A DNA stretch of 64,000 nucleotides from Ostrea edulis (lineage: Eukaryota), in the NCBI RefSeq assembly GCF_947568905.1, contig NC_079169.1, positions 38,130,001 through 38,194,000 of the forward strand, read 5' to 3'. Below, piece by piece: positions 1-64,000 of this stretch. Each line of letters opens with the position of its first letter. Within the stretch, counting starts at the first letter, position 1. Below the pieces are notes generated by a model. The model ran no database searches and had not been told where the DNA came from. It worked only from the letters and a program-made list of their open reading frames with translations. Made by a program: the position numbers and the translations under genes.

Positions 1-3000
1 ACAGAGCTTTGGAGACCAGCTATTAGACCTGAGGTCTGACCGCCTGTCTGGTCGTTGATGTACATGTAATAACCATTCTGGTTTTTATATGTGTCGTCTG
101 TGTTTGGGGCCATGTTTCTGTTGGAAGATGTGGATAATCCATTAGCTCTTGTCCAATCAAACCGATCCAAAGGAAGTTCTTGCCAACCACAGGTGTCCTG
201 TTCAAATTTGCATGTTTGTGGACACTGGCTTTCATCCGAGTTGTCTTGGCAGTCTGACTGGAAGTTGCACACCTTGGATATTGGTATACACGTTCCATCA
301 CCACAGGCAAATTTACTATCGCCACATGCATTTGGATTTGGTGTAGTGGAAACTGCTGGGGTGATGGGTACAGAGCTTCCACACCCAGGGGTGAAGCTGA
401 CATCATCAATGGCAATATCCCCAAGATATCCCACTCCCACCACTCCTTCTATAACAACTTGGTAAGGTGTAGTGCTCTGCAGGCTTACTTCCAGTCTGTG
501 CCAGGTCTGATTCTGATTGGCTGAAATTGTCTTTAAGAGAACTGTTCCTCTGTTTAGAGTTTTGACGTAGATGTTGAGCTGACCAACATTCTTGCCATAC
601 ATGTGGTACCAAAGTCTCATTGCACAAGGAGATGTTGGGACATTCAAATTGTAAACCAACTGTGCTGTATCATTTGGTCTCTGAGGTCTAGAAGACTCAA
701 TGTACATGTAATATCCTGACCTTGTTCCAGAGGTATGATCTGCAGTTGGCCCTGTGTTGAGAGAATTGGTTGGTCCCTGATGTCTTTTCCAGTCAAACCT
801 ATCTGTGGTGGATTGCTGCCACCCACACAGTCCATACTCAAAGTTGCATTGCTGATATCCCGAACAGATGCTTCGACTCTCATCTGATCCATCGCAGCAG
901 TCTACCTGGAGGTCACATTTGAGATTTTGTGGCACACAGTTTCCTGAACGGCAGGTAAATTGTCCCATCAAACAGGAGGTGGTTGGAGGCAAATAATGAC
1001 ATTGAGTGAAAGCTAAGTCATCAATGGCAACATAGTTGGTTTGTCTTCCATATGTTGCTACTTCAATAGTAAGCTTGAAATTCATTGGACATTTTGGGAG
1101 TTGAACAGTTGCTTTTCTCCAGACCATTTGGGTGGATCTGAGCTGATATGCATTTCTTATCCATAAATTATTGTAACTCTCTCCCTCTGTGAAATACACC
1201 CCTAAATGTTGGATGCCCGTTCCATTTGTATTGTACCACATTGTGAAAGTGCAAGCAGTTCCTGCCTGATAGTACATGGGGCTTACCAGTCGGGCAATCT
1301 TGCGACTGCGATCTAAAGCTTTGGACTGGATAAGGGCAAACTTTCCTGCTGTAGAACTTGTGCTGTGGTCTGTTGTTGGACTGGGTGATGGGTTGTTGTT
1401 ACTTCCTATGGTCCAGTTCAGAGAGTTGCTCAAGTCATTCTGCCAGTTACAGAATTGTCCATTGTCAAAATTGCATGTACTAGGACAAGAACTTTCATCA
1501 CTCCCATCACTGCAGTCTCTTTTGAAGTCACAGAACATGGTAGCTTTAATGCACTGTCCATTTGTACACTGGCCTTTTCCAGCTCCACAAGGACCAATAG
1601 TGGTTAGAGTCTGGGGAAGATAGGACACAGGAGCCAGTTTACAGCCACTGGTGAAGGATACATCATCAATGGCAATGTCTCCATGATAACCTTTACCACG
1701 AACACCTTCAATCACCACTCTAAAAGGGAGCATGCTGGTTAGGTCAATCATTGCATGAATCCACATGTCAGGCTGAGAACCATTTCTCTGATAGATTAAT
1801 ATTCTTGGTCCCATTTCATATTTTTCGAAATACACATTTAATTCATTCACGTCTTGTCCATGCATGTGATAGAAGAATCTTAACTGACACAAGCCAGCCT
1901 GGGAATTAGCCTGAAACACTGGCGATATCAAACGTGCCGTATCACCTGGTAAACGTGGTGAAGATGTCTCAATGTAGACATAATGTCCAGATGAGGTCCC
2001 ATACGTATGATCAAAGTTTGGTCCCGTTCCTGGAGTGGCAGTGGTTCCTTGTTTCCATGTCCAGTCAAATCTGTCACTGATGTCTTGTACCCAGTTGCAA
2101 ATGTCAGTTTCAAAGTTGCATCTTTCCACATAGTTACTGCATCCAATCTCATCTGAATTATCACCACAGTCATTGGAGAAGTCACATCTTCTTGACATGT
2201 CCACACAAGATCCTCTCAAGCATTTAAACTGATTGGGAGCACATTGACCAATTTGTCCTAGTGCACATGTATTAAAGATCACATCGTCAATGGCTATGCC
2301 TCCTCTATTTCTGTCAAAGTTTCTTGCAACGAAAGCTAACCTGTATCCTGGACTTCGACTGCCAATTCCTACAGTGGCATTTTGCCATTGACTGCCCACA
2401 TTTCTTGATGATGTCCACAACCTGTAGAAGTTGGAGCTACTGGCAGTTGTTGGGTCAGAATTTGGAGGATACAAGAAGAGACTTAACTTGCTGAATGGTC
2501 CTACGTTGGTGTAGTAAGCAAAAGACACGGTACACGAGGCACTCAGATTGCCATACACTGGTGAAACCAATCTAGTGTCCGAGGCATAGGAACCAGAGGA
2601 ACCATCAATAAACATGTAGTTTCCTACTTGAGAGGTTCCATAAGTGTGATCATTTTGAGGCGTATTGAAGGAAGTTGGGGTTGAGGAATTATGCCTCTTC
2701 CAGATGTATCGTCCACCTTGTACAGGAGCCCATCCACAACTTGATTGTTCAAAGTTACACTGCCCACAAGCTGCCTCATCTGACCTGTCATTGCACTGAG
2801 GTATAAAGTCGCAGACTTGATAGGGAGTCACACAGGTCATATCACCACATTGGTGACCTCCTTTGCATGGTCCTAGAGTAGTGGGAACAGTGGTGGCAGG
2901 CGTTCCTAAGGGTAAGACTCCTGGATATGGGTGACAGTCTGAAGAGAAAGAAACATCATCAATGGCAATATCAGACAGATAGGAAGCTCCTGCTGTTGCT

Positions 3001-6000
3001 TCTATCACTACCTGGAATGGAGAGGAGGATCTTATGTTGACCACTTGTCTGGCATAGTAGGAGCCAATATTTCCATGCACGGAGAGAACATTAAATAATG
3101 GCCCATTTATCTGATTTCTGTAGTAGACAGTAAGTGTGTCTACATCTCTACCATACAAGTAGTAGAAGAATCGGAATTGGCAGTAGGGTTGAGCACTAGA
3201 TGCTTGGAAGGTGCGACTGGCAATCCTTGCTTTCTGTCCTGGTTTGACCGGTCTTGAGGTCTCTAAGTAGAGATAATGTCCAGTATTAGAGTTCAGAGTA
3301 TGATCTTTGGTCGGTCCGGTCAAGGCTGATGGTGTTGGACCACTGCGGAGAGTCCAGTCTCTATCATCATCTGTAAGCTGAGTCCAGTCACAAAGGCCAT
3401 GTTCAAAGTTACATCTGTTGTAGGCAGAGCAGGTGTTGTTGGCCTCATCTGTATTGTCCCCACAGTCATCAGAATAATCACACACCCGATTCTGGGAGAC
3501 ACAGGCTCCACTTGTACATTTAAATGTCACAAATGAGTTGCATGAAGAAGAGGTTGGGAATGCACAGCCTTGGAAGCTGATGTCATCTACTGCAATGTCA
3601 CCCACACCACTGTAAGTTCGCTGTCCAGTAATGATCACCTGGAATTGGGAGTGCATTCTTCCAATAGGAACAATGGCCTGCTTCCACACATTGCCCTGGT
3701 CTCCAGACAGATAGAAAATTTGAGTTCTAGTGAAACCAGTTAACTCTTTCAGATACACTCGGAGGATTTGGCTGCCTTTCATATGATACCAGAAAGTCAG
3801 CTGACAGGTGGTTGATGATTGGCCAATCACTGGACTTGTTAAATCTGCTAGTCTTGTATATACTCCTGCCTTGGGGGCCACATACTTGTAATACCCATTA
3901 GGTCCCAGTGTTGTATGGTCAGTCCTAGGTTGGTTGGTATTCTGAGTGGAGGATGATCCTTTGGATGTAATCCACTGGAATCCTGATGAGGTGCTGTTCC
4001 ATTTACAGGATGGATGACTCGGCTCAAAATCACAGTTAAAGCCACAATTCGATTCATCCTCACCATTTGGACAATCACTGTTGAAGTCACAGACACTGTT
4101 GATACTTGTCAAACACTGTCCATTGCCACATCTGAAGGGACAAGTTGGGTTAATTGTTGGATTGATACAGTGTCCAGCTGTGATGGAAATATCATCAATA
4201 GCAATGTCTCCTAGAACACCACCCACTACACCCTCTATCAGTATCTGGTAATCTCTACCATTAGTTGATGTAAACTCTACATTGCCTTGTTTCCATCCCC
4301 GACCTTGGTTTCCTGTGAGAGTAAACACTGAGTTTGGAGTGGATGTAAAAAAATACTGATAGATGTTGAGGGTTCCCATTTGTACTCCATACATATTGTA
4401 CCAGAAAGTCATACAGCGAACTGGGGTCTTTGAACTCTCAAATGTTTGGGAGGCAAGCCATGCCTTATCACCACGTTTTCTTGGAGCAGAAGCTTCGATA
4501 TAGATGTAGGTACCATAAATAGTCTTCAGTGTATGATCTGTGGACGGTCCAGTGCCTGTACTTGCAGTAGTTCCCCTAGCTCTCTCCCAGTCAAAAGTAT
4601 CATTTTGCTGGACATTGGTCCAAGTACACACATCACTCTCAAAGTCACAGCTTCCAGGAGGTGGGCAGGCACCACTGGCCAGCTTGATATCATCGATTGC
4701 AATATCCCCAGCATATCCATTGCCAATAACTCCTTCAAAAGTCAGCCTGAATGCCGCTGGGCTGTTAATAGACTTCTGTGCAATCCTCCATTTGTTGCCC
4801 TGATTTCCTGACATCGTCCAAATAGGATTTTGAAGCTGACTGGAGGTTCCTTGTTTCAGATACATATTCAGTGCACCAATGTTTCTTCCGTACATATTGT
4901 ACCAAAATGTTAGACAAGATCCAGTACCTGAGGTGGCAGGGAAGGATGGACTGTCAATTCTTGCTTTGTCATTCCTTCTCCTTGGAGCAGACGATTCAAT
5001 GTACACATAATGCCCACTTGCCGTTCCATAGGTATGATCGCTTACTGGTCCAGTGCCTCTGCTAGCTGTACTTGATGAATGTAGTGCCCAGTCAAATTGA
5101 TCAGACACATCTTGGGTATATCCACACATTCCATACTCAAAGTCACAAGTCAAGGACCCTGGACATAAACCCTGGTTTAGTGAAATGTCATCCAGAGCAA
5201 TATCTCCTTGGTAACTGACACCTGCTACACCCTCAAACACAAACTTCACTTGTCCTTGACTTTGGAGATGGACCTGGGCATATTTCCAGAATAATCCTTG
5301 GTTTCCATGCTTGTTCCACAGGAGCTGTCTCCTTGTGGAGGACACATTTTGGACATATAGGTTGAGATTGTTGATGTGAGCTCCATGCATGTTGTACCAG
5401 AATTTCAGGCACACACCAGCAGACTTGACATACACAGAGGGACTAATTATTCTAGCTGTTGTATTTGGGAGCTTTCCTGACACTTCAATGTAGATGTAAT
5501 GGCCTAGATTATTTTTCAATGTGTGGTCAGATACTGGTCCAGTGCCACCTGAACTGGTTGATCCATTTTTCATTGTCCAATTGAAATCATCTCCTACATC
5601 TTGGTTCCAAGAGCAGAGACCTGACTCAAAGTCACAGTCCACCGCTGTTCTGGGGAAGACTGCAGGGGTTGTTCCCATAGAGATAGCAGATGTTGGTGTT
5701 GTGGCAGAGCAAGGGTTTGCAGAAATAAGGATATCATCAATGGCAATGTCACCTGTATAGTTTCCACCATAAACTCCTTCAAATATTATACTGTATTCAT
5801 GATTAGACACAAAGTTTACTGCGGCCTGATGCCATGTATTTCCTTGGTTGCCGCTAAGACTGAAGGCCATGGTTTTCTGTTTGTTGAAGAAGTCCTGTTT
5901 GTAGATATTCAGTGATCCAATGCCAGCTCCATACATGTGATACCAGAAATAGAGACAGCTGCCCACAGTTCTTGTAAGAATGTCACTGACCAGCCAGGCT

Positions 6001-9000
6001 TTTTCTCCAACTTTCCTATTATTTCCAGAAGATTCAATGTACATGTAGTAGCCTGCTTTGGTTCCTAGGGTATGGTCTTCACTCGGTCCGGTTGTGGTAG
6101 ATGGTGTTCCTCCATAATCTCTAAGCCAGTCAAAATCATCTCCGGTCAATGCATTAGTCCATCCACAAGTGTCCTGTTCAAAAGTACAGGAGCCATCTGG
6201 TGGGCACCGGCCATCTGTGACCAGAAGATCATCAATGGCAATGTCACCCCTGTATCCTATCCCTCGAACTCCTTTGATGAGAATCTGGTACTGCTTGCCT
6301 GGGCTAGTCTTCAGTGATACTGTAGCTCTCCTCCATATATTCTCCTGGTCTCCATTTCTTGTCCAAACTTGATCTGGGATCTGAGAACCATTGTTACCTT
6401 GATACACATTCAAAGAACCAATGCTGGTTCCATACATGTGATACCAGAACCGTAAACATCTGGCAGCTCCACCATCGTAGAACCTACTGACCAAAATGGC
6501 CTGATCATTGGGTTGTCTTGGAGCTGAACTCTCAATATAGGCAAAGTGACCAGTGTTGGATCCAAATGTATGGTCAAATGGAGGACCTGTTCCTACAGAT
6601 GCTGTGCCATTCTGGCCAATTGTCCAGTCAAAATCATCCATTTGCGAGTTTGTCCAATCACAGAAGGTACCATCTTCAAAGTCACATCCAGGCTGTGGTG
6701 GGCACACACCATTGGTTATATTGAAATCATCAATAGCAATGTCACCTCGGTATCCATTACCAACAACGCCATTGACTGAAAGTCGGAAGTCAGTATTGGA
6801 TATGACCTGTCTCTGTGCCATTTTCCAAGCATCACCCTGGGTTCCATTTCTAGACCAAAACAGAGTTCTGTTGTTGTTTGTCACAAGGTAAATATTGAGA
6901 CTGCCAATGTTGTTTCCAAACATATAGTACCAAAATGTCAGACAATGGCCTTGGGGAGGTGTGGGGGGCAGATTGGCACTATCAAGGATAGCTACATCTC
7001 CTTTATGCCTCGGTGCTGAAGTCTCGATAAATGCATAGAATCCTTGTCCTGTTCCTGTAGTGTGGTCAAATTTTGGACCTGTTCCTACACTCTTGGTGGA
7101 TCCATTCAGTCTGGACCAGTCAAAGTCATCATCTACAGCCTGGTTCCAATTGCAGAAATTTTGAGAGAAATCACAAGCAAGGTTTGGAGGTGGAGCAAGT
7201 GGATAACAGTTGGCAAAGGTGATGTCATCAATAGCTATATCAGAAGTGGTGGAGGCAGAGAAGCCCCTCGATGGAAGGACTTCAAAGACGATACTGAACT
7301 GGCCAGTAGTCTTTCCAAGGGACTTGCCTATGTATGCAGTTCCCTTCTGCCATGCAGATCCATGGTTTCCACTTAATAGCAATAGAGTTTTCTTGGTACT
7401 GTTGACTAAGGCATTAACAATTAAGCTTCCTGTGTTTTGTCCATTAATGTTGTAGTAGAAGTACATTTCACAAGTGTCTGATGCAGGTGGCAGAGGTGGA
7501 CTCTGAAGTACAGCTCGACTCAAGAATACTCTGTAAGTTCCTTCCACATAAGCATAATATCCACCAGAAGTGTTGGTGCTATGGTCAGTTTGAGGTCCAA
7601 CAGCATTTCCAGTGTTCTGTGATCCAGAGTGTCTGGTCCAATTGTAACGTCCAGTGCTGAGGTCATTCCATCCACACAATCCATTTTCAAAGTTACAGGG
7701 TCCACATGTTGCTTCATCTGATCCATCTGTGCAGTCAGCAATCCAATTGCAGACTTTCTGGGTTGGTATGCAGGTAGTCTGGTCAGCACACTGAAAATTT
7801 CCACTTCCACATGGGCTGACAGTTGAAACAGTCGGAGGAATAGTTATAGAGGTGGCAAAGGTCTGGTTTGTTTTCTTGCAGCCTTTACTGAAGACTGTGT
7901 CATCAACAGCAATGTCACTGTAGTAACCGCTTCCTACCACTCCCTCCATCAAGACCTGGAATGGATATGGACTGATGAGATTGACAGTGGTCTTCACCCA
8001 CACATCTCCCCTATTTCCAGACACGGTGTACACTTTACTTAGATGTTTGTTGATGTCAAGTGTGTATACATTCAGAGTCCCCATGGTTCGACCATTCATA
8101 TTGTAATAGAATGTAATCATACACTGGTCTTGGGTTTGTGCTGTGCTGTACATGCTACTGAGGAGAACAGCATTATCTCCAAGTCTTCTGGGCCTGGAGG
8201 ACTCTATGTAGATGTACCCGCCAGATCGGAGCCCAGTGGTGTGGTCCCTAGAAGGTCCTGTGGATACTGATGGAGTGGGAGCATTTCGTCTGGTCCAGTC
8301 AAACTTATCTCCCCTGTCCTGCACCCAGTCACACAGAGAGGTAGAGAAGTCACAGCGAGATGGGAACTGGTCACAGTGAGCATTTGGTCCAATTTCATCT
8401 GTGTTATCTCCACAGTCATCAGTGTAGTCACAGACTCGAGACATGTCTACACAGGATCCACGCTGGCAAGTGAACTGAGTGGAGGGACATGAGCTCTGTA
8501 TTGGAGGAAGTCCACAATTCACAAAAGAAACATCATCAATTGCAATGTCTCCAATCACTGTGTAGCTACGATAGGCACGGAACTCAATGCTGAAAGGAGC
8601 AGTCCTACGACCAATGTTGACAGTGTACAAATTCCATTGGTTGCCTTGATTTCTGTAAAAGCTTGACAGGCGTGTCGATGTTCCTCCTGTGACAATATAG
8701 ACATATAATCGACCAATGTGGTTACCATACATATGATAGTAAAATGACATCTGACAGGTATCGGCTGCCTGTTGGAGAGTGGGGCCTCTCAGAGTGGCAA
8801 GCGAGTTGGCTTTTCCATTGCTGGCATCAACATACATGTAATAATGGGTAGCATCTCCATAAGTGTGGTCACTGGAGGGACCGGTATTGGCAGTCTCTGT
8901 TCCATTGTTGTGTCTTTCCCAGCGGAAGGATCCAGCACTGTTGTCAAACCAGCCACAAAGTCCTGTGCTTCCGTCAAACGTACAATTTCCACAGTTCTTC

Positions 9001-9454
9001 TCATCGACTCCGTTACTGCAGTCTTTGTTGAAATCACACTGCTGGCTCTGGGTGTAAGTAGTTCCATCCCCACAACTGAAGAATTTTGGTCCAAATGACC
9101 CAGAACAGGTTCCAGTGGTTAGACTGATATCATCAATTGCAATGTCCCCTGCGAATCCTTGACCCTCTACTCCTGTGAAGGTTAAAATGTACTCGAATCG
9201 GCTGGTGATGTTAACACTGGCTTGGAGCCACTTCTGTCCCGTGTTGCCTGTATTGGACCACAGAGAGATGGCATTTCCATACTGAGTGGAGCGTACGGAC
9301 TCCATTCTAATGCTGAGAGAGCCCACTTGGGTTCCATACATCAGGTACCAGAAAGAGAGACAGCTGGCAGAGGTGGCATTCAGAGTGGTGGACTGTAAAA
9401 TGGCTTTGTCTCCTGGCTTACGTGGAGCTGAAGCTTCAATATAGGCATAGTATC
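1..9454 (-). CDS. Exon 54: giant uninterrupted exon (15 complete + 2 partial MAM, 10 LDLa), runs off window start
   Basis: Acceptor tttacag|GA TAC TAT at 9454. The same frame (codon starts at positions 2 mod 3) holds at 9452, 5150, 2651 and 83. The ORF track has no terminated ORF in this frame, consistent with no stop codon. Confidence 0.93.
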
Positions 9455-12400
9455 CTGTAAAGAAAGTTATTCATTGGGTAATTAGAACATTTCCAATGCT
9501 TTTGCCTTCAATATCTACACCAATTGTACTAACAGGTATTCCCTCATGAATGCAATGAAGACATGAACAGTGTGTATGAATCTTAATAAACATAGTACAT
9601 CTATTTCAATGGCTGAAGATTCCAACAGAAATGAAAGTAGAATGTAAAGATAAGATACGAATTTCATTTGAAAATACATGAGGGTATGAACTGCAGCAAA
9701 ACTTCACACAGGCTTACTTTTCATTAAGTGTTAACTCTCTTCATAAAGTATGCTGGCATGAAGTATCACAGTTCATATCTTCATGCATTTTTTAAACAAG
9801 AGGCCCATAGGCCATATCACTCACCTGAGTCACCTTGGCCAATATCTGCAGATTTTCCCCTACAGATTTGCATGTAAAACATTGATCATCTATCCTACCA
9901 CTGTGATGTTAACAAACTTGAATCTGGACTATATCAGGAAGCTTACATGTAAATTTGAACTTTTCTGGTCCAGTGGTTCTTGAGATGAAGATTTTTAAAG
10001 ATTTTCCCTATACATTTGCATGTATAACTGATCCCCTATTGTGGCCCCATCCTACCACCAGGGGCCATGGTTTTAACAAATTTGAATACTTTTTTGTGAT
10101 TATCTTCCCTTTGAAGGGGACACAGCCCTTCATTTGAACAAATTTGAAAGCCCTTCACCCAAGGATGCTATTTGCCAAACTTGGTTGAAAATGGTCCAGT
10201 GGTTCTGGAGAAGAAGTCAAAAATGTAAAAAGTTTACAGACAGACAGAAAACAGGTAATCAGAAAAGCTCAGGCAAGCTAAAAATAAAATTTATTTTGTA
10301 AAAGTAAATCATTTTAACTGTAAACAGTTAAGAACTGAGATCGTATTCCTACTTCTTTTTTTGACAAGATTTTAAATATATGCATGCCTCTGCTCAATAC
10401 AAATTAAGATATCTATGTGTGATTTGAGTGTGAAGTTTTACCATTAGCATTTCCAACAGTGTGGTCCACTGAGGGGCCAGTTCTAGCACTTCCTGTGGCC
10501 CCCTTGTTTCTCAGCCAATCAAAATCATCACCAGTCATTGTATTGGTCCAGGTACAAAAATCTGTTTCAAAGTTACAGCTACCAGGTGCTGGACAGGCTC
10601 CATCTACAATGCTGACATCATCGATTGCAATGTCACCAAGATACGATCTTCCACGGATTCCCTCAAATGTAATCTGTGTGCACAAATAATGAAATGTCAG
10701 GGTAAGAAAATCTAATTTACATACAGTAAAACATGGTTACAGCAAAGTAATTTTCATATCCGGTAGATTTAAAATACAGTAAAACATACTTATAAGGAAC
10801 ATGTTTATAATGACTTCATGCTTATTGTGAAATGATATTTATTCTCTATGAGAGGAAAATGATAAAGTTTGGTTATAATAAATCATGTCTATAATGAATC
10901 AAAACTCTTCATGCTATAAATGTGTTTTACTGTATATCTATAATAACTATTAAACAAAAGTATTAATTTGAAAAAATTACTAAAAATAAACAACAATGCA
11001 CTACTAGATCCAAATTCTCTATAGGACTGTATTTTTCTCCATGACAATGAAGACAGTTCTGTTCACTGACCTGATACAGTGTATCACTATAAATAATAAA
11101 GACAGTTCTGTTCGCTGTCCTGATACAATGCATCACTATAAATAATAAAGACAGTTCTGTTCACTGACCTGATACAGTGTATCACTATAAATAATAAAGA
11201 CAGTTCTGTTCACTGACCTGATACAATGCATCACTATAAATAATAAAGACAGTTCTGTTCACTGACCTGATACAATGCATCACTATAAATAATAAAGACA
11301 GTTCTGTTCGCTGTCCTGATACAATGCATCACTATAAATAATAAAGACAGTTCTGTTCGCTGTCCTGATACAATGCATCACTATAAATAATGAAGACAGT
11401 TCTGTTCGCTGACCTGATACAATGCATCACTATAAATAATAAAGACAGTTCTGTTCGCTGACCTGATACAATGCATCACTATAAATAATAAAGACAGTTC
11501 TGTTCGCTGTCCTGATACGGTGTATCACTGTAAACAATAAAGACAGTTCTGTTCGCTGACCTGATACAATGCATCACTATAAATAATAAAGACAGTTCTG
11601 TTCGCTGACCTGATACAATGCATCACTATAAATAATAAAGGCAGTTCTGTTCGCTGTCCTGATACGGTGTATCACTGTAAACAATAAAGACAGTTCTGTT
11701 CGCTGACCTGATACAGTGTATCACTATAAATAATAAAGACAGTTCTGTTCGCTGACCTGATATGGTGTATCACTGTTGAGCGTGATCTGTCCAATACGCC
11801 ACATGTTGTACTGGTTCCCTGACCTTGTCCAGATTGCAGGTCTGAGAGTACCCTGGGAGAAGAGACGAATATTGAGAGTTCCGACTGTGCCATACATATG
11901 GTAGAAGAATGTCATGCAGCGACCGGTGGTGGGCGGGAATGTGGGTGACAAGAGGCGGGCCTTCTGACCAGGACGTCTCGGGGCCGATGTCTCAATGTAC
12001 ATGTAATAGCCTGTCAATAGGTAGACAAACTCGAATAAATTCCTAAACATTATGCTATAATATTACAAACGATTTTTTAAATTGTAATGTAAGGTTCCTT
12101 AATTTAAATCCAACCTATCAATCGATGATTATTATAAACCTGTTTAATAAAGCACCAAATGTGTGGTGAAGACATATTACCATCTTTTGTTCCGTAGGTG
12201 TGATCCACACTGGGCCCTGTGCCACGCGTTGTCGTGCCACCATTGTCTTTGACCCAATCAAAGTCATCGGTTTTGTCCTGTGTATATCCACAAACATTCT
12301 GGTCTTCAAAGTCACAAGTGTCTGTAAGAAAATAATACCTCTCACATTCATGAATAAATTGAATATTACAAGGACATAGTTGTAGTAATAACTTTAACAG

Positions 12401-15400
12401 CAGTTTACTTAAATTATGAAATCTACATACCAGACGGTGGGCAAGATCCTGTATTGACAAAAATGTCATCTACTGCAATATCTCCTTTGTAGCCTTTTCC
12501 TATTACACCTTCCAGCACAACCTGAGTACAAATAAAGGCTATAAATACAATTCATATTAAATGTAGAAAAGTTATTCTTTCTCATGTTAATTCACCTCTG
12601 GAACAGATCTCTGATAGGGATAATAAATTACATAAAATGCAGAGAACTGAGAGGGTAGGTCTGCCTGTGTTTATGGCATATAACACACTGAACCTCCAGT
12701 AGGTGTGGTCCTTGGTCCTTACCTGTGTGTCTGTTTGTCTGCATATGCTCTTTACCTGTGTGTCTGTTTGTCTGCGTATGTTCTTTACCTGTGTATTTGT
12801 TTGTGTCTGTATGTTCTTTACCTGTGTATTTGTTTGTCTGTGTATGTTCTTTACCTGTGTATTTGTTTGTCTGTATGTTCTTTACCTGTGTGTTTGTTTT
12901 TTTGTATATGTTCTTTACCTGTGTGTCTGTTTGTCTGTGTATGCTCTTTACCTGTGTGTCTGTTTGTCTGTGTATGTTCTTTACCTGTGTATTTGTTTGT
13001 GTGTGTATGCTCTTTACCTGTGTATTTGTTTGTGTGTGTATGTTCTTTACCTGTGTGTTTGTTTGTCTGTGTATGTTCTTTACCTGTGTGTTTGTTTGTC
13101 TGTGTATGTTCTTTACCTGTGTATTTGTTTGTGTGTGTATGTTCTTTACCTGTGTGTTTGTTTGTCTGTGTATGTTCTTTACCTGTGTGTCTGTTTGTCT
13201 GTGTATGTTCTTTACCTGTGTGTCTGTTTGTGTGTGTATGCTCTTTACCTGTGTATTTGTTTGTGTGTGTATGTTCTTTACCTGTGTGTTTGTTTGTGTG
13301 TGTATGTTCTTTACCTGTGTATTTGTTTGTGTGTGTATGTTCTTTACCTGTGTATTTGTTTGTGTGTATATGTTCTTTACCTGTGTGTTTGTTTGTGTGT
13401 GTATGTTCTTTACCTGTGTGTTTGTTTGTCTGTGTATGTTCTTTACCTGTGTATTTGTTTGTGTGTGTATGTTCTTTACCTGTGTATTTGTTTGACTGTG
13501 TGTGTATGTTCTTTACCTGTGTATTTGTTTGACTGTGTGTGTATGTTCTTTACCTGTGTATTTGTTTGTGTGTGTATGTTCTTTACCTGTGTATTTGTTT
13601 GACTGTGTGTGTATGCTCTTTACCTGTGTATTTGTTTGACTGTGTGTGTATGTTCTTTACCTGTGTGTTTGTTTGTCTGTGTATGTTCTTTACCTGTGTA
13701 TTTGTTTGTCTGTGTATGTTGTTTACCTGTGTATTTGTTTGTCTGTGTATGTTCTTTACCTGTGTATTTGTTTGACTGTGTGTGTATGCTCTTTACCTGT
13801 GTATTTGTTTGTGTGTGTATGCTCTTTACCTGTGTATTTGTTTGTCTGTGTATGTTCTTTACCTGTGTATTTGTTTGTCTGTGTATGTTCTTTACCTGTG
13901 TGTTTGTTTGTCTGTGTATGTTCTTTACCTGTGTATTTGTTTGTCTGTGTATGTTCTTTACCTGTGTGTTTGTTTGTCTGTGTATGTTCTTTACCTGTGT
14001 ATTTGCTTGTCTGTGTATGTTCTTTACCTGTGTGTTTGTTTGTGTGTGTATGCTCTTTACCTGTGTATTTGTTTGTGTGTGTATGTTCTTTACCTGTGTG
14101 TTTGTCTGTCTGTGTATGCTCTTTACCTGTGTATGTTCTTTGCCTATGTATTTGTTTGTGTGTGTATGTTCTTTACCTGTGTGTTTGTCTGTCTGTGTAT
14201 GCTCTTTACCTGTGTATGTTCTTTACCTGTGTATTTGTTTGTGTGTGTATGTTCTTTACCTGTGTGTTTGTTTGTGTGTGTATGTTCTTTACCTGTGTGT
14301 TTGTTTGTCTGTGTATGCTGTTTACCTGTGTGTTTGTTTGTCTGTGTATGTTCTTTACCTATGTGTTTGTTTGTCTGTGTATGCTTTTTACCTGTGTATT
14401 TGTTTGTATGTTCTTTACCTGTGTGTCTGTTTGTCTGTGTATGCTCCTTATCTGTGTGTTTGTGTATGGTCCTTGCCTGTGTATTTGTTTGCATGTTTTT
14501 TACCTGTATGTTTGTTTGTGTGTTTCTTGGAGGAGTAAGTGATGTCAGATTGATGAAGACAGATGCAAACTTCCATTGCAGTCCCTGATTTCCAACCTTA
14601 GTCCAAATAGCTGTTCCCATATTACCATCTAAACATCAGAACACATCTTTTTTAGAACAAATCTTTCAAACCACTCTTTAAACAATGCAATATGATTAAA
14701 TTGATCATATTTTAAGTATCTACCACTTCAAAGCATTTTCAAATGCAGAAATTTAGTATTCAACGATTTGAGAAATGAAAACACAGCTTACATGCATTAG
14801 CGTACACGTTGAGTCGGTTGATGTCTGATCCATACATGTTGTACCAGAATTTGATACACTTTCCTGTACTGTCTAATGGCATCTGAGGGCTGACGTATTG
14901 AGCTGTGTCATTTGGATGCCTTCCACTGGCCTCAGTATATATGTATTTACCTAATAAAAACAGACTCTCCTATAGATGAGCATATTGAAAAATTACCTCT
15001 TCCTACCAATGTACACACAGTAAAACACACTTATGACAAAAACACATATAATGAATTTATGCTTATCAATGTGAAGATATAGTTATTCCCTTATGGGAGG
15101 AAATTAACAAATATTGTATTGGATATAATGAAATCTATTTATTACAAACTATTTTTCACTGTCCCTGGAGATTTGCTATAGAGTTTTACTTTATCAATCG
15201 TATTGCTAGAAGCATTATGTACTGTAGTGTAAATTTATGACAAAATAAAATATCTTATAAACATCGGACAAGTTACTAGAAAATGTAAGACTTTTTACCT
15301 TAAATGATTGACTTGAACATTTTTATTCATTTACCCAGCATGTGATGGAAACAGTGATGCAACATACTGGGACTGAATCTGGGTCATCAGGAACATGATC

Positions 15401-18400
15401 ACTAAACGATCCGTCACTCAGTCAGGAACATGATCACTAAACGATCCGTCACTCAGTCAGGAACACGATCACTAAACGATCCGTCACTCAGTCAGGAACA
15501 CGATCACTAAACGATCTGTCAGTCAGTCAGGAACATGATCACTAAACGATCCGTCACTCAGTCAGGAACACGATCACTAAACGATCCGTCAGTCAGTCAG
15601 GAACATGATCACTAAACGATCCGTCACTCAGTCAGGAACATGATCACTAAATGATCCATCACTCAGTCAGGAACATGATCACTAAACGATCCGTCACTCA
15701 GTCAGGAACATGATCACTAAACGATCCGCCACTCAGTCAGGAACACGATCACTAAACGATACAAACCAGCTATGCTGGTCAGTAAACATTCCTCTAAATA
15801 AAACACTGTCATGTTCTCACACCTCAAGATTCAACTGACCCAAGTTGAACACTTCCCTCCCCCCTTCCCCAAATATCTTGGATCAAGGGTCAGACGAATC
15901 TGTTTTGTGAGAGGAGAGAGAATGTGACACAACATGCCAGCAACAGGGGCTGAACACAGTCCAACAACAGGAATGTTACCAAAAGACCAAAATGTCTGAA
16001 CTCGCTAGGCTGGTAAGTAAACAACCCTCCATACCCAACACCTCATCACAATTCATATATTACACTTACAATGCTGTTTCTTGACATAGTTTTTACCAGA
16101 CGCATGATTCTTACCTCGGCTACTTTGAAGGGTGTGGTCAAACTTGGGTCCTGTAAAACCTGATGAAGTTCCTCCAGAATGAGTGCTCCAATTAAACTGA
16201 TCATTAGAATTTTGGGTCCACTGGCAGGGGGTGGGACCATCAAACGTACAGTCATACTTGGTGGGGGCTGTTGATTGGAGAAACATGCATACATAATTTT
16301 ATAATCATCAGAAATGTCAGATAGCGGTACAATGTCCATTCAGTATCAGACCAGCATGTCCAATTACGAGCTGTGTCTAAAATGTATTTCAATGCCATGA
16401 TAAATACAGTAAATATTTTTATAAGATACATGATTTATCCGGTAAATCTTTTTACAAGATACATGCCCGGCTACACGATTTATATGGTAAATCTTTTTAT
16501 AAGATACATGCCCGTCTACACGATTTATACGGTAAATCTTTTTATAAGATACATGCCCGTCTACACGATTTATCCAGTGAATCTTTTTACATGAAATATC
16601 CATGCCTCTATGATTAATTTCATTTATCACTTGCAGGTCTTGTACCCATAGTGTTGTTAACGTTTATTTCTGAGAGATGTTAAAACAATTATCTAATGGA
16701 TATTTTTCTTGGTGAGTGATCATTGTTTAGCAGTTTATTTGGAACTCAGAGCAAAAGTATTGTCTATTTTGAGACAACAATCCTAAATAACACAAATAAA
16801 GCATAAAATTATTTCATAAACTTGATAACATCCCTTGTCAATATGAAATTCAATACGGTACTTCCTGTGGATTTTACGAGGATACACGAGGTATAGTAGA
16901 TCACTTTTATTTTGCGGGACCTTATTTTCAGGTAGATACAATGATGTATTTATTCATGAGAGATAACTTAATTTCTTGAATCATTATTCATTGCTGAATT
17001 CATCTATATCTAAGAGTTTATTCCCGAGAACTAAATTTTTGCGAATGGCAAGTCTTGCAAAATTACGCGTAAATAATATTCTCTTGAATAAAGAATTATT
17101 TAAAGTATTGCATTAAAGTAATTTAGAATGCATATTAGGAACATTGTCAAATCTTTATGACCAGTCTTGCTCTAATTTACCAAAGGAATTCGGAAAATCA
17201 TAAACTCACGGTACGACACAGTGGATACTGCCATTGGTGTAGTCATGGCTGTGGTTTGTGAGGCACAAGTTCCACTTTGGATCATAACATCATCAATGGC
17301 AATGTCTCCAGAAAAGCCATTTCCTACTTCTCCATCAAATGTGATCTAACAAAATTAATAGTCAATAACAATTAGACAGCCATTAAAAAAATCAATTCAA
17401 ACAAGCAAGTTTTGATGTACCCTTCTTATTTCCCTCTAGGGAACTCTCATACTTGTGCAGTGTGAAAAGAATTCTGTAGGATATATATACAAATACCTAT
17501 CAATAACAAGTGCTAATGCCTATCATGTTATTTCATTGCTTATATCATCTATAAGAAAAGATTATATAATTGCAATAATGCATCATTTTTATATTTTCTG
17601 TGTAGTAAAACATTTTTTTCATTTTTCTTTTATATTTTCACAGTGTTACATCGAACAGAATATGCAGATATATGCCTTCAATATTTTGATCATTTTTCTC
17701 TCTGTCCCCCAATAAGGATCTAAAGTACCACTAAATGCACCTCCAACACATAAGAGCGCAAGTCTCAAAATTGGTGCATTAGCTTATTATGGATATAATT
17801 TGTGAATTTTCTGAGCAGTGGGCATCACAACTCAACTGAAGGTGAAACAAAGTACAAGCAGTCCTACCTGGAAGCCCACAGAGCTTGCGACATCCACGTT
17901 AGCCTGCAGCCAGATATTCTGGTGGTTACCTGTGGCATTCCAAACCATCACACTCCTCCTTGAAATGTCAGGTTTGTACAGGCGCAGGGCTCCCACATCT
18001 GTAACACCCAGGAAAAAGCACAAGTGTAGTTCATAGATATTTCATAATCAGAATTAAAAGAATATAAAAGTTTATCGTTGCAACAATAAAAAAAATAAGA
18101 AAACCTACCTCCTGTTTCATATGCATAGTACAGTGAAACCTGTCTAATAGACATGCACAGGGAGACCAGTTTTTTTGTTGGAATACAGTGTGTCTGAATA
18201 AACAGTGTATGAAAGAATGAAAATATGAAATAGAAAATGAAAATTATAGGGGTCAGAATGCCCCGTGATATGTATTGCACAGGTGTCAGATTAGACAGTT
18301 TTCACTGAACATCATAATAACTTCCGTGATTTGAGAATCTTAAAAGTAACTCGAGATTGAAAAACAAATATCTCCCCAGCTCCCCAAATAGGAAGTGCTC

Positions 18401-21400
18401 CAAATGAAACCTCCTCCCCTTAATGTACTGCATGGTATGGAGGAGAAAGCATGAGCAGGAACATAGACATTATGAACTCCCATAAGCCACATCGGAGAAG
18501 TGTTCACAAACTATTTTACACCCTCTACCCCTCAGATCCACTATAACTTTAAGTATAACTATTGGATCCTCCTGTCCATACAATATGTACATCTGCAAAT
18601 GCCAATGAAGCATTGCACAAAATTTCAAGACTATCAGAAAAGCCATATAGGAGGAAAAGCATCCACAATCTATCTTAACAGCCTCCACCCCTCTTAGATT
18701 CACTAAAACTTTAAGGAAAATAATTAGATCCACCTGTCCCGAAAATATGCACATCTACAAATGGCAATGAAGTATTGCACAAAGTTTCAAATCCATCCAA
18801 TAAGACATATAAGAGGAGAAGTGTTCACAAGTTATTTTACATCCTCCACCCCTCTCAGATCCACTGTAACTTTTAGGAAAATAATTGGATCCTCCTGTCC
18901 CGAAAATATGCACATCTGCAAATGGCAATGAAGCATTGCACAAAGTTTCAAATCTATCTGATAAGCCATATAGGAGAAGTGTTCACAAGCTATTTTATGT
19001 CCTCCTCCCCTCTTAGATCCACTATAACTTTTAGGAAAATCATTGGATCCTCATGTCCCACCAATATGCACAAATACAAATGGCAATGGCAATCTATCTG
19101 ATAAGCCATATAGGAGGAGAGGCGTTCACAAAATTTTGCAACAGACATATGGACAAAAAGTACAAAAACAATGTCTCCCCCTGAAAGAGGGGGGACATAA
19201 TTATCACGAACCCCAGTGGTGGATACACATCATATGAAGCTAATCACTGTTCAGTTTTTATATTACTCTGGTTACCCGATGATTACATACTTGGTCCATT
19301 CATGTTGTACCAGAAGCTGACACACGAAGCCGAGGTTCGAGGAAAATACGGACTGTATAACCAAGCTCTCTGGCCCCGATTTCTGCCGGTAGACTCAATG
19401 TACATGTAAAATCCTGAAATTCAGTACAAATGAAATAAAACATGACCATAATTCCCCAATTAATAGGGACCCTCCCCCCCCCCCCCATTCCTGAAACAAT
19501 TATTTGTAATATCTGTTCAATTGAAAATATCTTACTTGAACATATATTACAATTCTGTTTACAGTAAAACATGGTTATAGCAAACCTCCAGGGACAACGA
19601 AAGAGTTTGCTATAACCAAATTTCATTGTCCAATAACATTTCTGTTATTTCCTATCACTATGTAAAAACGTAAATTCAGTATAAGCTTGTCTTACTGTAT
19701 ATATTCAATAAGTCAAATTATTAACTTTAAAATACCTCAAAGTTCAACCAATAAAGATAATAACTTTAAAATACCTCTGTCTGAGCCAGTGGTATGGTCT
19801 ACCGTTGGTCCCGTGTTGGGTGTCAATGTGGCACCAGCACTCCTCTGCCAATCAAAGTTGTCTCCCTTCCGTGTGTTACTGTACCCACACGTATCAATCT
19901 CAAAATCACAGGAGCCTGGCTGGGGACACTGGCCTGGCAGGATCTTGATATCATCGAGAGCCGTGTCACCCATGTACCCATTACTAACCACCCCTTCAAA
20001 CACAAGCTACAAAGAGGATATGTACACATAATATATGATGAACACTTATTAAAAATAATTCTTCTCAATTCTATTACATCACGTACACAGTAGATGTAGC
20101 TTATACTTCTGTGTAGTGTAAATTTCTGCCATGTTAGCAGTCTCGAGATATCTACAGATTGAATTATAAACCCGTGAATATGAAGTTCATTGGGTTTTTG
20201 GGGGGGGGGGGGGGGGGGGGGGGGCTTGGCTTAATTCCAAATTGTAACTAATATCAACAAAGTCGAGGAAATGAAGAGGAGAGAGGAGTCTGATATTTTA
20301 TTATTATACTACAGGATTTTTAAAGTACATCTATTAAATATAATACAAAATGACTCTAAAAGCACTGTACAGGATTTTAAAACATGTACATGTAAATGAC
20401 ATATTAAATTTAAAAATATATAAAACATATCAAATAAAACAGTTACAATTCAAATTATCAATAAGTTAAGAATTGTAAGCATATAAAAATTTAAAGATTT
20501 GCATGAAAAACAAACACAACTGTACAAAATATACAATTTATAACAGAATATCAAGTAGACAGCGATAAATATTGTTGGCAAATCAAAGTGATTTCTCACC
20601 ATTGAAAAACTGATGAACAAGACCTCAGTACTGTTAAGTTTTTAAGGGGCATGAAGCCTCAAAGCCGACCTTTTAAAGGTATCAAAAATCATGTTAACAC
20701 ATTGGTAAGTAGCACAAAAATTATCAGTAGGATAATTGTAAAATTTAGTGTAGAAAAAGACCTTATAATTCTAAAATATTTCATAATGGGACAATATATT
20801 TAGGAAATACATTCAGGTCTCCAGAGTGCCACATTACTTGTCCTTTGACCTCTGTAGAGACTTGACTAAATTAATTAGCCTCATAATGGAGTATGTATAT
20901 ACCTGTATGATGTGTTGAAAATGTAGACAAAAAGGGAATACTGCAGGCAAAGGGTGACTAAGACCATTATAACTTAATACGTTTCATCAAATCAAACAAA
21001 AGTCGATATGACTAATTGTTTAGCTCACCTGGAACACAACATTAGATTTGACAGACTGTTTAGCTCACCTGGAACACAACATTAGATTTGACAGACTGTT
21101 TAGCTCACCTGGAACACGCCCTTAGACTTGACAGTCACCGCCTGGTACAACCAGCGATAAACTTGTTGGTCCCCTGTCCTATTGAACAACAGTATGTCTG
21201 GATTGCCACTATTGGGACGTAGATAAACATTGAGTTCTCCTGAATTATTCCCCTGCATGTAGTACCAGAATTGTAGGCAGTCTCCATTTGATGTTGGTAA
21301 GTAGACCTTACTGACAATTCTGGCTTTGTCTCCCTTTGATCTTGGGGCTGATGACTCGATGTAGATAAAGTAGCCTAAAGGTAAATAAAGATAAGGATTA

Positions 21401-24400
21401 TATGTCACAGCATCAACAGAAATAGCCTTGGCCACAAAGAAATGTGTTTCTGGGAGACAGACTGATTTTTCCAAACCTGAATTCTTACAAAAATTCCTTA
21501 TACGTTAAGTATATATAGAAAAGCACAATTATAGCGAACCTCCAGGACCAGCGAAAAACAGACACTTTTGACCAAACTTTGTTATATCCAATGAAATTTT
21601 TGTTATTTTCCTCTCATAGGGGAATAAATATCACTTTGCAATAAGCGTGAAATCATTATAAGTGTGTTAGTTATAAGTGTGTTTTATTGTTACAGTAATA
21701 TACATGAAAGTGTTCTTTGTAAATATAAACATTTCACACCAAATATGTCCTAGCATCTCCGAAACAACAGTACAATCATTTCCTTTAAGATATCTAAACA
21801 TTATTCTGCAAATTGATTGAATGGAGAGTAACAATGGTACCAAGCATTAAAAAATTATTCAAATTTAATGCTATTTCCAATACACATCAGATACTATATT
21901 ATCAGAGCAGGGATGTCAAATTTTACACTTTTTTAAATACTCATCAGATAATGTATTATCAGAGCAGGGATGTCAAATTTTACACTTTTTTTAATACTCA
22001 TCAGATAATGTATTATTAGAGCAGGGATGTCAAATTTTACACTTTTTTTAATACTCATCAGATAATGTATTATCAGAGAAGGGATGTCACAAAATTAATA
22101 CACAGAGACTGTGAATTTAATTTTGCAGGAAAAAATTAACCACAAAATGGACAAATTAAAATCACTCTTGAGGATTCTCATTGAGGCACTTTTCTATCTG
22201 ACAGTAGAAATCACAAGCTTATGTATTGTATATAACATGTGACACTTTTCTATTTGACAGTAGAAATCACAAGCTTATGTATCATATATAACCTGTCACA
22301 CTCCCCCCCCCCCAAAAAAAAACTTACAATTTAAGAAAAATTTGAAAAACACTGTAATTCTTAACAATTATCAGCAAAACAAGTACATAACTCTGTGATA
22401 AAACTTGCTTAGGACTGTTCCAGAAATGATCAAATGGGGGGGTTGGGCGGCAAACGATATTTTTTTGTGTGGGTGGTCGTATTTTTTCAGATTTTATTTG
22501 GTCCGTGGTTGGACTGTTAATAAAATATTTATTATGGGCAGTGGGTAGTTTCTATTGTTTTTTAATTTTGTGCCACGCAGATGTTGAGTTTTCAGAATAT
22601 TTTTATTGTCGCTCTTGTCGTGTTGGTTACAAAACGATGGAGGGAAAATTGAAAATGTGCTTTCGAAATGCTGCTTTCGAAATCGGAAATCGGAAGTAAC
22701 ATAGAACTATTCGAGTTGTCGCTCTTTGCAGCGCATAACTTTCCATTACGGCACTCTTCAAATTAGAGGCGCGTTTAGTAGGGTCCGTTGGGACGTGATG
22801 GCGGCGAACTCTGTTCTGTAGATTATTACAGTTTACAGTGCATCGATTTTGGGAATATTTTGAAACCAATAGGTATTCCGTTTTCTAATAAAAATAGGCA
22901 AACCTTGGTTGATTTATGCGAGGGTAACTATGCGTTATATTTATCAGTCTGTGATGGTGATATAGAGGCCTCCGGGCGCGGGCTCCATTAGAAGACGAAC
23001 GATTCGTGGAAAAACATATCCATACCCATTTCATGATAATAGCATCGCTTGGACTCCCAATCTTTCCAACATTCCCGTCACAGATGTCTTTGATTGTTGA
23101 TGTGACATCATTTCTTCGGAACTACTGTGATACAATGTCGCACAGGTATTACCGCGTCATTGACTAATATGTTGACGGTGCTACCGTTTGAGCGAGGGCA
23201 GCTTCATATATGTGCATATTTTGTAATGTTCATGCTTTGATCAGGTTCAATTTAAACAATATCTATTTGCAAAATACTCATTACATGAATTTTCTCCCAG
23301 GGTTTTATATTAAAAATCATTAAAACATGTATACATGAATGTGATTTAAATATTTTTATGCTATATAGTATATATACATTTTATTTCTGCTGCCTTCACT
23401 GTGACTTGCTTAAACTTTGATGCACGACCTGTTCTGAACTGTATGTTCTCAGCCTCTACTTCTTTTTTTCTACTCTCAATCTTTTCAAAGTTACTAATTG
23501 TATGATAAAAATGCCTAAACCTTTCAAGTTTGTAAAACTATGTTTAAACAGCACTGTCTTTGAACACAAAGCGCATTTCAATATGTCATGAAAATTTAAA
23601 AATAAATCGATAAATTCAACTATTTGGCATGTATATGCCCCCCCCCCCCCCCCCCCCCCCCCTGCGAACCTATCTAATTAGAAAAATAAAATTCATATGA
23701 TAATCCCCTTGTAGCAATGGTATGTTCTAAAAGAGAAAATTAGAACAAGTTTTATAATATTGTACATAATCCTAGTTGTAACACAATGAAGAAATATTTC
23801 AGCATTCACATATAATCATTGAATAAAATTGCAACATCATTGATTTCAGTCCCTCTCCTGGAATGCAGTTGTTGTGAGGAAACATTAATTAAGATCAATT
23901 TACAAAACTAGAATTAAGGATTTTTCAGTCGTTAATTTATTTAGCAAGTGGCATGGGGTTGGTTATCATGAGGGAGGGAGGGAGGGGGGGTTGTCATCGT
24001 GGTTTGCATTACCAGACATGTTAAAAGGAAATGGATTGAAGCATTTGTTATTTTTAGTCACGGGAAAAAAACCAAAGATTTTAAAAAAATATTTTCAATC
24101 CAATCGATTTTTTGTAATTTTTTAAATACCACTAATTCAGTACCTGTGGTCCCTCACGTATTCTAACAATTTTTAAGAAGTTAGTCTCCCTTTTTTTTTG
24201 TTGGTTAGAATAATAAATTGCTATTGAGAATTTAGTATTTTAATGTTCACGTAATAATAATGTCCCGGTAGTATGACTTTTAACAAGTACGTATTTAGAT
24301 CCGCCACTGTCTGCCTTATCATGACGTACGTCAAACGTAGACGTGACGTCACACATCATCTTAGCCTGCCTTTCATAAACATTGCACTCCGTTAAACATT

Positions 24401-27400
24401 TCGCCTAATGGTGCACTAAATTTTGGAGCTAGGAGGCCACAAGATTAGGATGATATTCTGCTTAAGGTCACAATCATATTCCAAGGTGTGACTTGGCGAG
24501 ATCTCAGCCATTTTTGACAAGGGACTTCTGGGATTGGTGACAAAAAATTTTCCTTGTTAGAGGTTGAGATTTAGCTCGGATTATTTCCCGCGCTTTAGTC
24601 ATTAGAGCTCGCAGTACGAGCCTGCGCTTGCTACTAGAATGTTTGTCCCGAAAACATCGCGAGATTTGTACTGTTTTCATTTTTTGAAATATTTTTGTGG
24701 TGGGTCTGGTTAAGTTTTTTTTTAATTAGATGGGTCATTGTAAAATGAGTTATATTAATTTGATGGGTCATGGGGCAATTTCTTATATTTTTTTTATGGG
24801 TGCTTGGTATATACAAAAGGTGCCTCCCTACCCCCCCATGTATTTATTTCTGGAATAGCCCTTAGGGTATTGTGGCACTTGGTTTAGCAAAAGATGAAGA
24901 CATCATATTTTTGTGTTAGCCTCTGAAACTTTTCATTAATGCTTGGTAAGACAAAACATGGCAGTATTTTAGGGCTGTGCGGTGCACCAAAAATTTCGGT
25001 GCACCACGATTCATACCATTCGATTCGATGCACTGATTACAAATTCCGGATTTCGGTTCGGTTTAGATTTTACATACACCAAAACAACAAATATGGCGTC
25101 TGAGTGATCATCTTGGCTAGCGAAGATGCCAAGTGATGTGCATAACATGAGGTTTTTTATGCAACAGAGATTTAAATAAGTACTGTGTTGAGAGTTAGCA
25201 GTTTTACCACTCAGATACCAACAGAATATGGTCCGTAATATCATTGCAGTTTATCTTTACATGACATATAGCATTTTTGTTAGTGGACAAGTGGTGGAGT
25301 GAAATCAACATCGTAGGTAATGACACAGATTTGACAGTTAATATGAGAGAAGTAAATCAATAAAGGAAAGATTTTAAAAGACTTTCAATTGATAGAATTG
25401 TTGAATTTTTACATATCAATAAAAACAATATCATATACATTTTAGATTCACTATAGATTTGTTTAATAATCCAAAACTTATGCAGCACATTAATATAACA
25501 AATTTTAATAGACTGTCAATGTTTTCTTTTTTCTATCAAAGTTATAAAATGTCATTATGAATAGAGATATTATGTTAACTAATGACGACATAAAGTTATA
25601 TAACTTGAATAAAATAAAATCAAATATGCTACTCATTAAAATTGTTAATTTTTGTGCTGTCAGTAGATAAATTGGACCTAACATGAACCGAATCGAAAAT
25701 AACCGAACCGTGCTGTTCTGAATCGAAACCGAACCAAATCGAGCTAACCCTGAATCGTCCCAGCCCTAGAGTATTTCCACAACAAACCAACACATTTCAT
25801 TCTCCAAAATAATGTACGACGATGTAATAAAAACTACACATACCGTACTGACTTTCAGTTGTGTGGTCATATGGTGGACCTGTGTATTTAGAGAGGGTTC
25901 CATTTCTTGTTCTTGTCCAATCAAAGTCATCATTTATGTCCTGTGTCCAATCACAGAACCCAGCCTCAAAGTCACATATTCCTATCAAACAAAAAATACA
26001 GGTATTTGTAATTCCTATCACACAAAAAATACAATTTGTCATTTTTCACAAAAGAGACCACAGAAACTCAGCAATCTTTGTGACATTAGAATTTATACGT
26101 TTAGGAGGACATGCTCCATATACGACGCTGATGTCATCCAAGGCAATGTCTCCTTGCCAACTGCTTCCAACTACTCCTTCAAACACAACCTGCAAATACA
26201 TGATGAAAGTATAATTTTTCATTTTTTTCTTTCTTTCTTAATTCTAAGCATTTCAAATGACTATTCCAGATCTGACATTCAAATGCCTGGTAAAATTCAT
26301 AGTAATTCATAGTTTACACAACACCTCTCTGAATAAAGGTAGTAGAAATATTTCTATGAAATGGTCTATTGTTTTTTAAAAATGCATGTGCTTGTATAAC
26401 AATAGGTTTCATTTAGGATGTTACTTCATAGGGCTGAGGACTGTTGATGCTTTGTAATCCTTGTTTCCAGACATTTCCTTGTGTTCCGGATTGAGTCCAG
26501 ATAAGTGACCTGTTTCCATTTGGAGTCTGTTGGTAAACATTCAGTGTATTGACATGGGCTCCAAACATGTGATACCAGAATTTTAAACACATTCCAGAAG
26601 TGGGTGTGGCTTTGTTGATACCAGAGGAGATTATAGCCCTTTCACCTTGGCGTCTGGGGGCAGAAGTCTCAATGTAGATATAGTATCCTAAGAAGAATAA
26701 AAATTTTGTCATTACTTATTACTTCATTCTTCTCAGTTATAACTTGCTTGAAATGAACTTGTTTAGTTTGTTAGAACATTTATACATGTAATTCTCTCTA
26801 TTAGGATCCAATTTTTCTTGAGAAGCTCTAGTTAAGGTTACATAAAATCCTGATGCTGCATGATGATGATGAACCAACCTTTCCCCGTGGTGTGGTCTCG
26901 ATCTGGTCCTGTTCCCACGGTGGGTGAATGGAGGTTACTTCTCGTCCAATCAAAATCATCTTTTTGGTTCTGGATGTATCCACAGAATCCAGACTCAAAG
27001 GTACAATTCAGTACTGAAAAGAGAGTACACAACATAAAAGGTACAATCCAGTACTGAAAAGAGAATATGCACGAGTACACATAATATAAAGTATACAAAA
27101 CAATCAATGAGAAAAATCACAAAGACAACATTTTAAACCATTTATACATAGAAAAATTTTTCAATATGTACATTGTTTTGAACTAAGAAATTTTGTTTAC
27201 TGTATTCAACAATACGCACAAAACTTTCAGCAGTTTCTACATGTCTGTTTTCTGTTTTTGCCTATGCGTCCTTAGGTGCACATAGAGGATAAATAAGTAC
27301 AAGCCTGTTGAAAACTGTGGCTTGATGAAGATGTTATATAGCTTACCATTGGCTGATGCATTAAATATGTTAGGCTTACCATTGGCTGATGCATTGAATA

Positions 27401-30400
27401 TGTTATGAGGCTTACCATTGGCTGATGCATTGAATATGTTATAATGCTTACCATTGGCTGATGCATTGAATATGGTGACTGGGCTACACTGTTGAAATAC
27501 AACGTCATCTATGGCCATGTCTGAGTTGGGAATACCAGAGTTAGGAGCAAAAGATTTTGTTGGGTTGGCCTCAAATTGCACCTTAAGAATATCAAATACA
27601 TCATACTAAATCATCATTCATTCAATATTTTAGCATGAGATACTTTTCAAAATGTGCTAAATACATATTACTCCAACTCTTGTAAAATCTGATCATGGAA
27701 ATTTTGCACGCATTTCTGACCATATATCAGGAAATTTTTAAAATGCTGTCGAATGGCGAGTTTTTTGGCAGATAAAAGAAAATTATCAAAATAAAAAATC
27801 ACTAATGGCAGTATGTTCTTGAATGTTTGCACAAAATAAAAATATATAAATTACCAATATCTTAAAAACTACTTATTTGGAAAAAATCTGCCAAATTTTC
27901 CCAACACAAGGCATGTACATCCCTATGCATCTACGTCTAAAGTTCAAATGATGAAAAGTGTATTAGATGTTCACTACCTTATATCCAGCTGAGAGCTGAC
28001 CAATGTCTGCACTTCCTTGTTGCCAGCCACTACCCTGGTTGTTGGTCTGTGAGAAGATGTAGGTCTTGTCACTTGGATTGTTGCTGTTTACGATCAAGAC
28101 ACGGATATTTCCTGAAATTAACCATTAAGTTAGCTATCAGGAGATGTCAGTACATTTGAGTAGTCAACAACCATTTTGATATTAAACACAATTACATGTT
28201 AGAAATTTACAAGTATAAGGACTTTACCCACAAATATCCCTCCATTATTACAGTAAAACATACATGCAGCAAGGTGCTGGGAATGAACAAATTCAATTCG
28301 TTATAAATGTAATTTGTTATATTCAATCAGTTCATCATGTATTTCAAAACTACATGCCTTGAGAAAAAAATCATTTCGTTATAAATACGAGTTCATTATA
28401 AGCATGCTTGTTGCAAGCGCTTTACTGTAATCTGAAAAACTGTGATGATCAAAGAGCCTTAGGACAATATACAGTCTACCCCATCTATATTTAAGTTGCT
28501 CATATTGAGCTATCTGTCATAATGAAGTTATAAATAATCCCCAGTAACATTATCTATATAGTTCAACATCAGTTATATTGAGCTTTGGATATAATGAACA
28601 ATTCAGGCTGGTCCCCTGAATTTCATTATGAATTGACGTCTCCACGTTAAACAATATACAATCAATCAATCATTATAAATGATTGAATTTCATTATTAGA
28701 TTTCTCAGCAGTCTATTCACCAACATGAACAGTACTCATTTACCTGCTCCCAGTCCAAACATGTGGTAATAGAAAGACACACGACAGCTAGGGCCGGTGG
28801 CTCCTAGAGGTGGTGTCTCCATGCGAGCTCGACTGTAGAACACTCCCGTGGATCCTTCCACCAGCATGTAGTGACCAGCAGCAGTACCATTAGTGTGGTC
28901 AGTTTTAGGACCCCCTGTTCCTGGTGAGGATCCCTGGAAGATGTGCCAATTGTAACGTCCACTGCTGACATCGTTCCATCCACACTGGCCATTTTCAAAA
29001 GTGCAGGTACCTATAAATAGCAGATTCTCAAGAGCCTGAAGTCATTCAATTGGCTCAAATAACTTCATGTAAGTTCATTCAAAAGAAGACATTTTTATGA
29101 CCACCACAGGACATTTACACCATGCTGCTGTTCTAAAGGTGAAGTTAATTTTTTTCTAAAGCAAATTAAACGCCATGGTGGCCATGTAGAAATTTGGATT
29201 CAACAATTTTGCATGACCATTACAGAAGCAAATGTACCAAGAATGGTGACTGAATATGCAGCATTCTGGAGAAATCAATTCTGTAATCACCAATGAAAAA
29301 CTGCGGTGGCCGTATTGGAATTTGGTGCACTTGAAAATTAACAACACTTTTGAAGGAGCTAAATTTCATAATGAGAATCACCCAAGCAAGTCTGAACCAC
29401 ACAGAAGCCATAGCTACTGGGGAATAGACCCGATTCCCAATTCTATAACCTAAGTCACTCACCTGGAAAATGTAGGACGGAATCAGCATCAAAACCATGC
29501 CTGGTTGTGTGCATCAATGGATGCATCACATCATCCAGGCATGTTCGAATCATGTAAATGAGCAATTTAAAAACCCTAGTCACTCATCAAGAAAATATAA
29601 GCCAAAATGCAGTATCTGCATCACGACTGCTTCTACACATTTATAGATGCAGCATTCATGAAAGTTTGAATTATGTGCGGTTTATATTTTCTTGGAAATG
29701 GACCAACTTAACACTTGATTATGAAAGCTTAACCCTGCTGTCCCTGGATCCATCACCAACATAGAAAGAATTATAACAGGTCCCCAGAAACATTCCTCCT
29801 GGTGAACAAAATAATTTAAACTGTCGAATCCAATGCCAGTTCAACTGTAAAACCTGACACTAATTCTTTCTTTTTCATGTTATTTATACTGAGTAATGTG
29901 ACAGCTTGACTATTTTGACACCAAATTTGTCTCCATGACTACCTCGTATTTGACTGTATATACAAGAAATCAATTGAAAGACCATGCATCACAGCAAATT
30001 TGCTTTTTCCTTTCTCTTTGAAAGTCATTACCGTAGTGCTTAGCTTTTCCAATCAATCAAAGATATAAATTCTCCACCTACCACAGCTTGCTTCATCTGA
30101 TCCATCTGAACACTGGGGTGCAAAATCACACACCTGAGAGGATGGTATGCATTGCCCCGACTTGCAGGCAAAACTGTTGTTACCACATGGATTAGGTGTG
30201 GTGGGAGGGGTCGGTAACCCAGTGGGAAGGGTGCCTGAAAGCAAGAGTAATATGAAGATGATGTAATGAATACTAAATTTTTCTTACTCAATGTCTTCAC
30301 AAGTTTTAGCTATATCAAAAAATAGTGGTAAGAGTTGGGGGTACATAACAAATATGCATATTAATTTAAAATTGTGCATTTTCATGATCTTTTTTATGAA

Positions 30401-33400
30401 TATTCTGGAATACCAGATCAATATAACCTTGTGTAATTAGAGGTCATAATTCGATTTACAGATTCTGGAAATCAGTAAAACAATACAGTGGAGTCCAGCT
30501 AGACAGAACATTGTGTGGAGTCCAGCTAGACAAGACATTGTGTGGAGTCCAGTTAGACAAGACATTGTGTGGAGTTCAGTTAGACAAAACACTGTGTGGA
30601 CTCCAGCTAGACAAGATATTGTGTGGAGTTCAGCTAGACAAGTCATTGTGTGGAGTCCAGTTAGACAAGACATTGTGTGGAGTCCAGTTAGACAAGACAT
30701 TGTGTGGAGTCCAGTTAGACAAGACATTGTGTGGAGTCCAGCTAGACAAGACACTGTGTGGAGTCCAGTTAGACAAGACACTGTGTGGAGTCCAGTTAGA
30801 CAAGACACTGTGTGGACTCCAGCTAGACAAGACATTGTGTGGAGTTCAGCTAGACAAGACATTGTGTGGAGTCCAGTTAAAAAGACATTGTGTGGAGTTC
30901 AGCAAGACAAGACATTGTGTGGAGTCCACTTAAAAAGACATTGTGTGGAGTCCAGCTAGACAGAACATTGTGTGGAGTCCAGCTAGACAAGACATTGTGT
31001 GGAGTCCAGTTAAAAAGACATTGTGTGGAGTCCAGCTAGACAGAACATTGTGTGGAGTCCAGCTAGACAAGACATTGTGTGGAGTCCAGTTAAAAAGACA
31101 TTGTGTGGAGTTCAGCTAGACAAGACATTATGTGGAGTCCAGTTAGACAAGACATTGTGTGGAGTTCAGCTAGACAAGACACTGTGTGGACTCCAGCTAG
31201 ACAAGACATTGTGTGGAGTTCAGCTAGACAAGACATTGTGTGGAGTCCAGTTAGACAAGACATTGTGTGGAGTTCAGTTAGACAAGACATTGTGTGGAGT
31301 CCAGTTAGACAAGACATTGTGTGGAGTCCAGTTAGACAAGACACTGTGTGGAGTCCAGCTAGACAAGACACTGTGTGGAGTCCAGTTAGACAAGACACTG
31401 TGTTGAGTCCAGCTAGACAAGACATTGTGGAGTCCAGTTAAAAAGACATTGTGTGGAGTTCAGCTAGACAAGACATTATGTGGAGTCCAGTTAGACAACA
31501 CATTGTGTGGAGTTCAGCTAGACAAGACACTGTGTGGACTCCAGTTAGACAAGACATTGTGTGGAGTTCAGTTAGACAAGACATTGTGTGGAGTCCAGTT
31601 AGACAAGACATTGTGTGGAGTCCAGTTAGACAAGACACTGTGTGGAGTCCAGCTAGACAAGACACTGTGTGGAGTCCAGTTAGACAAGACACTGTGTCGA
31701 GTCCAGTTAGACAAGACACTGTGTGGACTCCAGCTAGACAAGACATTGTGTGGAGTTCAGTTAGACAAGACATTGTGTGGAGTCCAGTTAAAAAGACATT
31801 GTGTGGAGTTCAGCTAGACAAGACATTGTGTGGAGTCCAGTTAAAAAGACATTGTGTGGAGTCCAGCTAGACAGAACATTGTGTGGAGTCCAGCTAGACA
31901 AGACATTGTGTGGAGTCCAGTTAAAAAGACATTGTGTGGAGTTCAGTTAGACAAGACATTATGTGGAGTCCAGTTAGACAAGACATTGTGTGGAGTCCAG
32001 CTAGACAAGACACTGTGTGGAGTCCAGTTAGACAAGACACTGTGTGGAGTCCATTTAGACAAGACATTGTGTGGAGTCCATTTAGACAAGACATTGTGTG
32101 GAGTCCAGTTAGACAAGACATTGTGTGGAGTCCATTTAGACAAGACACTGTGTGGAGTCCAGTTATACAAGACATTGTGTGGAGTTCAGATAGACAAGAC
32201 ATTGTGTGGAGTCCAGTTAAAAAGACATTGTGTGGAGTTCAGCTAGACAAGACACTGTGTGGGGTCCAGTTAAAAAGACATTGTGTGGAGTTCAGCTAGA
32301 CAAGACACTGTGTGGAGTCCAGTTAGACAACACATTGTGTGGAGTTCAGATAGACATTGTCGAGTCCAATTGACAGAACACTATGGCTGTGAAGAAGTCC
32401 ATTCATCCAGATTTCAGGATGGATCAGAAATAAAATACAAAGATTTCTCTCACAAATACCATTGCCTTTCAATGTTCAGACTTAACAATCCATCAACATA
32501 TAGAAGACTAAACAAACTGGTATTATGTTAACAGATTGCAACTGTGTGGTTCTTACCATTCATCAATACACAACCAGGTGTCATGGATACATCATCAATA
32601 GCAATGTCTCCCGAGTAACTGCCAACTACTCCCTCAATGACAACCTGCACACAAAATTACAAAACATTAGTAATACAAACAGCAGTATAAACTACATAAT
32701 TAACAAGTCTTACAAAAACAACATACAGTAGGACCCAAGATTTAACTCCCTTTGTGTGGTGTTGATTTGTTACTTTTAAAACACATGTTTGTGGAACATG
32801 AAGGATTAAATCATAATTTATATAATCTAATGCTATTTCTGCTACCACCAGAAAATAAAAAGAAAAAATAATGTGGTATGCATATGGTTAATTCTTTCTG
32901 ATAAACTTGCTGTGTTTACCTGAAACGGTTTGTTTTCATTGATAGTTAGATCAACTCGTTCAAAGAAATCTCCAACATTTCCCGATTTAGACCAAATCTT
33001 TTTCATCGGTCCAGTGACTGTTTCTCTAGTATAAACATTCAATGATCCAATGCTGCGACCAAACATATGGTAGAAAAATCGCAGCTGAAAAAAAAACCCA
33101 TCCATATCAAATTTACAAGCTATACAGCGTTGTACTCAAACTTCAACTCTACTGCATGAAATCAGCACAATAAGATTTGTATCAAACAGCATAGCTACAT
33201 TGTATATCATGTAGTTCCAAATGATTAGTTTCTGGTGAGTCCACTGTTTTCAACTCATTTTCTAATTGATACGTTATATATGATTACCGTCAAGCGAAAA
33301 CCACCCTTAAGTGCATTGTGACGTTTATCAAGAAATCAAGCGGTAAAGTCAACGTCACATTTTTACGATATGACGGCATGATTTTCTGCAACGTTGTTTT

Positions 33401-36400
33401 TTCAATCACATGTTAGGCGCTTCCTTGAGAAGTCATGGAACTGTCAGTACGCACTTTAAAACACGCAAGTTTCATTTATCTGTTATATATATAATTATTA
33501 TATATTATATCGGTTTAAGTGTTTAGTATTGATGTTAATTAGTGCTATGCATATACTGGATTTTCGTCGAAAATAAAAAATATATTTACAGGTATTTCCC
33601 TTTCTTCGGGAAATACAGGTAAAATGAAAGTCTATAGAAATGAAAATATTTCACCTGACATCCTAAATTTATGTGTGACATATACCAAACAGTCATATTT
33701 TTAAACAGACATATTTTTAAAGTAACGTTTATCTGGGTTTACGCCCCCCCCCTCCCATTTTTAAAGTAACGTTTATCTGGGTTTACGCCCCCCCCCCCTC
33801 CCCTATTTGAAATATTAGATAGATCCAATATGAATTGCATGTATATAAAACAGCCGTCCGATTGTTGTGCTACCTGTTGGTTTACTTTCTGCGGTGTTTA
33901 CAAGTTTTACAATATGTAATATTCCTTGATTGTGAACGTACATATGTATCTTACAATGCTGTAAATATGTACAAAATAGCATCGAATCCTAAAAATAGCC
34001 GATAAAGTTTACCATTGCGTAGCTATACAGCGATACGTTTAGTAATAATTATGTCGCTCACCTTTTGTTCGCACGTAAAAAAAAAAATTTAACAATTGTA
34101 TTTTGGCAACACTAACCTGAAATTATAAAATGTTTTGCAAATACTAATTTATTTCCGAAATTAGAAAAAATCAACTTGTAGATTCTGCGTTCTGACCTGT
34201 AGCTTTACTCTTTTACACACACACATCTCACGAAAAAAAAAATGCTTGACAAATAATTGAAAATATTTCTAAAAACCCGATGATCAATCAAATTATTGTA
34301 TTTCACTTATGACGGTTAATAAAATATTTTGTAAAATTTTTAGGATCTAGACAATATTAACAATGAATATTTTCCCATGAAAAATCTTACTAATCAGAAC
34401 GCAGGTGCGTGTTCTATTAACGAAAACAGTGATGACGGTGAATCAGACGATATGTCAACCAATTTAGAGGCCCAGGTACACATGTTTGGAGAAGGGATTG
34501 CCAACTTACCCCATGATCCTTGCACAGAAGATGTGAAATAACGATCTTTAATTGAAAAGGGATGCAGGTGTGCAAAAAACTGTATTTCTACATTTAGTTT
34601 TTCAGACATCAGAGAACACGCTATTTCCTTAACTGAGATGACAAAAAATGAAAGACTTTCATATTATGGCGAAGTTTATAAAGATAAAATCTAAATGTAG
34701 ACAGTCAAAAGATGGAGATTCAATTAGAAAACGTCTTCGATACATTAAGTTTGTCGACAAACTTTTTTGATAACACACAGCATTGGCGAGTTTGCATTGA
34801 AATCTCTGATACATCATCTGATCACAAATGGGTTGGTTTCAAGAACTCATGGAAATAAACATAGGCGGCCTAAGAATGCATACGGTTTTGATGTTTTGAG
34901 GGATGTTCCTTAGTTCATATCTAGTTATGCCGAAGAGCATGGTCTGCCTCAGCCGGCAGCAGTCAACAGGAATATCGGTGTACACATAATTCTACCATGC
35001 AGTGAAAGCAAACAGTCCCTGTACAGAATATACGAAGATGTTTGTATCGATAATGACAAGACAGCAGTAGGGCTACCGACGTTCAAAGGCATCTGTCAGA
35101 TTTGCTGTCCAAATATAAAATTCATGTCACCCAAGACTTAAGTATGTCCTATCTGTGAACAACACAAAGATCACATTCAATTGGCCATGACAAAAAAACG
35201 ACAAGTTAGCTGCTCTGGACAAATATAATCTAATTAAAATCAGATCCTAGGATACGCTCACAATCGCTTACACAGAGTATACGGCGCGGATCTAAGAAGT
35301 CTGATTTTAATTAGATTGGGTCAAATATAGTGCACATTTGAATGAAGTGAAAGTAGAACGACAGGTACCTTACAATAAATAAAATTCACAAACCACTAAA
35401 GTGTGAAAAAATATCTTATAAAATGTATTACAGCAAGTGTGTTTAAAATCCGTTGTTGTAAATACTGTGATATTTACCGATAATAAGAACTGCATGAGCA
35501 ACCAGTCCTGGTACAACCAGCTTCGCCGATGTCAACAGAGCTTAACCATGTCCATTTATATACCTTTGATTACTCGCATGCTGTATACATGAAAGGTGAA
35601 GATCTATACGGAACAGTGATCAATCTCATAACTCCTATAAGCAACACAAAATAGATAGTTTGGAAAACACGGACCCCTGTACCGCATCATGTTTGTCAAG
35701 TTGGACCTCTCTACTTTGCTACACCTAGAAAGATTCAGTTGTTTGGAGTTGCTATAGAACGTAGCTTCTTGATTATTTCTGTGTACTTCCGTTTCTAAAT
35801 TTAGACAATTTAATATTTTCTGGCGAACAAATAGTATTTAGAAATAGGTTTTGTAAATCACGTAGGTCAACTTCCTAGTAGATGAGGATTCGACACCGGG
35901 AAAAACGGAACACACGCCAAGGTCGCTATCAGCGTAATTTCTATGCTTCATTTTTGTTTTGAGAATTTTGGACTTGGTGAAAAAGAAAGCCACCTACAAT
36001 GTGATAACGCTTCAGGTTAAAATCCAAATTAAATAATTAAAGATAGTAATGAAGAAATAAGAACGATTGTGTAGTTGCACATGTATTATGGGTCTTTCAA
36101 TTTTTAAAGAAGCATTTTCATTTTACTTTGAATGAGAAAACAAATATAAATTCATGTTGACGTACTTACTTTGTAGAACGCTGAGTGACAAACACCCCCA
36201 AATAAATTTTCACATGCAAGTCCCATACCATGGCAAATTTCCCCCCAGTTTAGCTTGCATTTTCCCCAATAATGAAATTATGAAAGGAAAATGTATTTGA
36301 AAAAAATAAACGTTCGATGTGAATTATATATATACATAAGACTTACATGTAACAAAGTGTTATGGGAATGATAATTTGGATAGAATAGTTGAAAATTTTA

Positions 36401-39400
36401 GAAGGTTAAAGAAAATTAGATGTGTAAAATAAAGATAATATAATGTTTGATATGATTTTAAAACTTATTTACAATAAAATTGATTTTTCCCAGTTCGACT
36501 AAAATGTCAACTATTTTCCCCAATTTGAAAGCCACAGGACCCATGTAAAAATGTAGAAAAATCACTGCGGGTTTGTTTACTTAAAAAATTATACAGAAAG
36601 TCAGAGGTTGAATCTTGAATCAGTTAGCATCCGTAGTCAGAAAAAGCGGGACATCTATTAACGAAGTGGTTGTATTCGGTGGTGCTGATGGAGAATGGCT
36701 GGACTGGAAAACATTCACATCCAATTATTTCATTCCCTTCAAGGGTATTAGAAAATTCAGACACTTTGTTTTCAAAGCAGATAAGCCAGGTAGAATACGC
36801 TATTTAAAAGAACGTTGGGTGTTATTTTTTTTCACATAAGAAATGGATTGTAACAAGTCTGATTTATTATGTTACCACATATCGATTTTTTCGGCTGTTA
36901 CATGTAACAACAATCCTGAAAGGGGATACATTGTAGTTGGGTGATATGTGTGGATGTTGGGGGAGGGGGTTGCGGCGACTACGTTATAATTCGCTGACAT
37001 GCCATCTCAACAAAAAAATTCAAACCTTAATCTTTTTCAAACAAGGTACTGGTACATGTATATATAATTTCCTCTCTGAATTAAACTCTTATCAATGATT
37101 TACACTTCTCCTATATATTGTGCACATTCTTCTACCGGTATTGCTGTAGCTAAAGAAGTGCCAGACTCACCCGGAACAGAACTAAAACTGCTGAAAGCAG
37201 GCGTGGATACAGATGCCATCCTTCCTCCAAGCCATTCCGGCAACTGGTTTGACCAGAGAGAGAATGCAATACTTGTTTAAATTTATTAGACCTATTGTCA
37301 GGGCCCCGTACAAGGACGTAGTCGCCCCCTCTCCCGACACCCAGGAGAATAAAAGACAATAAAAACTAGCCTATTTTGAATCTGTCATAATCTAAATAAT
37401 TGTTTGAATGTTGATAAATGTATACCTATATATCAGATGATAAAAAAAATTCAGACTCATGTATTTTGATTACGTTTGAAATAGTAACAAAACGTAACAA
37501 AATACAACGTAAATTTCCAAAAATCATGACGTCAAACGACTCGATGCAAGTTTTTACCAAGTTTGATGGGGATTTTAAGGTCATTATCATTGGGCTGTAA
37601 CGTAATGTTACATATCAACAGAAAGAGGAGAAATTCTTCTATCTAAAACATTTAAAAGGTGAAAAAGTGATATTTTTCACTTAAGGGTGGTTTTTGCTTG
37701 ACGGTAATCATATGTGAAAATACTGTATACTTTTATTTCGTGAGACCTTATTTTCACATGGATACAATGATGTATTAATTCACAAGACAACACTTTCATG
37801 AATCAATATTTATTGCTTCCATACAAAGAGTTTAATATTCATAAGAACTAACTCTTTCATAAGTAATGTTCTTGTTAATAAAATGTGATTCATAGTAATT
37901 ATGCAGTGAAAAAATCAGTGGAAATGCCTAGTTATAGATTTATCTGAGATCTATATTCATATTCAAAAACACAAAACTCACCTGACATGTGTTTTGGGTG
38001 GGCGGTACCGCAGTGAACAACGGGCTGATAAGACGGGCCATATCTCCACGTCTGCGGGGTGATGAGGACTCAATGAACATGTAATAGCCCGAGGCTGTTC
38101 CCCGAGTGTGATCACGGGATGGACCTGTTCCGTATGTTGCAGTGTGACCATTAGCTCTCGTCCAGTCAAATTTATCAGTTTTATCTTGAGTCCAACTACA
38201 GATGCTTCTCTCAAAGTTGCACGAGGCAGGGTAATATTCTATTGATAAAGTATCAATAATCTAATTAAAATTACTAAATTAACAAACTGTGTCAAAATGC
38301 TGCATTGAACATATTCTATATCATATGAATATATGCTGGGAATGATAAAGAATTCTAACAACTCATTCGTTTTGAAGTTTTTGAACTTGAATTTGAAGCT
38401 TCATACAGCAAACGTCTTCTATAACGTACTCAGATATAAAATAAAGAGTCTCTTTATTTTTTAGGAATTCATATTTGTACTGAATACAATCAAACTAAAC
38501 CAAAAATTATATATCAACATATGTATCCATTTTTTTGTTTGTATCAACTGTCCTTAAAGCTTACTGCAAGAAGAAGGGGCCTCATCAGAGCCGTCTCCAC
38601 AGTCATCGCTGTAGTCGCAACGCTGTTTGTCTGGTACGCAGCCCTTGTTGACCGTACAGTGGAACTGGTAAGGGGAAGGACAGGTGGCCTGAGCAGCTGG
38701 ACAACACAGAAAACATGCCCACAATCAATCACTCGGATAATCTATCACAAAACTTCCCACACTTCATTAAAATCTTTATCTTTCAGTATTTATTCATTTT
38801 CTTGATTCATTAATTTTATGGAATTTGAAATAGAAAACCTGGATAGTTGCAGTTGATGAGTTGGAAGTCGTCAATAGCGATGTCTCCCTGCACACTGTAG
38901 GTCCGGGTCGCCCGGATCAGGAGCTAGTAATGTAACAAGAGTAAATCAGCATGATATAGGATAATGTTTCTCTGATTTCAAAAAAAAGCCATTACAATGC
39001 TTACATCAAATACAGTTCTCTCCTTTAAGAATGCACACATTCTAAAATTTAAATTCTGCCACTTTATCAGGAAAACTTTTAAGATTTTAGAATGGGACTC
39101 ATGGAAATTGTAATGTGTGCCTCAATTAATAAAAAATCCAAAATTTCCCAAATTTAAAACAAGTCTGTAGAGCACACATTCTATTGTGTTATGTGATTAG
39201 ATGACAAGTGGTGACTCTTCAATATATAGGGAAATTGTAAGAATACAAAACACAATCCAAACAATGAGACACTAATGCATGCAGTTTTCATCACAAAATT
39301 GAAAACTTAATTTCATCATACTGGCAAAATAAATCAGTCACGATCATCCATCAGTAGGAACATTCACATTTGGCCTACATTAGACCTGACATTAGAAGCT

Positions 39401-42400
39401 GGTGTTCCATTGGACAACATACCTGGAATGCTCCATCAACCCGTCCAATGTCAATGATTGCTTTCTGCCAGTTTTGGCCTTGGTTACCAGATCGTCTCCA
39501 GATTTCTGTGTCCCTGTTATTTTCTCTGATCAGAACACTCAGTACACCTATACCTGATATCAATATACAAGTTGTTGAACTAACGCAGCACATAAGAGAA
39601 CCACATATACAGGGGTCTAGAATTTTTTTAAATAGTCACTTTCCCACGGGCAAGTACTACCTAGAAATCCACTTGCCCAATATCAAAATTCACTTACCCA
39701 AAAATAAAAATATTTTTGTCATCGATGTTATCTTTTTCTTGTTTACTTTCAGTTTCATTCTTTTCTCCATTACCCCGTTTTGCCTCTTTCTCATTTCCAG
39801 TACTAGCACCTTTTTTAGCAGAGCCAAATTGGAACATACTCATTTATTTCACATTTTCATTAAACAAGAAATTGATATTGAAAATTAAACTCCAGAAGAA
39901 AAGACGACAACTTAGCATTTTTTGAAATAGTTGTTATCATTTTTCTTTCATAAAAAACCCCCAAGAGATCATAATTGTTTGTAAATAGTTTAGATAAACT
40001 AACAAGATGGGACAGTCTTGTAGTTGTACTGATAATCTAACGTGGTCAGTATCAAGTTTAATTGATCTGAATAAACATTCCAAATTTAATATGTCTTAAG
40101 GCGTGACCGTGTTTGAGGGCGAAGCAAAAAGTATTGGAATTAGTATCTAGATTCATAACTGGACAAAATTATCCGAAATATTTGCACCTAAGTGAGGACA
40201 GAGCTCAATCAAAGTATTATAACTTTAGATATTTTTGATCCGCCTATTCATCGAACGCGGGAAACTCTATGCAACTGATGTAAACAGTGCATTGTGACGT
40301 CATATTCAGCATTGGTGTTTAGCAAATACACAAACATAGGAGCCATGGTACAATCACGTTAATCGAGGAATGATTATATATGATTAAGAAAATAAGATTT
40401 ACATGCTTTCACAGATTTTATGTAACATCTCAGAACGAGGTGAACTTGGGTACACGAGATTCAAAATGGAGAAATACATGTCCACGCACTAGTATTTGAA
40501 TTGACGCCATTGGGACCAAAATTTTCAAGTTCCATAGGTATGGTTTAATTTTTCATTAGTTTTCTATATTAACCTTTTAAACATGTATATACGTGTTACC
40601 TATAGGGAGAGCTCCCGGTCCTTCAGGCCGTGAGAGGGCTTAGCCCTCTATTACTTTCCCGTGTGGGTAAGCTTATCACTCTAGGTCTGTTTCCCGAGAC
40701 AACATTACACTTGCCCCGGGCAATGGGAAAGTGTAATTCTAAACCCCTGCATATAGCCAGTTTTTTCCACGGGTATGTAATTTTTACCTATTTTGTCAAC
40801 TTCCAAACATTCACCAAAATAAAACCCACTAAANNNNNNNNNNNNNNNNNNNNNNNNNNNNNNNNNNNNNNNNNNNNNNNNNNNNNNNNNNNNNNNNNNN
40901 NNNNNNNNNNNNNNNNNNNNNNNNNNNNNNNNNNNNNNNNNNNNNNNNNNNNNNNNNNNNNNNNNNNNNNNNNNNNNNNNNNNNNNNNNNNNNNNNNNNN
41001 NNNNNNNNNNNNNNNNNNNNNNNNNNNNNNNNNTAAATTTAATTACATCAGTATAAATAACATTGTATAAATTAAAAAAAAATGAGTTCACCAAAATTTT
41101 ATGCACCAACATTAATGATATACCTTATAGATCCAAATCTGTCAAATTTGTGTCCCGTCAAAAAAAGCAGCTATACAGTACATGTAGTGCAAGCATCATA
41201 TAACCATCCATAACAGTTATGTTATAACCCTCCTTAACAACAGTTAACAACAGTTATAACCCTTCTTAACAGTGAACCATCTATAACCCTCCTTAACAGT
41301 GAACCATCTATAACCCTCCTTAACAGTGACAATCTATAACCCTCCTTAACAGTGACAATCTATAACCCTCCTTAACAGTGAACCATCCATAACCCTCCTT
41401 AACAGTGACAATTTATAACCCTCCTTAACAGTGAACCATCCATAACCCTCCTTAACAGTGACAATCTATAACCCTCCTTAACAGTGAACCATCCATAACC
41501 CTCCTTAACAGTGACAATCTATAACCCTCCTTAACAGTGAACCATCCATAACCCTCCTTAACAGTGAACCATCCATAACCCTCCTTAACAGTGACAATCT
41601 ATAACCCTCCTTAACAGTGACCCATCCATAACCCTCCTTAACAGTGACAATCTATAACCCTCCTTAATAGTGACAATCTATAACCCTCCTTAATAGTGAC
41701 AATCTATAACCCTCCTTAACAGTGACAATCTATAACCCTCCTTAACAGTGAACCATCCATAACCCTCCTTAACAGTGAACCATCCATAACCCTCCTTAAC
41801 AGTGAACCATCCATAACCCTCCTTAACAGTGACAATCTATAACCCTCCTTAACAGTGACAATCTATAACCCTCCTTAACAGTGAACCATCCATAACCCTC
41901 CTTAACAGTGAACCATCCATAACCCTCCTTAACAGTGACAATCTATAACCCTCCTTAACAGTGAACCATCCATAACCCTCCTTAACAGTGACAATCTATA
42001 ACCCTCCTTAACAGTGACCCATCTATAACCCTCCTTAACAGTGACAATCTACAACCCTCCTTAACAGTGAACCATCCATAACCCTCCTTAACAGTGAACC
42101 ATCCATAACCCTCCTTAACAGTGACAATCTATAACCCTCCTTAACAGTGACAATCTATAACCCTCCTTAACAGTGACAATCCATAACCCTCCTTAACAGT
42201 GAACCATCCATAACCCTCCTTAACAGTGAACCATCCATAACCCTCCTTAACAGTGACAATCCATAACCCTCCTTAACAGTGAACCATTCATAACCCTCCT
42301 TAACAGTGAACCATCCATAACCCTCCGTAACAGTGAACCATCCATAACCCTCCTTAACAGTGACAATCTATAACCCTCCTTAACAGTGAACAAGTGTTGG

Positions 42401-45400
42401 GGGACATTGACAACATCACATACCTGTACCGTACATGTTGTACCACATTTGGAACTGACACGTGGAACTGCAGGCCTGTAGAGTGGGCCCGGTCAGCTCA
42501 GCCTGACTAGTGATGGAACCGTAACTGGCATCAATGTACAGGTAGTGACCTAGTGGACAAAGTTCACAACAAGATATCACATAGGAACCGCATCTTCTTA
42601 CAACTATTAATAAGTGTTTCAAGAGAGAAAATAACGAGAGATATGACCAGAACTGGAGAGTGAATTACCTGCAGCGTTACCAATGGTGTGGTCATAACGC
42701 GGCCCAGTGTTGGCAGTGGCCGTCTTGTTGCCTCCTCGTAACCAAGCAAACGACCCAGTTCCTGTCGCTACCCAGGTACAGAAGTCCTGCTCAAAATCAC
42801 AGGCTCCTGTCAAACAACAAGAAATGTCAAATTGATATATAACACTCCTCAAAGAGCCTCTCTGCTTAACATGGGAATTACACAAATATGTATATAAATC
42901 TCAAACTTCATTTAGGTTCCATTACACATCATATGCTAAACACTTACCACAGTCAGCCTCATCAGCTGTGTTAGAACAGTCACTTACCACAGTCAGCCTC
43001 ATCAACTGTGTTAGAACAGTCACTAATACCACAGTCAGCCTCATCAGCTGTGTTAGAACAGTCACTAATACCACAGTCAGCCTCATCAGCTGTGTTAGAA
43101 CAGTCACTAATACCACAGTCAGCCTCATCAGATGTGTTAGAACAGTCACTAATACCACAGTCAGCCTCATCAGCTGTGTTAGAACAGTCACTAATACCAC
43201 AGTCAGCCTCATCAGCTGTGTTAGAACAGTCACTAATACCACAGTCAGCCTCATCAGCTGTGTTAGAACAGTCACTAATACCACAGTCAGCCTCATCAGC
43301 TGTGTTAGAACAGTCACTAATACCACAGTCAGCCTCATCAGCTGTGTTAGAACAGTCACTAATACCACAGTCAGCCTCATCAGCTGTGTTAGAACAGTCA
43401 GTCTCATCAGCTGTGTTAGAACAGTCACTTACCACAGTCAGCCTCATCAGCTGTGTTAGAACAGTCACTTACCACAGTCAGCCTCATCAGCTGTGTTAGA
43501 ACAGTCACTTACCACAGTCAGCCTCATCAGCTGTGTTAGAACAGTCACTTACCACAGTCAGCCTCATCAGCTGTGTTAGAACAGTTAGCCTCATCAGCTG
43601 TGTTAGAACAGTCACTTACCACAGTCAGCCTCATCAGCTGTGTTAGAACAGTCACTAATACCACAGTCAGCCTCATCAACTGTGTTAGAACAGTTAGTCT
43701 CATCAGCTGTGTTATAACAGTCACTTACCACAGTCAGCCTCATCAGCTGTGTTAGAACAGTCACTTACCACAGTCAGCCTCATCAGCTGCATTAGAACAG
43801 TCCCTGATGAAGTTACAAACTTTGGTTTGTGGAATCAGGGTTTTCAGAGGATCTTTACATTGGAAGGTGCCATTGGTCTTTGGCTCTGTTTGTGTATGAA
43901 AATATGATAAGGTATATAATTATATTATATCTGGTAAAACATCAATTTCATTATAAAAATCCTTACAGAAAAACAATTGGGAGGGTGTCATTGGTCTTTT
44001 ACTCCGTTTGCATATGAATACATGTTACTTAACAAAAGCATTTATTCGTGATTATGTCAAGCAGAGTATCAGATCCAACAGCAGTCAATTTTAAATACAC
44101 TAACACAAGTACACATACAGAAGTGATCTCAATAGAAATTACACCATTTTTGTATTCAAATAAAATAGTACGAACCTGCAGAACAATCAAAGTTGTCTAG
44201 AATGAAATCATCAACTGCAATGTCTCCCTGGGTACCGCCACCAACATCAGCCTCAACATAGATCTAAAAAGAAAAAAGTCAAAGCAACTGTTACAATCAT
44301 ACTTTTATAAAGGAGGAATAACTTATCGTCATAATAGCTGACTTCCTTTTTGAAACATGAATTTGTATATCCTGTTTAAACCTAATTGCTTAGCTGGGTG
44401 ACTCAGTAACTGCTGATCTATAGATAGGGGGTTTCAGTCTAGCAAACATAAGGTTTCAAAAAAATGTCTAAGACATCCATAAGACAACATGGAACTCACC
44501 AGATGGTCATACAAAGAACCAAATTGACCATATTATCATCAACAAGAGATGGAGAAGTAGTCTTCTCGATGTGGTTGCAAAACAAGGGGCTGATGTGGGA
44601 AGTGACCACTCTCTAGTACTGGCAAAAATCAAGTTAAAACTGAGGAAATCAAGGAAAAAAGATCAAAGACCACCTCCAATCAACATCCAAAAACTCAAAG
44701 ATACAAAAACCCTGAGATCTTTTCAATTAAAAATCCAAAACAAGTTTTCAACACTCATGGAACATCCTGATGAAATCGATATGGAAACTTTTAACAAAGT
44801 ATTAATAGAAAATCGTCAACAAATACTTGGCCCAAAGAGAAAGAAAAAAGAATGGATTTCAGATAAAACATGGAAAATAGTAGAAGAACGAAAAGAGAAG
44901 AAAAGTCAAATCTTATCCACAAAATCCAAGAGGCAAAAGGACCAACTCCAGGCAGAATATCGGGCTATTGACAGGGAAGTAAAGAGGAGTGCAAGAGCTG
45001 ACAGAAAGGCATACACTGAAAAGCTAGCTTATGAGGCAGAACAAGCAGCTTCTAAACAAGACATGCAGACCCTCTATCGAATTACAAAAACATTAGCAGG
45101 CAAATTTCAGTCATCAGAGCTACCAATTAAAGGAAGGAACATTTTGAAGAAGTATTTAATATGAAAGACCCAGAGAACGAGGCAATAATATTACCAGCCA
45201 CGGACACATTAAATATTGATACTGATCCACCAAGTATAGAAGAGGTAAAAAAGGCAATCACCAAACTTAAAAATGGAAAAGCTGCAGGCATTGATCAGAT
45301 ACATGCAGAGCTCCTCAAGGTCGAAGAACACTGGACACCCACAATTTTGACAAATATCCTACAGAAGATCTGGGAACCAGAAGAAACACCATCCTTCTGG

Positions 45401-48400
45401 AAAACCAGCCTTATAGTTAAATTACCAAAGAAAGGAGACCTCTCAAATTGTAACAACTATAGAGGAATAATGTTGCTTTCCATTACCATGAAGGTTCTAA
45501 GCAGAGTGATACTGGACAGAATTGCAGAAGTAACAGATCCCTTACTGCGTCAAGAACAAGCAGGCTTTAGGAAAGGGAAGTCGTGCGCTGATCAGATATT
45601 CGCTCTCAGACAAATTCTAGAACAAAGCAATGAATGGAACTCCCCATTATACATCAATTTCATTGACTTCACCAAAGCTTTTGATAGTGTTAATCGCCTA
45701 GCCCTAGAAAGAATCCTTCGTCATTATGGAATCCCAGATAAAATCATCTCCATCATCAAGATGCAATACACTGAACTTAAGTTCTGGAAGAGTTATCTGT
45801 ACATCAAGCCTATCAGAGGAGTTTAAATTGACGACAGGAGTGAAACAGGGATGTCTGCTCTCTCCTCTTCTCTTTACCTTCTGCATCGACTGCATTATGC
45901 GAAAAACAACTAGAAGCAAACGAACAGGGATTACTTGGGGTATGACAGAAGTACTTGAAGACCTTGATTTTGCGGACGATATTGCACTGTTATCTCACCG
46001 TCATCGAGACATGCAAGAAAAAACCACCCAGCTCGCAAAAACAGCTGAAACAATTGGCCTTCATATAAACACCTCCAAAACTAAGATCATGAAGGTCAAT
46101 ACCATATCAGAGGAACCTATCTCTTTAAATGGCACAAACATAGAAGATGTCACCAACTTCCCATACCTAGGAAGTAAGATCACCACTGATGGGGATTCAG
46201 AGGCAGATGTACAAGCTCGCATTTCTAAAGCCACAGGTGCGTATGCTGCTCTGCGGAACATCTGGAGGTCAATAAAGTTTAGCACCAACACCAAAATTAA
46301 GATCTTCAAGAGCAACATGCTTGGGGTCCTACTATATGGTGCTGAATCTTGGAAAGTAACCAAGTCTATTTCCAACAAGCTGGATGTATTTCAGACCCGA
46401 TGTCTCCGCAGAATATTGCGCATCTTCTGGCCTAACACCATCTCAAATGACGAACTGTACAAAAGGACAAACACCACTCCTCTATCCCAGACGATCAAAA
46501 AGAGAAAATGGCTGTGGATAGGACATGTATGCAGAATGTACCCAAATTCCATCCCAAGGGTTGCTTTGAAATGATCACCAACTGGCAAGAGAAAGAGAGG
46601 AAGACCAAGAGAGACCTGGAGAAGATCGGTGGAGAAAGAAATGAAAGATAACAACTGGAGTTGGGGACAGGTCCAGAAATGGGCGAAAGACAGACCAACA
46701 TGGAAGTCTCTGGTGACGGCCTTATGTGCTGACCAGCACGAAGAGGACTAAGTAAGTAAGTATAATGACAATTCTGTCATTATACTTACTTACCTCCACT
46801 TTCCATCCTTATCAGATTTCTCTGGTGTGTTATTCTTCCTTTAATCCTGTTTTAATTATCATATCAACATTTGTGGTATATTATAATGACAATTTTCAAT
46901 CTACATTAAAAATATTGATGTATTTAAAAGTTTTCTTCTAAGTTGTTTATCCCATCCAATAGCATCCATTAGGTAAATATGGGACAGTGCCATGAAATTC
47001 ACCCCCCCCCCCCTCCCCCCCCCCCCCCCTCCTCCTGAATCAAAATTGTTTCACTGTTTTCAGTGCAGATATTCAAACTGCTCAAGTGTTCAGACATACA
47101 AAAAATGACTGACTGTACTCTGTGAAATGAGAGATGGTGTGAATCAGGTGTCCTGTAAAATATCATTTGCAGAACAGCAACAAGAAACAGACTTACATAG
47201 AAGTCAGCGTAAGCATTACTCATGCTGACATTGCCACTCTTCCACCGCGGTCCTTGGTCACCACTTGTGGACCACACTAGGGTTTTGGTTGGTGGGTTAC
47301 CAGAGAACACTTGTGAGATGTTAAGACTGCCGACATTGGATCCATACATGTAGTACCAGAACTTAAAACAGTAGGGTGCCACAGGGATAATCTGAGAGGA
47401 GAGCACTGCATTGTCTCCTCGCTTTCTGGGCGGACTGGACTCCATGTAAACGTAAAATCCTGAAACATGAGATCTATTTTTAGAAAAGTGTATGTACATT
47501 CTGAGATTTGTATGAAATGTTCAAACAATTCACATTGACAAAATGAAATATAAATAAAATTGCAAATTTCTCACACTCAAAATAAGATAAAATCGTAAAT
47601 TTTTCATTCTCAAAGTGATACTTAGAATGCTACCTGATGAAGATCCTATTGTGTGATCAATTGCTGGACCTGTCATCAATGTAGGGGTGCGTCCAGATCG
47701 TCTGATCCAATCAAATTTGTCATCCTGCCTCTGGACCCACCCACAAAGGTCAGATTCAAAGTCACAGCTAGCCAATCCTGCACAAGCTCCGGGGGTCAGT
47801 TTGATGTCATCAATGGAGATGTCTCCTCTGTAACCAGTACCAATCACTCCCTCAAACACAATCTGAAATATATCATATTATCAATCACTCCCTCAAACAC
47901 AATCTGAAATATATCATATTATCAATCACTCCCTCAAACACAATCTGAAATATATCTATTGTAATATTTATTGGCACTGTCACAGCTAGTGGTTACTATA
48001 AATCCGTTTTATGATGTCTAATCTTTGTAATATCGTATAGTGGGTGAAAATAATTTTTATTTCTGTGGTTGCATAAAACCTACATATACCTTTATGCATT
48101 TTTTTATTTTAAGTTTTGCATATTTTTCCTACCTGCAATATTGTGCAAAAAAGGACAACTGCAGAAAACTACCTATTATATAGTACATTGTAGTCACACA
48201 AATACAAAATGTATATAGTAATCACACAAATACAAAATGTATATAGTAATCACACAAATATAAAATGTTCTCTGACCTTATATGCTTCCTGTACTTGCAT
48301 GGTCAGTTGAGCCTGGCGCCACTGGTTGCCTTGGTCACCGGAGATTGTAAACAGAGCTGCACTGAGTTTGTTGAAAGAGCTGGTGTAAACATTCAGCATT

Positions 48401-51277
48401 CCGATGTTAAGTCCATACATGTGATACCAGAATGTCAGACACTGGCCATTGGTAGCAGGGTACTGCGGACTCAGTAAGCGGGCTTTGTCGCCCTGTCGTC
48501 GTGGTGATGATGATTCAGTGAACATGTAATGGCCTGTTGAAAGTATATATATTTCAGTCTGACTGTAAACAGGGTTAATTATGCCCTCTTTTATGCTCTT
48601 CTACACTTGCAAACAGTTTCACCCTGTTAAATTCACAGAGAGATAAGATCTTTAATTTGCCCACTGACAATGAGGGCGAAAGGGATGAAAATAAAACAGG
48701 GGCGAATATTTCCCCGTATATGATAAATAACATAATTGTATCGTAATTATTCAAATTTTTGAAAGATGATGAATACAAGGGTCTTTGATTGTGTAAAAAA
48801 AAGTTATTTTTCTACATAGCAGACATGAAACTTGGACATTCTCATGAAATGAATATAAATACCAGCACTGGTGCCATAGGTGTGGTCATTTGTGGGTCCT
48901 GTTCCAGTGGAGGTGGTCCTTCCAGCCTTTCTTGTCCAATCAAAGTTGTCTGTTGGATCTTGTTGGTAGCTACAAATGCTGACATCCTCAAAGTCACAAA
49001 AGGCTGAAAGAAACAAAACCCAATTATGTTGTTTATAAAACAGTTATTGACTTTTGTTGAGGGCAATATAAGAATTTGTCAATCAAAAGAAATAAGACAA
49101 AGACCTCAGCTTTGCCTTGATCATTGGATTAATAAATACTTTCACATGCATTACACTGACAACAGAAATCAATAATTTTTAAATATCGTTTAGCAATATA
49201 AAGATATATTTCTCACCGAATGAAGCATTACAGAAATAATATCATTTTCCATTTCATTGGAATTATACTGATCATCTTACTTGAAGGGCCAACATTGCAA
49301 GGACCATTCAGAACAGAAATGTCATCCAGTGCCATGTCGCCCTGGTACCCACGCCCTGTAATGCCTTCAAACACAACCTATGATATAAAAAATAAAAACA
49401 TTCAAGGTTAAATTGACTCAAAAATTGTCACCTTCAAACTGAATTCATGCATGCTTCATCATTGTATTATTACTCAACATTTTCAGACATTTTTTCCACT
49501 CGGATGATTTGATGAATAATGTCAAACACACATACACACACATTGACACTTCCACACACATCGACCTTCCACACACAGCAACACTTCCACACACATCGAC
49601 ACTTCCATACACACAGCAACACTTGTACACACACACAGCAACACTTCCATACACACATAGCAACACTTGTACACACACACAGCAACACTTCCATACACAC
49701 AGCAACATTTCTACACATAGCAACATTTCTACACACATAGCAACACTTGTACACACACACAGCAACACTTCCATACACACAGCAACATTTCTACACATAG
49801 CAACATTTCTACACACATAGCAACACTTGTACACACACACAGCAACACTTCCACACACAGCAACATTTCTACACACACAGCAACACTTCCACACACAGCA
49901 ACACTTATACGCACACACAGCAACACTTATACATAAACACAGCAACACTTATACACACACACAGCAACACTTCCACACACACGGCAACACTTGTACACAC
50001 ACACAGCAACACTCTCCACACATAATCCACTTACTAAATCTCCATTCTGAGAAAGCAAGTCCACTTTAGCATTAAACCACTGATTTCCCTGATTTCCAAT
50101 CTTTGTCCAGAGTGGCTGACCAAGTCTTCCAGCGTGCTTCAGTCTCAGGTTGATCCTGTTGATGTTTGCCCCATACATGTGATACCAGAAGTTCACACAG
50201 ACAACGCCAGACACAGACAGAGAGGGACTGAGAAGTCGGGCTGTTTTGTTGTTATTGACGCTGGCTTCAGTGTAAATGTAGTAGCCGGTCCTGCCCCCGG
50301 TGGTATGATCAAATGATGGCCCAGTGCCTCTGGAGGCTGTTCCACCCGAGTCCCGGGTCCAGTCCAAGTTCTCCGTCTTGTCTTGTTGCCAGTTACAGAA
50401 ATCACTCTCAAAGTTGCAAATCAGCAAGGGAGCTGTGTAATAATACATAAAAAGTACTTCTTAGAACTAATTATAAATACTTACAATTGTTAGAACTAAT
50501 TATAAATACTTACAATTGTTAGAACTAATTATTTGTTCTAACAATTGTTAGAACTAATTATAAATACTTACAATTGTTAGAACAAATTATAAATACTTAC
50601 AATTGTTAGAACTAATTATAAATATTTACAATTGTTAGAACTAATTATAAATATTCACAATTGTTAGAACTAATTATAAATACTTACAATTGTTAGAACA
50701 AATTATAAATACTTACAATTGTTAGAACTAATTATAAATATTTACAATTGTTAGAACTAATTATAAATACTTACAATTGTTAGAACTAATTATAAATACT
50801 TACAATTGGAAGCTAACTGTGTGATGCACGATTTAAAGATCTGGATAATATCATATCGACACTTGTCCCAAAGAAAACTTATCCTAACAATATTCATACA
50901 AACCTCCTGCTCTTCACTTTTATAATAACTATAGAACAGCATGGAAATGGGAGATGTCCTCCATTTTATCAAGTTTAAAGAACATCTACTGCTCATGGAT
51001 TTTAATTTCATCTTAGACAAAGTATTGATGCAATGTACACAGTTGTATGCACTTCTAGTGCACTTCACTAAATTTTTGTCTTCATCTGTTTTCACAGTAT
51101 TTACGTCCATTCTATTTCTATAAATGTTACCACTAGGTATAATATTCACTGGCCAAATTGAAATTATCAGAAATTGAACAGTAGCAGAAATAAGGCTATA
51201 TACAGACATTTTTTCTATACTCCCCAGAATCATCATTACCAATTATTGTTTAACATGTCCCACTACTGAAACATTCA

Positions 51278-51344
<67 letters not shown>

Positions 51345-54300
51345 TTTTTATCCTCCTTCTATTGAAACACTCATTCAAGTAGAATTTTAAATGAATCCAT
51401 CGATCTACCTGCTGAAGGTCCAGGGGTGGGCGGAGTTGACACTGATGAGGGAGTGGTTTGGAGGTTGCAAGTTCCGTCCAATAACTTGATGTCGTCCAAA
51501 GCAATATCCCCATGGTAATCTGCCCCTCTGACTCCCTCAAACACAATGTTATAGGGAGAATTTGTCGTTATTGTGGCTTGACCCTGAAGCCAGCCTTGAC
51601 CTTTGTTACCTGAGGCCGTGAAGAGAGTTCTGTTGGATGATCCATACACCAGGAACACATTAAGGGTGCCTACTCCTGTAGTAAGGTAGAAATAACAATG
51701 ACTGGAGAATTATTGTTAAGATATTGTTAATACAAAAGAAGTAGATAGTAAACTTCTGTAAAAATACTGTACAAAGTGAGGAGAATACTTTATATCCCCT
51801 TTATCTTGCGAGGCCTTACTTTCGCGTGAATACCATGACTTATGCATATAATGTTCTCGTAAATAAAATGTGATGTACAGCAATCCTTATAATGAGAGCA
51901 TTGTACAGTAATCCTTATAACGAGAACATTGTACAGTAATCCTTGTAACAAGATCATTTGTACAGTAATCCTTATAATGAGAGCATTTGTACAGTATAAT
52001 CGAGAGCTTTTTATATTTCAAATATATGTACTAACTGATTTATGATAATCCAACAAATGAAAATCCTGAAATGTCATTTAATAGGAAAACTCACCACTGC
52101 CATACATGCTATACCAAAACTGCAGACATTTTCCTGTAGTCGGAGTCAATGAGGAGCTTTTCAGCCATGCTCGATCTCCACGCTTCTGCGGATTACTGGT
52201 CTCAATGAACACATAGTACCCAGAACCCGAGTTTGTGGTGTGATCTACAGTGGGTCCAGTGTAGTAAGAGGGAGACAGGCCCTTACTTCTCGTCCAATCA
52301 AATTCATCTCCCTGAACATTGGAGTAGCCACACAATCCTTGTTCAAAGTTACAGGAGCCAGGAGAGGGACAGGAACCAGGGACAATGGAGACATCATCAA
52401 TAGCTATATCACTGAAGTAGGAGGAGCCCACCACCCCCTCAAACACAACCTACAAACATTTCCATGACACAGATTATACACATTCTACAAACATTTCCAT
52501 GACACAGATTATACACAACCTACAAACATTTCCATGACACAGATTATACACATCCTACAAACATTTCCATAACACAGATTATATGCAACCTACAAACATT
52601 TCCATAACACAGATTATACACATCCTACAAACATTTCCATGACACAGATTATACACAACCTACAAACATTTCCATAACACAGATTATACACAACCTACAA
52701 ACATTTCCATATCACAGATTAAAAATGACTAATGGTTAACTACATCTCATTAGATTTGACAGGATGAATATTAAAAATGATTGGTGTTTGGTGCAAATCT
52801 GAGAAAGTATGGTTGAGACTCTCTATGGGATTTTAGACTCTATATGCAGGTTTGTCCGTCAAGAAACAGATGTTTTTGCTTGTGATGATGTTGTGTACAA
52901 ACATTAGACTCCTGTAAATCAGAATTAAGATTTCGTAGAGTTTTGTCACATTCAATTATGACATCAATAAATAAAAGACTACCTGAAATTGGCTGGAACT
53001 GGTGAGAGTGACCTGGGCCACCTGCCATTTGCTTCCTTGATTCCCTGATTTGGTCCACACAGGGCTACCCAGAGACCCAGATGCCTGAGCGTACACATTG
53101 AGCGTACCCATGGTTCTGCCGTTCATGTTGTAGTAGAAGGTCAGACATTCTCCGGTAGAGCTGGGGAGGTTCGGGCTCACAAAGCGAGCTTTTTGTCCAC
53201 GTCTTCTGGGTCTGGAGGCTTCGATGTACATGTAGTAACCTAAAGTAAAATGACAAAAGAACAAATTTTTAAAAAATTCAAAGTATGCCAATGAATTCTG
53301 AATTTTAGAAAACTTCCCATATATATGTAACTACAATTATAAGTGTGTAAACATGTAAATAAGCTTTTTCAACTCAAAATTGTTTTCTCCATCTAACCGG
53401 TTACTAACAATCATGCATTTTAAATGACCTTTGACCTACCAGTGCCAGCTCCTGTTGTATGGTCACCTACTGGTCCAGTGCCAAAACTACCTGTGTTATT
53501 GGAGTGCCTTAGCCAATCAAAGTCATCTGTTGTATCTTGCATCCAACCACATGTATCAGTCTCAAAGTCACAATGAGCTACAGGAACAGAGAACAGAGGT
53601 CAGTCAGAACTACTGCACCCAACAACAACACAAGAAATGAAAGAGGATTTTGAATGACAGTAGCAATGATTGGAGGATTTTGAATGACAGTAGCAATGAT
53701 TGGAGGATTTGGAATGACAGTAGCAATGATTGGAGGATTTGGAATGACAGTAGAGCAAATTAGTTGCTTACTTGAAGTTGATGCTTGTTGAGGCAGGGAG
53801 GAGTTGACACAGGGTAGGCTATCAAACTTAATGTCATCTATAGCAATGTCTCCGGCCCAGCCATTGCCCACAGAGCCCTGGAGCATCAGCTTTAATGACA
53901 AAAACATGGAAACTATAAACTGTCAAGAACAAGTCACAAATGTGAATTGACTCGTAGGAGGTACAATCAGTCTGTGGCTCACAGACAGTAGAACAGATAT
54001 CTAACAATTCTTTTAAATTAGGCAAACTTTGAATGATTCAGTACTTAACTGTAAGCATTGTTCTGAGAGAATGACAATCAAACATCACCCCACCCCACCC
54101 CAAAACTGATACTCACACACCTAAAGCAACGAAACCCCACCACCACCCCTCCCGAGTCCTGACTAATATTCGTACGCCTTGACCCCCCCCCCCCCCTTCA
54201 AGTCCTGACTGATATACTCACACCCACCACCACCCTTTGAGTCCTGACTAATACTTGCACCCTCCACCACCACCTGAGTCCTGACCGATATACTCGCACC

Positions 54301-57300
54301 CTCCACCACCACCCGAGTCCTGACTGATATACTCGTACCCTCCACCACCACCCAAGTCCTGACTGATATACTTGCACATACACACCTACCTAAGTCCTGA
54401 CTGAAATACTCACACCCTCCACCACCACCCGAGTCCTGACTGATATACTTACAGATACACACGCACCTGAGTTCTGACTGACACTCATACACCTACACTC
54501 ACAACAGGGGTCCAAATTAACTTTTTCTACCACAGGCTAATTTTAGCCTGTGGGTAAAAAATCCACAGGCTAAAATGAAAACCTACAAGCTAAAATAAAA
54601 TTAATGAAGCAGTGCTCTTTTTTCATTTTTTTTTTTTAAATCAACGATTTCCCCCCATCATTACTGAGCCTAGTGGGTCAACAGACATCGTTTGGACAGG
54701 ACACTAAGTTATGTAAGTCATATGGTGCAATATTTAGGTCTCTTGATTATCGCATCTCTAATCCACAACCTGTTTACCGCAGGTCTAATTCCAGTCTTTC
54801 AATTTCATGCCGAATCCCAGATTCATGGTTTTATAAGCAGCACGATCACGAGCTCCATGAACTTTTTTGATAATCGTCTACGCGGTGAGCAGTGCACTCG
54901 TGTCATCACTACAACCCAACCTCAATATGACAATAAATTAATTTAGATAGGACATTCTCATGATTCTGATAAAAATGACTTACGGAAGACTTGATAAAAC
55001 AGACTCCGATTTTTTTTTTTATAAATGAATAACAAAAACCTCATACTTGGAATTCAATTTAATCACCCCTATAGATGAACAGGTCTATATTTTTCATAAT
55101 GCGATGTCCGACCTCTAAAGCATTTGTTTGACTCCGAGTTTCTTAAAAAAATCATCAAAGAAAAATCCGGATAGAAATGGTTGTTGAAATCGGTCGTTCA
55201 TGTAAGCGTTTGTATGATTCAAAGTGCAAGTTTAAGAAAAGCGAATAGCGCATCACTGTATAAAACAGATACAATATGATCATAGTTTGTAAATCACCAC
55301 TCGCTAAGATTTTTGAGTGTCCACTATTTTTACTTGCTATTTTTCAAATGTACTGGCATTTTGCAAGTATTTCTTGTTAATTTCGATCTCTGCACAAGTC
55401 CCAAACTGTGACATACCTGGAAATCAGTTGTACTATTGACGTTAATCACGGCTTGTTTCCACTGATTTCCCTGTGTCCCTCTTTTAGTAAACTGGAGGAT
55501 TTTCTTCCCTCCAATCATACTGTAGACACTGAATACACCAATGTTAGGTCCAAACATGTGGTACCAGAGAGTGAAACAATAACCTGACATGCCTGTCGGT
55601 GGAATGATGGGGGACAAGAGAACTGCATAGTCGTTGTTATGATGACCAGAGGCCTCCAGGTATAGGTAGTTACCTGTACAGAAAAGTGTACAGTAAATAA
55701 ATAACTCTCTTGACATTTTTAAATTACACTTGAACTTTGGTATCTTGAACATTAACATTTCGAATACCATGGAAGTGTAAAATTGAGTTAGAAACCCCAA
55801 CTACAATTTCTTCATGTATCTTAACCTAAATATCTCAAACCCTTGGATATTTTGAAGTTTTTTCTTAGCCCCTATCAAGTTTAAGATATCAAGGTTTGAC
55901 TGTATTTGATAATTCATAAAGGGAAAGATGTAAGAAACTTTTTTACTTTTATTTTCTACACTGTAACATTTATATATTTACCAACTGAAGTTCCACCATT
56001 AGGATCTAAAAAGAAAATTTAAAAAGAAAATGTATGTCTTAATCAACCCTCAATATTCAAATTTGTTTATGAACAATCATGATTTTCAAAAATGGTTTAC
56101 CTTGATTCTGGGTGTGATCTGCAAGGGGTCCAGTCCCCCGACTCGGGGTTGTGCCATTGTTTAATGACCAGTCAAATGTGTCTGCTGTACTCTGCTTCCA
56201 ATTGCAGATTCCATTATAATCAAAATCACACCTAACATTTCCATATCCTAAAGAGATAGTCATAAATATAAATGTATCGTGTACAAATCTGTGGGACACT
56301 CCTTTTTACAAATGAATTTCAACATAAATTTGTCCGCAAATTAATCCATTTAATCATTTTCTAAAAAAAAAAACCTGGAGGTATTTCATCCTGGCTTTTT
56401 TCTGTTTTTTCAGTACGTGTGAAAATCATATTCTTTGTTTGAAAAAAATTCATATGACTGCCAAAAGTGACTCAAAAAAATTCATATGACTGCCAAAAGT
56501 GACTCACCACTTTGTTTAGCTATATCTGGGGTGGTTGTACACCCTGATGTCAGGTCCACGGAGATGTCATCCACAGCAATGTCCCCTTTATATCCTGTAC
56601 CCCGGACACCTTCAAATACCAGCTGGAAAGGTTTCCCGGAGTACTGACTGGGGATGTTCATCTGTCCCTGCTGCCAGGAATTTCCTGCCTGTCCCGTAAG
56701 CTTCCATAGTCGAGCTTCATTAGTAGTGGAATCCGACGTGGTGTTCGTTAGGACATACACACTGAGTGAGCTAATGTCAGATCCATACATATGGAAGTAA
56801 AAACTCAGACAGGCATCATTTGTCTGAGCAGGGAAGGCCTGGCTAACATATCTAGCTGTATCTCCCTGAACCCTTGGGGCACTGGACTCTATGTAGATAT
56901 AGTGGCCAGAGGAGTTTTGGAATGTGTGGTCAAATGAAGGACCAGTAAATCGACTAGTGGTCCCACCACTGGATACAAGCCAATCAAAATTGTCTTTCAC
57001 CTGAGTGTTGGACCAGCTGCAGGGTGATTCAAAGTTACAGGCACCTAACAAATGGGACGTAAAATTAATCAAAAAACAAAAGAGGGCACACACAAGTATA
57101 TACATGTATCATTGGTGGGTTTTTTTTTTTACCTGTGACTTGACAAGCTCCAGATGAACTAGAGATGTCATCAATAGCTATGTCTCCTCGGTATCCATTT
57201 CCTCTAACTCCCTCAAATATAACCTGTTAAAATAATTTAGACTTTTAGATACAGCTACTCATAAAAACTATCATTTTATTAAATGACAGTGCAAAGGTGT

Positions 57301-60300
57301 AAACTTTGAAAGGTTCATGGCAAATAAATTTTAATATGTACAAGTATTATAATTCTAACTCTTACAACAATGCTGGAAAAAACCAAAATATTTCACTTAA
57401 CTTTACATTGAAATATCAATTCTTGAAAGAGAAAAAATCTTACCCTGTATGTGCCTGCGGGATTGAGAGTGATCTGCCCTTGGTGCCAAGGTTGGCCCTG
57501 ATTGAAGTTCCTGCTCCATATTGGTTGAGTACCAAGAGCAGTGCCACCATTGGTTTGATAGACATTGAGAGATCCAACATTCTGACCATACATCTGATAG
57601 TAAAATGTCAAACAAATGGGGGATCCAGGATTTTGTGGAGTGTACTGGGGACTGACAAGGTGGGCGGTGTTGTTGGGAGCCATAGGGGCTGATGATTCCA
57701 TGAACACATAATGACCGCTGGGAGTGCCCAAAGTGTGGTCAGCTGTAGGACCAGTTCCAGAAGAGGCAGTGTTACCGGTATGCAAGACCCACATAAATCT
57801 CTCTGTTGGCAACTTCAGGAGATAACCACAAACTGAACTAGACTCAAAGTTACAAGCCATCGGGTCGACTACAAATACAAATAAATGTTGTTACGTGTAC
57901 ATACATAGACACTACAAATAAATGTTGCTACATGTACATACATAGACACTACAAATAAATGTTGTTACGTGTACATACATAGACACTACAAATAAATGTT
58001 GTTACGTGTACATACATAGACACTACAAATAAATGTTGTTACGTGTACATACATAGACACTACAAATAAATGTTGTTACGTGTACATACATAGACACTAC
58101 AAATAAATGTTGTTACGTGTACATACATAGACACTACAAATAAATGTTGTTACGTGTACATACATAGACACTACAAATAAATGTTGTTACGTGTACATAC
58201 ATAGACACTACAAATAAATGTTGTTACGTGTACATACATAGACACTACAAATAAATGTTGTTACGTGTACATACATAGACACTACAAATAAATGTTGTTA
58301 CGTGTACATACATAGACACTACAAATAAATGTTGCTACATGTACATACATAGACACTACAAATAAATGTTGTTACGTGTACATACATAGACATTACAATC
58401 ACAATAATAATAATAATTCTACTATGAATAAAACATTAAACATGATTTACTGAACAAAACCCCCTTCTATTAAAATCAGAAAATAGATAATTAAGAGAAC
58501 ATTTATTTTAAACAAACTGCAATAACTGTAGAGTAATTGATTTCAGTATTTTTCACCCCATAATCAGGGAATTTTTTTCCCCTACCTCCAATATTTTGAC
58601 ATGGTCCCATAGACAATCTGATGTCATCAATAGCAATATCTCCGCGGTAACTAGTGCCCCTGACTCCTTCAAAGACAACCTGGTAGGCCATGGTGGGTTT
58701 TATATTGACCGTGGCCTTGATCCATCGGTTTCCTTGTGTGCCTTTCTTAGTCCACACTGGTGTTCCTAAAGTGGGAGACCCACTCATGACATAAACATTC
58801 AATGTATTGACATGTGTGCCGTACATGTGATACCAGAAACTCAGACAGCGAGTCTGTCTATCTGAAATTAGTGGACTGGTCAGCTGGGCCTTGTCCCCTG
58901 GTCTACGCGGAGATGAAGCCTCAATATACAGATACCAGCCATTACCTGTCAGAAAATTACCAAGTACACATGTATATTAAATGGATTCATTGTACAAACT
59001 GTTCAATTTAACACATTGCATGTCGTTGAATGTATTTTTGCTACTTGGGTGAACAATAAACATTTCTTGTATAGTTGTGTAGAGCGTGACTTACGAGTTC
59101 CTGTGGTGTGGTCATTGGTGGGCCCTGTGAGTGCAGACCCAGTGGGACCCTGAGCCCGAGTCCAATTAAACTGATCCCCCGTAACAATCTGAGTCCACTT
59201 ACACAAGCCTTGTTCAAAGTTGCAATCATACACAGTGGGGGCTAAAAACATAGAAAGACAAATATTTTTATATCGTGCAACTTAGAACTATAAATAATAT
59301 CATATCTAGTTAGAATTTTACACTTCTTTTTTCTTCTTCTTTTTTTAAGAGTGAGAGGGGGAGATATTAATTATTCTTGGTACTTTGATTTTAAATTTGT
59401 TAGTTCTTACAACTGGGATTTGGATTGGCATCAACCATCACTAAATAGTTGATATCCTGTAGAGTCATTTAAATTCGTGGGGGCCAATTGTCGTGGATTG
59501 CTGAATTTTTATGGGTTCTTGGGGACGTAATTTTGTGGATTTATATAATTGTAAGAAAGATAACTCTGGAATATCTTTATTCATTGAGGATGTAAATTTG
59601 TGGGTGAGGGGTACCCACGAATTCCACGAAAATTGAGCCACCAGTGGATTAAAAATGACCTATAAAATTTGTTTTGTCAGACAGAGTGGCTAATCATATT
59701 TTAGTGTTTAATGGCAACAAAAAATAATTGATAATCCTTCTTAGTCAAAATAAAAGCATTCAAATGATAGTCCGTAAAGACAATTTTGAATGGCTGGAGG
59801 GAAACTTCAAACCATGCAATCAAAATGACTTAGAGAATGTATAAAAAGACTGACTAAAAACTGAGTTAAAATGCCTCTGAAGAACTTTAGAGCAGTCAGA
59901 TAAGGACAGCAACCCATATTTAATGTGAAAATTTTTAATCCAACAACACAGCTAACAAGAAAAAAGGAGCAACAAATGGCTCAATTTAAATCCCTGACTA
60001 CATTATTACACTGCGCAAACCATTATGACATGTGATGATTGCATCATAGAAATTTTTAAAAATTTAACATCACAAATAAATGAAAATGGTGTCTATAAAT
60101 AATGATTCTTTCAATGTTGGGCAAAATAAATCTCAGCTAGAAAGACATAATAAACAATAACAATTGACCCACAGGCCTTATAGGTCACCTGAGTACTAAA
60201 CAATAGACCCACAGGCCTTATAGGTCACCTGAGTACTAAACAATAGACCCACAGGCCTTATAGGTCACCTGAGTACTAGTGAAAAAGTATTACTACTCCC

Positions 60301-63300
60301 ACAGGCCTTATAGGTCACCTGAGTACTAGTGAAAAAGCATCACTACTCCCAAGGGCTATGAAATCTAGAGAAAAAAAATTCCTGTTCTGAATATCAAAGC
60401 TAAATTCTAATGTTTAGCAACAGTATAAAACAAGATGTGTTCTAAAAACTTTAATGCCCTAAAAAGTGCATTCACTGATGAAAGGCTTTAAATAATAGGT
60501 GTATTAACATTAAAACATCAAAAGATATGACTAATTTGGACCTATCTTAGAGTAAAAAATTACCATACAGTATCAGTAAACTTACAGATAAATACTGCAT
60601 ACTAAGTTTGGCCCCACCCTGGGGTCAGAACCCCTACCCCAGGGATCATCAAATTTACAATTTTGGTAAAGGACTACCTGCTCTTTCTAAATATCCATTT
60701 ATTTTCAATTTAGTATCAATAACATTGAAGAAGATGTTATTTAAGTGTTTTACACATAAACACTATATAGTAAGTTTGCCCCCCCCCCCCCCCCCCCCCC
60801 CCCCGGGGTCAGAACCCCTACCCCAGGGATCATCCAATTTACAATTTTGGTAGAGGCTTTCCTGCTTTACATCACTATGCATTTAGTTTTTCTTAAACAT
60901 GTGTGGTTATAGTGAATATTTTTTGAAAATTTGTCAATTTTGGGCAGTTTTTGCCCTGCCCCTAAGGTGCAGGAATCCTGAAATTTACAATTTATGTCTC
61001 CCTTGTCCCAAAGATGCTTCATGCCAAATATGAAAAGTATTGGACTGGTGGTTATCAAGAAGAAGTTAAAAATGTTAAATTGTTAATGCATGATGGCGGA
61101 CGACAACCAATTGCAATAGGTCACCTGAGTAAACTCAGTTAAAAATGTTCAATTGTTAACGCACGACAGAAGACACAAGACGACGGATGACAACCAAACT
61201 CAGGTGACCTAAAAAGTCAGAGTTTTACTTCATAAATACTAATTAATGGCCTAAAACTTTCATGGATCAAACCAAAATGGCCTACACTTTTCGCCCCTCT
61301 GTCCTTTAAAGTTACAGTCTAATATGAATCACTGTTTACCTGGAGTTGCCGTGGCTGTTGTTGTCATGGTAACTGGTTTTGGAGTGGTATTCTGATTGGC
61401 TGGGTTGGCACTGGCTGGTTGTACTACATAACAAAAACATTTATCAGTGCTATTCTCTTATCAATACCGTAAACCAACTTTTATTTGCATGCAATAAATT
61501 TTCAACAGGTTTACGAGAACCTCATCATTGCGAATATTTCTCACAACAGACCCGTCCTTTAATGCCTCTTGTATTTGTTTTAAGATGATATGGGTCGCAA
61601 AAATTAGTCGCCATGAACAAGTTCATCAGGGATAAATTGTGAAATAAAGTCATCAGAATAAAAGCTGGTTTACAGTATACAATGCATAGACATGTAACTA
61701 AATGTAGATATTGTATAAACATGAGTGACAATCAATTGTCCTTTAATACTAAGTCAAAGGGTACTATGTTTATAATGATTAATAACTCACATGCACAGTT
61801 ACTACCAGAGAAGGTTACATCATCTATAGCCATGTCTCCTTGGTAAGAAGAGCCCCGGATTCCTTCGAAGATCACCTGCGGATTACATCACACACGTAAC
61901 AATATCAACAAATCTTATAGATACTGGGAGTGAATGGAGAACCTCCAATCTACAACACACTATATCTACAGTTCCAAAGTTTTTGCGTTTGATATCTTAA
62001 CATATTGTAATGTAATGCAGCTGTGAGCAGTGGGCGTTTGTGATATCTTAACAAATTGTAATGTAATGCAGCTGGGAGCAGTGGATGTTAGATATCTTAA
62101 CAAATTGTAATGTAATGCAGCTGGGAGCAGTGGGCGTTTGATATCTTAACAAATTGTAATGTAATGGAGCTGTGAGCAGTGGGCGTTTGAATCTTGACAA
62201 ATATAGTACATCTAGTCTAACGGGAATTCTGACAGAAATGAAAGTAGAATGTATATATAAATAACAAATTTCAGTTTTGAAAATACATGAGGGTATGAGC
62301 TGCAACGCTTCACACAGAGATACAAAAGCTAGCATGAAGCGTCTGTTTTTACCCTCGTGTTTTTTCAAACTAAAATTTATTTCTGAAATGAACACTGTGA
62401 GTGTGATACTTACATTGTACTATACATTACTGGTGATACTTACATTGTACTGTACATTACTGATGATACTTACATTGTACTGTACATTACTGATGATACT
62501 TACATTGTACTGTACATTACTGATGATACTTACATTGTACTGTACATTACTGATGATACTTACATTGTACTGTACATTACTGATGATACTTACATTGTAC
62601 TGTACATTACTGATGACACTGTGAGTGTGATACTTACATTGTACTGTACATTACTGATGATACTTACATTGTACTGTACATTACTGATGACACTGTGAGT
62701 GTGATACTTACATTGTACTGTACATTACTGATGATACTTACATTGTACTGTACATTACTGATGATACTTACATTGTACTGTACATTACTGATGATACTTA
62801 CATTGTACTGTACATTACTGATGACACTGTGAGTGTGATACTTACATTGTACTGTACATTGCTGGTAACAGCCACCTGAGCAGGATGCCATTGATTGGTC
62901 TGACTTTTAGATAAGGACCACACAGTTTTGTTCCCGCCACTATTAACCACGTACACATTTAGTGACCCTATTCCTGAGCCGTACATATGATACCAGAAGT
63001 GCAGACACCTGGCAGAGCTGGCCGGGAACTGGGTACTCTGGAGGCGAGCCACCTCCCCTGGAACTCGAGGAGCACTGGCCTCGATAAAGGCATAGTGGCC
63101 TACAACACAACACAAAAGCTACACATACCATAAACAGCTCACAGGTTTCCATTGCTACAATACTATTCACATAGGGAAGAATTACTCTATCGTAAAATTG
63201 CACATGGTTTCCATTTTTTAAAAAGATTATATATATCACATTAATTTGTTTCCACAGAAATGTAAAAATTTTTTTTAATGTATCTTTCAAAATTTCAACC

Positions 63301-63762
63301 TCTCTGGCATATATAACACAGATTATCGACAAACCATTATTGTCCTGGTTGTGTGTGTGGTCATTGGAGGGCCCAGTAAGAGTACTGCTCGTACTACCAC
63401 TGCCAACCAACCAATCAAAATCATCATTCTGTAAATTCACCCAGGTACAGAATGTTTTTGTCTCAAAGTCACAGTTTCCTACAACAGAGTATACATTTAA
63501 AAGTCTGTCACATACGTGCTTATCCATAATGACTTTTATTGTCAACATTTTTTCAACACAATAAATAACCTGGTAATCTACATAGTCCCGGAACAACTGA
63601 CACATCATCAATGGCAATGTCTCCACGGTAACCATTTCCGATAATTCCTTCAAAAGTAATTGTGTAATTGCTGTTTGGTGACTGGACACTGGTCTGCGCT
63701 AGCAACCACTTGTTTCCTTGGTTACCATTTTTGCTCCAAAGTTGTTGAGAATTCGAACCAGT
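1..63762 (-). CDS. MALRD1-like: Giant MAM and LDL-receptor class A domain-containing protein gene (partial at both ends; 54 exons in window, about 6,450 aa, about 36 MAM + 13 LDLa)
   Basis: Recurring MAM motifs (Cx[36 protein letters not shown]...GDIAIDD) and LDLa motifs (C..G.C.....CD...DC.DGSDE) on the minus strand. Exons are bounded by GT-AG and all 53 junctions keep frame (phase 0 or 1). Family-level assignment only; orthology not tested. Confidence 0.95.
9794..10283. mobile_element. Non-autonomous Helentron-type (HINE-like) element, oyster-type family
   Basis: Starts AACAAGAGGCCCAT..CTCACCTGAG. Internal tandem core (GAAGATTTTTAAAGATTTTCCC..CTGGTCCAGTGGTTCT), GACA microsatellite, ends AGAAAAGCTCAGG..GCTAAAA. 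Family recognised from memory, not searched. Confidence 0.6.
10442..10673 (-). CDS. Exon 53 (MAM end + next MAM start)
   Basis: [42 protein letters not shown]; cacacag| ... G|gtaaaac. Confidence 0.9.
10777..10932. mobile_element. Tc1/mariner-like MITE
   Basis: TA|CAGTAAAACATA ... TGTGTTTTACTG|TA: short TIR plus TA duplication. Confidence 0.55.
11046..11775. repeat. 49-nt minisatellite (15 copies) containing the exon 52 end and splice donor
   Basis: Unit AAGACAGTTCTGTTCGCTGACCTGATACAATGCATCACTATAAATAATA; the minus strand contains ATCAG|GTCAGC. Confidence 0.92.
11757..12010 (-). CDS. Exon 52 (MAM core)
   Basis: [25 protein letters not shown]; ttgacag| ... CAG|gtcagc. Confidence 0.9.
12181..12321 (-). 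CDS. Exon 51 (MAM N-terminal part)
   Basis: [21 protein letters not shown]; GT-AG, phase 1-1. Confidence 0.9.
12431..12521 (-). CDS. Exon 50 (MAM end)
   Basis: [30 protein letters not shown]. Confidence 0.9.
12715..14520. repeat. About 33-nt TG-rich minisatellite (about 50 copies) containing the exon 49 donor motif
   Basis: Unit ATGTTCTTTACCTGTGTATTTGTTTGTCTGTGT; minus strand ..ACACAG|GTAAAG; 29- and 35-nt variants. Confidence 0.95.
14504..14628 (-). CDS. Exon 49 (MAM)
   Basis: [31 protein letters not shown]|gtaaaa; donor is the first unit of the 33-nt array. Confidence 0.8.
14792..14950 (-). CDS. Exon 48 (MAM)
   Basis: [33 protein letters not shown]. Confidence 0.9.
15388..15760. repeat. 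35-nt intronic minisatellite (about 10 copies)
   Basis: Unit GGAACATGATCACTAAACGATCCGTCACTCAGTCA. Confidence 0.9.
16115..16267 (-). CDS. Exon 47 (MAM N-terminal part)
   Basis: [27 protein letters not shown]. Confidence 0.9.
16400..16600. repeat. 45-nt tandem repeat (about 4 copies)
   Basis: GGTAAATCTTTTTATAAGATACATGCCCGTCTACACGATTTATAC; period 45 at 16441 and 16486. Confidence 0.8.
17210..17345 (-). CDS. Exon 46 (MAM end + Thr-rich linker)
   Basis: [35 protein letters not shown]. Confidence 0.9.
17868..17998 (-). CDS. Exon 45 (MAM)
   Basis: [27 protein letters not shown]. Confidence 0.88.
18131..18307. mobile_element. Tc1/mariner-like MITE
   Basis: 18-bp TIR with 1 mismatch: CAGTGAAACCTGTCTAAT / ATTAGACAGTTTTCACTG; left flank TA. 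Confidence 0.55.
18345..19200. mobile_element. Non-autonomous Helentron/HINE-like element with about 160-nt internal tandem units
   Basis: About 4 units (GGAGAAGTGTTCACA..GGATCCTCCTGTCC..GCAAATGGCAATGAAG). 3' stem-loop TGTCTCCCC-n-GGGGGGACA followed by TAATT. Left boundary uncertain. Confidence 0.5.
19291..19413 (-). CDS. Exon 44 (MAM)
   Basis: [27 protein letters not shown]. Confidence 0.88.
19775..20006 (-). CDS. Exon 43 (MAM end + next MAM start)
   Basis: [40 protein letters not shown]. Confidence 0.9.
21017..21120. repeat. 40-nt triplication of the exon 42 end and donor
   Basis: TGTTTAGCTCACCTGGAACAC occurs 3 times at period 40. Confidence 0.88.
21109..21374 (-). CDS. Exon 42 (MAM core)
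   Basis: [23 protein letters not shown]|gtgagc. Confidence 0.9.
21880..22085. repeat. 57-nt tandem repeat (about 4 copies)
   Basis: AGAGCAGGGATGTCAAATTTTACAC at 21904, 21961 and 22018. Confidence 0.85.
22412..24861. mobile_element. Putative non-autonomous PIF/Harbinger-like DNA transposon (2.45 kb)
   Basis: TTA|GGACTGTTCCAGAAAT..GGGGGGG and CCCCCCC..ATTTCTGGAATAGCCC|TTA: 14/16 TIR, 3-bp TTA duplication, GG termini; no transposase ORF inside. Confidence 0.55.
24970..25768. mobile_element. Non-autonomous hAT (Ac-like) element (799 bp)
   Basis: TAGGGCTG..CAGCCCTA termini; 8-bp TSD CAGTATTT / GAGTATTT (7/8); subterminal TTCGGTT / AACCGAA repeats. Confidence 0.75.
25844..25981 (-). CDS. Exon 41 (MAM N-terminal part)
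   Basis: [23 protein letters not shown]. Confidence 0.88.
26099..26189 (-). CDS. Exon 40 (MAM end)
   Basis: [30 protein letters not shown]. Confidence 0.9.
26425..26687 (-). CDS. Exon 39 (MAM core)
   Basis: [29 protein letters not shown]. Confidence 0.9.
26879..27013 (-). CDS. Exon 38 (MAM N-terminal part)
   Basis: [19 protein letters not shown]. Confidence 0.88.
27341..27475. repeat. 36/36/33-nt quadruplication of the exon 37 end and donor
   Basis: GCTTACCATTGGCTGATGCATT occurs 4 times. Confidence 0.9.
27452..27581 (-). CDS. Exon 37 (MAM end); alternative in-frame donors to 27416, 27380 and 27347
   Basis: [44 protein letters not shown]|gtaagc. Confidence 0.82.
27978..28111 (-). CDS. Exon 36 (MAM)
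   Basis: [30 protein letters not shown]. Confidence 0.88.
28251..28427. mobile_element. Tc1/mariner-like MITE
   Basis: TA|CAGTAAA...TTTACTG|TA; same terminus as the 10777 element. Confidence 0.45.
28744..29010 (-). CDS. Exon 35 (MAM)
   Basis: [32 protein letters not shown]. Confidence 0.9.
30082..30234 (-). CDS. Exon 34 (Pro/Thr linker + LDLa)
   Basis: [51 protein letters not shown]. Confidence 0.9.
30489..32360. repeat. 27-nt minisatellite (about 1.9 kb) with higher-order structure
   Basis: Unit TGTGTGGAGTCCAGTTAGACAAGACAT with a recurring 26-nt variant (..GTTAAAAAGACAT). Confidence 0.95.
32557..32644 (-). CDS. Exon 33 (MAM end)
   Basis: [29 protein letters not shown]. Confidence 0.9.
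32920..33084 (-). CDS. Exon 32 (MAM)
   Basis: [23 protein letters not shown]. Confidence 0.9.
33282..37709 (+). mobile_element. Full-length decayed Sola-like DNA transposon (4,428 bp) in intron 31
   Basis: 32-bp TIR GATTACCGTCAAGC(G/A)AAAACCACCCTTAAGTG with 1 mismatch; ATAT flanks on both sides (4-bp TSD); internal transposase remnants. Confidence 0.8.
34452..37345 (+). pseudogene. Sola-type DDE transposase pseudogene (stops, frameshifts, apparent introns)
   Basis: Segments [112 protein letters not shown]. Family assignment from remembered motifs. Confidence 0.7.
37982..38238 (-). CDS. Exon 31 (MAM)
   Basis: [41 protein letters not shown]. Confidence 0.9.
38565..38696 (-). CDS. Exon 30 (LDLa)
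   Basis: [44 protein letters not shown]. Confidence 0.9.
38839..38923 (-). CDS. Exon 29 (MAM end)
   Basis: [28 protein letters not shown]. Confidence 0.88.
39423..39553 (-). CDS. Exon 28 (MAM)
   Basis: [44 protein letters not shown]. Confidence 0.9.
40834..41033. other. Assembly gap (200 N)
   Basis: Run of N. Flanking exons 27 and 28 join in phase and give contiguous MAM sequence. Confidence 0.99.
41230..42390. repeat. 26/27-nt minisatellite (about 43 copies)
   Basis: AACCATCCATAACCCTCCTTAACAGTG interspersed with ACAATCTATAACCCTCCTTAACAGTG. Confidence 0.95.
42424..42549 (-). CDS. Exon 27 (MAM)
   Basis: [42 protein letters not shown]. Confidence 0.9.
42669..42806 (-). CDS. Exon 26 (MAM N-terminal part)
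   Basis: [30 protein letters not shown]. Confidence 0.9.
42941..43803. repeat. 40/42-nt minisatellite (about 20 copies) made of the exon 25 LDLa end and donor
   Basis: Minus unit GACTGTTCTAACACAGCTGATGAGGCTGACTGTG|GTAAGT; the 42-nt variant has GTATTAGT. Confidence 0.95.
43769..43885 (-). CDS. Exon 25 (LDLa)
   Basis: [40 protein letters not shown]|gtaagt. Confidence 0.88.
44176..44263 (-). CDS. Exon 24 (MAM end)
   Basis: [29 protein letters not shown]. Confidence 0.88.
44470..46762 (+). mobile_element. 5'-truncated RTE-clade non-LTR retrotransposon (APE C-terminus + RT), inactivated, antisense in intron 23
   Basis: [19 protein letters not shown] (APE), [59 protein letters not shown]. Frameshifts near 45160 and 45800, TGA at 46572, (TAAG)n tail. 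Confidence 0.88.
47197..47459 (-). CDS. Exon 23 (MAM core)
   Basis: [32 protein letters not shown]. Confidence 0.9.
47634..47862 (-). CDS. Exon 22 (MAM end + next MAM start)
   Basis: [39 protein letters not shown]. Confidence 0.9.
47841..47955. repeat. 41-nt triplication of the exon 22 acceptor and first codons
   Basis: ATCACTCCCTCAAACACAATCTGAAATATATC; ATCTG at 47861, 47902 and 47943. Confidence 0.9.
48277..48533 (-). CDS. Exon 21 (MAM core)
   Basis: [25 protein letters not shown]. Confidence 0.9.
48863..49003 (-). CDS. Exon 20 (MAM N-terminal part)
   Basis: [24 protein letters not shown]. Confidence 0.9.
49281..49377 (-). CDS. Exon 19 (MAM end)
   Basis: [32 protein letters not shown]. 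Confidence 0.9.
49520..50015. repeat. CA-rich compound minisatellite just downstream of the exon 18 donor
   Basis: Irregular ACACAGCAACACTT(CC/GT)ACAC and CATAGCAACATTTCTACAC units. Confidence 0.85.
50035..50432 (-). CDS. Exon 18 (MAM)
   Basis: [30 protein letters not shown]. Confidence 0.9.
50460..50800. repeat. 29-nt AT-rich minisatellite (about 12 copies)
   Basis: TTAGAACTAATTATAAATACTTACAATTG. Confidence 0.9.
51284..51341. repeat. (CT)n(CA)n compound microsatellite
   Basis: Read directly from the sequence. Confidence 0.9.
51409..51675 (-). CDS. Exon 17 (MAM end + Ser/Thr/Pro linker)
   Basis: [37 protein letters not shown]. Confidence 0.9.
52095..52449 (-). CDS. Exon 16 (MAM end + next MAM first half)
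   Basis: [42 protein letters not shown]. Confidence 0.9.
52441..52720. repeat. 35-nt minisatellite (8 copies) of the exon 16 acceptor
   Basis: TACAAACATT at 52451, 52486, ... 52696; minus strand GGAAATGTTTGTAG|GTTGTG. Confidence 0.9.
52983..53239 (-). CDS. Exon 15 (MAM core)
   Basis: [25 protein letters not shown]. Confidence 0.9.
53440..53577 (-). CDS. Exon 14 (MAM N-terminal part)
   Basis: [30 protein letters not shown]. Confidence 0.9.
53632..53752. repeat. 30-nt tandem repeat (4 copies) in intron 13
   Basis: GAGGATTTTGAATGACAGTAGCAATGATTG. Confidence 0.88.
53772..53889 (-). CDS. Exon 13 (MAM end)
   Basis: [39 protein letters not shown]. Confidence 0.88.
54105..54482. repeat. Degenerate tandem repeat of about 39 nt
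   Basis: GAGTCCTGACTGATATACTCGCACCCTCCACCACCACC-like units. Confidence 0.8.
54505..55392. mobile_element. Putative non-autonomous TIR DNA transposon (888 bp), hAT-like termini
   Basis: CAGGGGTCCAAATTAAC / GTTAATTTCGATCTCTG (14/17 TIR); CACAA on both flanks; subterminal ACAGGCTAA repeats. Confidence 0.55.
55417..55673 (-). CDS. Exon 12 (MAM core)
   Basis: [33 protein letters not shown]. Confidence 0.9.
56101..56247 (-). CDS. Exon 11 (MAM N-terminal part)
   Basis: [23 protein letters not shown]. Confidence 0.9.
56508..57044 (-). CDS. Exon 10 (one complete MAM in a single exon)
   Basis: [26 protein letters not shown]; ORF 56482..57105. Confidence 0.92.
57133..57223 (-). CDS. Exon 9 (MAM end)
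   Basis: [30 protein letters not shown]. Confidence 0.9.
57444..57868 (-). CDS. Exon 8 (MAM)
   Basis: [37 protein letters not shown]. Confidence 0.9.
57869..58395. repeat. 37-nt minisatellite (about 14 copies) of the exon 8 acceptor region
   Basis: ACACTACAAATAAATGTTGTTACGTGTACATACATAG; minus strand CATTTATTTGTAG|TG. Confidence 0.92.
58586..58945 (-). CDS. Exon 7 (MAM)
   Basis: [41 protein letters not shown]. Confidence 0.9.
59095..59241 (-). CDS. Exon 6 (MAM N-terminal part)
   Basis: [24 protein letters not shown]. Confidence 0.9.
60152..61215. mobile_element. Non-autonomous Helentron-type (HINE-like) element
   Basis: 5' CCCACAGGCCTTATAGGTCACCTGAGTACT occurs 4 times. Internal GGGGTCAGAACCCCTACCCCAGGGATCATC units, GACG-type repeats, 3' ATAGGTCACCTGAGT..CTCAGGTGACCTAAAA. 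Confidence 0.62.
61340..61423 (-). CDS. Exon 5 (Thr/Pro-rich linker)
   Basis: [28 protein letters not shown]; tatgtag| ... G|gtaaac; 84 nt, phase 1-1. Confidence 0.8.
61791..61875 (-). CDS. Exon 4 (MAM end)
   Basis: [28 protein letters not shown]. Confidence 0.88.
61985..62195. repeat. Tandem repeat of about 50 nt (4 copies)
   Basis: GATATCTTAACAAATTGTAATGTAATGCAGCTG at 61991, 62042, 62091 and 62140. Confidence 0.85.
62395..62860. repeat. 30/44-nt minisatellite (14 donor copies) of the exon 3 end and donor
   Basis: Minus unit AGTAATGTACAGTACAAT|GTAAGTATCATC. Confidence 0.92.
62846..63099 (-). CDS. Exon 3 (MAM core)
   Basis: [35 protein letters not shown]|gtaagt. Confidence 0.9.
63335..63478 (-). 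CDS. Exon 2 (MAM N-terminal part)
   Basis: [32 protein letters not shown]. Confidence 0.9.
63570..63762 (-). CDS. Exon 1 in window (MAM C-terminal half; upstream exons lie beyond the window)
   Basis: [47 protein letters not shown]. Acceptor ctatttcag inferred; another in-frame AG lies 30 nt upstream. Confidence 0.8.
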
Positions 63763-64000
63763 CTGAAATAGAATGAGCTGAACGAATACAAGCTGTAATA
63801 TTGATTCAAATAAAAAGCGTTTGTGAAATACTATGCTCCCTCAAACCTGGCCTATTGATCATTGAACTGGATTTTTATCAGTTGCAAACTCATACCTTGA
63901 TATTTAGTTCTTCTTACATGAAGTTTATTGTGATATATTAGTTCAAAAGTCATGATGAAGGTTAAAGTTGCAAACAGACTAAAACTACACCCCACCCCCC

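What the first reader, a model, noticed from the sequence alone, without database searches (positions are those of the whole stretch)
1..9454. Single coding exon of at least 9.45 kb after 53 exons averaging about 190 nt
Seen: one frame from the acceptor at 9454 to the window edge (at least 3,150 codons). It carries no introns, transposons or minisatellites, while upstream introns are full of them. The exon begins mid-MAM at the G|GYY intron position used by most upstream domains. The ORF track misses it because it has no stop in the window. Established: intron loss via reverse-transcribed mRNA is 3'-biased. Inference: this boundary marks where such a conversion tract ended.
Basis: partly seen in the sequence, partly recalled or inferred. 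Interest (0 to 1): 0.7.

Follow-up and report, generated by a model that had tools for sequence, protein, structure and literature searches.

The report
Ancient 10-kb exon in oyster gene
A 10.2-kb uninterrupted coding exon inside a huge oyster cell-surface receptor gene is real and is shared with abalone and many unnamed, probably molluscan, assemblies. Amphioxus has 76 small exons in the same place, so about 75 neighbouring introns were removed as a block in a distant ancestor, not recently in this oyster.

Summary
The minus strand is open from 9470 to beyond the window edge. The exon starts at 9454 (acceptor AG at 9456-9455, phase 1, G|GYY). It ends 764 nt past the edge at a donor, giving 10,219 nt with 16 whole and 2 partial MAM domains plus about 10 LDLa domains. 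No tandem arrays lie inside it, and there is no insertion relative to six orthologs. dN/dS is 0.07 against a related oyster.

The exon is internal: about 20 more exons, 21.7 kb and about 1,100 codons follow it. It is also ancient: abalone and at least 15 other assemblies carry the same single open frame, collinear end to end at 45-56% identity.

In amphioxus the collinear stretch (41% identity) is 76 exons. Both ends of the mollusc exon sit on amphioxus introns of the same position and phase. So about 75 adjacent introns were lost precisely before bivalves and gastropods split. A spliced-cDNA template is the likeliest cause, but that is inferred.

Oysters later acquired a 144-nt intron near the 3' end, and another lineage acquired a 659-nt intron 17 codons away. 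No RNA data were available. This is a large example of a known process.

The parts
1..9454 (-). In-window part of the giant internal coding exon. The whole exon is window -764..9454 (G000:C6:38129236-38139454), 10,219 nt, with 16 whole and 2 partial MAM domains and about 10 LDLa domains.
   Evidence: Open frame. Pfam MAM and LDLa hits. Contiguous full-length (1-158) MAM profile matches. Donor AAG|GTCAGC at -764. 79.4% DNA identity to a related oyster contig that stops within 6 nt of both exon ends, with dN/dS 0.07. Collinear single open frames in abalone L015:2412-13112 and in L014:9965-20563.
9455..10436 (-). Intron upstream of the giant exon (982 nt), with acceptor AG at 9456-9455 and a polypyrimidine run before it.
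   Evidence: Sequence. Protein and DNA similarity to orthologs starts at the acceptor. An orthologous phase-1 intron exists in amphioxus, abalone and L014.
10437..10676 (-). Nearest upstream exon. It encodes the end of one MAM domain (profile 134-158) and the start of the next (1-46), whose remainder opens the giant exon.
   Evidence: Six-frame profile hits in one frame with no stop between them.
10677..64000 (-). Upstream, conventionally split part of the same gene: 48 further domain-bearing exon blocks, with introns rich in minisatellites. The gene continues upstream to about window +145,505.

Best explanation
Window 1-9454 is most of a 10,219-nt internal coding exon of a roughly 168-kb oyster gene on the minus strand. 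The gene encodes a giant single-pass membrane protein of about 70 MAM and about 20 LDLa domains, of the kind annotated 'MAM and LDL-receptor class A domain-containing protein'. The exon is the oyster form of a roughly 10.6-kb exon that was already present in the common ancestor of bivalves and gastropods. It arose when about 75 adjacent ancestral introns were removed precisely from an internal segment of the gene. The introns on both sides stayed in place. The likeliest mechanism, which is inferred and not shown, is gene conversion of the chromosomal copy by one or a few partial cDNAs made from spliced mRNA. The tract ended on both sides at ancestral intron positions. The exon has since been kept under strong purifying selection. 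In the oyster lineage a new 144-nt intron (window -908..-765) was later inserted near its 3' end.
For: The exon is real and coding. The frame is open. Domain matches are contiguous. There is no genome-specific insertion. Against a related oyster dN/dS is 0.07 with dS 1.33, and DNA similarity ends at the exon borders. Genomic contigs from three studies cover it without rearrangement. The exon is ancient. Abalone has a 3,567-codon open frame that aligns in one HSP to residues 1-3404 at 49%. L014 has 3,533 codons at 52%. Fifteen further single ORFs cover abalone positions about 15-3560. On-register identity of 50% against 30-35% off-register shows one-to-one domain orthology. Introns were lost, not gained elsewhere. 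The amphioxus homolog aligns collinearly (residues 162-3574, 41%, 2,588 bits, against 33% and 1,776 bits off-register). That stretch is 76 exons with 75 introns and a median exon of 138 nt. Both borders of the mollusc exon coincide with amphioxus introns in the same phase: G|GA TAC at the 5' end and TGT G|GTAAGT at the 3' end. The within-MAM intron slots near profile positions 44-47 and 133-137 recur in amphioxus, an annelid, a placozoan and the oyster's own flanking domains. The loss is clustered. None of 75 sites is retained inside the exon, while about 85% of position-45 sites are retained upstream. Concerted, precise loss of adjacent introns is the stated prediction of the reverse-transcriptase model (PMC3652778).
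Against: No RNA data could be found, so splicing is inferred from sequence and conservation only. The tract is internal, not 3'-anchored, which does not fit the simplest poly(A)-primed version of the model. Intermediate states in other lineages show that fusion can proceed piecemeal: Trichoplax has exons up to 920 codons, and the unnamed L032 has 1,966 + 1,008 codons. One event cannot therefore be told from several. Orthology with amphioxus rests on collinearity and relative identity, not on synteny. Most single-ORF relatives come from unnamed assemblies, so only oysters, abalone and Gigantopelta are named anchors.
Confidence: 0.75

Rival explanations
1. One reading: a 3'-anchored, poly(A)-primed reverse transcript converted the 3' end of the gene in this lineage, and 9454 marks where that tract stopped.
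For: The exon lies in the 3' third of the coding sequence, at roughly 62-90%. Its 5' edge is an ancestral intron site.
Against: About 20 exons, 21.7 kb and about 1,100 codons follow the exon, and they have ordinary introns. The same exon with the same borders occurs in abalone and at least 15 other assemblies, so it is neither recent nor lineage-specific.
Confidence: 0.07
2. Many independent single-intron losses (genomic deletion or microhomology-mediated repair) accumulated over time and happened to clear a contiguous block.
For: Partial fusions of different extent exist in Trichoplax, in an annelid homolog (599-codon exon) and in L032. Several upstream oyster MAM domains are also single-exon, for example 56557-57039.
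Against: All 75 sites are cleared without one survivor, while flanking domains keep about 85% of the same kind of site. Every domain keeps a full-length profile match, so the losses were exact. All surveyed mollusc-type lineages share identical outer borders.
Confidence: 0.13
3. The giant exon is ancestral, and the introns of amphioxus and of the flanking oyster domains were gained later.
For: Intron gain does occur in this very exon: there are two lineage-specific introns.
Against: It would need 75 gains in amphioxus at the same within-domain slots and phases that are used in paralogous domains of oyster, annelid and placozoan.
Confidence: 0.03
4. The exon grew by tandem duplication of an intron-free MAM-LDLa unit inside one exon.
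For: The content is repetitive.
Against: Domains within the exon are only 30-35% identical to each other but 41-56% identical to their positional counterparts in abalone, other assemblies and amphioxus. The domain order, including a run of seven MAM domains, is shared.
Confidence: 0.02

Closest known systems
MAM and LDL-receptor class A domain-containing proteins (vertebrate MALRD1/Diet1; coral MLRP1/2; NCBI '...protein 1/2-like' models in invertebrates)
   Same: Alternating MAM (PF00629) and LDLa (PF00057) domains. The abalone ortholog ends with three LDLa domains, an EGF-like module, one membrane helix and two NPxY motifs, and the oyster has weak matches to the helix and NPLY tail. NCBI names the closest named relatives this way.
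   Different: It is far larger, at about 70 MAM domains and at least 11,500 domain residues. Orthology to vertebrate MALRD1 was not tested. The giant exon is absent from the amphioxus homolog.
Concerted loss of adjacent introns under the reverse-transcriptase (mRNA-mediated) model of intron loss
   Same: The removal is precise, the lost introns are contiguous, and the borders lie at retained ancestral introns, as that model predicts (PMC3652778).
   Different: The scale is about 75 introns in one block, whereas the rodent survey I read lists clusters of a few adjacent losses. The tract is internal with retained introns on the 3' side, and the event predates the bivalve-gastropod split.
Very large internal coding exons of repetitive extracellular or structural proteins (for example in titin, AHNAK and mucin genes; from my own knowledge, not checked here)
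   Same: A multi-kilobase internal exon encodes tandem domains and is flanked by ordinary small exons.
   Different: Here a split outgroup copy shows how the exon arose, and the domains are old and divergent, not recently amplified.

Membership tests
MAM/LDLa multidomain receptor (MALRD1-like) | Multiple MAM domains (PF00629) | tested here: met
   17 stretches in the in-window exon, E = 0, 1,926 bits. About 70 across the gene by six-frame profile scan.
MAM/LDLa multidomain receptor (MALRD1-like) | Interspersed LDL-receptor class A domains (PF00057) | tested here: met
   8 stretches, E = 8e-68. More lie downstream.
MAM/LDLa multidomain receptor (MALRD1-like) | C-terminal EGF-like module, single membrane helix and short cytoplasmic tail | tested here: inconclusive
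   Clear in the abalone ortholog sequence. In the oyster there are only weak tblastn matches to the helix (about -21,600) and the NPLY tail (about -22,500), with E 0.1-0.5.
MAM/LDLa multidomain receptor (MALRD1-like) | One-to-one orthology with vertebrate MALRD1 | not tested
   No vertebrate locus was examined. Sturgeon models appear only as 38% partial hits.
Product of mRNA-mediated (reverse-transcriptase) intron loss | Exact removal of introns without indels at former junctions | tested here: met
   All 16 internal MAM domains match the profile over positions 1-158 without a break. The alignment to split amphioxus domains is collinear.
Product of mRNA-mediated (reverse-transcriptase) intron loss | Adjacent introns lost together | tested here: met
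   75 consecutive amphioxus intron sites are all empty, and both flanking sites are retained in the same phase.
Product of mRNA-mediated (reverse-transcriptase) intron loss | Loss anchored at or biased to the 3' end of the gene | tested here: not met
   The tract lies at roughly 62-90% of the coding sequence, but about 20 exons with introns follow it.
Product of mRNA-mediated (reverse-transcriptase) intron loss | Germline expression of the gene at the time of loss | not testable with these tools
   No RNA runs were found, and the event is ancient.
Processed retrocopy or pseudogene | Free-standing intronless copy with relaxed constraint | tested here: not met
   The exon is embedded in frame between spliced exons of the same gene. 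dN/dS is 0.07.

The most novel reading that the evidence does not exclude
The roughly 10.6-kb exon is the frozen product of a single cDNA-templated conversion that erased about 75 introns at once from the middle of a gene before bivalves and gastropods diverged. It has since received two independent new spliceosomal introns only 17 codons apart, in the same MAM domain near its 3' end. One is 144 nt and is found in oysters. The other is 659 nt and is found in the unnamed P0025/P0027/P0029 clade. This would make the exon a natural test of whether oversized exons attract or favour intron gain. On a tree with every fork at 98% SH-aLRT or more, each intron is confined to one nested clade. Neither site holds an intron in the amphioxus ortholog.
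Probability: 0.3. Interest if true: 0.65.

Novelty: new member of a known kind. Interest (0 to 1): 0.55.

Why it matters
Concerted loss of neighbouring introns is the main comparative evidence for mRNA-templated intron loss, but the examples I read involve only a few introns. Here about 75 consecutive introns are missing with exact junctions. The tract is bounded on both sides by retained orthologous introns, and the result has been conserved across deeply diverged molluscs. That gives a large, clean case for asking how long such tracts can be, and whether they need a 3' anchor; this one has none.

It also gives a case for asking how a 10-kb internal exon is recognised by the splicing machinery. 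The two apparently independent later intron gains inside it are rare, datable events.

There is a practical point too. NCBI's gene models for abalone cut this open frame into two genes, and those for Saccostrea echinata cut the locus into three. Protein catalogues therefore misrepresent what is probably one protein of more than 12,000 residues.

Tried and rejected
- **RNA evidence.** The look-up of sequencing runs (kind rna) returned no run on record as RNA. The four runs laid on L001 (window -1499..4500) are genomic contig sets that run straight through the 144-nt intron. They confirm the assembly but say nothing about splicing. The joints reported there are 21-22-nt repeat matches, not introns.
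- **Failed look-ups.** P0001 is not on record. P0004 is too long for the tool. The Saccostrea P0005 gene range is too long, so no DNA came back.
- **Origin of the 144-nt intron.** It is single-copy in this genome. It has no similarity to flanking exons or to the surrounding 294 kb beyond 16-nt chance words. It has no terminal inverted repeats. An introner or transposon origin, or a tandem-duplication origin, is therefore unsupported. The 6-nt TTCCAG repeat at the ends of the L034 intron is no more than splice-site consensus would give.
- **Other giant exons.** Among the best MAM-coding places in this genome only this locus has a giant open frame; all others are 292 codons or fewer.
- **Annelid outgroup.** The Owenia locus is mostly split, but at 29-36% identity its orthology is uncertain, so I did not use it for dating.
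- **Literature.** Searches found no description of this exon.
- **Joined models.** The join across the 144-nt intron was made only inside local scripts. It was translated correctly. In one search the second exon was taken one base out of frame, so only the intron marks and the other rows of that alignment are usable. The whole coding sequence was not assembled.

Full report
**1. The observation**

The window is G000:C6:38130001-38194000 of an 895-Mb genome. The closest named relative of the encoded protein is from the oyster Saccostrea echinata, at 84% identity. The tools never name the species, so I call it only an oyster.

On the minus strand one frame is open for 3,156 codons, from 9470 to the window edge. 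No other frame in 1-10500 exceeds 141 codons. The frame is entered at ...TTTCTTTACAG|GA TAC TAT. Pfam finds 17 MAM and 8 LDLa stretches in the in-window part.

- GC is 44% in the exon against 33-38% in most upstream 2-kb bins.
- Tandem Repeats Finder reports nothing in 1-9454, and 50 rows (overlapping rows describe the same arrays) in the upstream introns.
- Upstream in the window there are 49 domain-bearing exon blocks with a mean of 185 nt.
- 41 of about 48 upstream MAM domains are cut at profile position 42-45, where the giant exon starts.

Transposon content was not tested separately.

**2. Where the exon ends**

I fetched the neighbouring DNA. The frame runs to a stop at window -813..-811, but the last MAM domain breaks off earlier. 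The sequence reads ...CTC TTC ACA AG|GTCAGC, followed by 144 nt of 28% GC with in-frame stops, then ...TGTGTTTCAG|A TCT GGT GAG.

Splicing these sites gives LFTR-SGEQGAFW, which matches abalone LVWARAGDQGAAW and L014 LYTVSGEQGPYW without a gap. The parts are:

| Part | Window coordinates | Length |
|---|---|---|
| Giant exon | -764..9454 | 10,219 nt |
| Short intron | -908..-765 | 144 nt |
| Next exon | -1255..-909 | 347 nt |

The 347-nt exon finishes the MAM domain plus one LDLa domain and ends at CAG TGT G|GTAAGT in phase 1.

**3. The gene around it**

A six-frame scan used MAM and LDLa profiles built from the exon's own domains. It finds hits only on the minus strand, from about window +145,505 to -19,657:

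| Region | MAM domains |
|---|---|
| Upstream of the giant exon | about 48 |
| Giant exon | 17 starts |
| Downstream | about 5, plus 7 LDLa |

The downstream exons are collinear with the C-terminal part of the abalone protein. That protein ends in three LDLa domains, an EGF-like module, a membrane helix and two NPxY motifs. Weak oyster matches to the helix and the NPLY tail lie near -21,600 and -22,500.

The gene therefore spans about 168 kb. The giant exon is internal, at roughly 62-90% of the coding sequence. About 20 ordinary exons follow it.

**4. Is it one exon, and is it functional?**

- Every internal MAM domain matches the profile over positions 1-158 without a break.
- An alignment with six orthologs shows no insertion of 4 or more residues specific to this genome, so there is no room for an unnoticed in-frame intron.
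- A contig from a related oyster (L033) is 79.4% identical in DNA from window 9460 to -769 and unalignable beyond. Similarity stops within 6 nt of both splice sites.
- That contig has its own acceptor (TTATAG|GA TAC) and donor (AAG|GTCAGT).
- Over 3,401 aligned codons dN/dS is 0.07, with dS 1.33.
- Genomic contigs of three studies cover the region without rearrangement.

No RNA run was available. Splicing is therefore inferred from sequence and conservation only.

**5. It is ancient**

- In the abalone Haliotis rufescens, L015:2412-13112 is one open frame of 3,567 codons. It aligns in a single tblastn HSP to residues 1-3404 of the exon at 49% identity.
- An unnamed ENA assembly has 3,533 codons at 52%.
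- Fifteen further ORFs of 3,345-3,541 residues, from unnamed Logan and ENA contigs, cover abalone positions about 15-3560.
- Where the upstream residues are visible, similarity begins at the G|GYY site.
- Ten of these ORFs end at the same ...SDExxCG(K/E) boundary.
- On-register identity is about 50% and off-register identity is 30-35%. The domains are old one-to-one orthologs, not a recent array.
- Among the best MAM-coding places in this genome, only this locus has a giant open frame.

**6. Direction of change**

The amphioxus homolog P0015 aligns collinearly with the exon. Residues 162-3574 match at 41% and 2,588 bits, against 33% and 1,776 bits off-register. It also shares the domain order, including a run of seven consecutive MAM domains.

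In its 74-kb locus the longest open frame is 185 codons. The stretch that corresponds to the mollusc exon, residues 162-3690, is 76 exons with 75 introns, a median exon of 138 nt, spread over about 47.5 kb.

The amphioxus intron before residue 162 lies in the same Gly codon and phase (G|GA TAC TAC). The one after residue 3690 reads TGT G|GTAAGT, as in the oyster.

The within-MAM intron slots at profile positions about 44-47 and 133-137 recur in four places: amphioxus, the annelid Owenia, the placozoan Trichoplax and the oyster's own flanks.

The introns are therefore ancestral. About 75 contiguous ones were removed exactly on the lineage leading to bivalves and gastropods.

**7. Mechanism**

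Exact, contiguous loss bounded by retained introns is what recombination with a spliced cDNA predicts (PMC3652778). That is my preferred reading, but it is an inference.

The tract is internal, so the simple poly(A)-primed, 3'-anchored version does not fit. Partial fusions elsewhere show that the process can be stepwise:
- Trichoplax has exons up to 920 codons.
- The unnamed L032 has 1,966 + 1,008 codons.
- An annelid homolog has a 599-codon exon.

One event cannot be told from a few. Niu's argument that exon definition selects against very large exons unless flanking introns are short (PMC2614967) is relevant. It is not tested here.

**8. Later intron gains**

The 144-nt intron is confined to the oyster clade: this genome, P0001 and P0002. 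In P0001 and P0002 this is inferred from their frames closing just after ...THTLFTR, as here. For P0002's contig (L033) the donor itself is seen.

A different intron is seen directly in L034, the contig of P0027. It is 659 nt, in phase 0, at PFQ|IILEAK, 17 codons further on. P0025 and P0029 stop at the same place.

On a maximum-likelihood tree of 18 orthologous exons, with every fork at 98% SH-aLRT or more, both clades are nested among lineages without these introns. In the alignment the amphioxus ortholog has no intron at either site. My oyster row there is out of frame after the junction, but the other rows are sound.

One gain each is far more parsimonious than four to six losses. The oyster intron is single-copy and has no detectable source.

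**9. Verdict**

It is wrong about the 3' anchoring and, by implication, about recency. This is a very large and well-bounded example of a known process.

**10. Procedure notes**

Joins were made only in local scripts. Nothing was taken for human.

Noticed in passing
L008:9092-9235 (window -908..-765; G000:C6:38129092-38129235), minus strand: A 144-nt, AT-rich intron of 3n length with in-frame stops, specific to the oyster clade, interrupts what is one exon in abalone and most other assemblies. Its donor is conserved in a related oyster (L033). It is single-copy in the genome, and no source sequence was found.
   Followed up: partly
L034:11521-12179: A second lineage (P0025/P0027/P0029, unnamed) has a different intron in the same MAM domain of the ancestral giant exon. 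It is 659 nt, in phase 0, and lies 17 codons downstream of the oyster site. On the tree it is an independent gain.
   Followed up: partly
L015:4861-5001 (Haliotis rufescens) and the Saccostrea echinata locus of P0005: NCBI's gene models cut the open frame into separate genes. In abalone a model of 8,781 residues ends, and one of 3,845 residues starts, inside the open frame L015:2412-13112. In Saccostrea the locus is split into models of 8,502, 644 and 2,304 residues. The 2,304-residue model starts inside the giant exon and reaches across unrelated genes over 232 kb.
   Followed up: partly
L032:9872-15769 and 16037-19060: An unnamed ENA assembly (43% identity to abalone) has the homologous region as two large exons of 1,966 and 1,008 codons, with split exons upstream. 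This is either an intermediate or an independently derived state.
   Followed up: partly
window 56557-57039, 57435-57854, 50047-50418, 58611-58949: Some upstream MAM domains are already encoded whole or nearly whole in single exons. Intron presence therefore varies from domain to domain in the split part of the gene too.
   Followed up: no
window 12719-14463, 30488-32356, 41255-42391, 42945-43802: Long intronic minisatellites are present: 33-mer x52, 27-mer x70, 27/53-mer x43 and 42/126-mer arrays. A 200-N gap lies at 40834-41033.
   Followed up: no
L030 (Trichoplax sp. H2), 15951-18710: The placozoan homolog carries multi-domain exons of up to 920 codons. It keeps introns only at the canonical MAM slots, which shows independent partial block loss in a compact genome.
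   Followed up: no
window 108 (L001:1608): A G>T difference appears in contigs of two of the four DNA runs. It is probably an ordinary polymorphism within the giant exon.
   Followed up: no

What the first reader, a model, noticed from the sequence alone, without database searches (positions are those of the whole stretch)
4170..43885. The same 3xLDLa+9xMAM super-repeat occurs twice in one gene: once in about 30 exons, once with no introns
Seen: exons 25-54a encode LDLa-MAM-LDLa-MAM-LDLa-MAMx7. The giant exon (about 9100 to 4170) encodes the same order, with position-specific signatures. Examples: [32 protein letters not shown] vs [32 protein letters not shown]; [27 protein letters not shown] vs [27 protein letters not shown]; a Thr-rich linker after the 7th MAM in both. 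A third copy starts at about 4145 (3x LDLa-MAM) and then diverges. One copy spans about 35 kb, the other about 5 kb. Inference: either wholesale cDNA-mediated intron loss running in from the 3' end, or a retro-duplicated block fused into the parent gene. Either way it is an internal before-and-after comparison for intron loss.
Basis: partly seen in the sequence, partly recalled or inferred. Interest (0 to 1): 0.85.

Follow-up and report, generated by a model that had tools for sequence, protein, structure and literature searches.

The report
Ancient 10-kb intronless exon in mollusc MAM/LDLa gene
A giant oyster-type gene holds two copies of a 1,650-residue domain block, one split into 29 small exons and one inside a single exon of at least 9.45 kb, and that exon comes from an old loss of about 60 neighbouring introns shared by bivalves and gastropods, not from a recent retro-copy.

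Summary
On the minus strand, 29 small exons (43885..10442) plus a giant exon starting at acceptor 9454 join into a 4,681-codon frame with no stop. It encodes block A and block B, each LDLa-MAM-LDLa-MAM-LDLa-MAMx7, followed by an (LDLa-MAM)n array. A and B are colinear, with domain offsets of 1643-1652 aa and 48% identity. The in-register pairing of their nine MAMs is the single best of 362,880 permutations. The N gap lies inside an intron.

- The giant exon starts inside MAM A9, not at the block boundary.
- It has the same start and content in another bivalve-like contig, a second oyster-like contig and Haliotis. Gigantopelta keeps the start but in three pieces; Aplysia holds a 3,252-aa piece.
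- In these relatives, except the short oyster-like contig, intron-split exons resume after it, so the exon is internal.
- The same block and array are intron-rich in amphioxus, sea urchin, Priapulus and a rotifer, with shared intron positions and phases in the first two.
- A two-block architecture also occurs in a rotifer and a scorpion.

The best reading is an old A/B duplication followed by one concerted, cDNA-type loss of about 60 introns before bivalves and gastropods split. dN/dS is 0.07. The scan also noted this exon separately (s1-287573).

The parts
10442..43885 (-). Block A (LDLa-MAM-LDLa-MAM-LDLa-MAMx7, up to the first 46 residues of MAM A9) in 29 exons: 43885-43769, 42806-42669, 42549-42424, 39553-39423, 38923-38839, 38696-38565, 38238-37982, 33084-32920, 32644-32557, 30234-30082, 29010-28744, 28111-27978, 27581-27452, 27013-26879, 26687-26425, 26189-26099, 25981-25844, 21374-21109, 20006-19775, 19413-19291, 17998-17868, 17345-17210, 16267-16115, 14950-14792, 14628-14504, 12521-12431, 12321-12181, 12010-11757, 10673-10442
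   Evidence: Splice junctions were chosen by MAM-HMM score or by alignment to block B. The joined frame has 0 stops, and 4,593 nt of exon sit among 29,838 nt of intron. A few junctions are ambiguous, for example 27581 vs 27605 and 38565 vs 38581.
9455..10441 (-). Last intron before the giant exon (987 nt, phase 1, at MAM HMM position about 45 of A9)
   Evidence: Donor ATG|GTAAAA, acceptor TTTCTTTACAG|GAT. The joined MAM scores 196.5 against 164.1 for the next candidate. An intron sits at this position in L001, L002, L003 and L008.
3..9454 (-). Visible part of the giant exon (3,150 codons); it runs off the window start
   Evidence: Stop-free frame holding 17 MAM stretches and 10 LDLa. GC is 0.44 against about 0.35 in the intron-rich part. 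dN/dS is 0.07 against L008.
9114..9454 (-). C-terminal two thirds of MAM A9 (HMM 44-158), the end of block A, already inside the giant exon
4176..9092 (-). Block B: the same L-M-L-M-L-Mx7 order with no intron
   Evidence: Global identity to A is 48.3% with 73 gap columns. The in-register pairing is the unique best of 9! permutations.
3..4139 (-). Array C: (LDLa-MAM)x7 plus an eighth LDLa and the first 65 HMM positions of MAM C8
   Evidence: C1/C2/C3 fall in the same clades as positions 1/2/3 of A and B, and later units alternate between two types.
40834..41033 (.). Assembly gap inside intron 42424|39553
44176..63765 (-). Upstream MAM-only part of the same gene (U1 partial, U2-U11), no LDLa, with patchy loss of the canonical introns
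   Evidence: The junction 44176|43885 links it to block A.

Best explanation
The window holds part of one very large mollusc gene of the 'MAM and LDL-receptor class A domain-containing protein' type. The closest named hit is from the oyster Saccostrea, at 83%.

Shown:
- Its ancestral building plan is MAMxn, then two copies of a 1,650-residue block (LDLa-MAM three times, then six more MAM), then an (LDLa-MAM)n array.
- Each MAM was split by introns at fixed places: about position 45 in phase 1 and about position 136 in phase 0, sometimes also about 89.
- The tract from the middle of MAM A9, through block B, to about the eighth LDLa-MAM unit has none of these introns. It forms one internal exon of about 10.2-10.7 kb.
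- The canonical small-exon pattern persists on both sides of it.
- The exon has since been kept under strong purifying selection.

Inferred:
- The A/B duplication is old, at least as old as the mollusc-rotifer split and probably older.
- The introns were lost in the lineage leading to bivalves and gastropods, in one event or very few.
- The loss happened by recombination of the gene with a reverse-transcribed spliced copy of its own mRNA.
For: - **Gene model and colinearity of A and B:**. Positional pairing is the best of 362,880 permutations, and the best of 720 for the six LDLa-less MAMs. All reader motifs sit at a 1,649-aa offset.
- **Same giant open frame in relatives:** it has the same start (HMM 35-45 of the MAM before block B) and the same domain string in L001 (3,533 aa), Haliotis L002 (3,567 aa) and L008 (3,416 aa). 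Gigantopelta L003 shares the start and holds it in three pieces. Aplysia L009 holds a 3,252-aa piece that starts later, at the second LDLa of block B. About a dozen further anonymous ORFs of 3,400-3,540 aa show the same string.
- **Orthology:** B_i and C_i of three species cluster domain by domain.
- **Intron-split units resume downstream:**
- **Outgroups keep the introns:** amphioxus, sea urchin, Priapulus and the rotifer Adineta are split into small exons all through the same block and array. Their longest open pieces are 185, 258, 357 and 434 aa.
- **Shared intron positions and phases:** amphioxus has 21 of 45 mapped junctions at HMM 44-51 in phase 1 and 14 at 128-139 in phase 0. Sea urchin has 13 and 5 of 24. 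These match oyster A and U.
- **Two blocks elsewhere:** Brachionus and Centruroides carry two complete blocks. Brachionus blocks 1 and 2 are reciprocal best matches to A and B.
- **Block tree:** A sits away from mollusc B. A mollusc-only A+B clade is disfavoured, with AU p = 0.036.
- **Constraint:** dN/dS is 0.07 over 3,151 codons.
Against: - No transcript data were available. That the giant exon is spliced to 10442 rests on frame, HMM completion and conservation.
- The 3' end is not in the window. In L008 the frame ends inside C8 at a plausible AAG|GTCAGT donor, and Aplysia also breaks inside C8. L001, Haliotis and Gigantopelta instead end after the next LDLa. The 3' boundary is therefore not uniform, which allows later gains or more than one loss event.
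- Aplysia and Gigantopelta have extra breaks inside the tract.
- The reverse-transcriptase mechanism is inferred from the pattern alone.
- The AU test is only modestly significant, and the group was named after the tree was seen.
- The deep branches of the block tree are short, and rotifer block 2 is not sister to mollusc B.
- The MAM tree used is the quick tree. In it A4 and A5 stay unresolved, and A6, A8 and A9 sit in unresolved groups that include their B partners.
- The C-terminal part of A9 shows no specific partner.
Confidence: 0.7

Rival explanations
1. Stepwise loss: the tract lost its introns in many separate events, singly or a few at a time, each by a small cDNA conversion or a genomic deletion, and happens to be empty now.
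For: The upstream MAMs of the same gene show patchy individual losses. U5 has no intron, and U3, U4, U8 and U9 lack one or two canonical ones. The 3' boundary differs between molluscs.
Against: Every canonical site is empty over about 3,400 codons. Block A carries about one intron per 57 residues, and the units just outside the tract keep their introns. That includes all eight visible phase-0 sites of A1-A8. The 5' boundary is the same in four of the five mollusc loci compared, L001, L002, L003 and L008. No sampled mollusc shows an intermediate state.
Confidence: 0.2
2. Retro-duplication: block B is a processed cDNA copy of block A that was inserted in frame into the parent gene.
For: A and B are colinear copies and B has no introns.
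Against: The intronless tract starts 115 residues before B and runs on through about 8 more LDLa-MAM units, so it does not match the duplicated unit. The B-position block has introns in four other phyla. Two blocks are present in a rotifer and a scorpion. A does not nest with mollusc B. The A9 part inside the giant exon is not close to U11, as a shifted cDNA insertion would predict.
Confidence: 0.06
3. Intronless is ancestral: blocks B and C never had introns, and the small exons of A, U and the outgroups come from intron gain.
For: None found, beyond the fact that gain is hard to exclude formally.
Against: The same two intron positions and phases recur in nearly every MAM of oyster A and U, amphioxus and sea urchin. 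Dozens of parallel gains at identical sites would be needed.
Confidence: 0.02
4. Artefact: cDNA contamination, a processed pseudogene or a misassembly.
For: None.
Against: Five independent assemblies show the same exon in the same genomic context, with flanking introns. The 3,156-codon frame is intact and dN/dS is 0.07.
Confidence: 0.02

Closest known systems
MAM and LDL-receptor class A domain-containing proteins (MLRP1/2 of invertebrates; vertebrate MALRD1-type)
   Same: Only MAM and LDLa domains are found. The best named hits carry this name in hemichordates, amphioxus, molluscs, arthropods and cnidarians. The domain string MAMxn, then one or two L-M-L-M-L-Mx7 blocks, then (L-M)n recurs across phyla; the doubled block shows complete in a rotifer and a scorpion.
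   Different: In the molluscs sampled here, about 3,400-3,570 residues of the middle of the gene are encoded by one exon. Public gene models cut this gene into pieces, and the Haliotis and Gigantopelta models break inside the giant exon.
Reverse-transcriptase-mediated concerted loss of adjacent introns (recombination of a gene with a cDNA of its own mRNA; the abstract of PMC2395259 reports recombination-caused internal loss in Cryptococcus; PMC3296678, on Drosophila, came up in the same search)
   Same: A run of neighbouring introns is missing precisely and in frame, with no net change of length. The A-to-B offsets stay at 1643-1652 aa. Flanking introns are kept.
   Different: The scale is about 60 introns and about 10 kb. 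The position is internal in a gene that may exceed 12,000 codons, judging by the two adjoining Haliotis models. The age predates the bivalve-gastropod split. The classic 3' bias is not seen.
Large internal coding exons of animals (PMC3467050 counts 1,115 human internal exons over 1 kb)
   Same: A very long internal exon lies between exons of ordinary size.
   Different: This exon is ten times the 1-kb threshold used there. It has a traceable origin by intron loss from a repeat whose intron-bearing sister copy sits next to it.

Membership tests
MAM and LDL-receptor class A domain-containing protein (MLRP type) | Repeated MAM domains (PF00629) | tested here: met
   17 stretches in the giant frame, E = 0. 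A further 9 in block A and 11 upstream.
MAM and LDL-receptor class A domain-containing protein (MLRP type) | Interspersed LDL-receptor class A modules (PF00057) | tested here: met
   E = 8.5e-68. 10 in the giant frame and 3 in block A.
MAM and LDL-receptor class A domain-containing protein (MLRP type) | Full-length similarity and a shared domain string with named members | tested here: met
   31-53% identity over 56-100% of block B to named proteins from many phyla. The same L-M-L-M-L-Mx7 string is present.
Concerted cDNA-mediated intron loss | Introns were present ancestrally at the sites now empty | tested here: met
   The sister block A and the orthologous blocks in amphioxus, sea urchin, Priapulus and a rotifer are intron-rich. 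Positions and phases are shared with amphioxus and sea urchin.
Concerted cDNA-mediated intron loss | Precise removal of a contiguous run, with flanking introns kept | tested here: met
   No stop or length change over 3,156 codons. Domain offsets are constant. Intron 10442|9454 is kept, and downstream introns are kept in relatives.
Concerted cDNA-mediated intron loss | Bias towards the 3' end of the gene | tested here: not met
   Intron-split exons resume after the giant exon in L001, L002, L003 and L009. Internal loss is also documented for this mechanism (PMC2395259).
Concerted cDNA-mediated intron loss | A single event | tested here: inconclusive
   The 5' boundary is identical in four mollusc loci. 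The 3' boundary differs between oyster/Aplysia and L001/Haliotis/Gigantopelta.
Retro-duplicated (processed) segment | The intronless tract coincides with the duplicated unit | tested here: not met
   The tract is the rest of A9 plus B plus about 8 L-M units.
Retro-duplicated (processed) segment | The copy is younger than the lineage that carries it and is sister to its parent | tested here: not met
   Block tree and AU test. The two-block architecture also occurs outside molluscs.
Retro-duplicated (processed) segment | Poly(A) remnant and target-site duplication | not testable with these tools
   Any such marks would be erased at 48% protein identity, and none is visible.

The most novel reading that the evidence does not exclude
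A single recombination with a spliced cDNA removed about 60 consecutive introns from the middle of this gene in a stem mollusc. The resulting internal coding exon of about 10.5 kb has been kept for more than half a billion years. That would make it one of the largest concerted intron-loss events traced in an animal gene. Its boundaries and the later re-interruptions in Gigantopelta, Aplysia and oysters could serve as a rare genomic change for dating and ordering mollusc and other lophotrochozoan lineages. It would also be a natural test of how a 10-kb internal exon is defined among 85-270-nt exons.
Probability: 0.45. Interest if true: 0.6.

Novelty: new member of a known kind. Interest (0 to 1): 0.5.

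Why it matters
Mass intron loss is usually inferred from genome-wide counts. Here one gene shows it locus by locus. The ancestral intron map can be read from the sister block next door and from orthologues in four other phyla. The limits of the lost tract are sharp, and the derived state is shared by bivalves and gastropods.

This gives a dated, bounded case for testing models of cDNA-mediated loss, including internal against 3'-anchored loss. It also allows a test of how a roughly 10-kb internal exon is recognised by the splicing machinery.

In practice, public annotations of this gene in Haliotis and Gigantopelta break inside the giant exon, and the Saccostrea model spans 232 kb across unrelated genes. 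The architecture described here would help correct them.

Tried and rejected
- **The ORF listing on 1-12000:** it gave nothing because the giant frame runs off the window. I found the frame with my own six-frame scan.
- **Is the A9 part inside the giant exon derived from the last upstream MAM (U11)?** A shifted cDNA insertion would predict this. U11 is not close (score 219, against 303 for B8), but B9 is not the best partner either, so the test is inconclusive.
- **Careful MAM-domain tree:** it did not finish in the time limit, so I used the quick tree. It resolves positions 1, 3 and 7 for block A. A2 groups with C2 inside the position-2-type clade. A4 and A5 are unresolved, and A6, A8 and A9 sit in unresolved groups with their B partners. 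The permutation test on alignment scores is the stronger evidence for pairing.
- **Literature:** two searches for this gene family combined with intron loss or exon structure found nothing relevant.
- **Earlier scan notes:** a word search found nothing.
- **Not attempted:** I found no annelid, brachiopod, cephalopod or chiton locus carrying block B among the listed hits, so the origin of the exon cannot be placed more finely than 'before the bivalve-gastropod split, after the split from rotifers'.
Full report
**1. What is in the window**

The minus strand carries a stop-free frame from 9470 to 3. It is 3,156 codons long and runs off the window. Pfam finds only MAM (17 stretches) and LDLa in it. 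GC is 0.44 over 1-10,000 and about 0.35 in most of the rest.

I built HMMs from the frame's own MAM and LDLa copies. They detect fragments of many more MAMs on the minus strand up to 63.8 kb. Three further LDLa lie at 43874-43770, 38673-38578 and 30187-30083.

**2. Gene model**

For each pair of neighbouring fragments I listed all GT(GC)/AG pairs that keep the frame open. I then chose by MAM-HMM score, or by alignment to block B for junctions between domains. Two exons that the HMM missed turned up by local alignment: the A3 tail at 27581-27452 and the A7 piece at 14628-14504.

The result is 29 exons of 85-267 nt from 43885 to 10442, plus the giant exon from acceptor 9454. Joined, they read 4,681 codons with no stop, while the other two frames have 167 and 366 stops. 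Exons sum to 4,593 nt and introns to 29,838 nt.

A few junctions are ambiguous within a few codons, for example 27581 against 27605. None of these affects the conclusions.

**3. The gap**

The N run 40834-41033 lies inside the 2,870-nt intron between exons 42549-42424 and 39553-39423. These exons cover MAM HMM positions 45-89 and 89-136. They join in phase 1 at CAG|GTATGT and ...ATCAG|GTA. The joined A1 is a complete MAM covering HMM 1-158, with a score of 154.8. Nothing coding needs to be read across the gap. I did not try to fill it.

**4. The repeat**

The model reads L-M-L-M-L-Mx7 (block A, residues 1-1649), the same again (block B, 1650-3297), and then L-M repeated (array C).

- Each B domain starts 1643-1652 residues after its A partner.
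- A and B are 48.3% identical over 1,612 aligned residues with 73 gap columns.
- A 26-residue Thr/Ser/Pro-rich linker follows the sixth MAM in both blocks, not the seventh.

To test positional pairing I scored each A_i against B_j, averaged over three species. The in-register assignment is the single best of all 362,880 permutations. It is also the best of 5,040 for the run of seven MAMs and of 720 for the six LDLa-less MAMs.

In a domain tree (the quick tree; the careful one did not finish):
- A3 is sister to the B3 clade, and A7 falls with B7.
- A1 falls with B1/C1.
- A2 groups with C2 inside the clade of position-2-type units.
- A6, A8 and A9 sit in unresolved groups that include their B partners. 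A4 and A5 are unresolved.

C1, C2 and C3 fall with positions 1, 2 and 3. Later C units alternate between two types, so the 'third copy' is the start of an L-M array with a two-unit period.

**5. Where the intronless tract begins and ends**

The giant exon does not begin at the A/B boundary. It begins at HMM position 44 of MAM A9, at a phase-1 intron (10442|9454), 115 residues before block B.

The window does not show its end. In L008, a genomic contig 84% identical in protein, the frame runs 260 residues further. It ends inside C8 at a plausible AAG|GTCAGT donor.

**6. Relatives**

A search with block B found named 'MAM and LDL-receptor class A domain-containing' proteins from many phyla. It also found about a dozen anonymous ORFs of 3,400-3,540 aa with the domain string of the giant exon. 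The closest named hit is from Saccostrea echinata at 83%, so the window probably comes from an oyster.

I read the genomic loci with the same HMMs.

| Locus | Source | Giant open frame |
|---|---|---|
| L001 | ENA contig of 3.6 Mb; groups with the oyster in the block tree | 3,533 aa |
| L002 | Haliotis rufescens | 3,567 aa |
| L003 | Gigantopelta aegis | same string in three pieces |
| L008 | oyster-like Logan contig | 3,416 aa |
| L009 | Aplysia californica | 3,252-aa piece |

- In L001, L002, L003 and L008 the exon before it is 'MAM tail + next MAM head', and the frame starts at HMM 35-45, as in the window.
- B_i and C_i of oyster, L001 and Haliotis cluster domain by domain with high support. 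The exon is therefore orthologous, not convergent.
- After the giant exon, MAM and LDLa again come in small pieces cut at the usual positions.
- L001 and Haliotis end the giant exon at TGT G|GTAAGT right after an LDLa. This is the same junction type as the LDLa exons of block A.

The exon is therefore internal.

**7. Outgroups**

The same block and the following L-M array are cut into small exons in four other phyla.

| Locus | Species | Longest open piece |
|---|---|---|
| L004 | amphioxus | 185 aa |
| L005 | sea urchin | 258 aa |
| L006 | Priapulus | 357 aa |
| L007 | the rotifer Adineta | 434 aa |

Mapping junctions onto the MAM HMM gave these counts:
- Amphioxus: 21 of 45 junctions at positions 44-51 in phase 1, and 14 at 128-139 in phase 0.
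- Sea urchin: 13 and 5 of 24 at the corresponding positions.

These are the positions and phases seen in oyster A and U. The introns are therefore ancestral, and the mollusc exon is the derived state.

At the density of block A, one intron per 57 residues, about 60 introns are missing.

**8. Age of the A/B duplication**

Two complete blocks also occur in Brachionus and Centruroides. The Penaeus and spider proteins show a second, partly detected block before the complete one. Brachionus blocks 1 and 2 are reciprocal best matches to A and B.

In a tree of whole blocks, oyster A groups with Brachionus block 1 and the hemichordate blocks. The mollusc B blocks form their own clade with bivalve and gastropod halves. 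Holding A together with the mollusc B blocks costs 25 log-likelihood units, with AU p = 0.036. This is modest support, and I named the group after seeing the tree.

Taken with the shared two-block architecture, the duplication predates molluscs.

**9. Mechanism**

Shown:
- the colinear duplicate;
- ancestral introns at fixed sites;
- a contiguous precise absence of all of them over about 3,400 codons;
- retained introns on both sides;
- conservation across bivalves and gastropods;
- strong constraint, with dN/dS 0.07 over 3,151 codons at dS 1.34.

Inferred: the loss came from recombination with a reverse-transcribed spliced mRNA. This is the accepted way to lose adjacent introns precisely, and internal cases are reported (PMC2395259). 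Also inferred: there was one event or very few.

The varying 3' boundary and the extra breaks in Gigantopelta and Aplysia leave room for later gains or a second event.

**10. Verdict**

A cDNA-type mass loss fits, but it is ancient and internal. Block B is not a retro-copy. The A-against-B comparison is a poor 'before and after', because the copies separated long before the loss.

Two literature searches found no description of this exon. That is weak evidence of novelty, so I rate it a new member of a known kind and of moderate interest.

Noticed in passing
window 42945-43802, 27326-27474, 21017-21134, 11046-11762 (also 12719-14463): Four intron minisatellites (units of 40-42, 36, 40 and 49 nt) start a few to 33 nt inside the preceding exon, so their first units overlap the exon end and its 5' splice site. 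The donors are at 43769, 27452, 21109 and 11757. The 40-42-nt unit does carry a donor copy: its reverse complement reads G|GTAAGTGACTG. The array just after donor 43769 also yields repeated LDLa C-terminal fragments in translation. A fifth array of 52 x 33 nt starts 41 nt after donor 14504. Five of 29 introns having such arrays at the donor looks like more than chance.
   Followed up: partly
window 44176-63765: The upstream MAM-only region shows patchy loss of the canonical introns. U5 is a single exon, U4 and U9 lack the position-45 intron, U3 lacks the position-136 intron, and U8 has only the position-89 intron. U6-U11 align in register with positions 4-9 of blocks A and B (rank 5 of 720 permutations). 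U4, U7 and U10 all resemble position 8, which hints at a three-MAM period.
   Followed up: partly
L003 10996-11814 and 16417-16508 (Gigantopelta aegis): The orthologous giant exon is interrupted by about 800 nt. A GT donor site (CTG|GTAGGT) lies at its start and an AG acceptor site (TTGCAG|GT) at its end, and a roughly 35-nt motif is repeated around the donor. This could be a lineage-specific intron gain or a spliced insertion. A second break is a frame overlap that may be a sequencing error.
   Followed up: no
L002 9861/10001 (Haliotis), L003 9968/10001 and 16511/16666 (Gigantopelta), Saccostrea model: Public gene models cut this gene inside the giant exon. In Haliotis, models of 8,781 and 3,845 aa meet there. 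The Saccostrea model stretches over 232 kb across unrelated kinase and BAR/SH3 genes. The true product may exceed 12,000 residues.
   Followed up: no
L008 about 10940 and L009 34785-35298, versus L001 20540 and L002 18090: The 3' end of the giant exon differs. It lies inside MAM C8 in the oyster-like contig and in Aplysia. It lies after the following LDLa in L001, Haliotis and Gigantopelta. Aplysia also has breaks in B1 with no assembly gap there.
   Followed up: partly
window 3-9092 and relatives: LDLa-MAM units fall into two alternating types. Units 1, 3, 5 and 7 form one clade and units 2, 4, 6 and 8 another, so the L-M arrays grew by duplication of a two-unit module.
   Followed up: no
window 30488-32356 and 41255-42391: Two long intronic minisatellites have 27-nt units, with about 70 and 43 copies. 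The first accounts for the GC and GC-skew jump at 30-32 kb.
   Followed up: no
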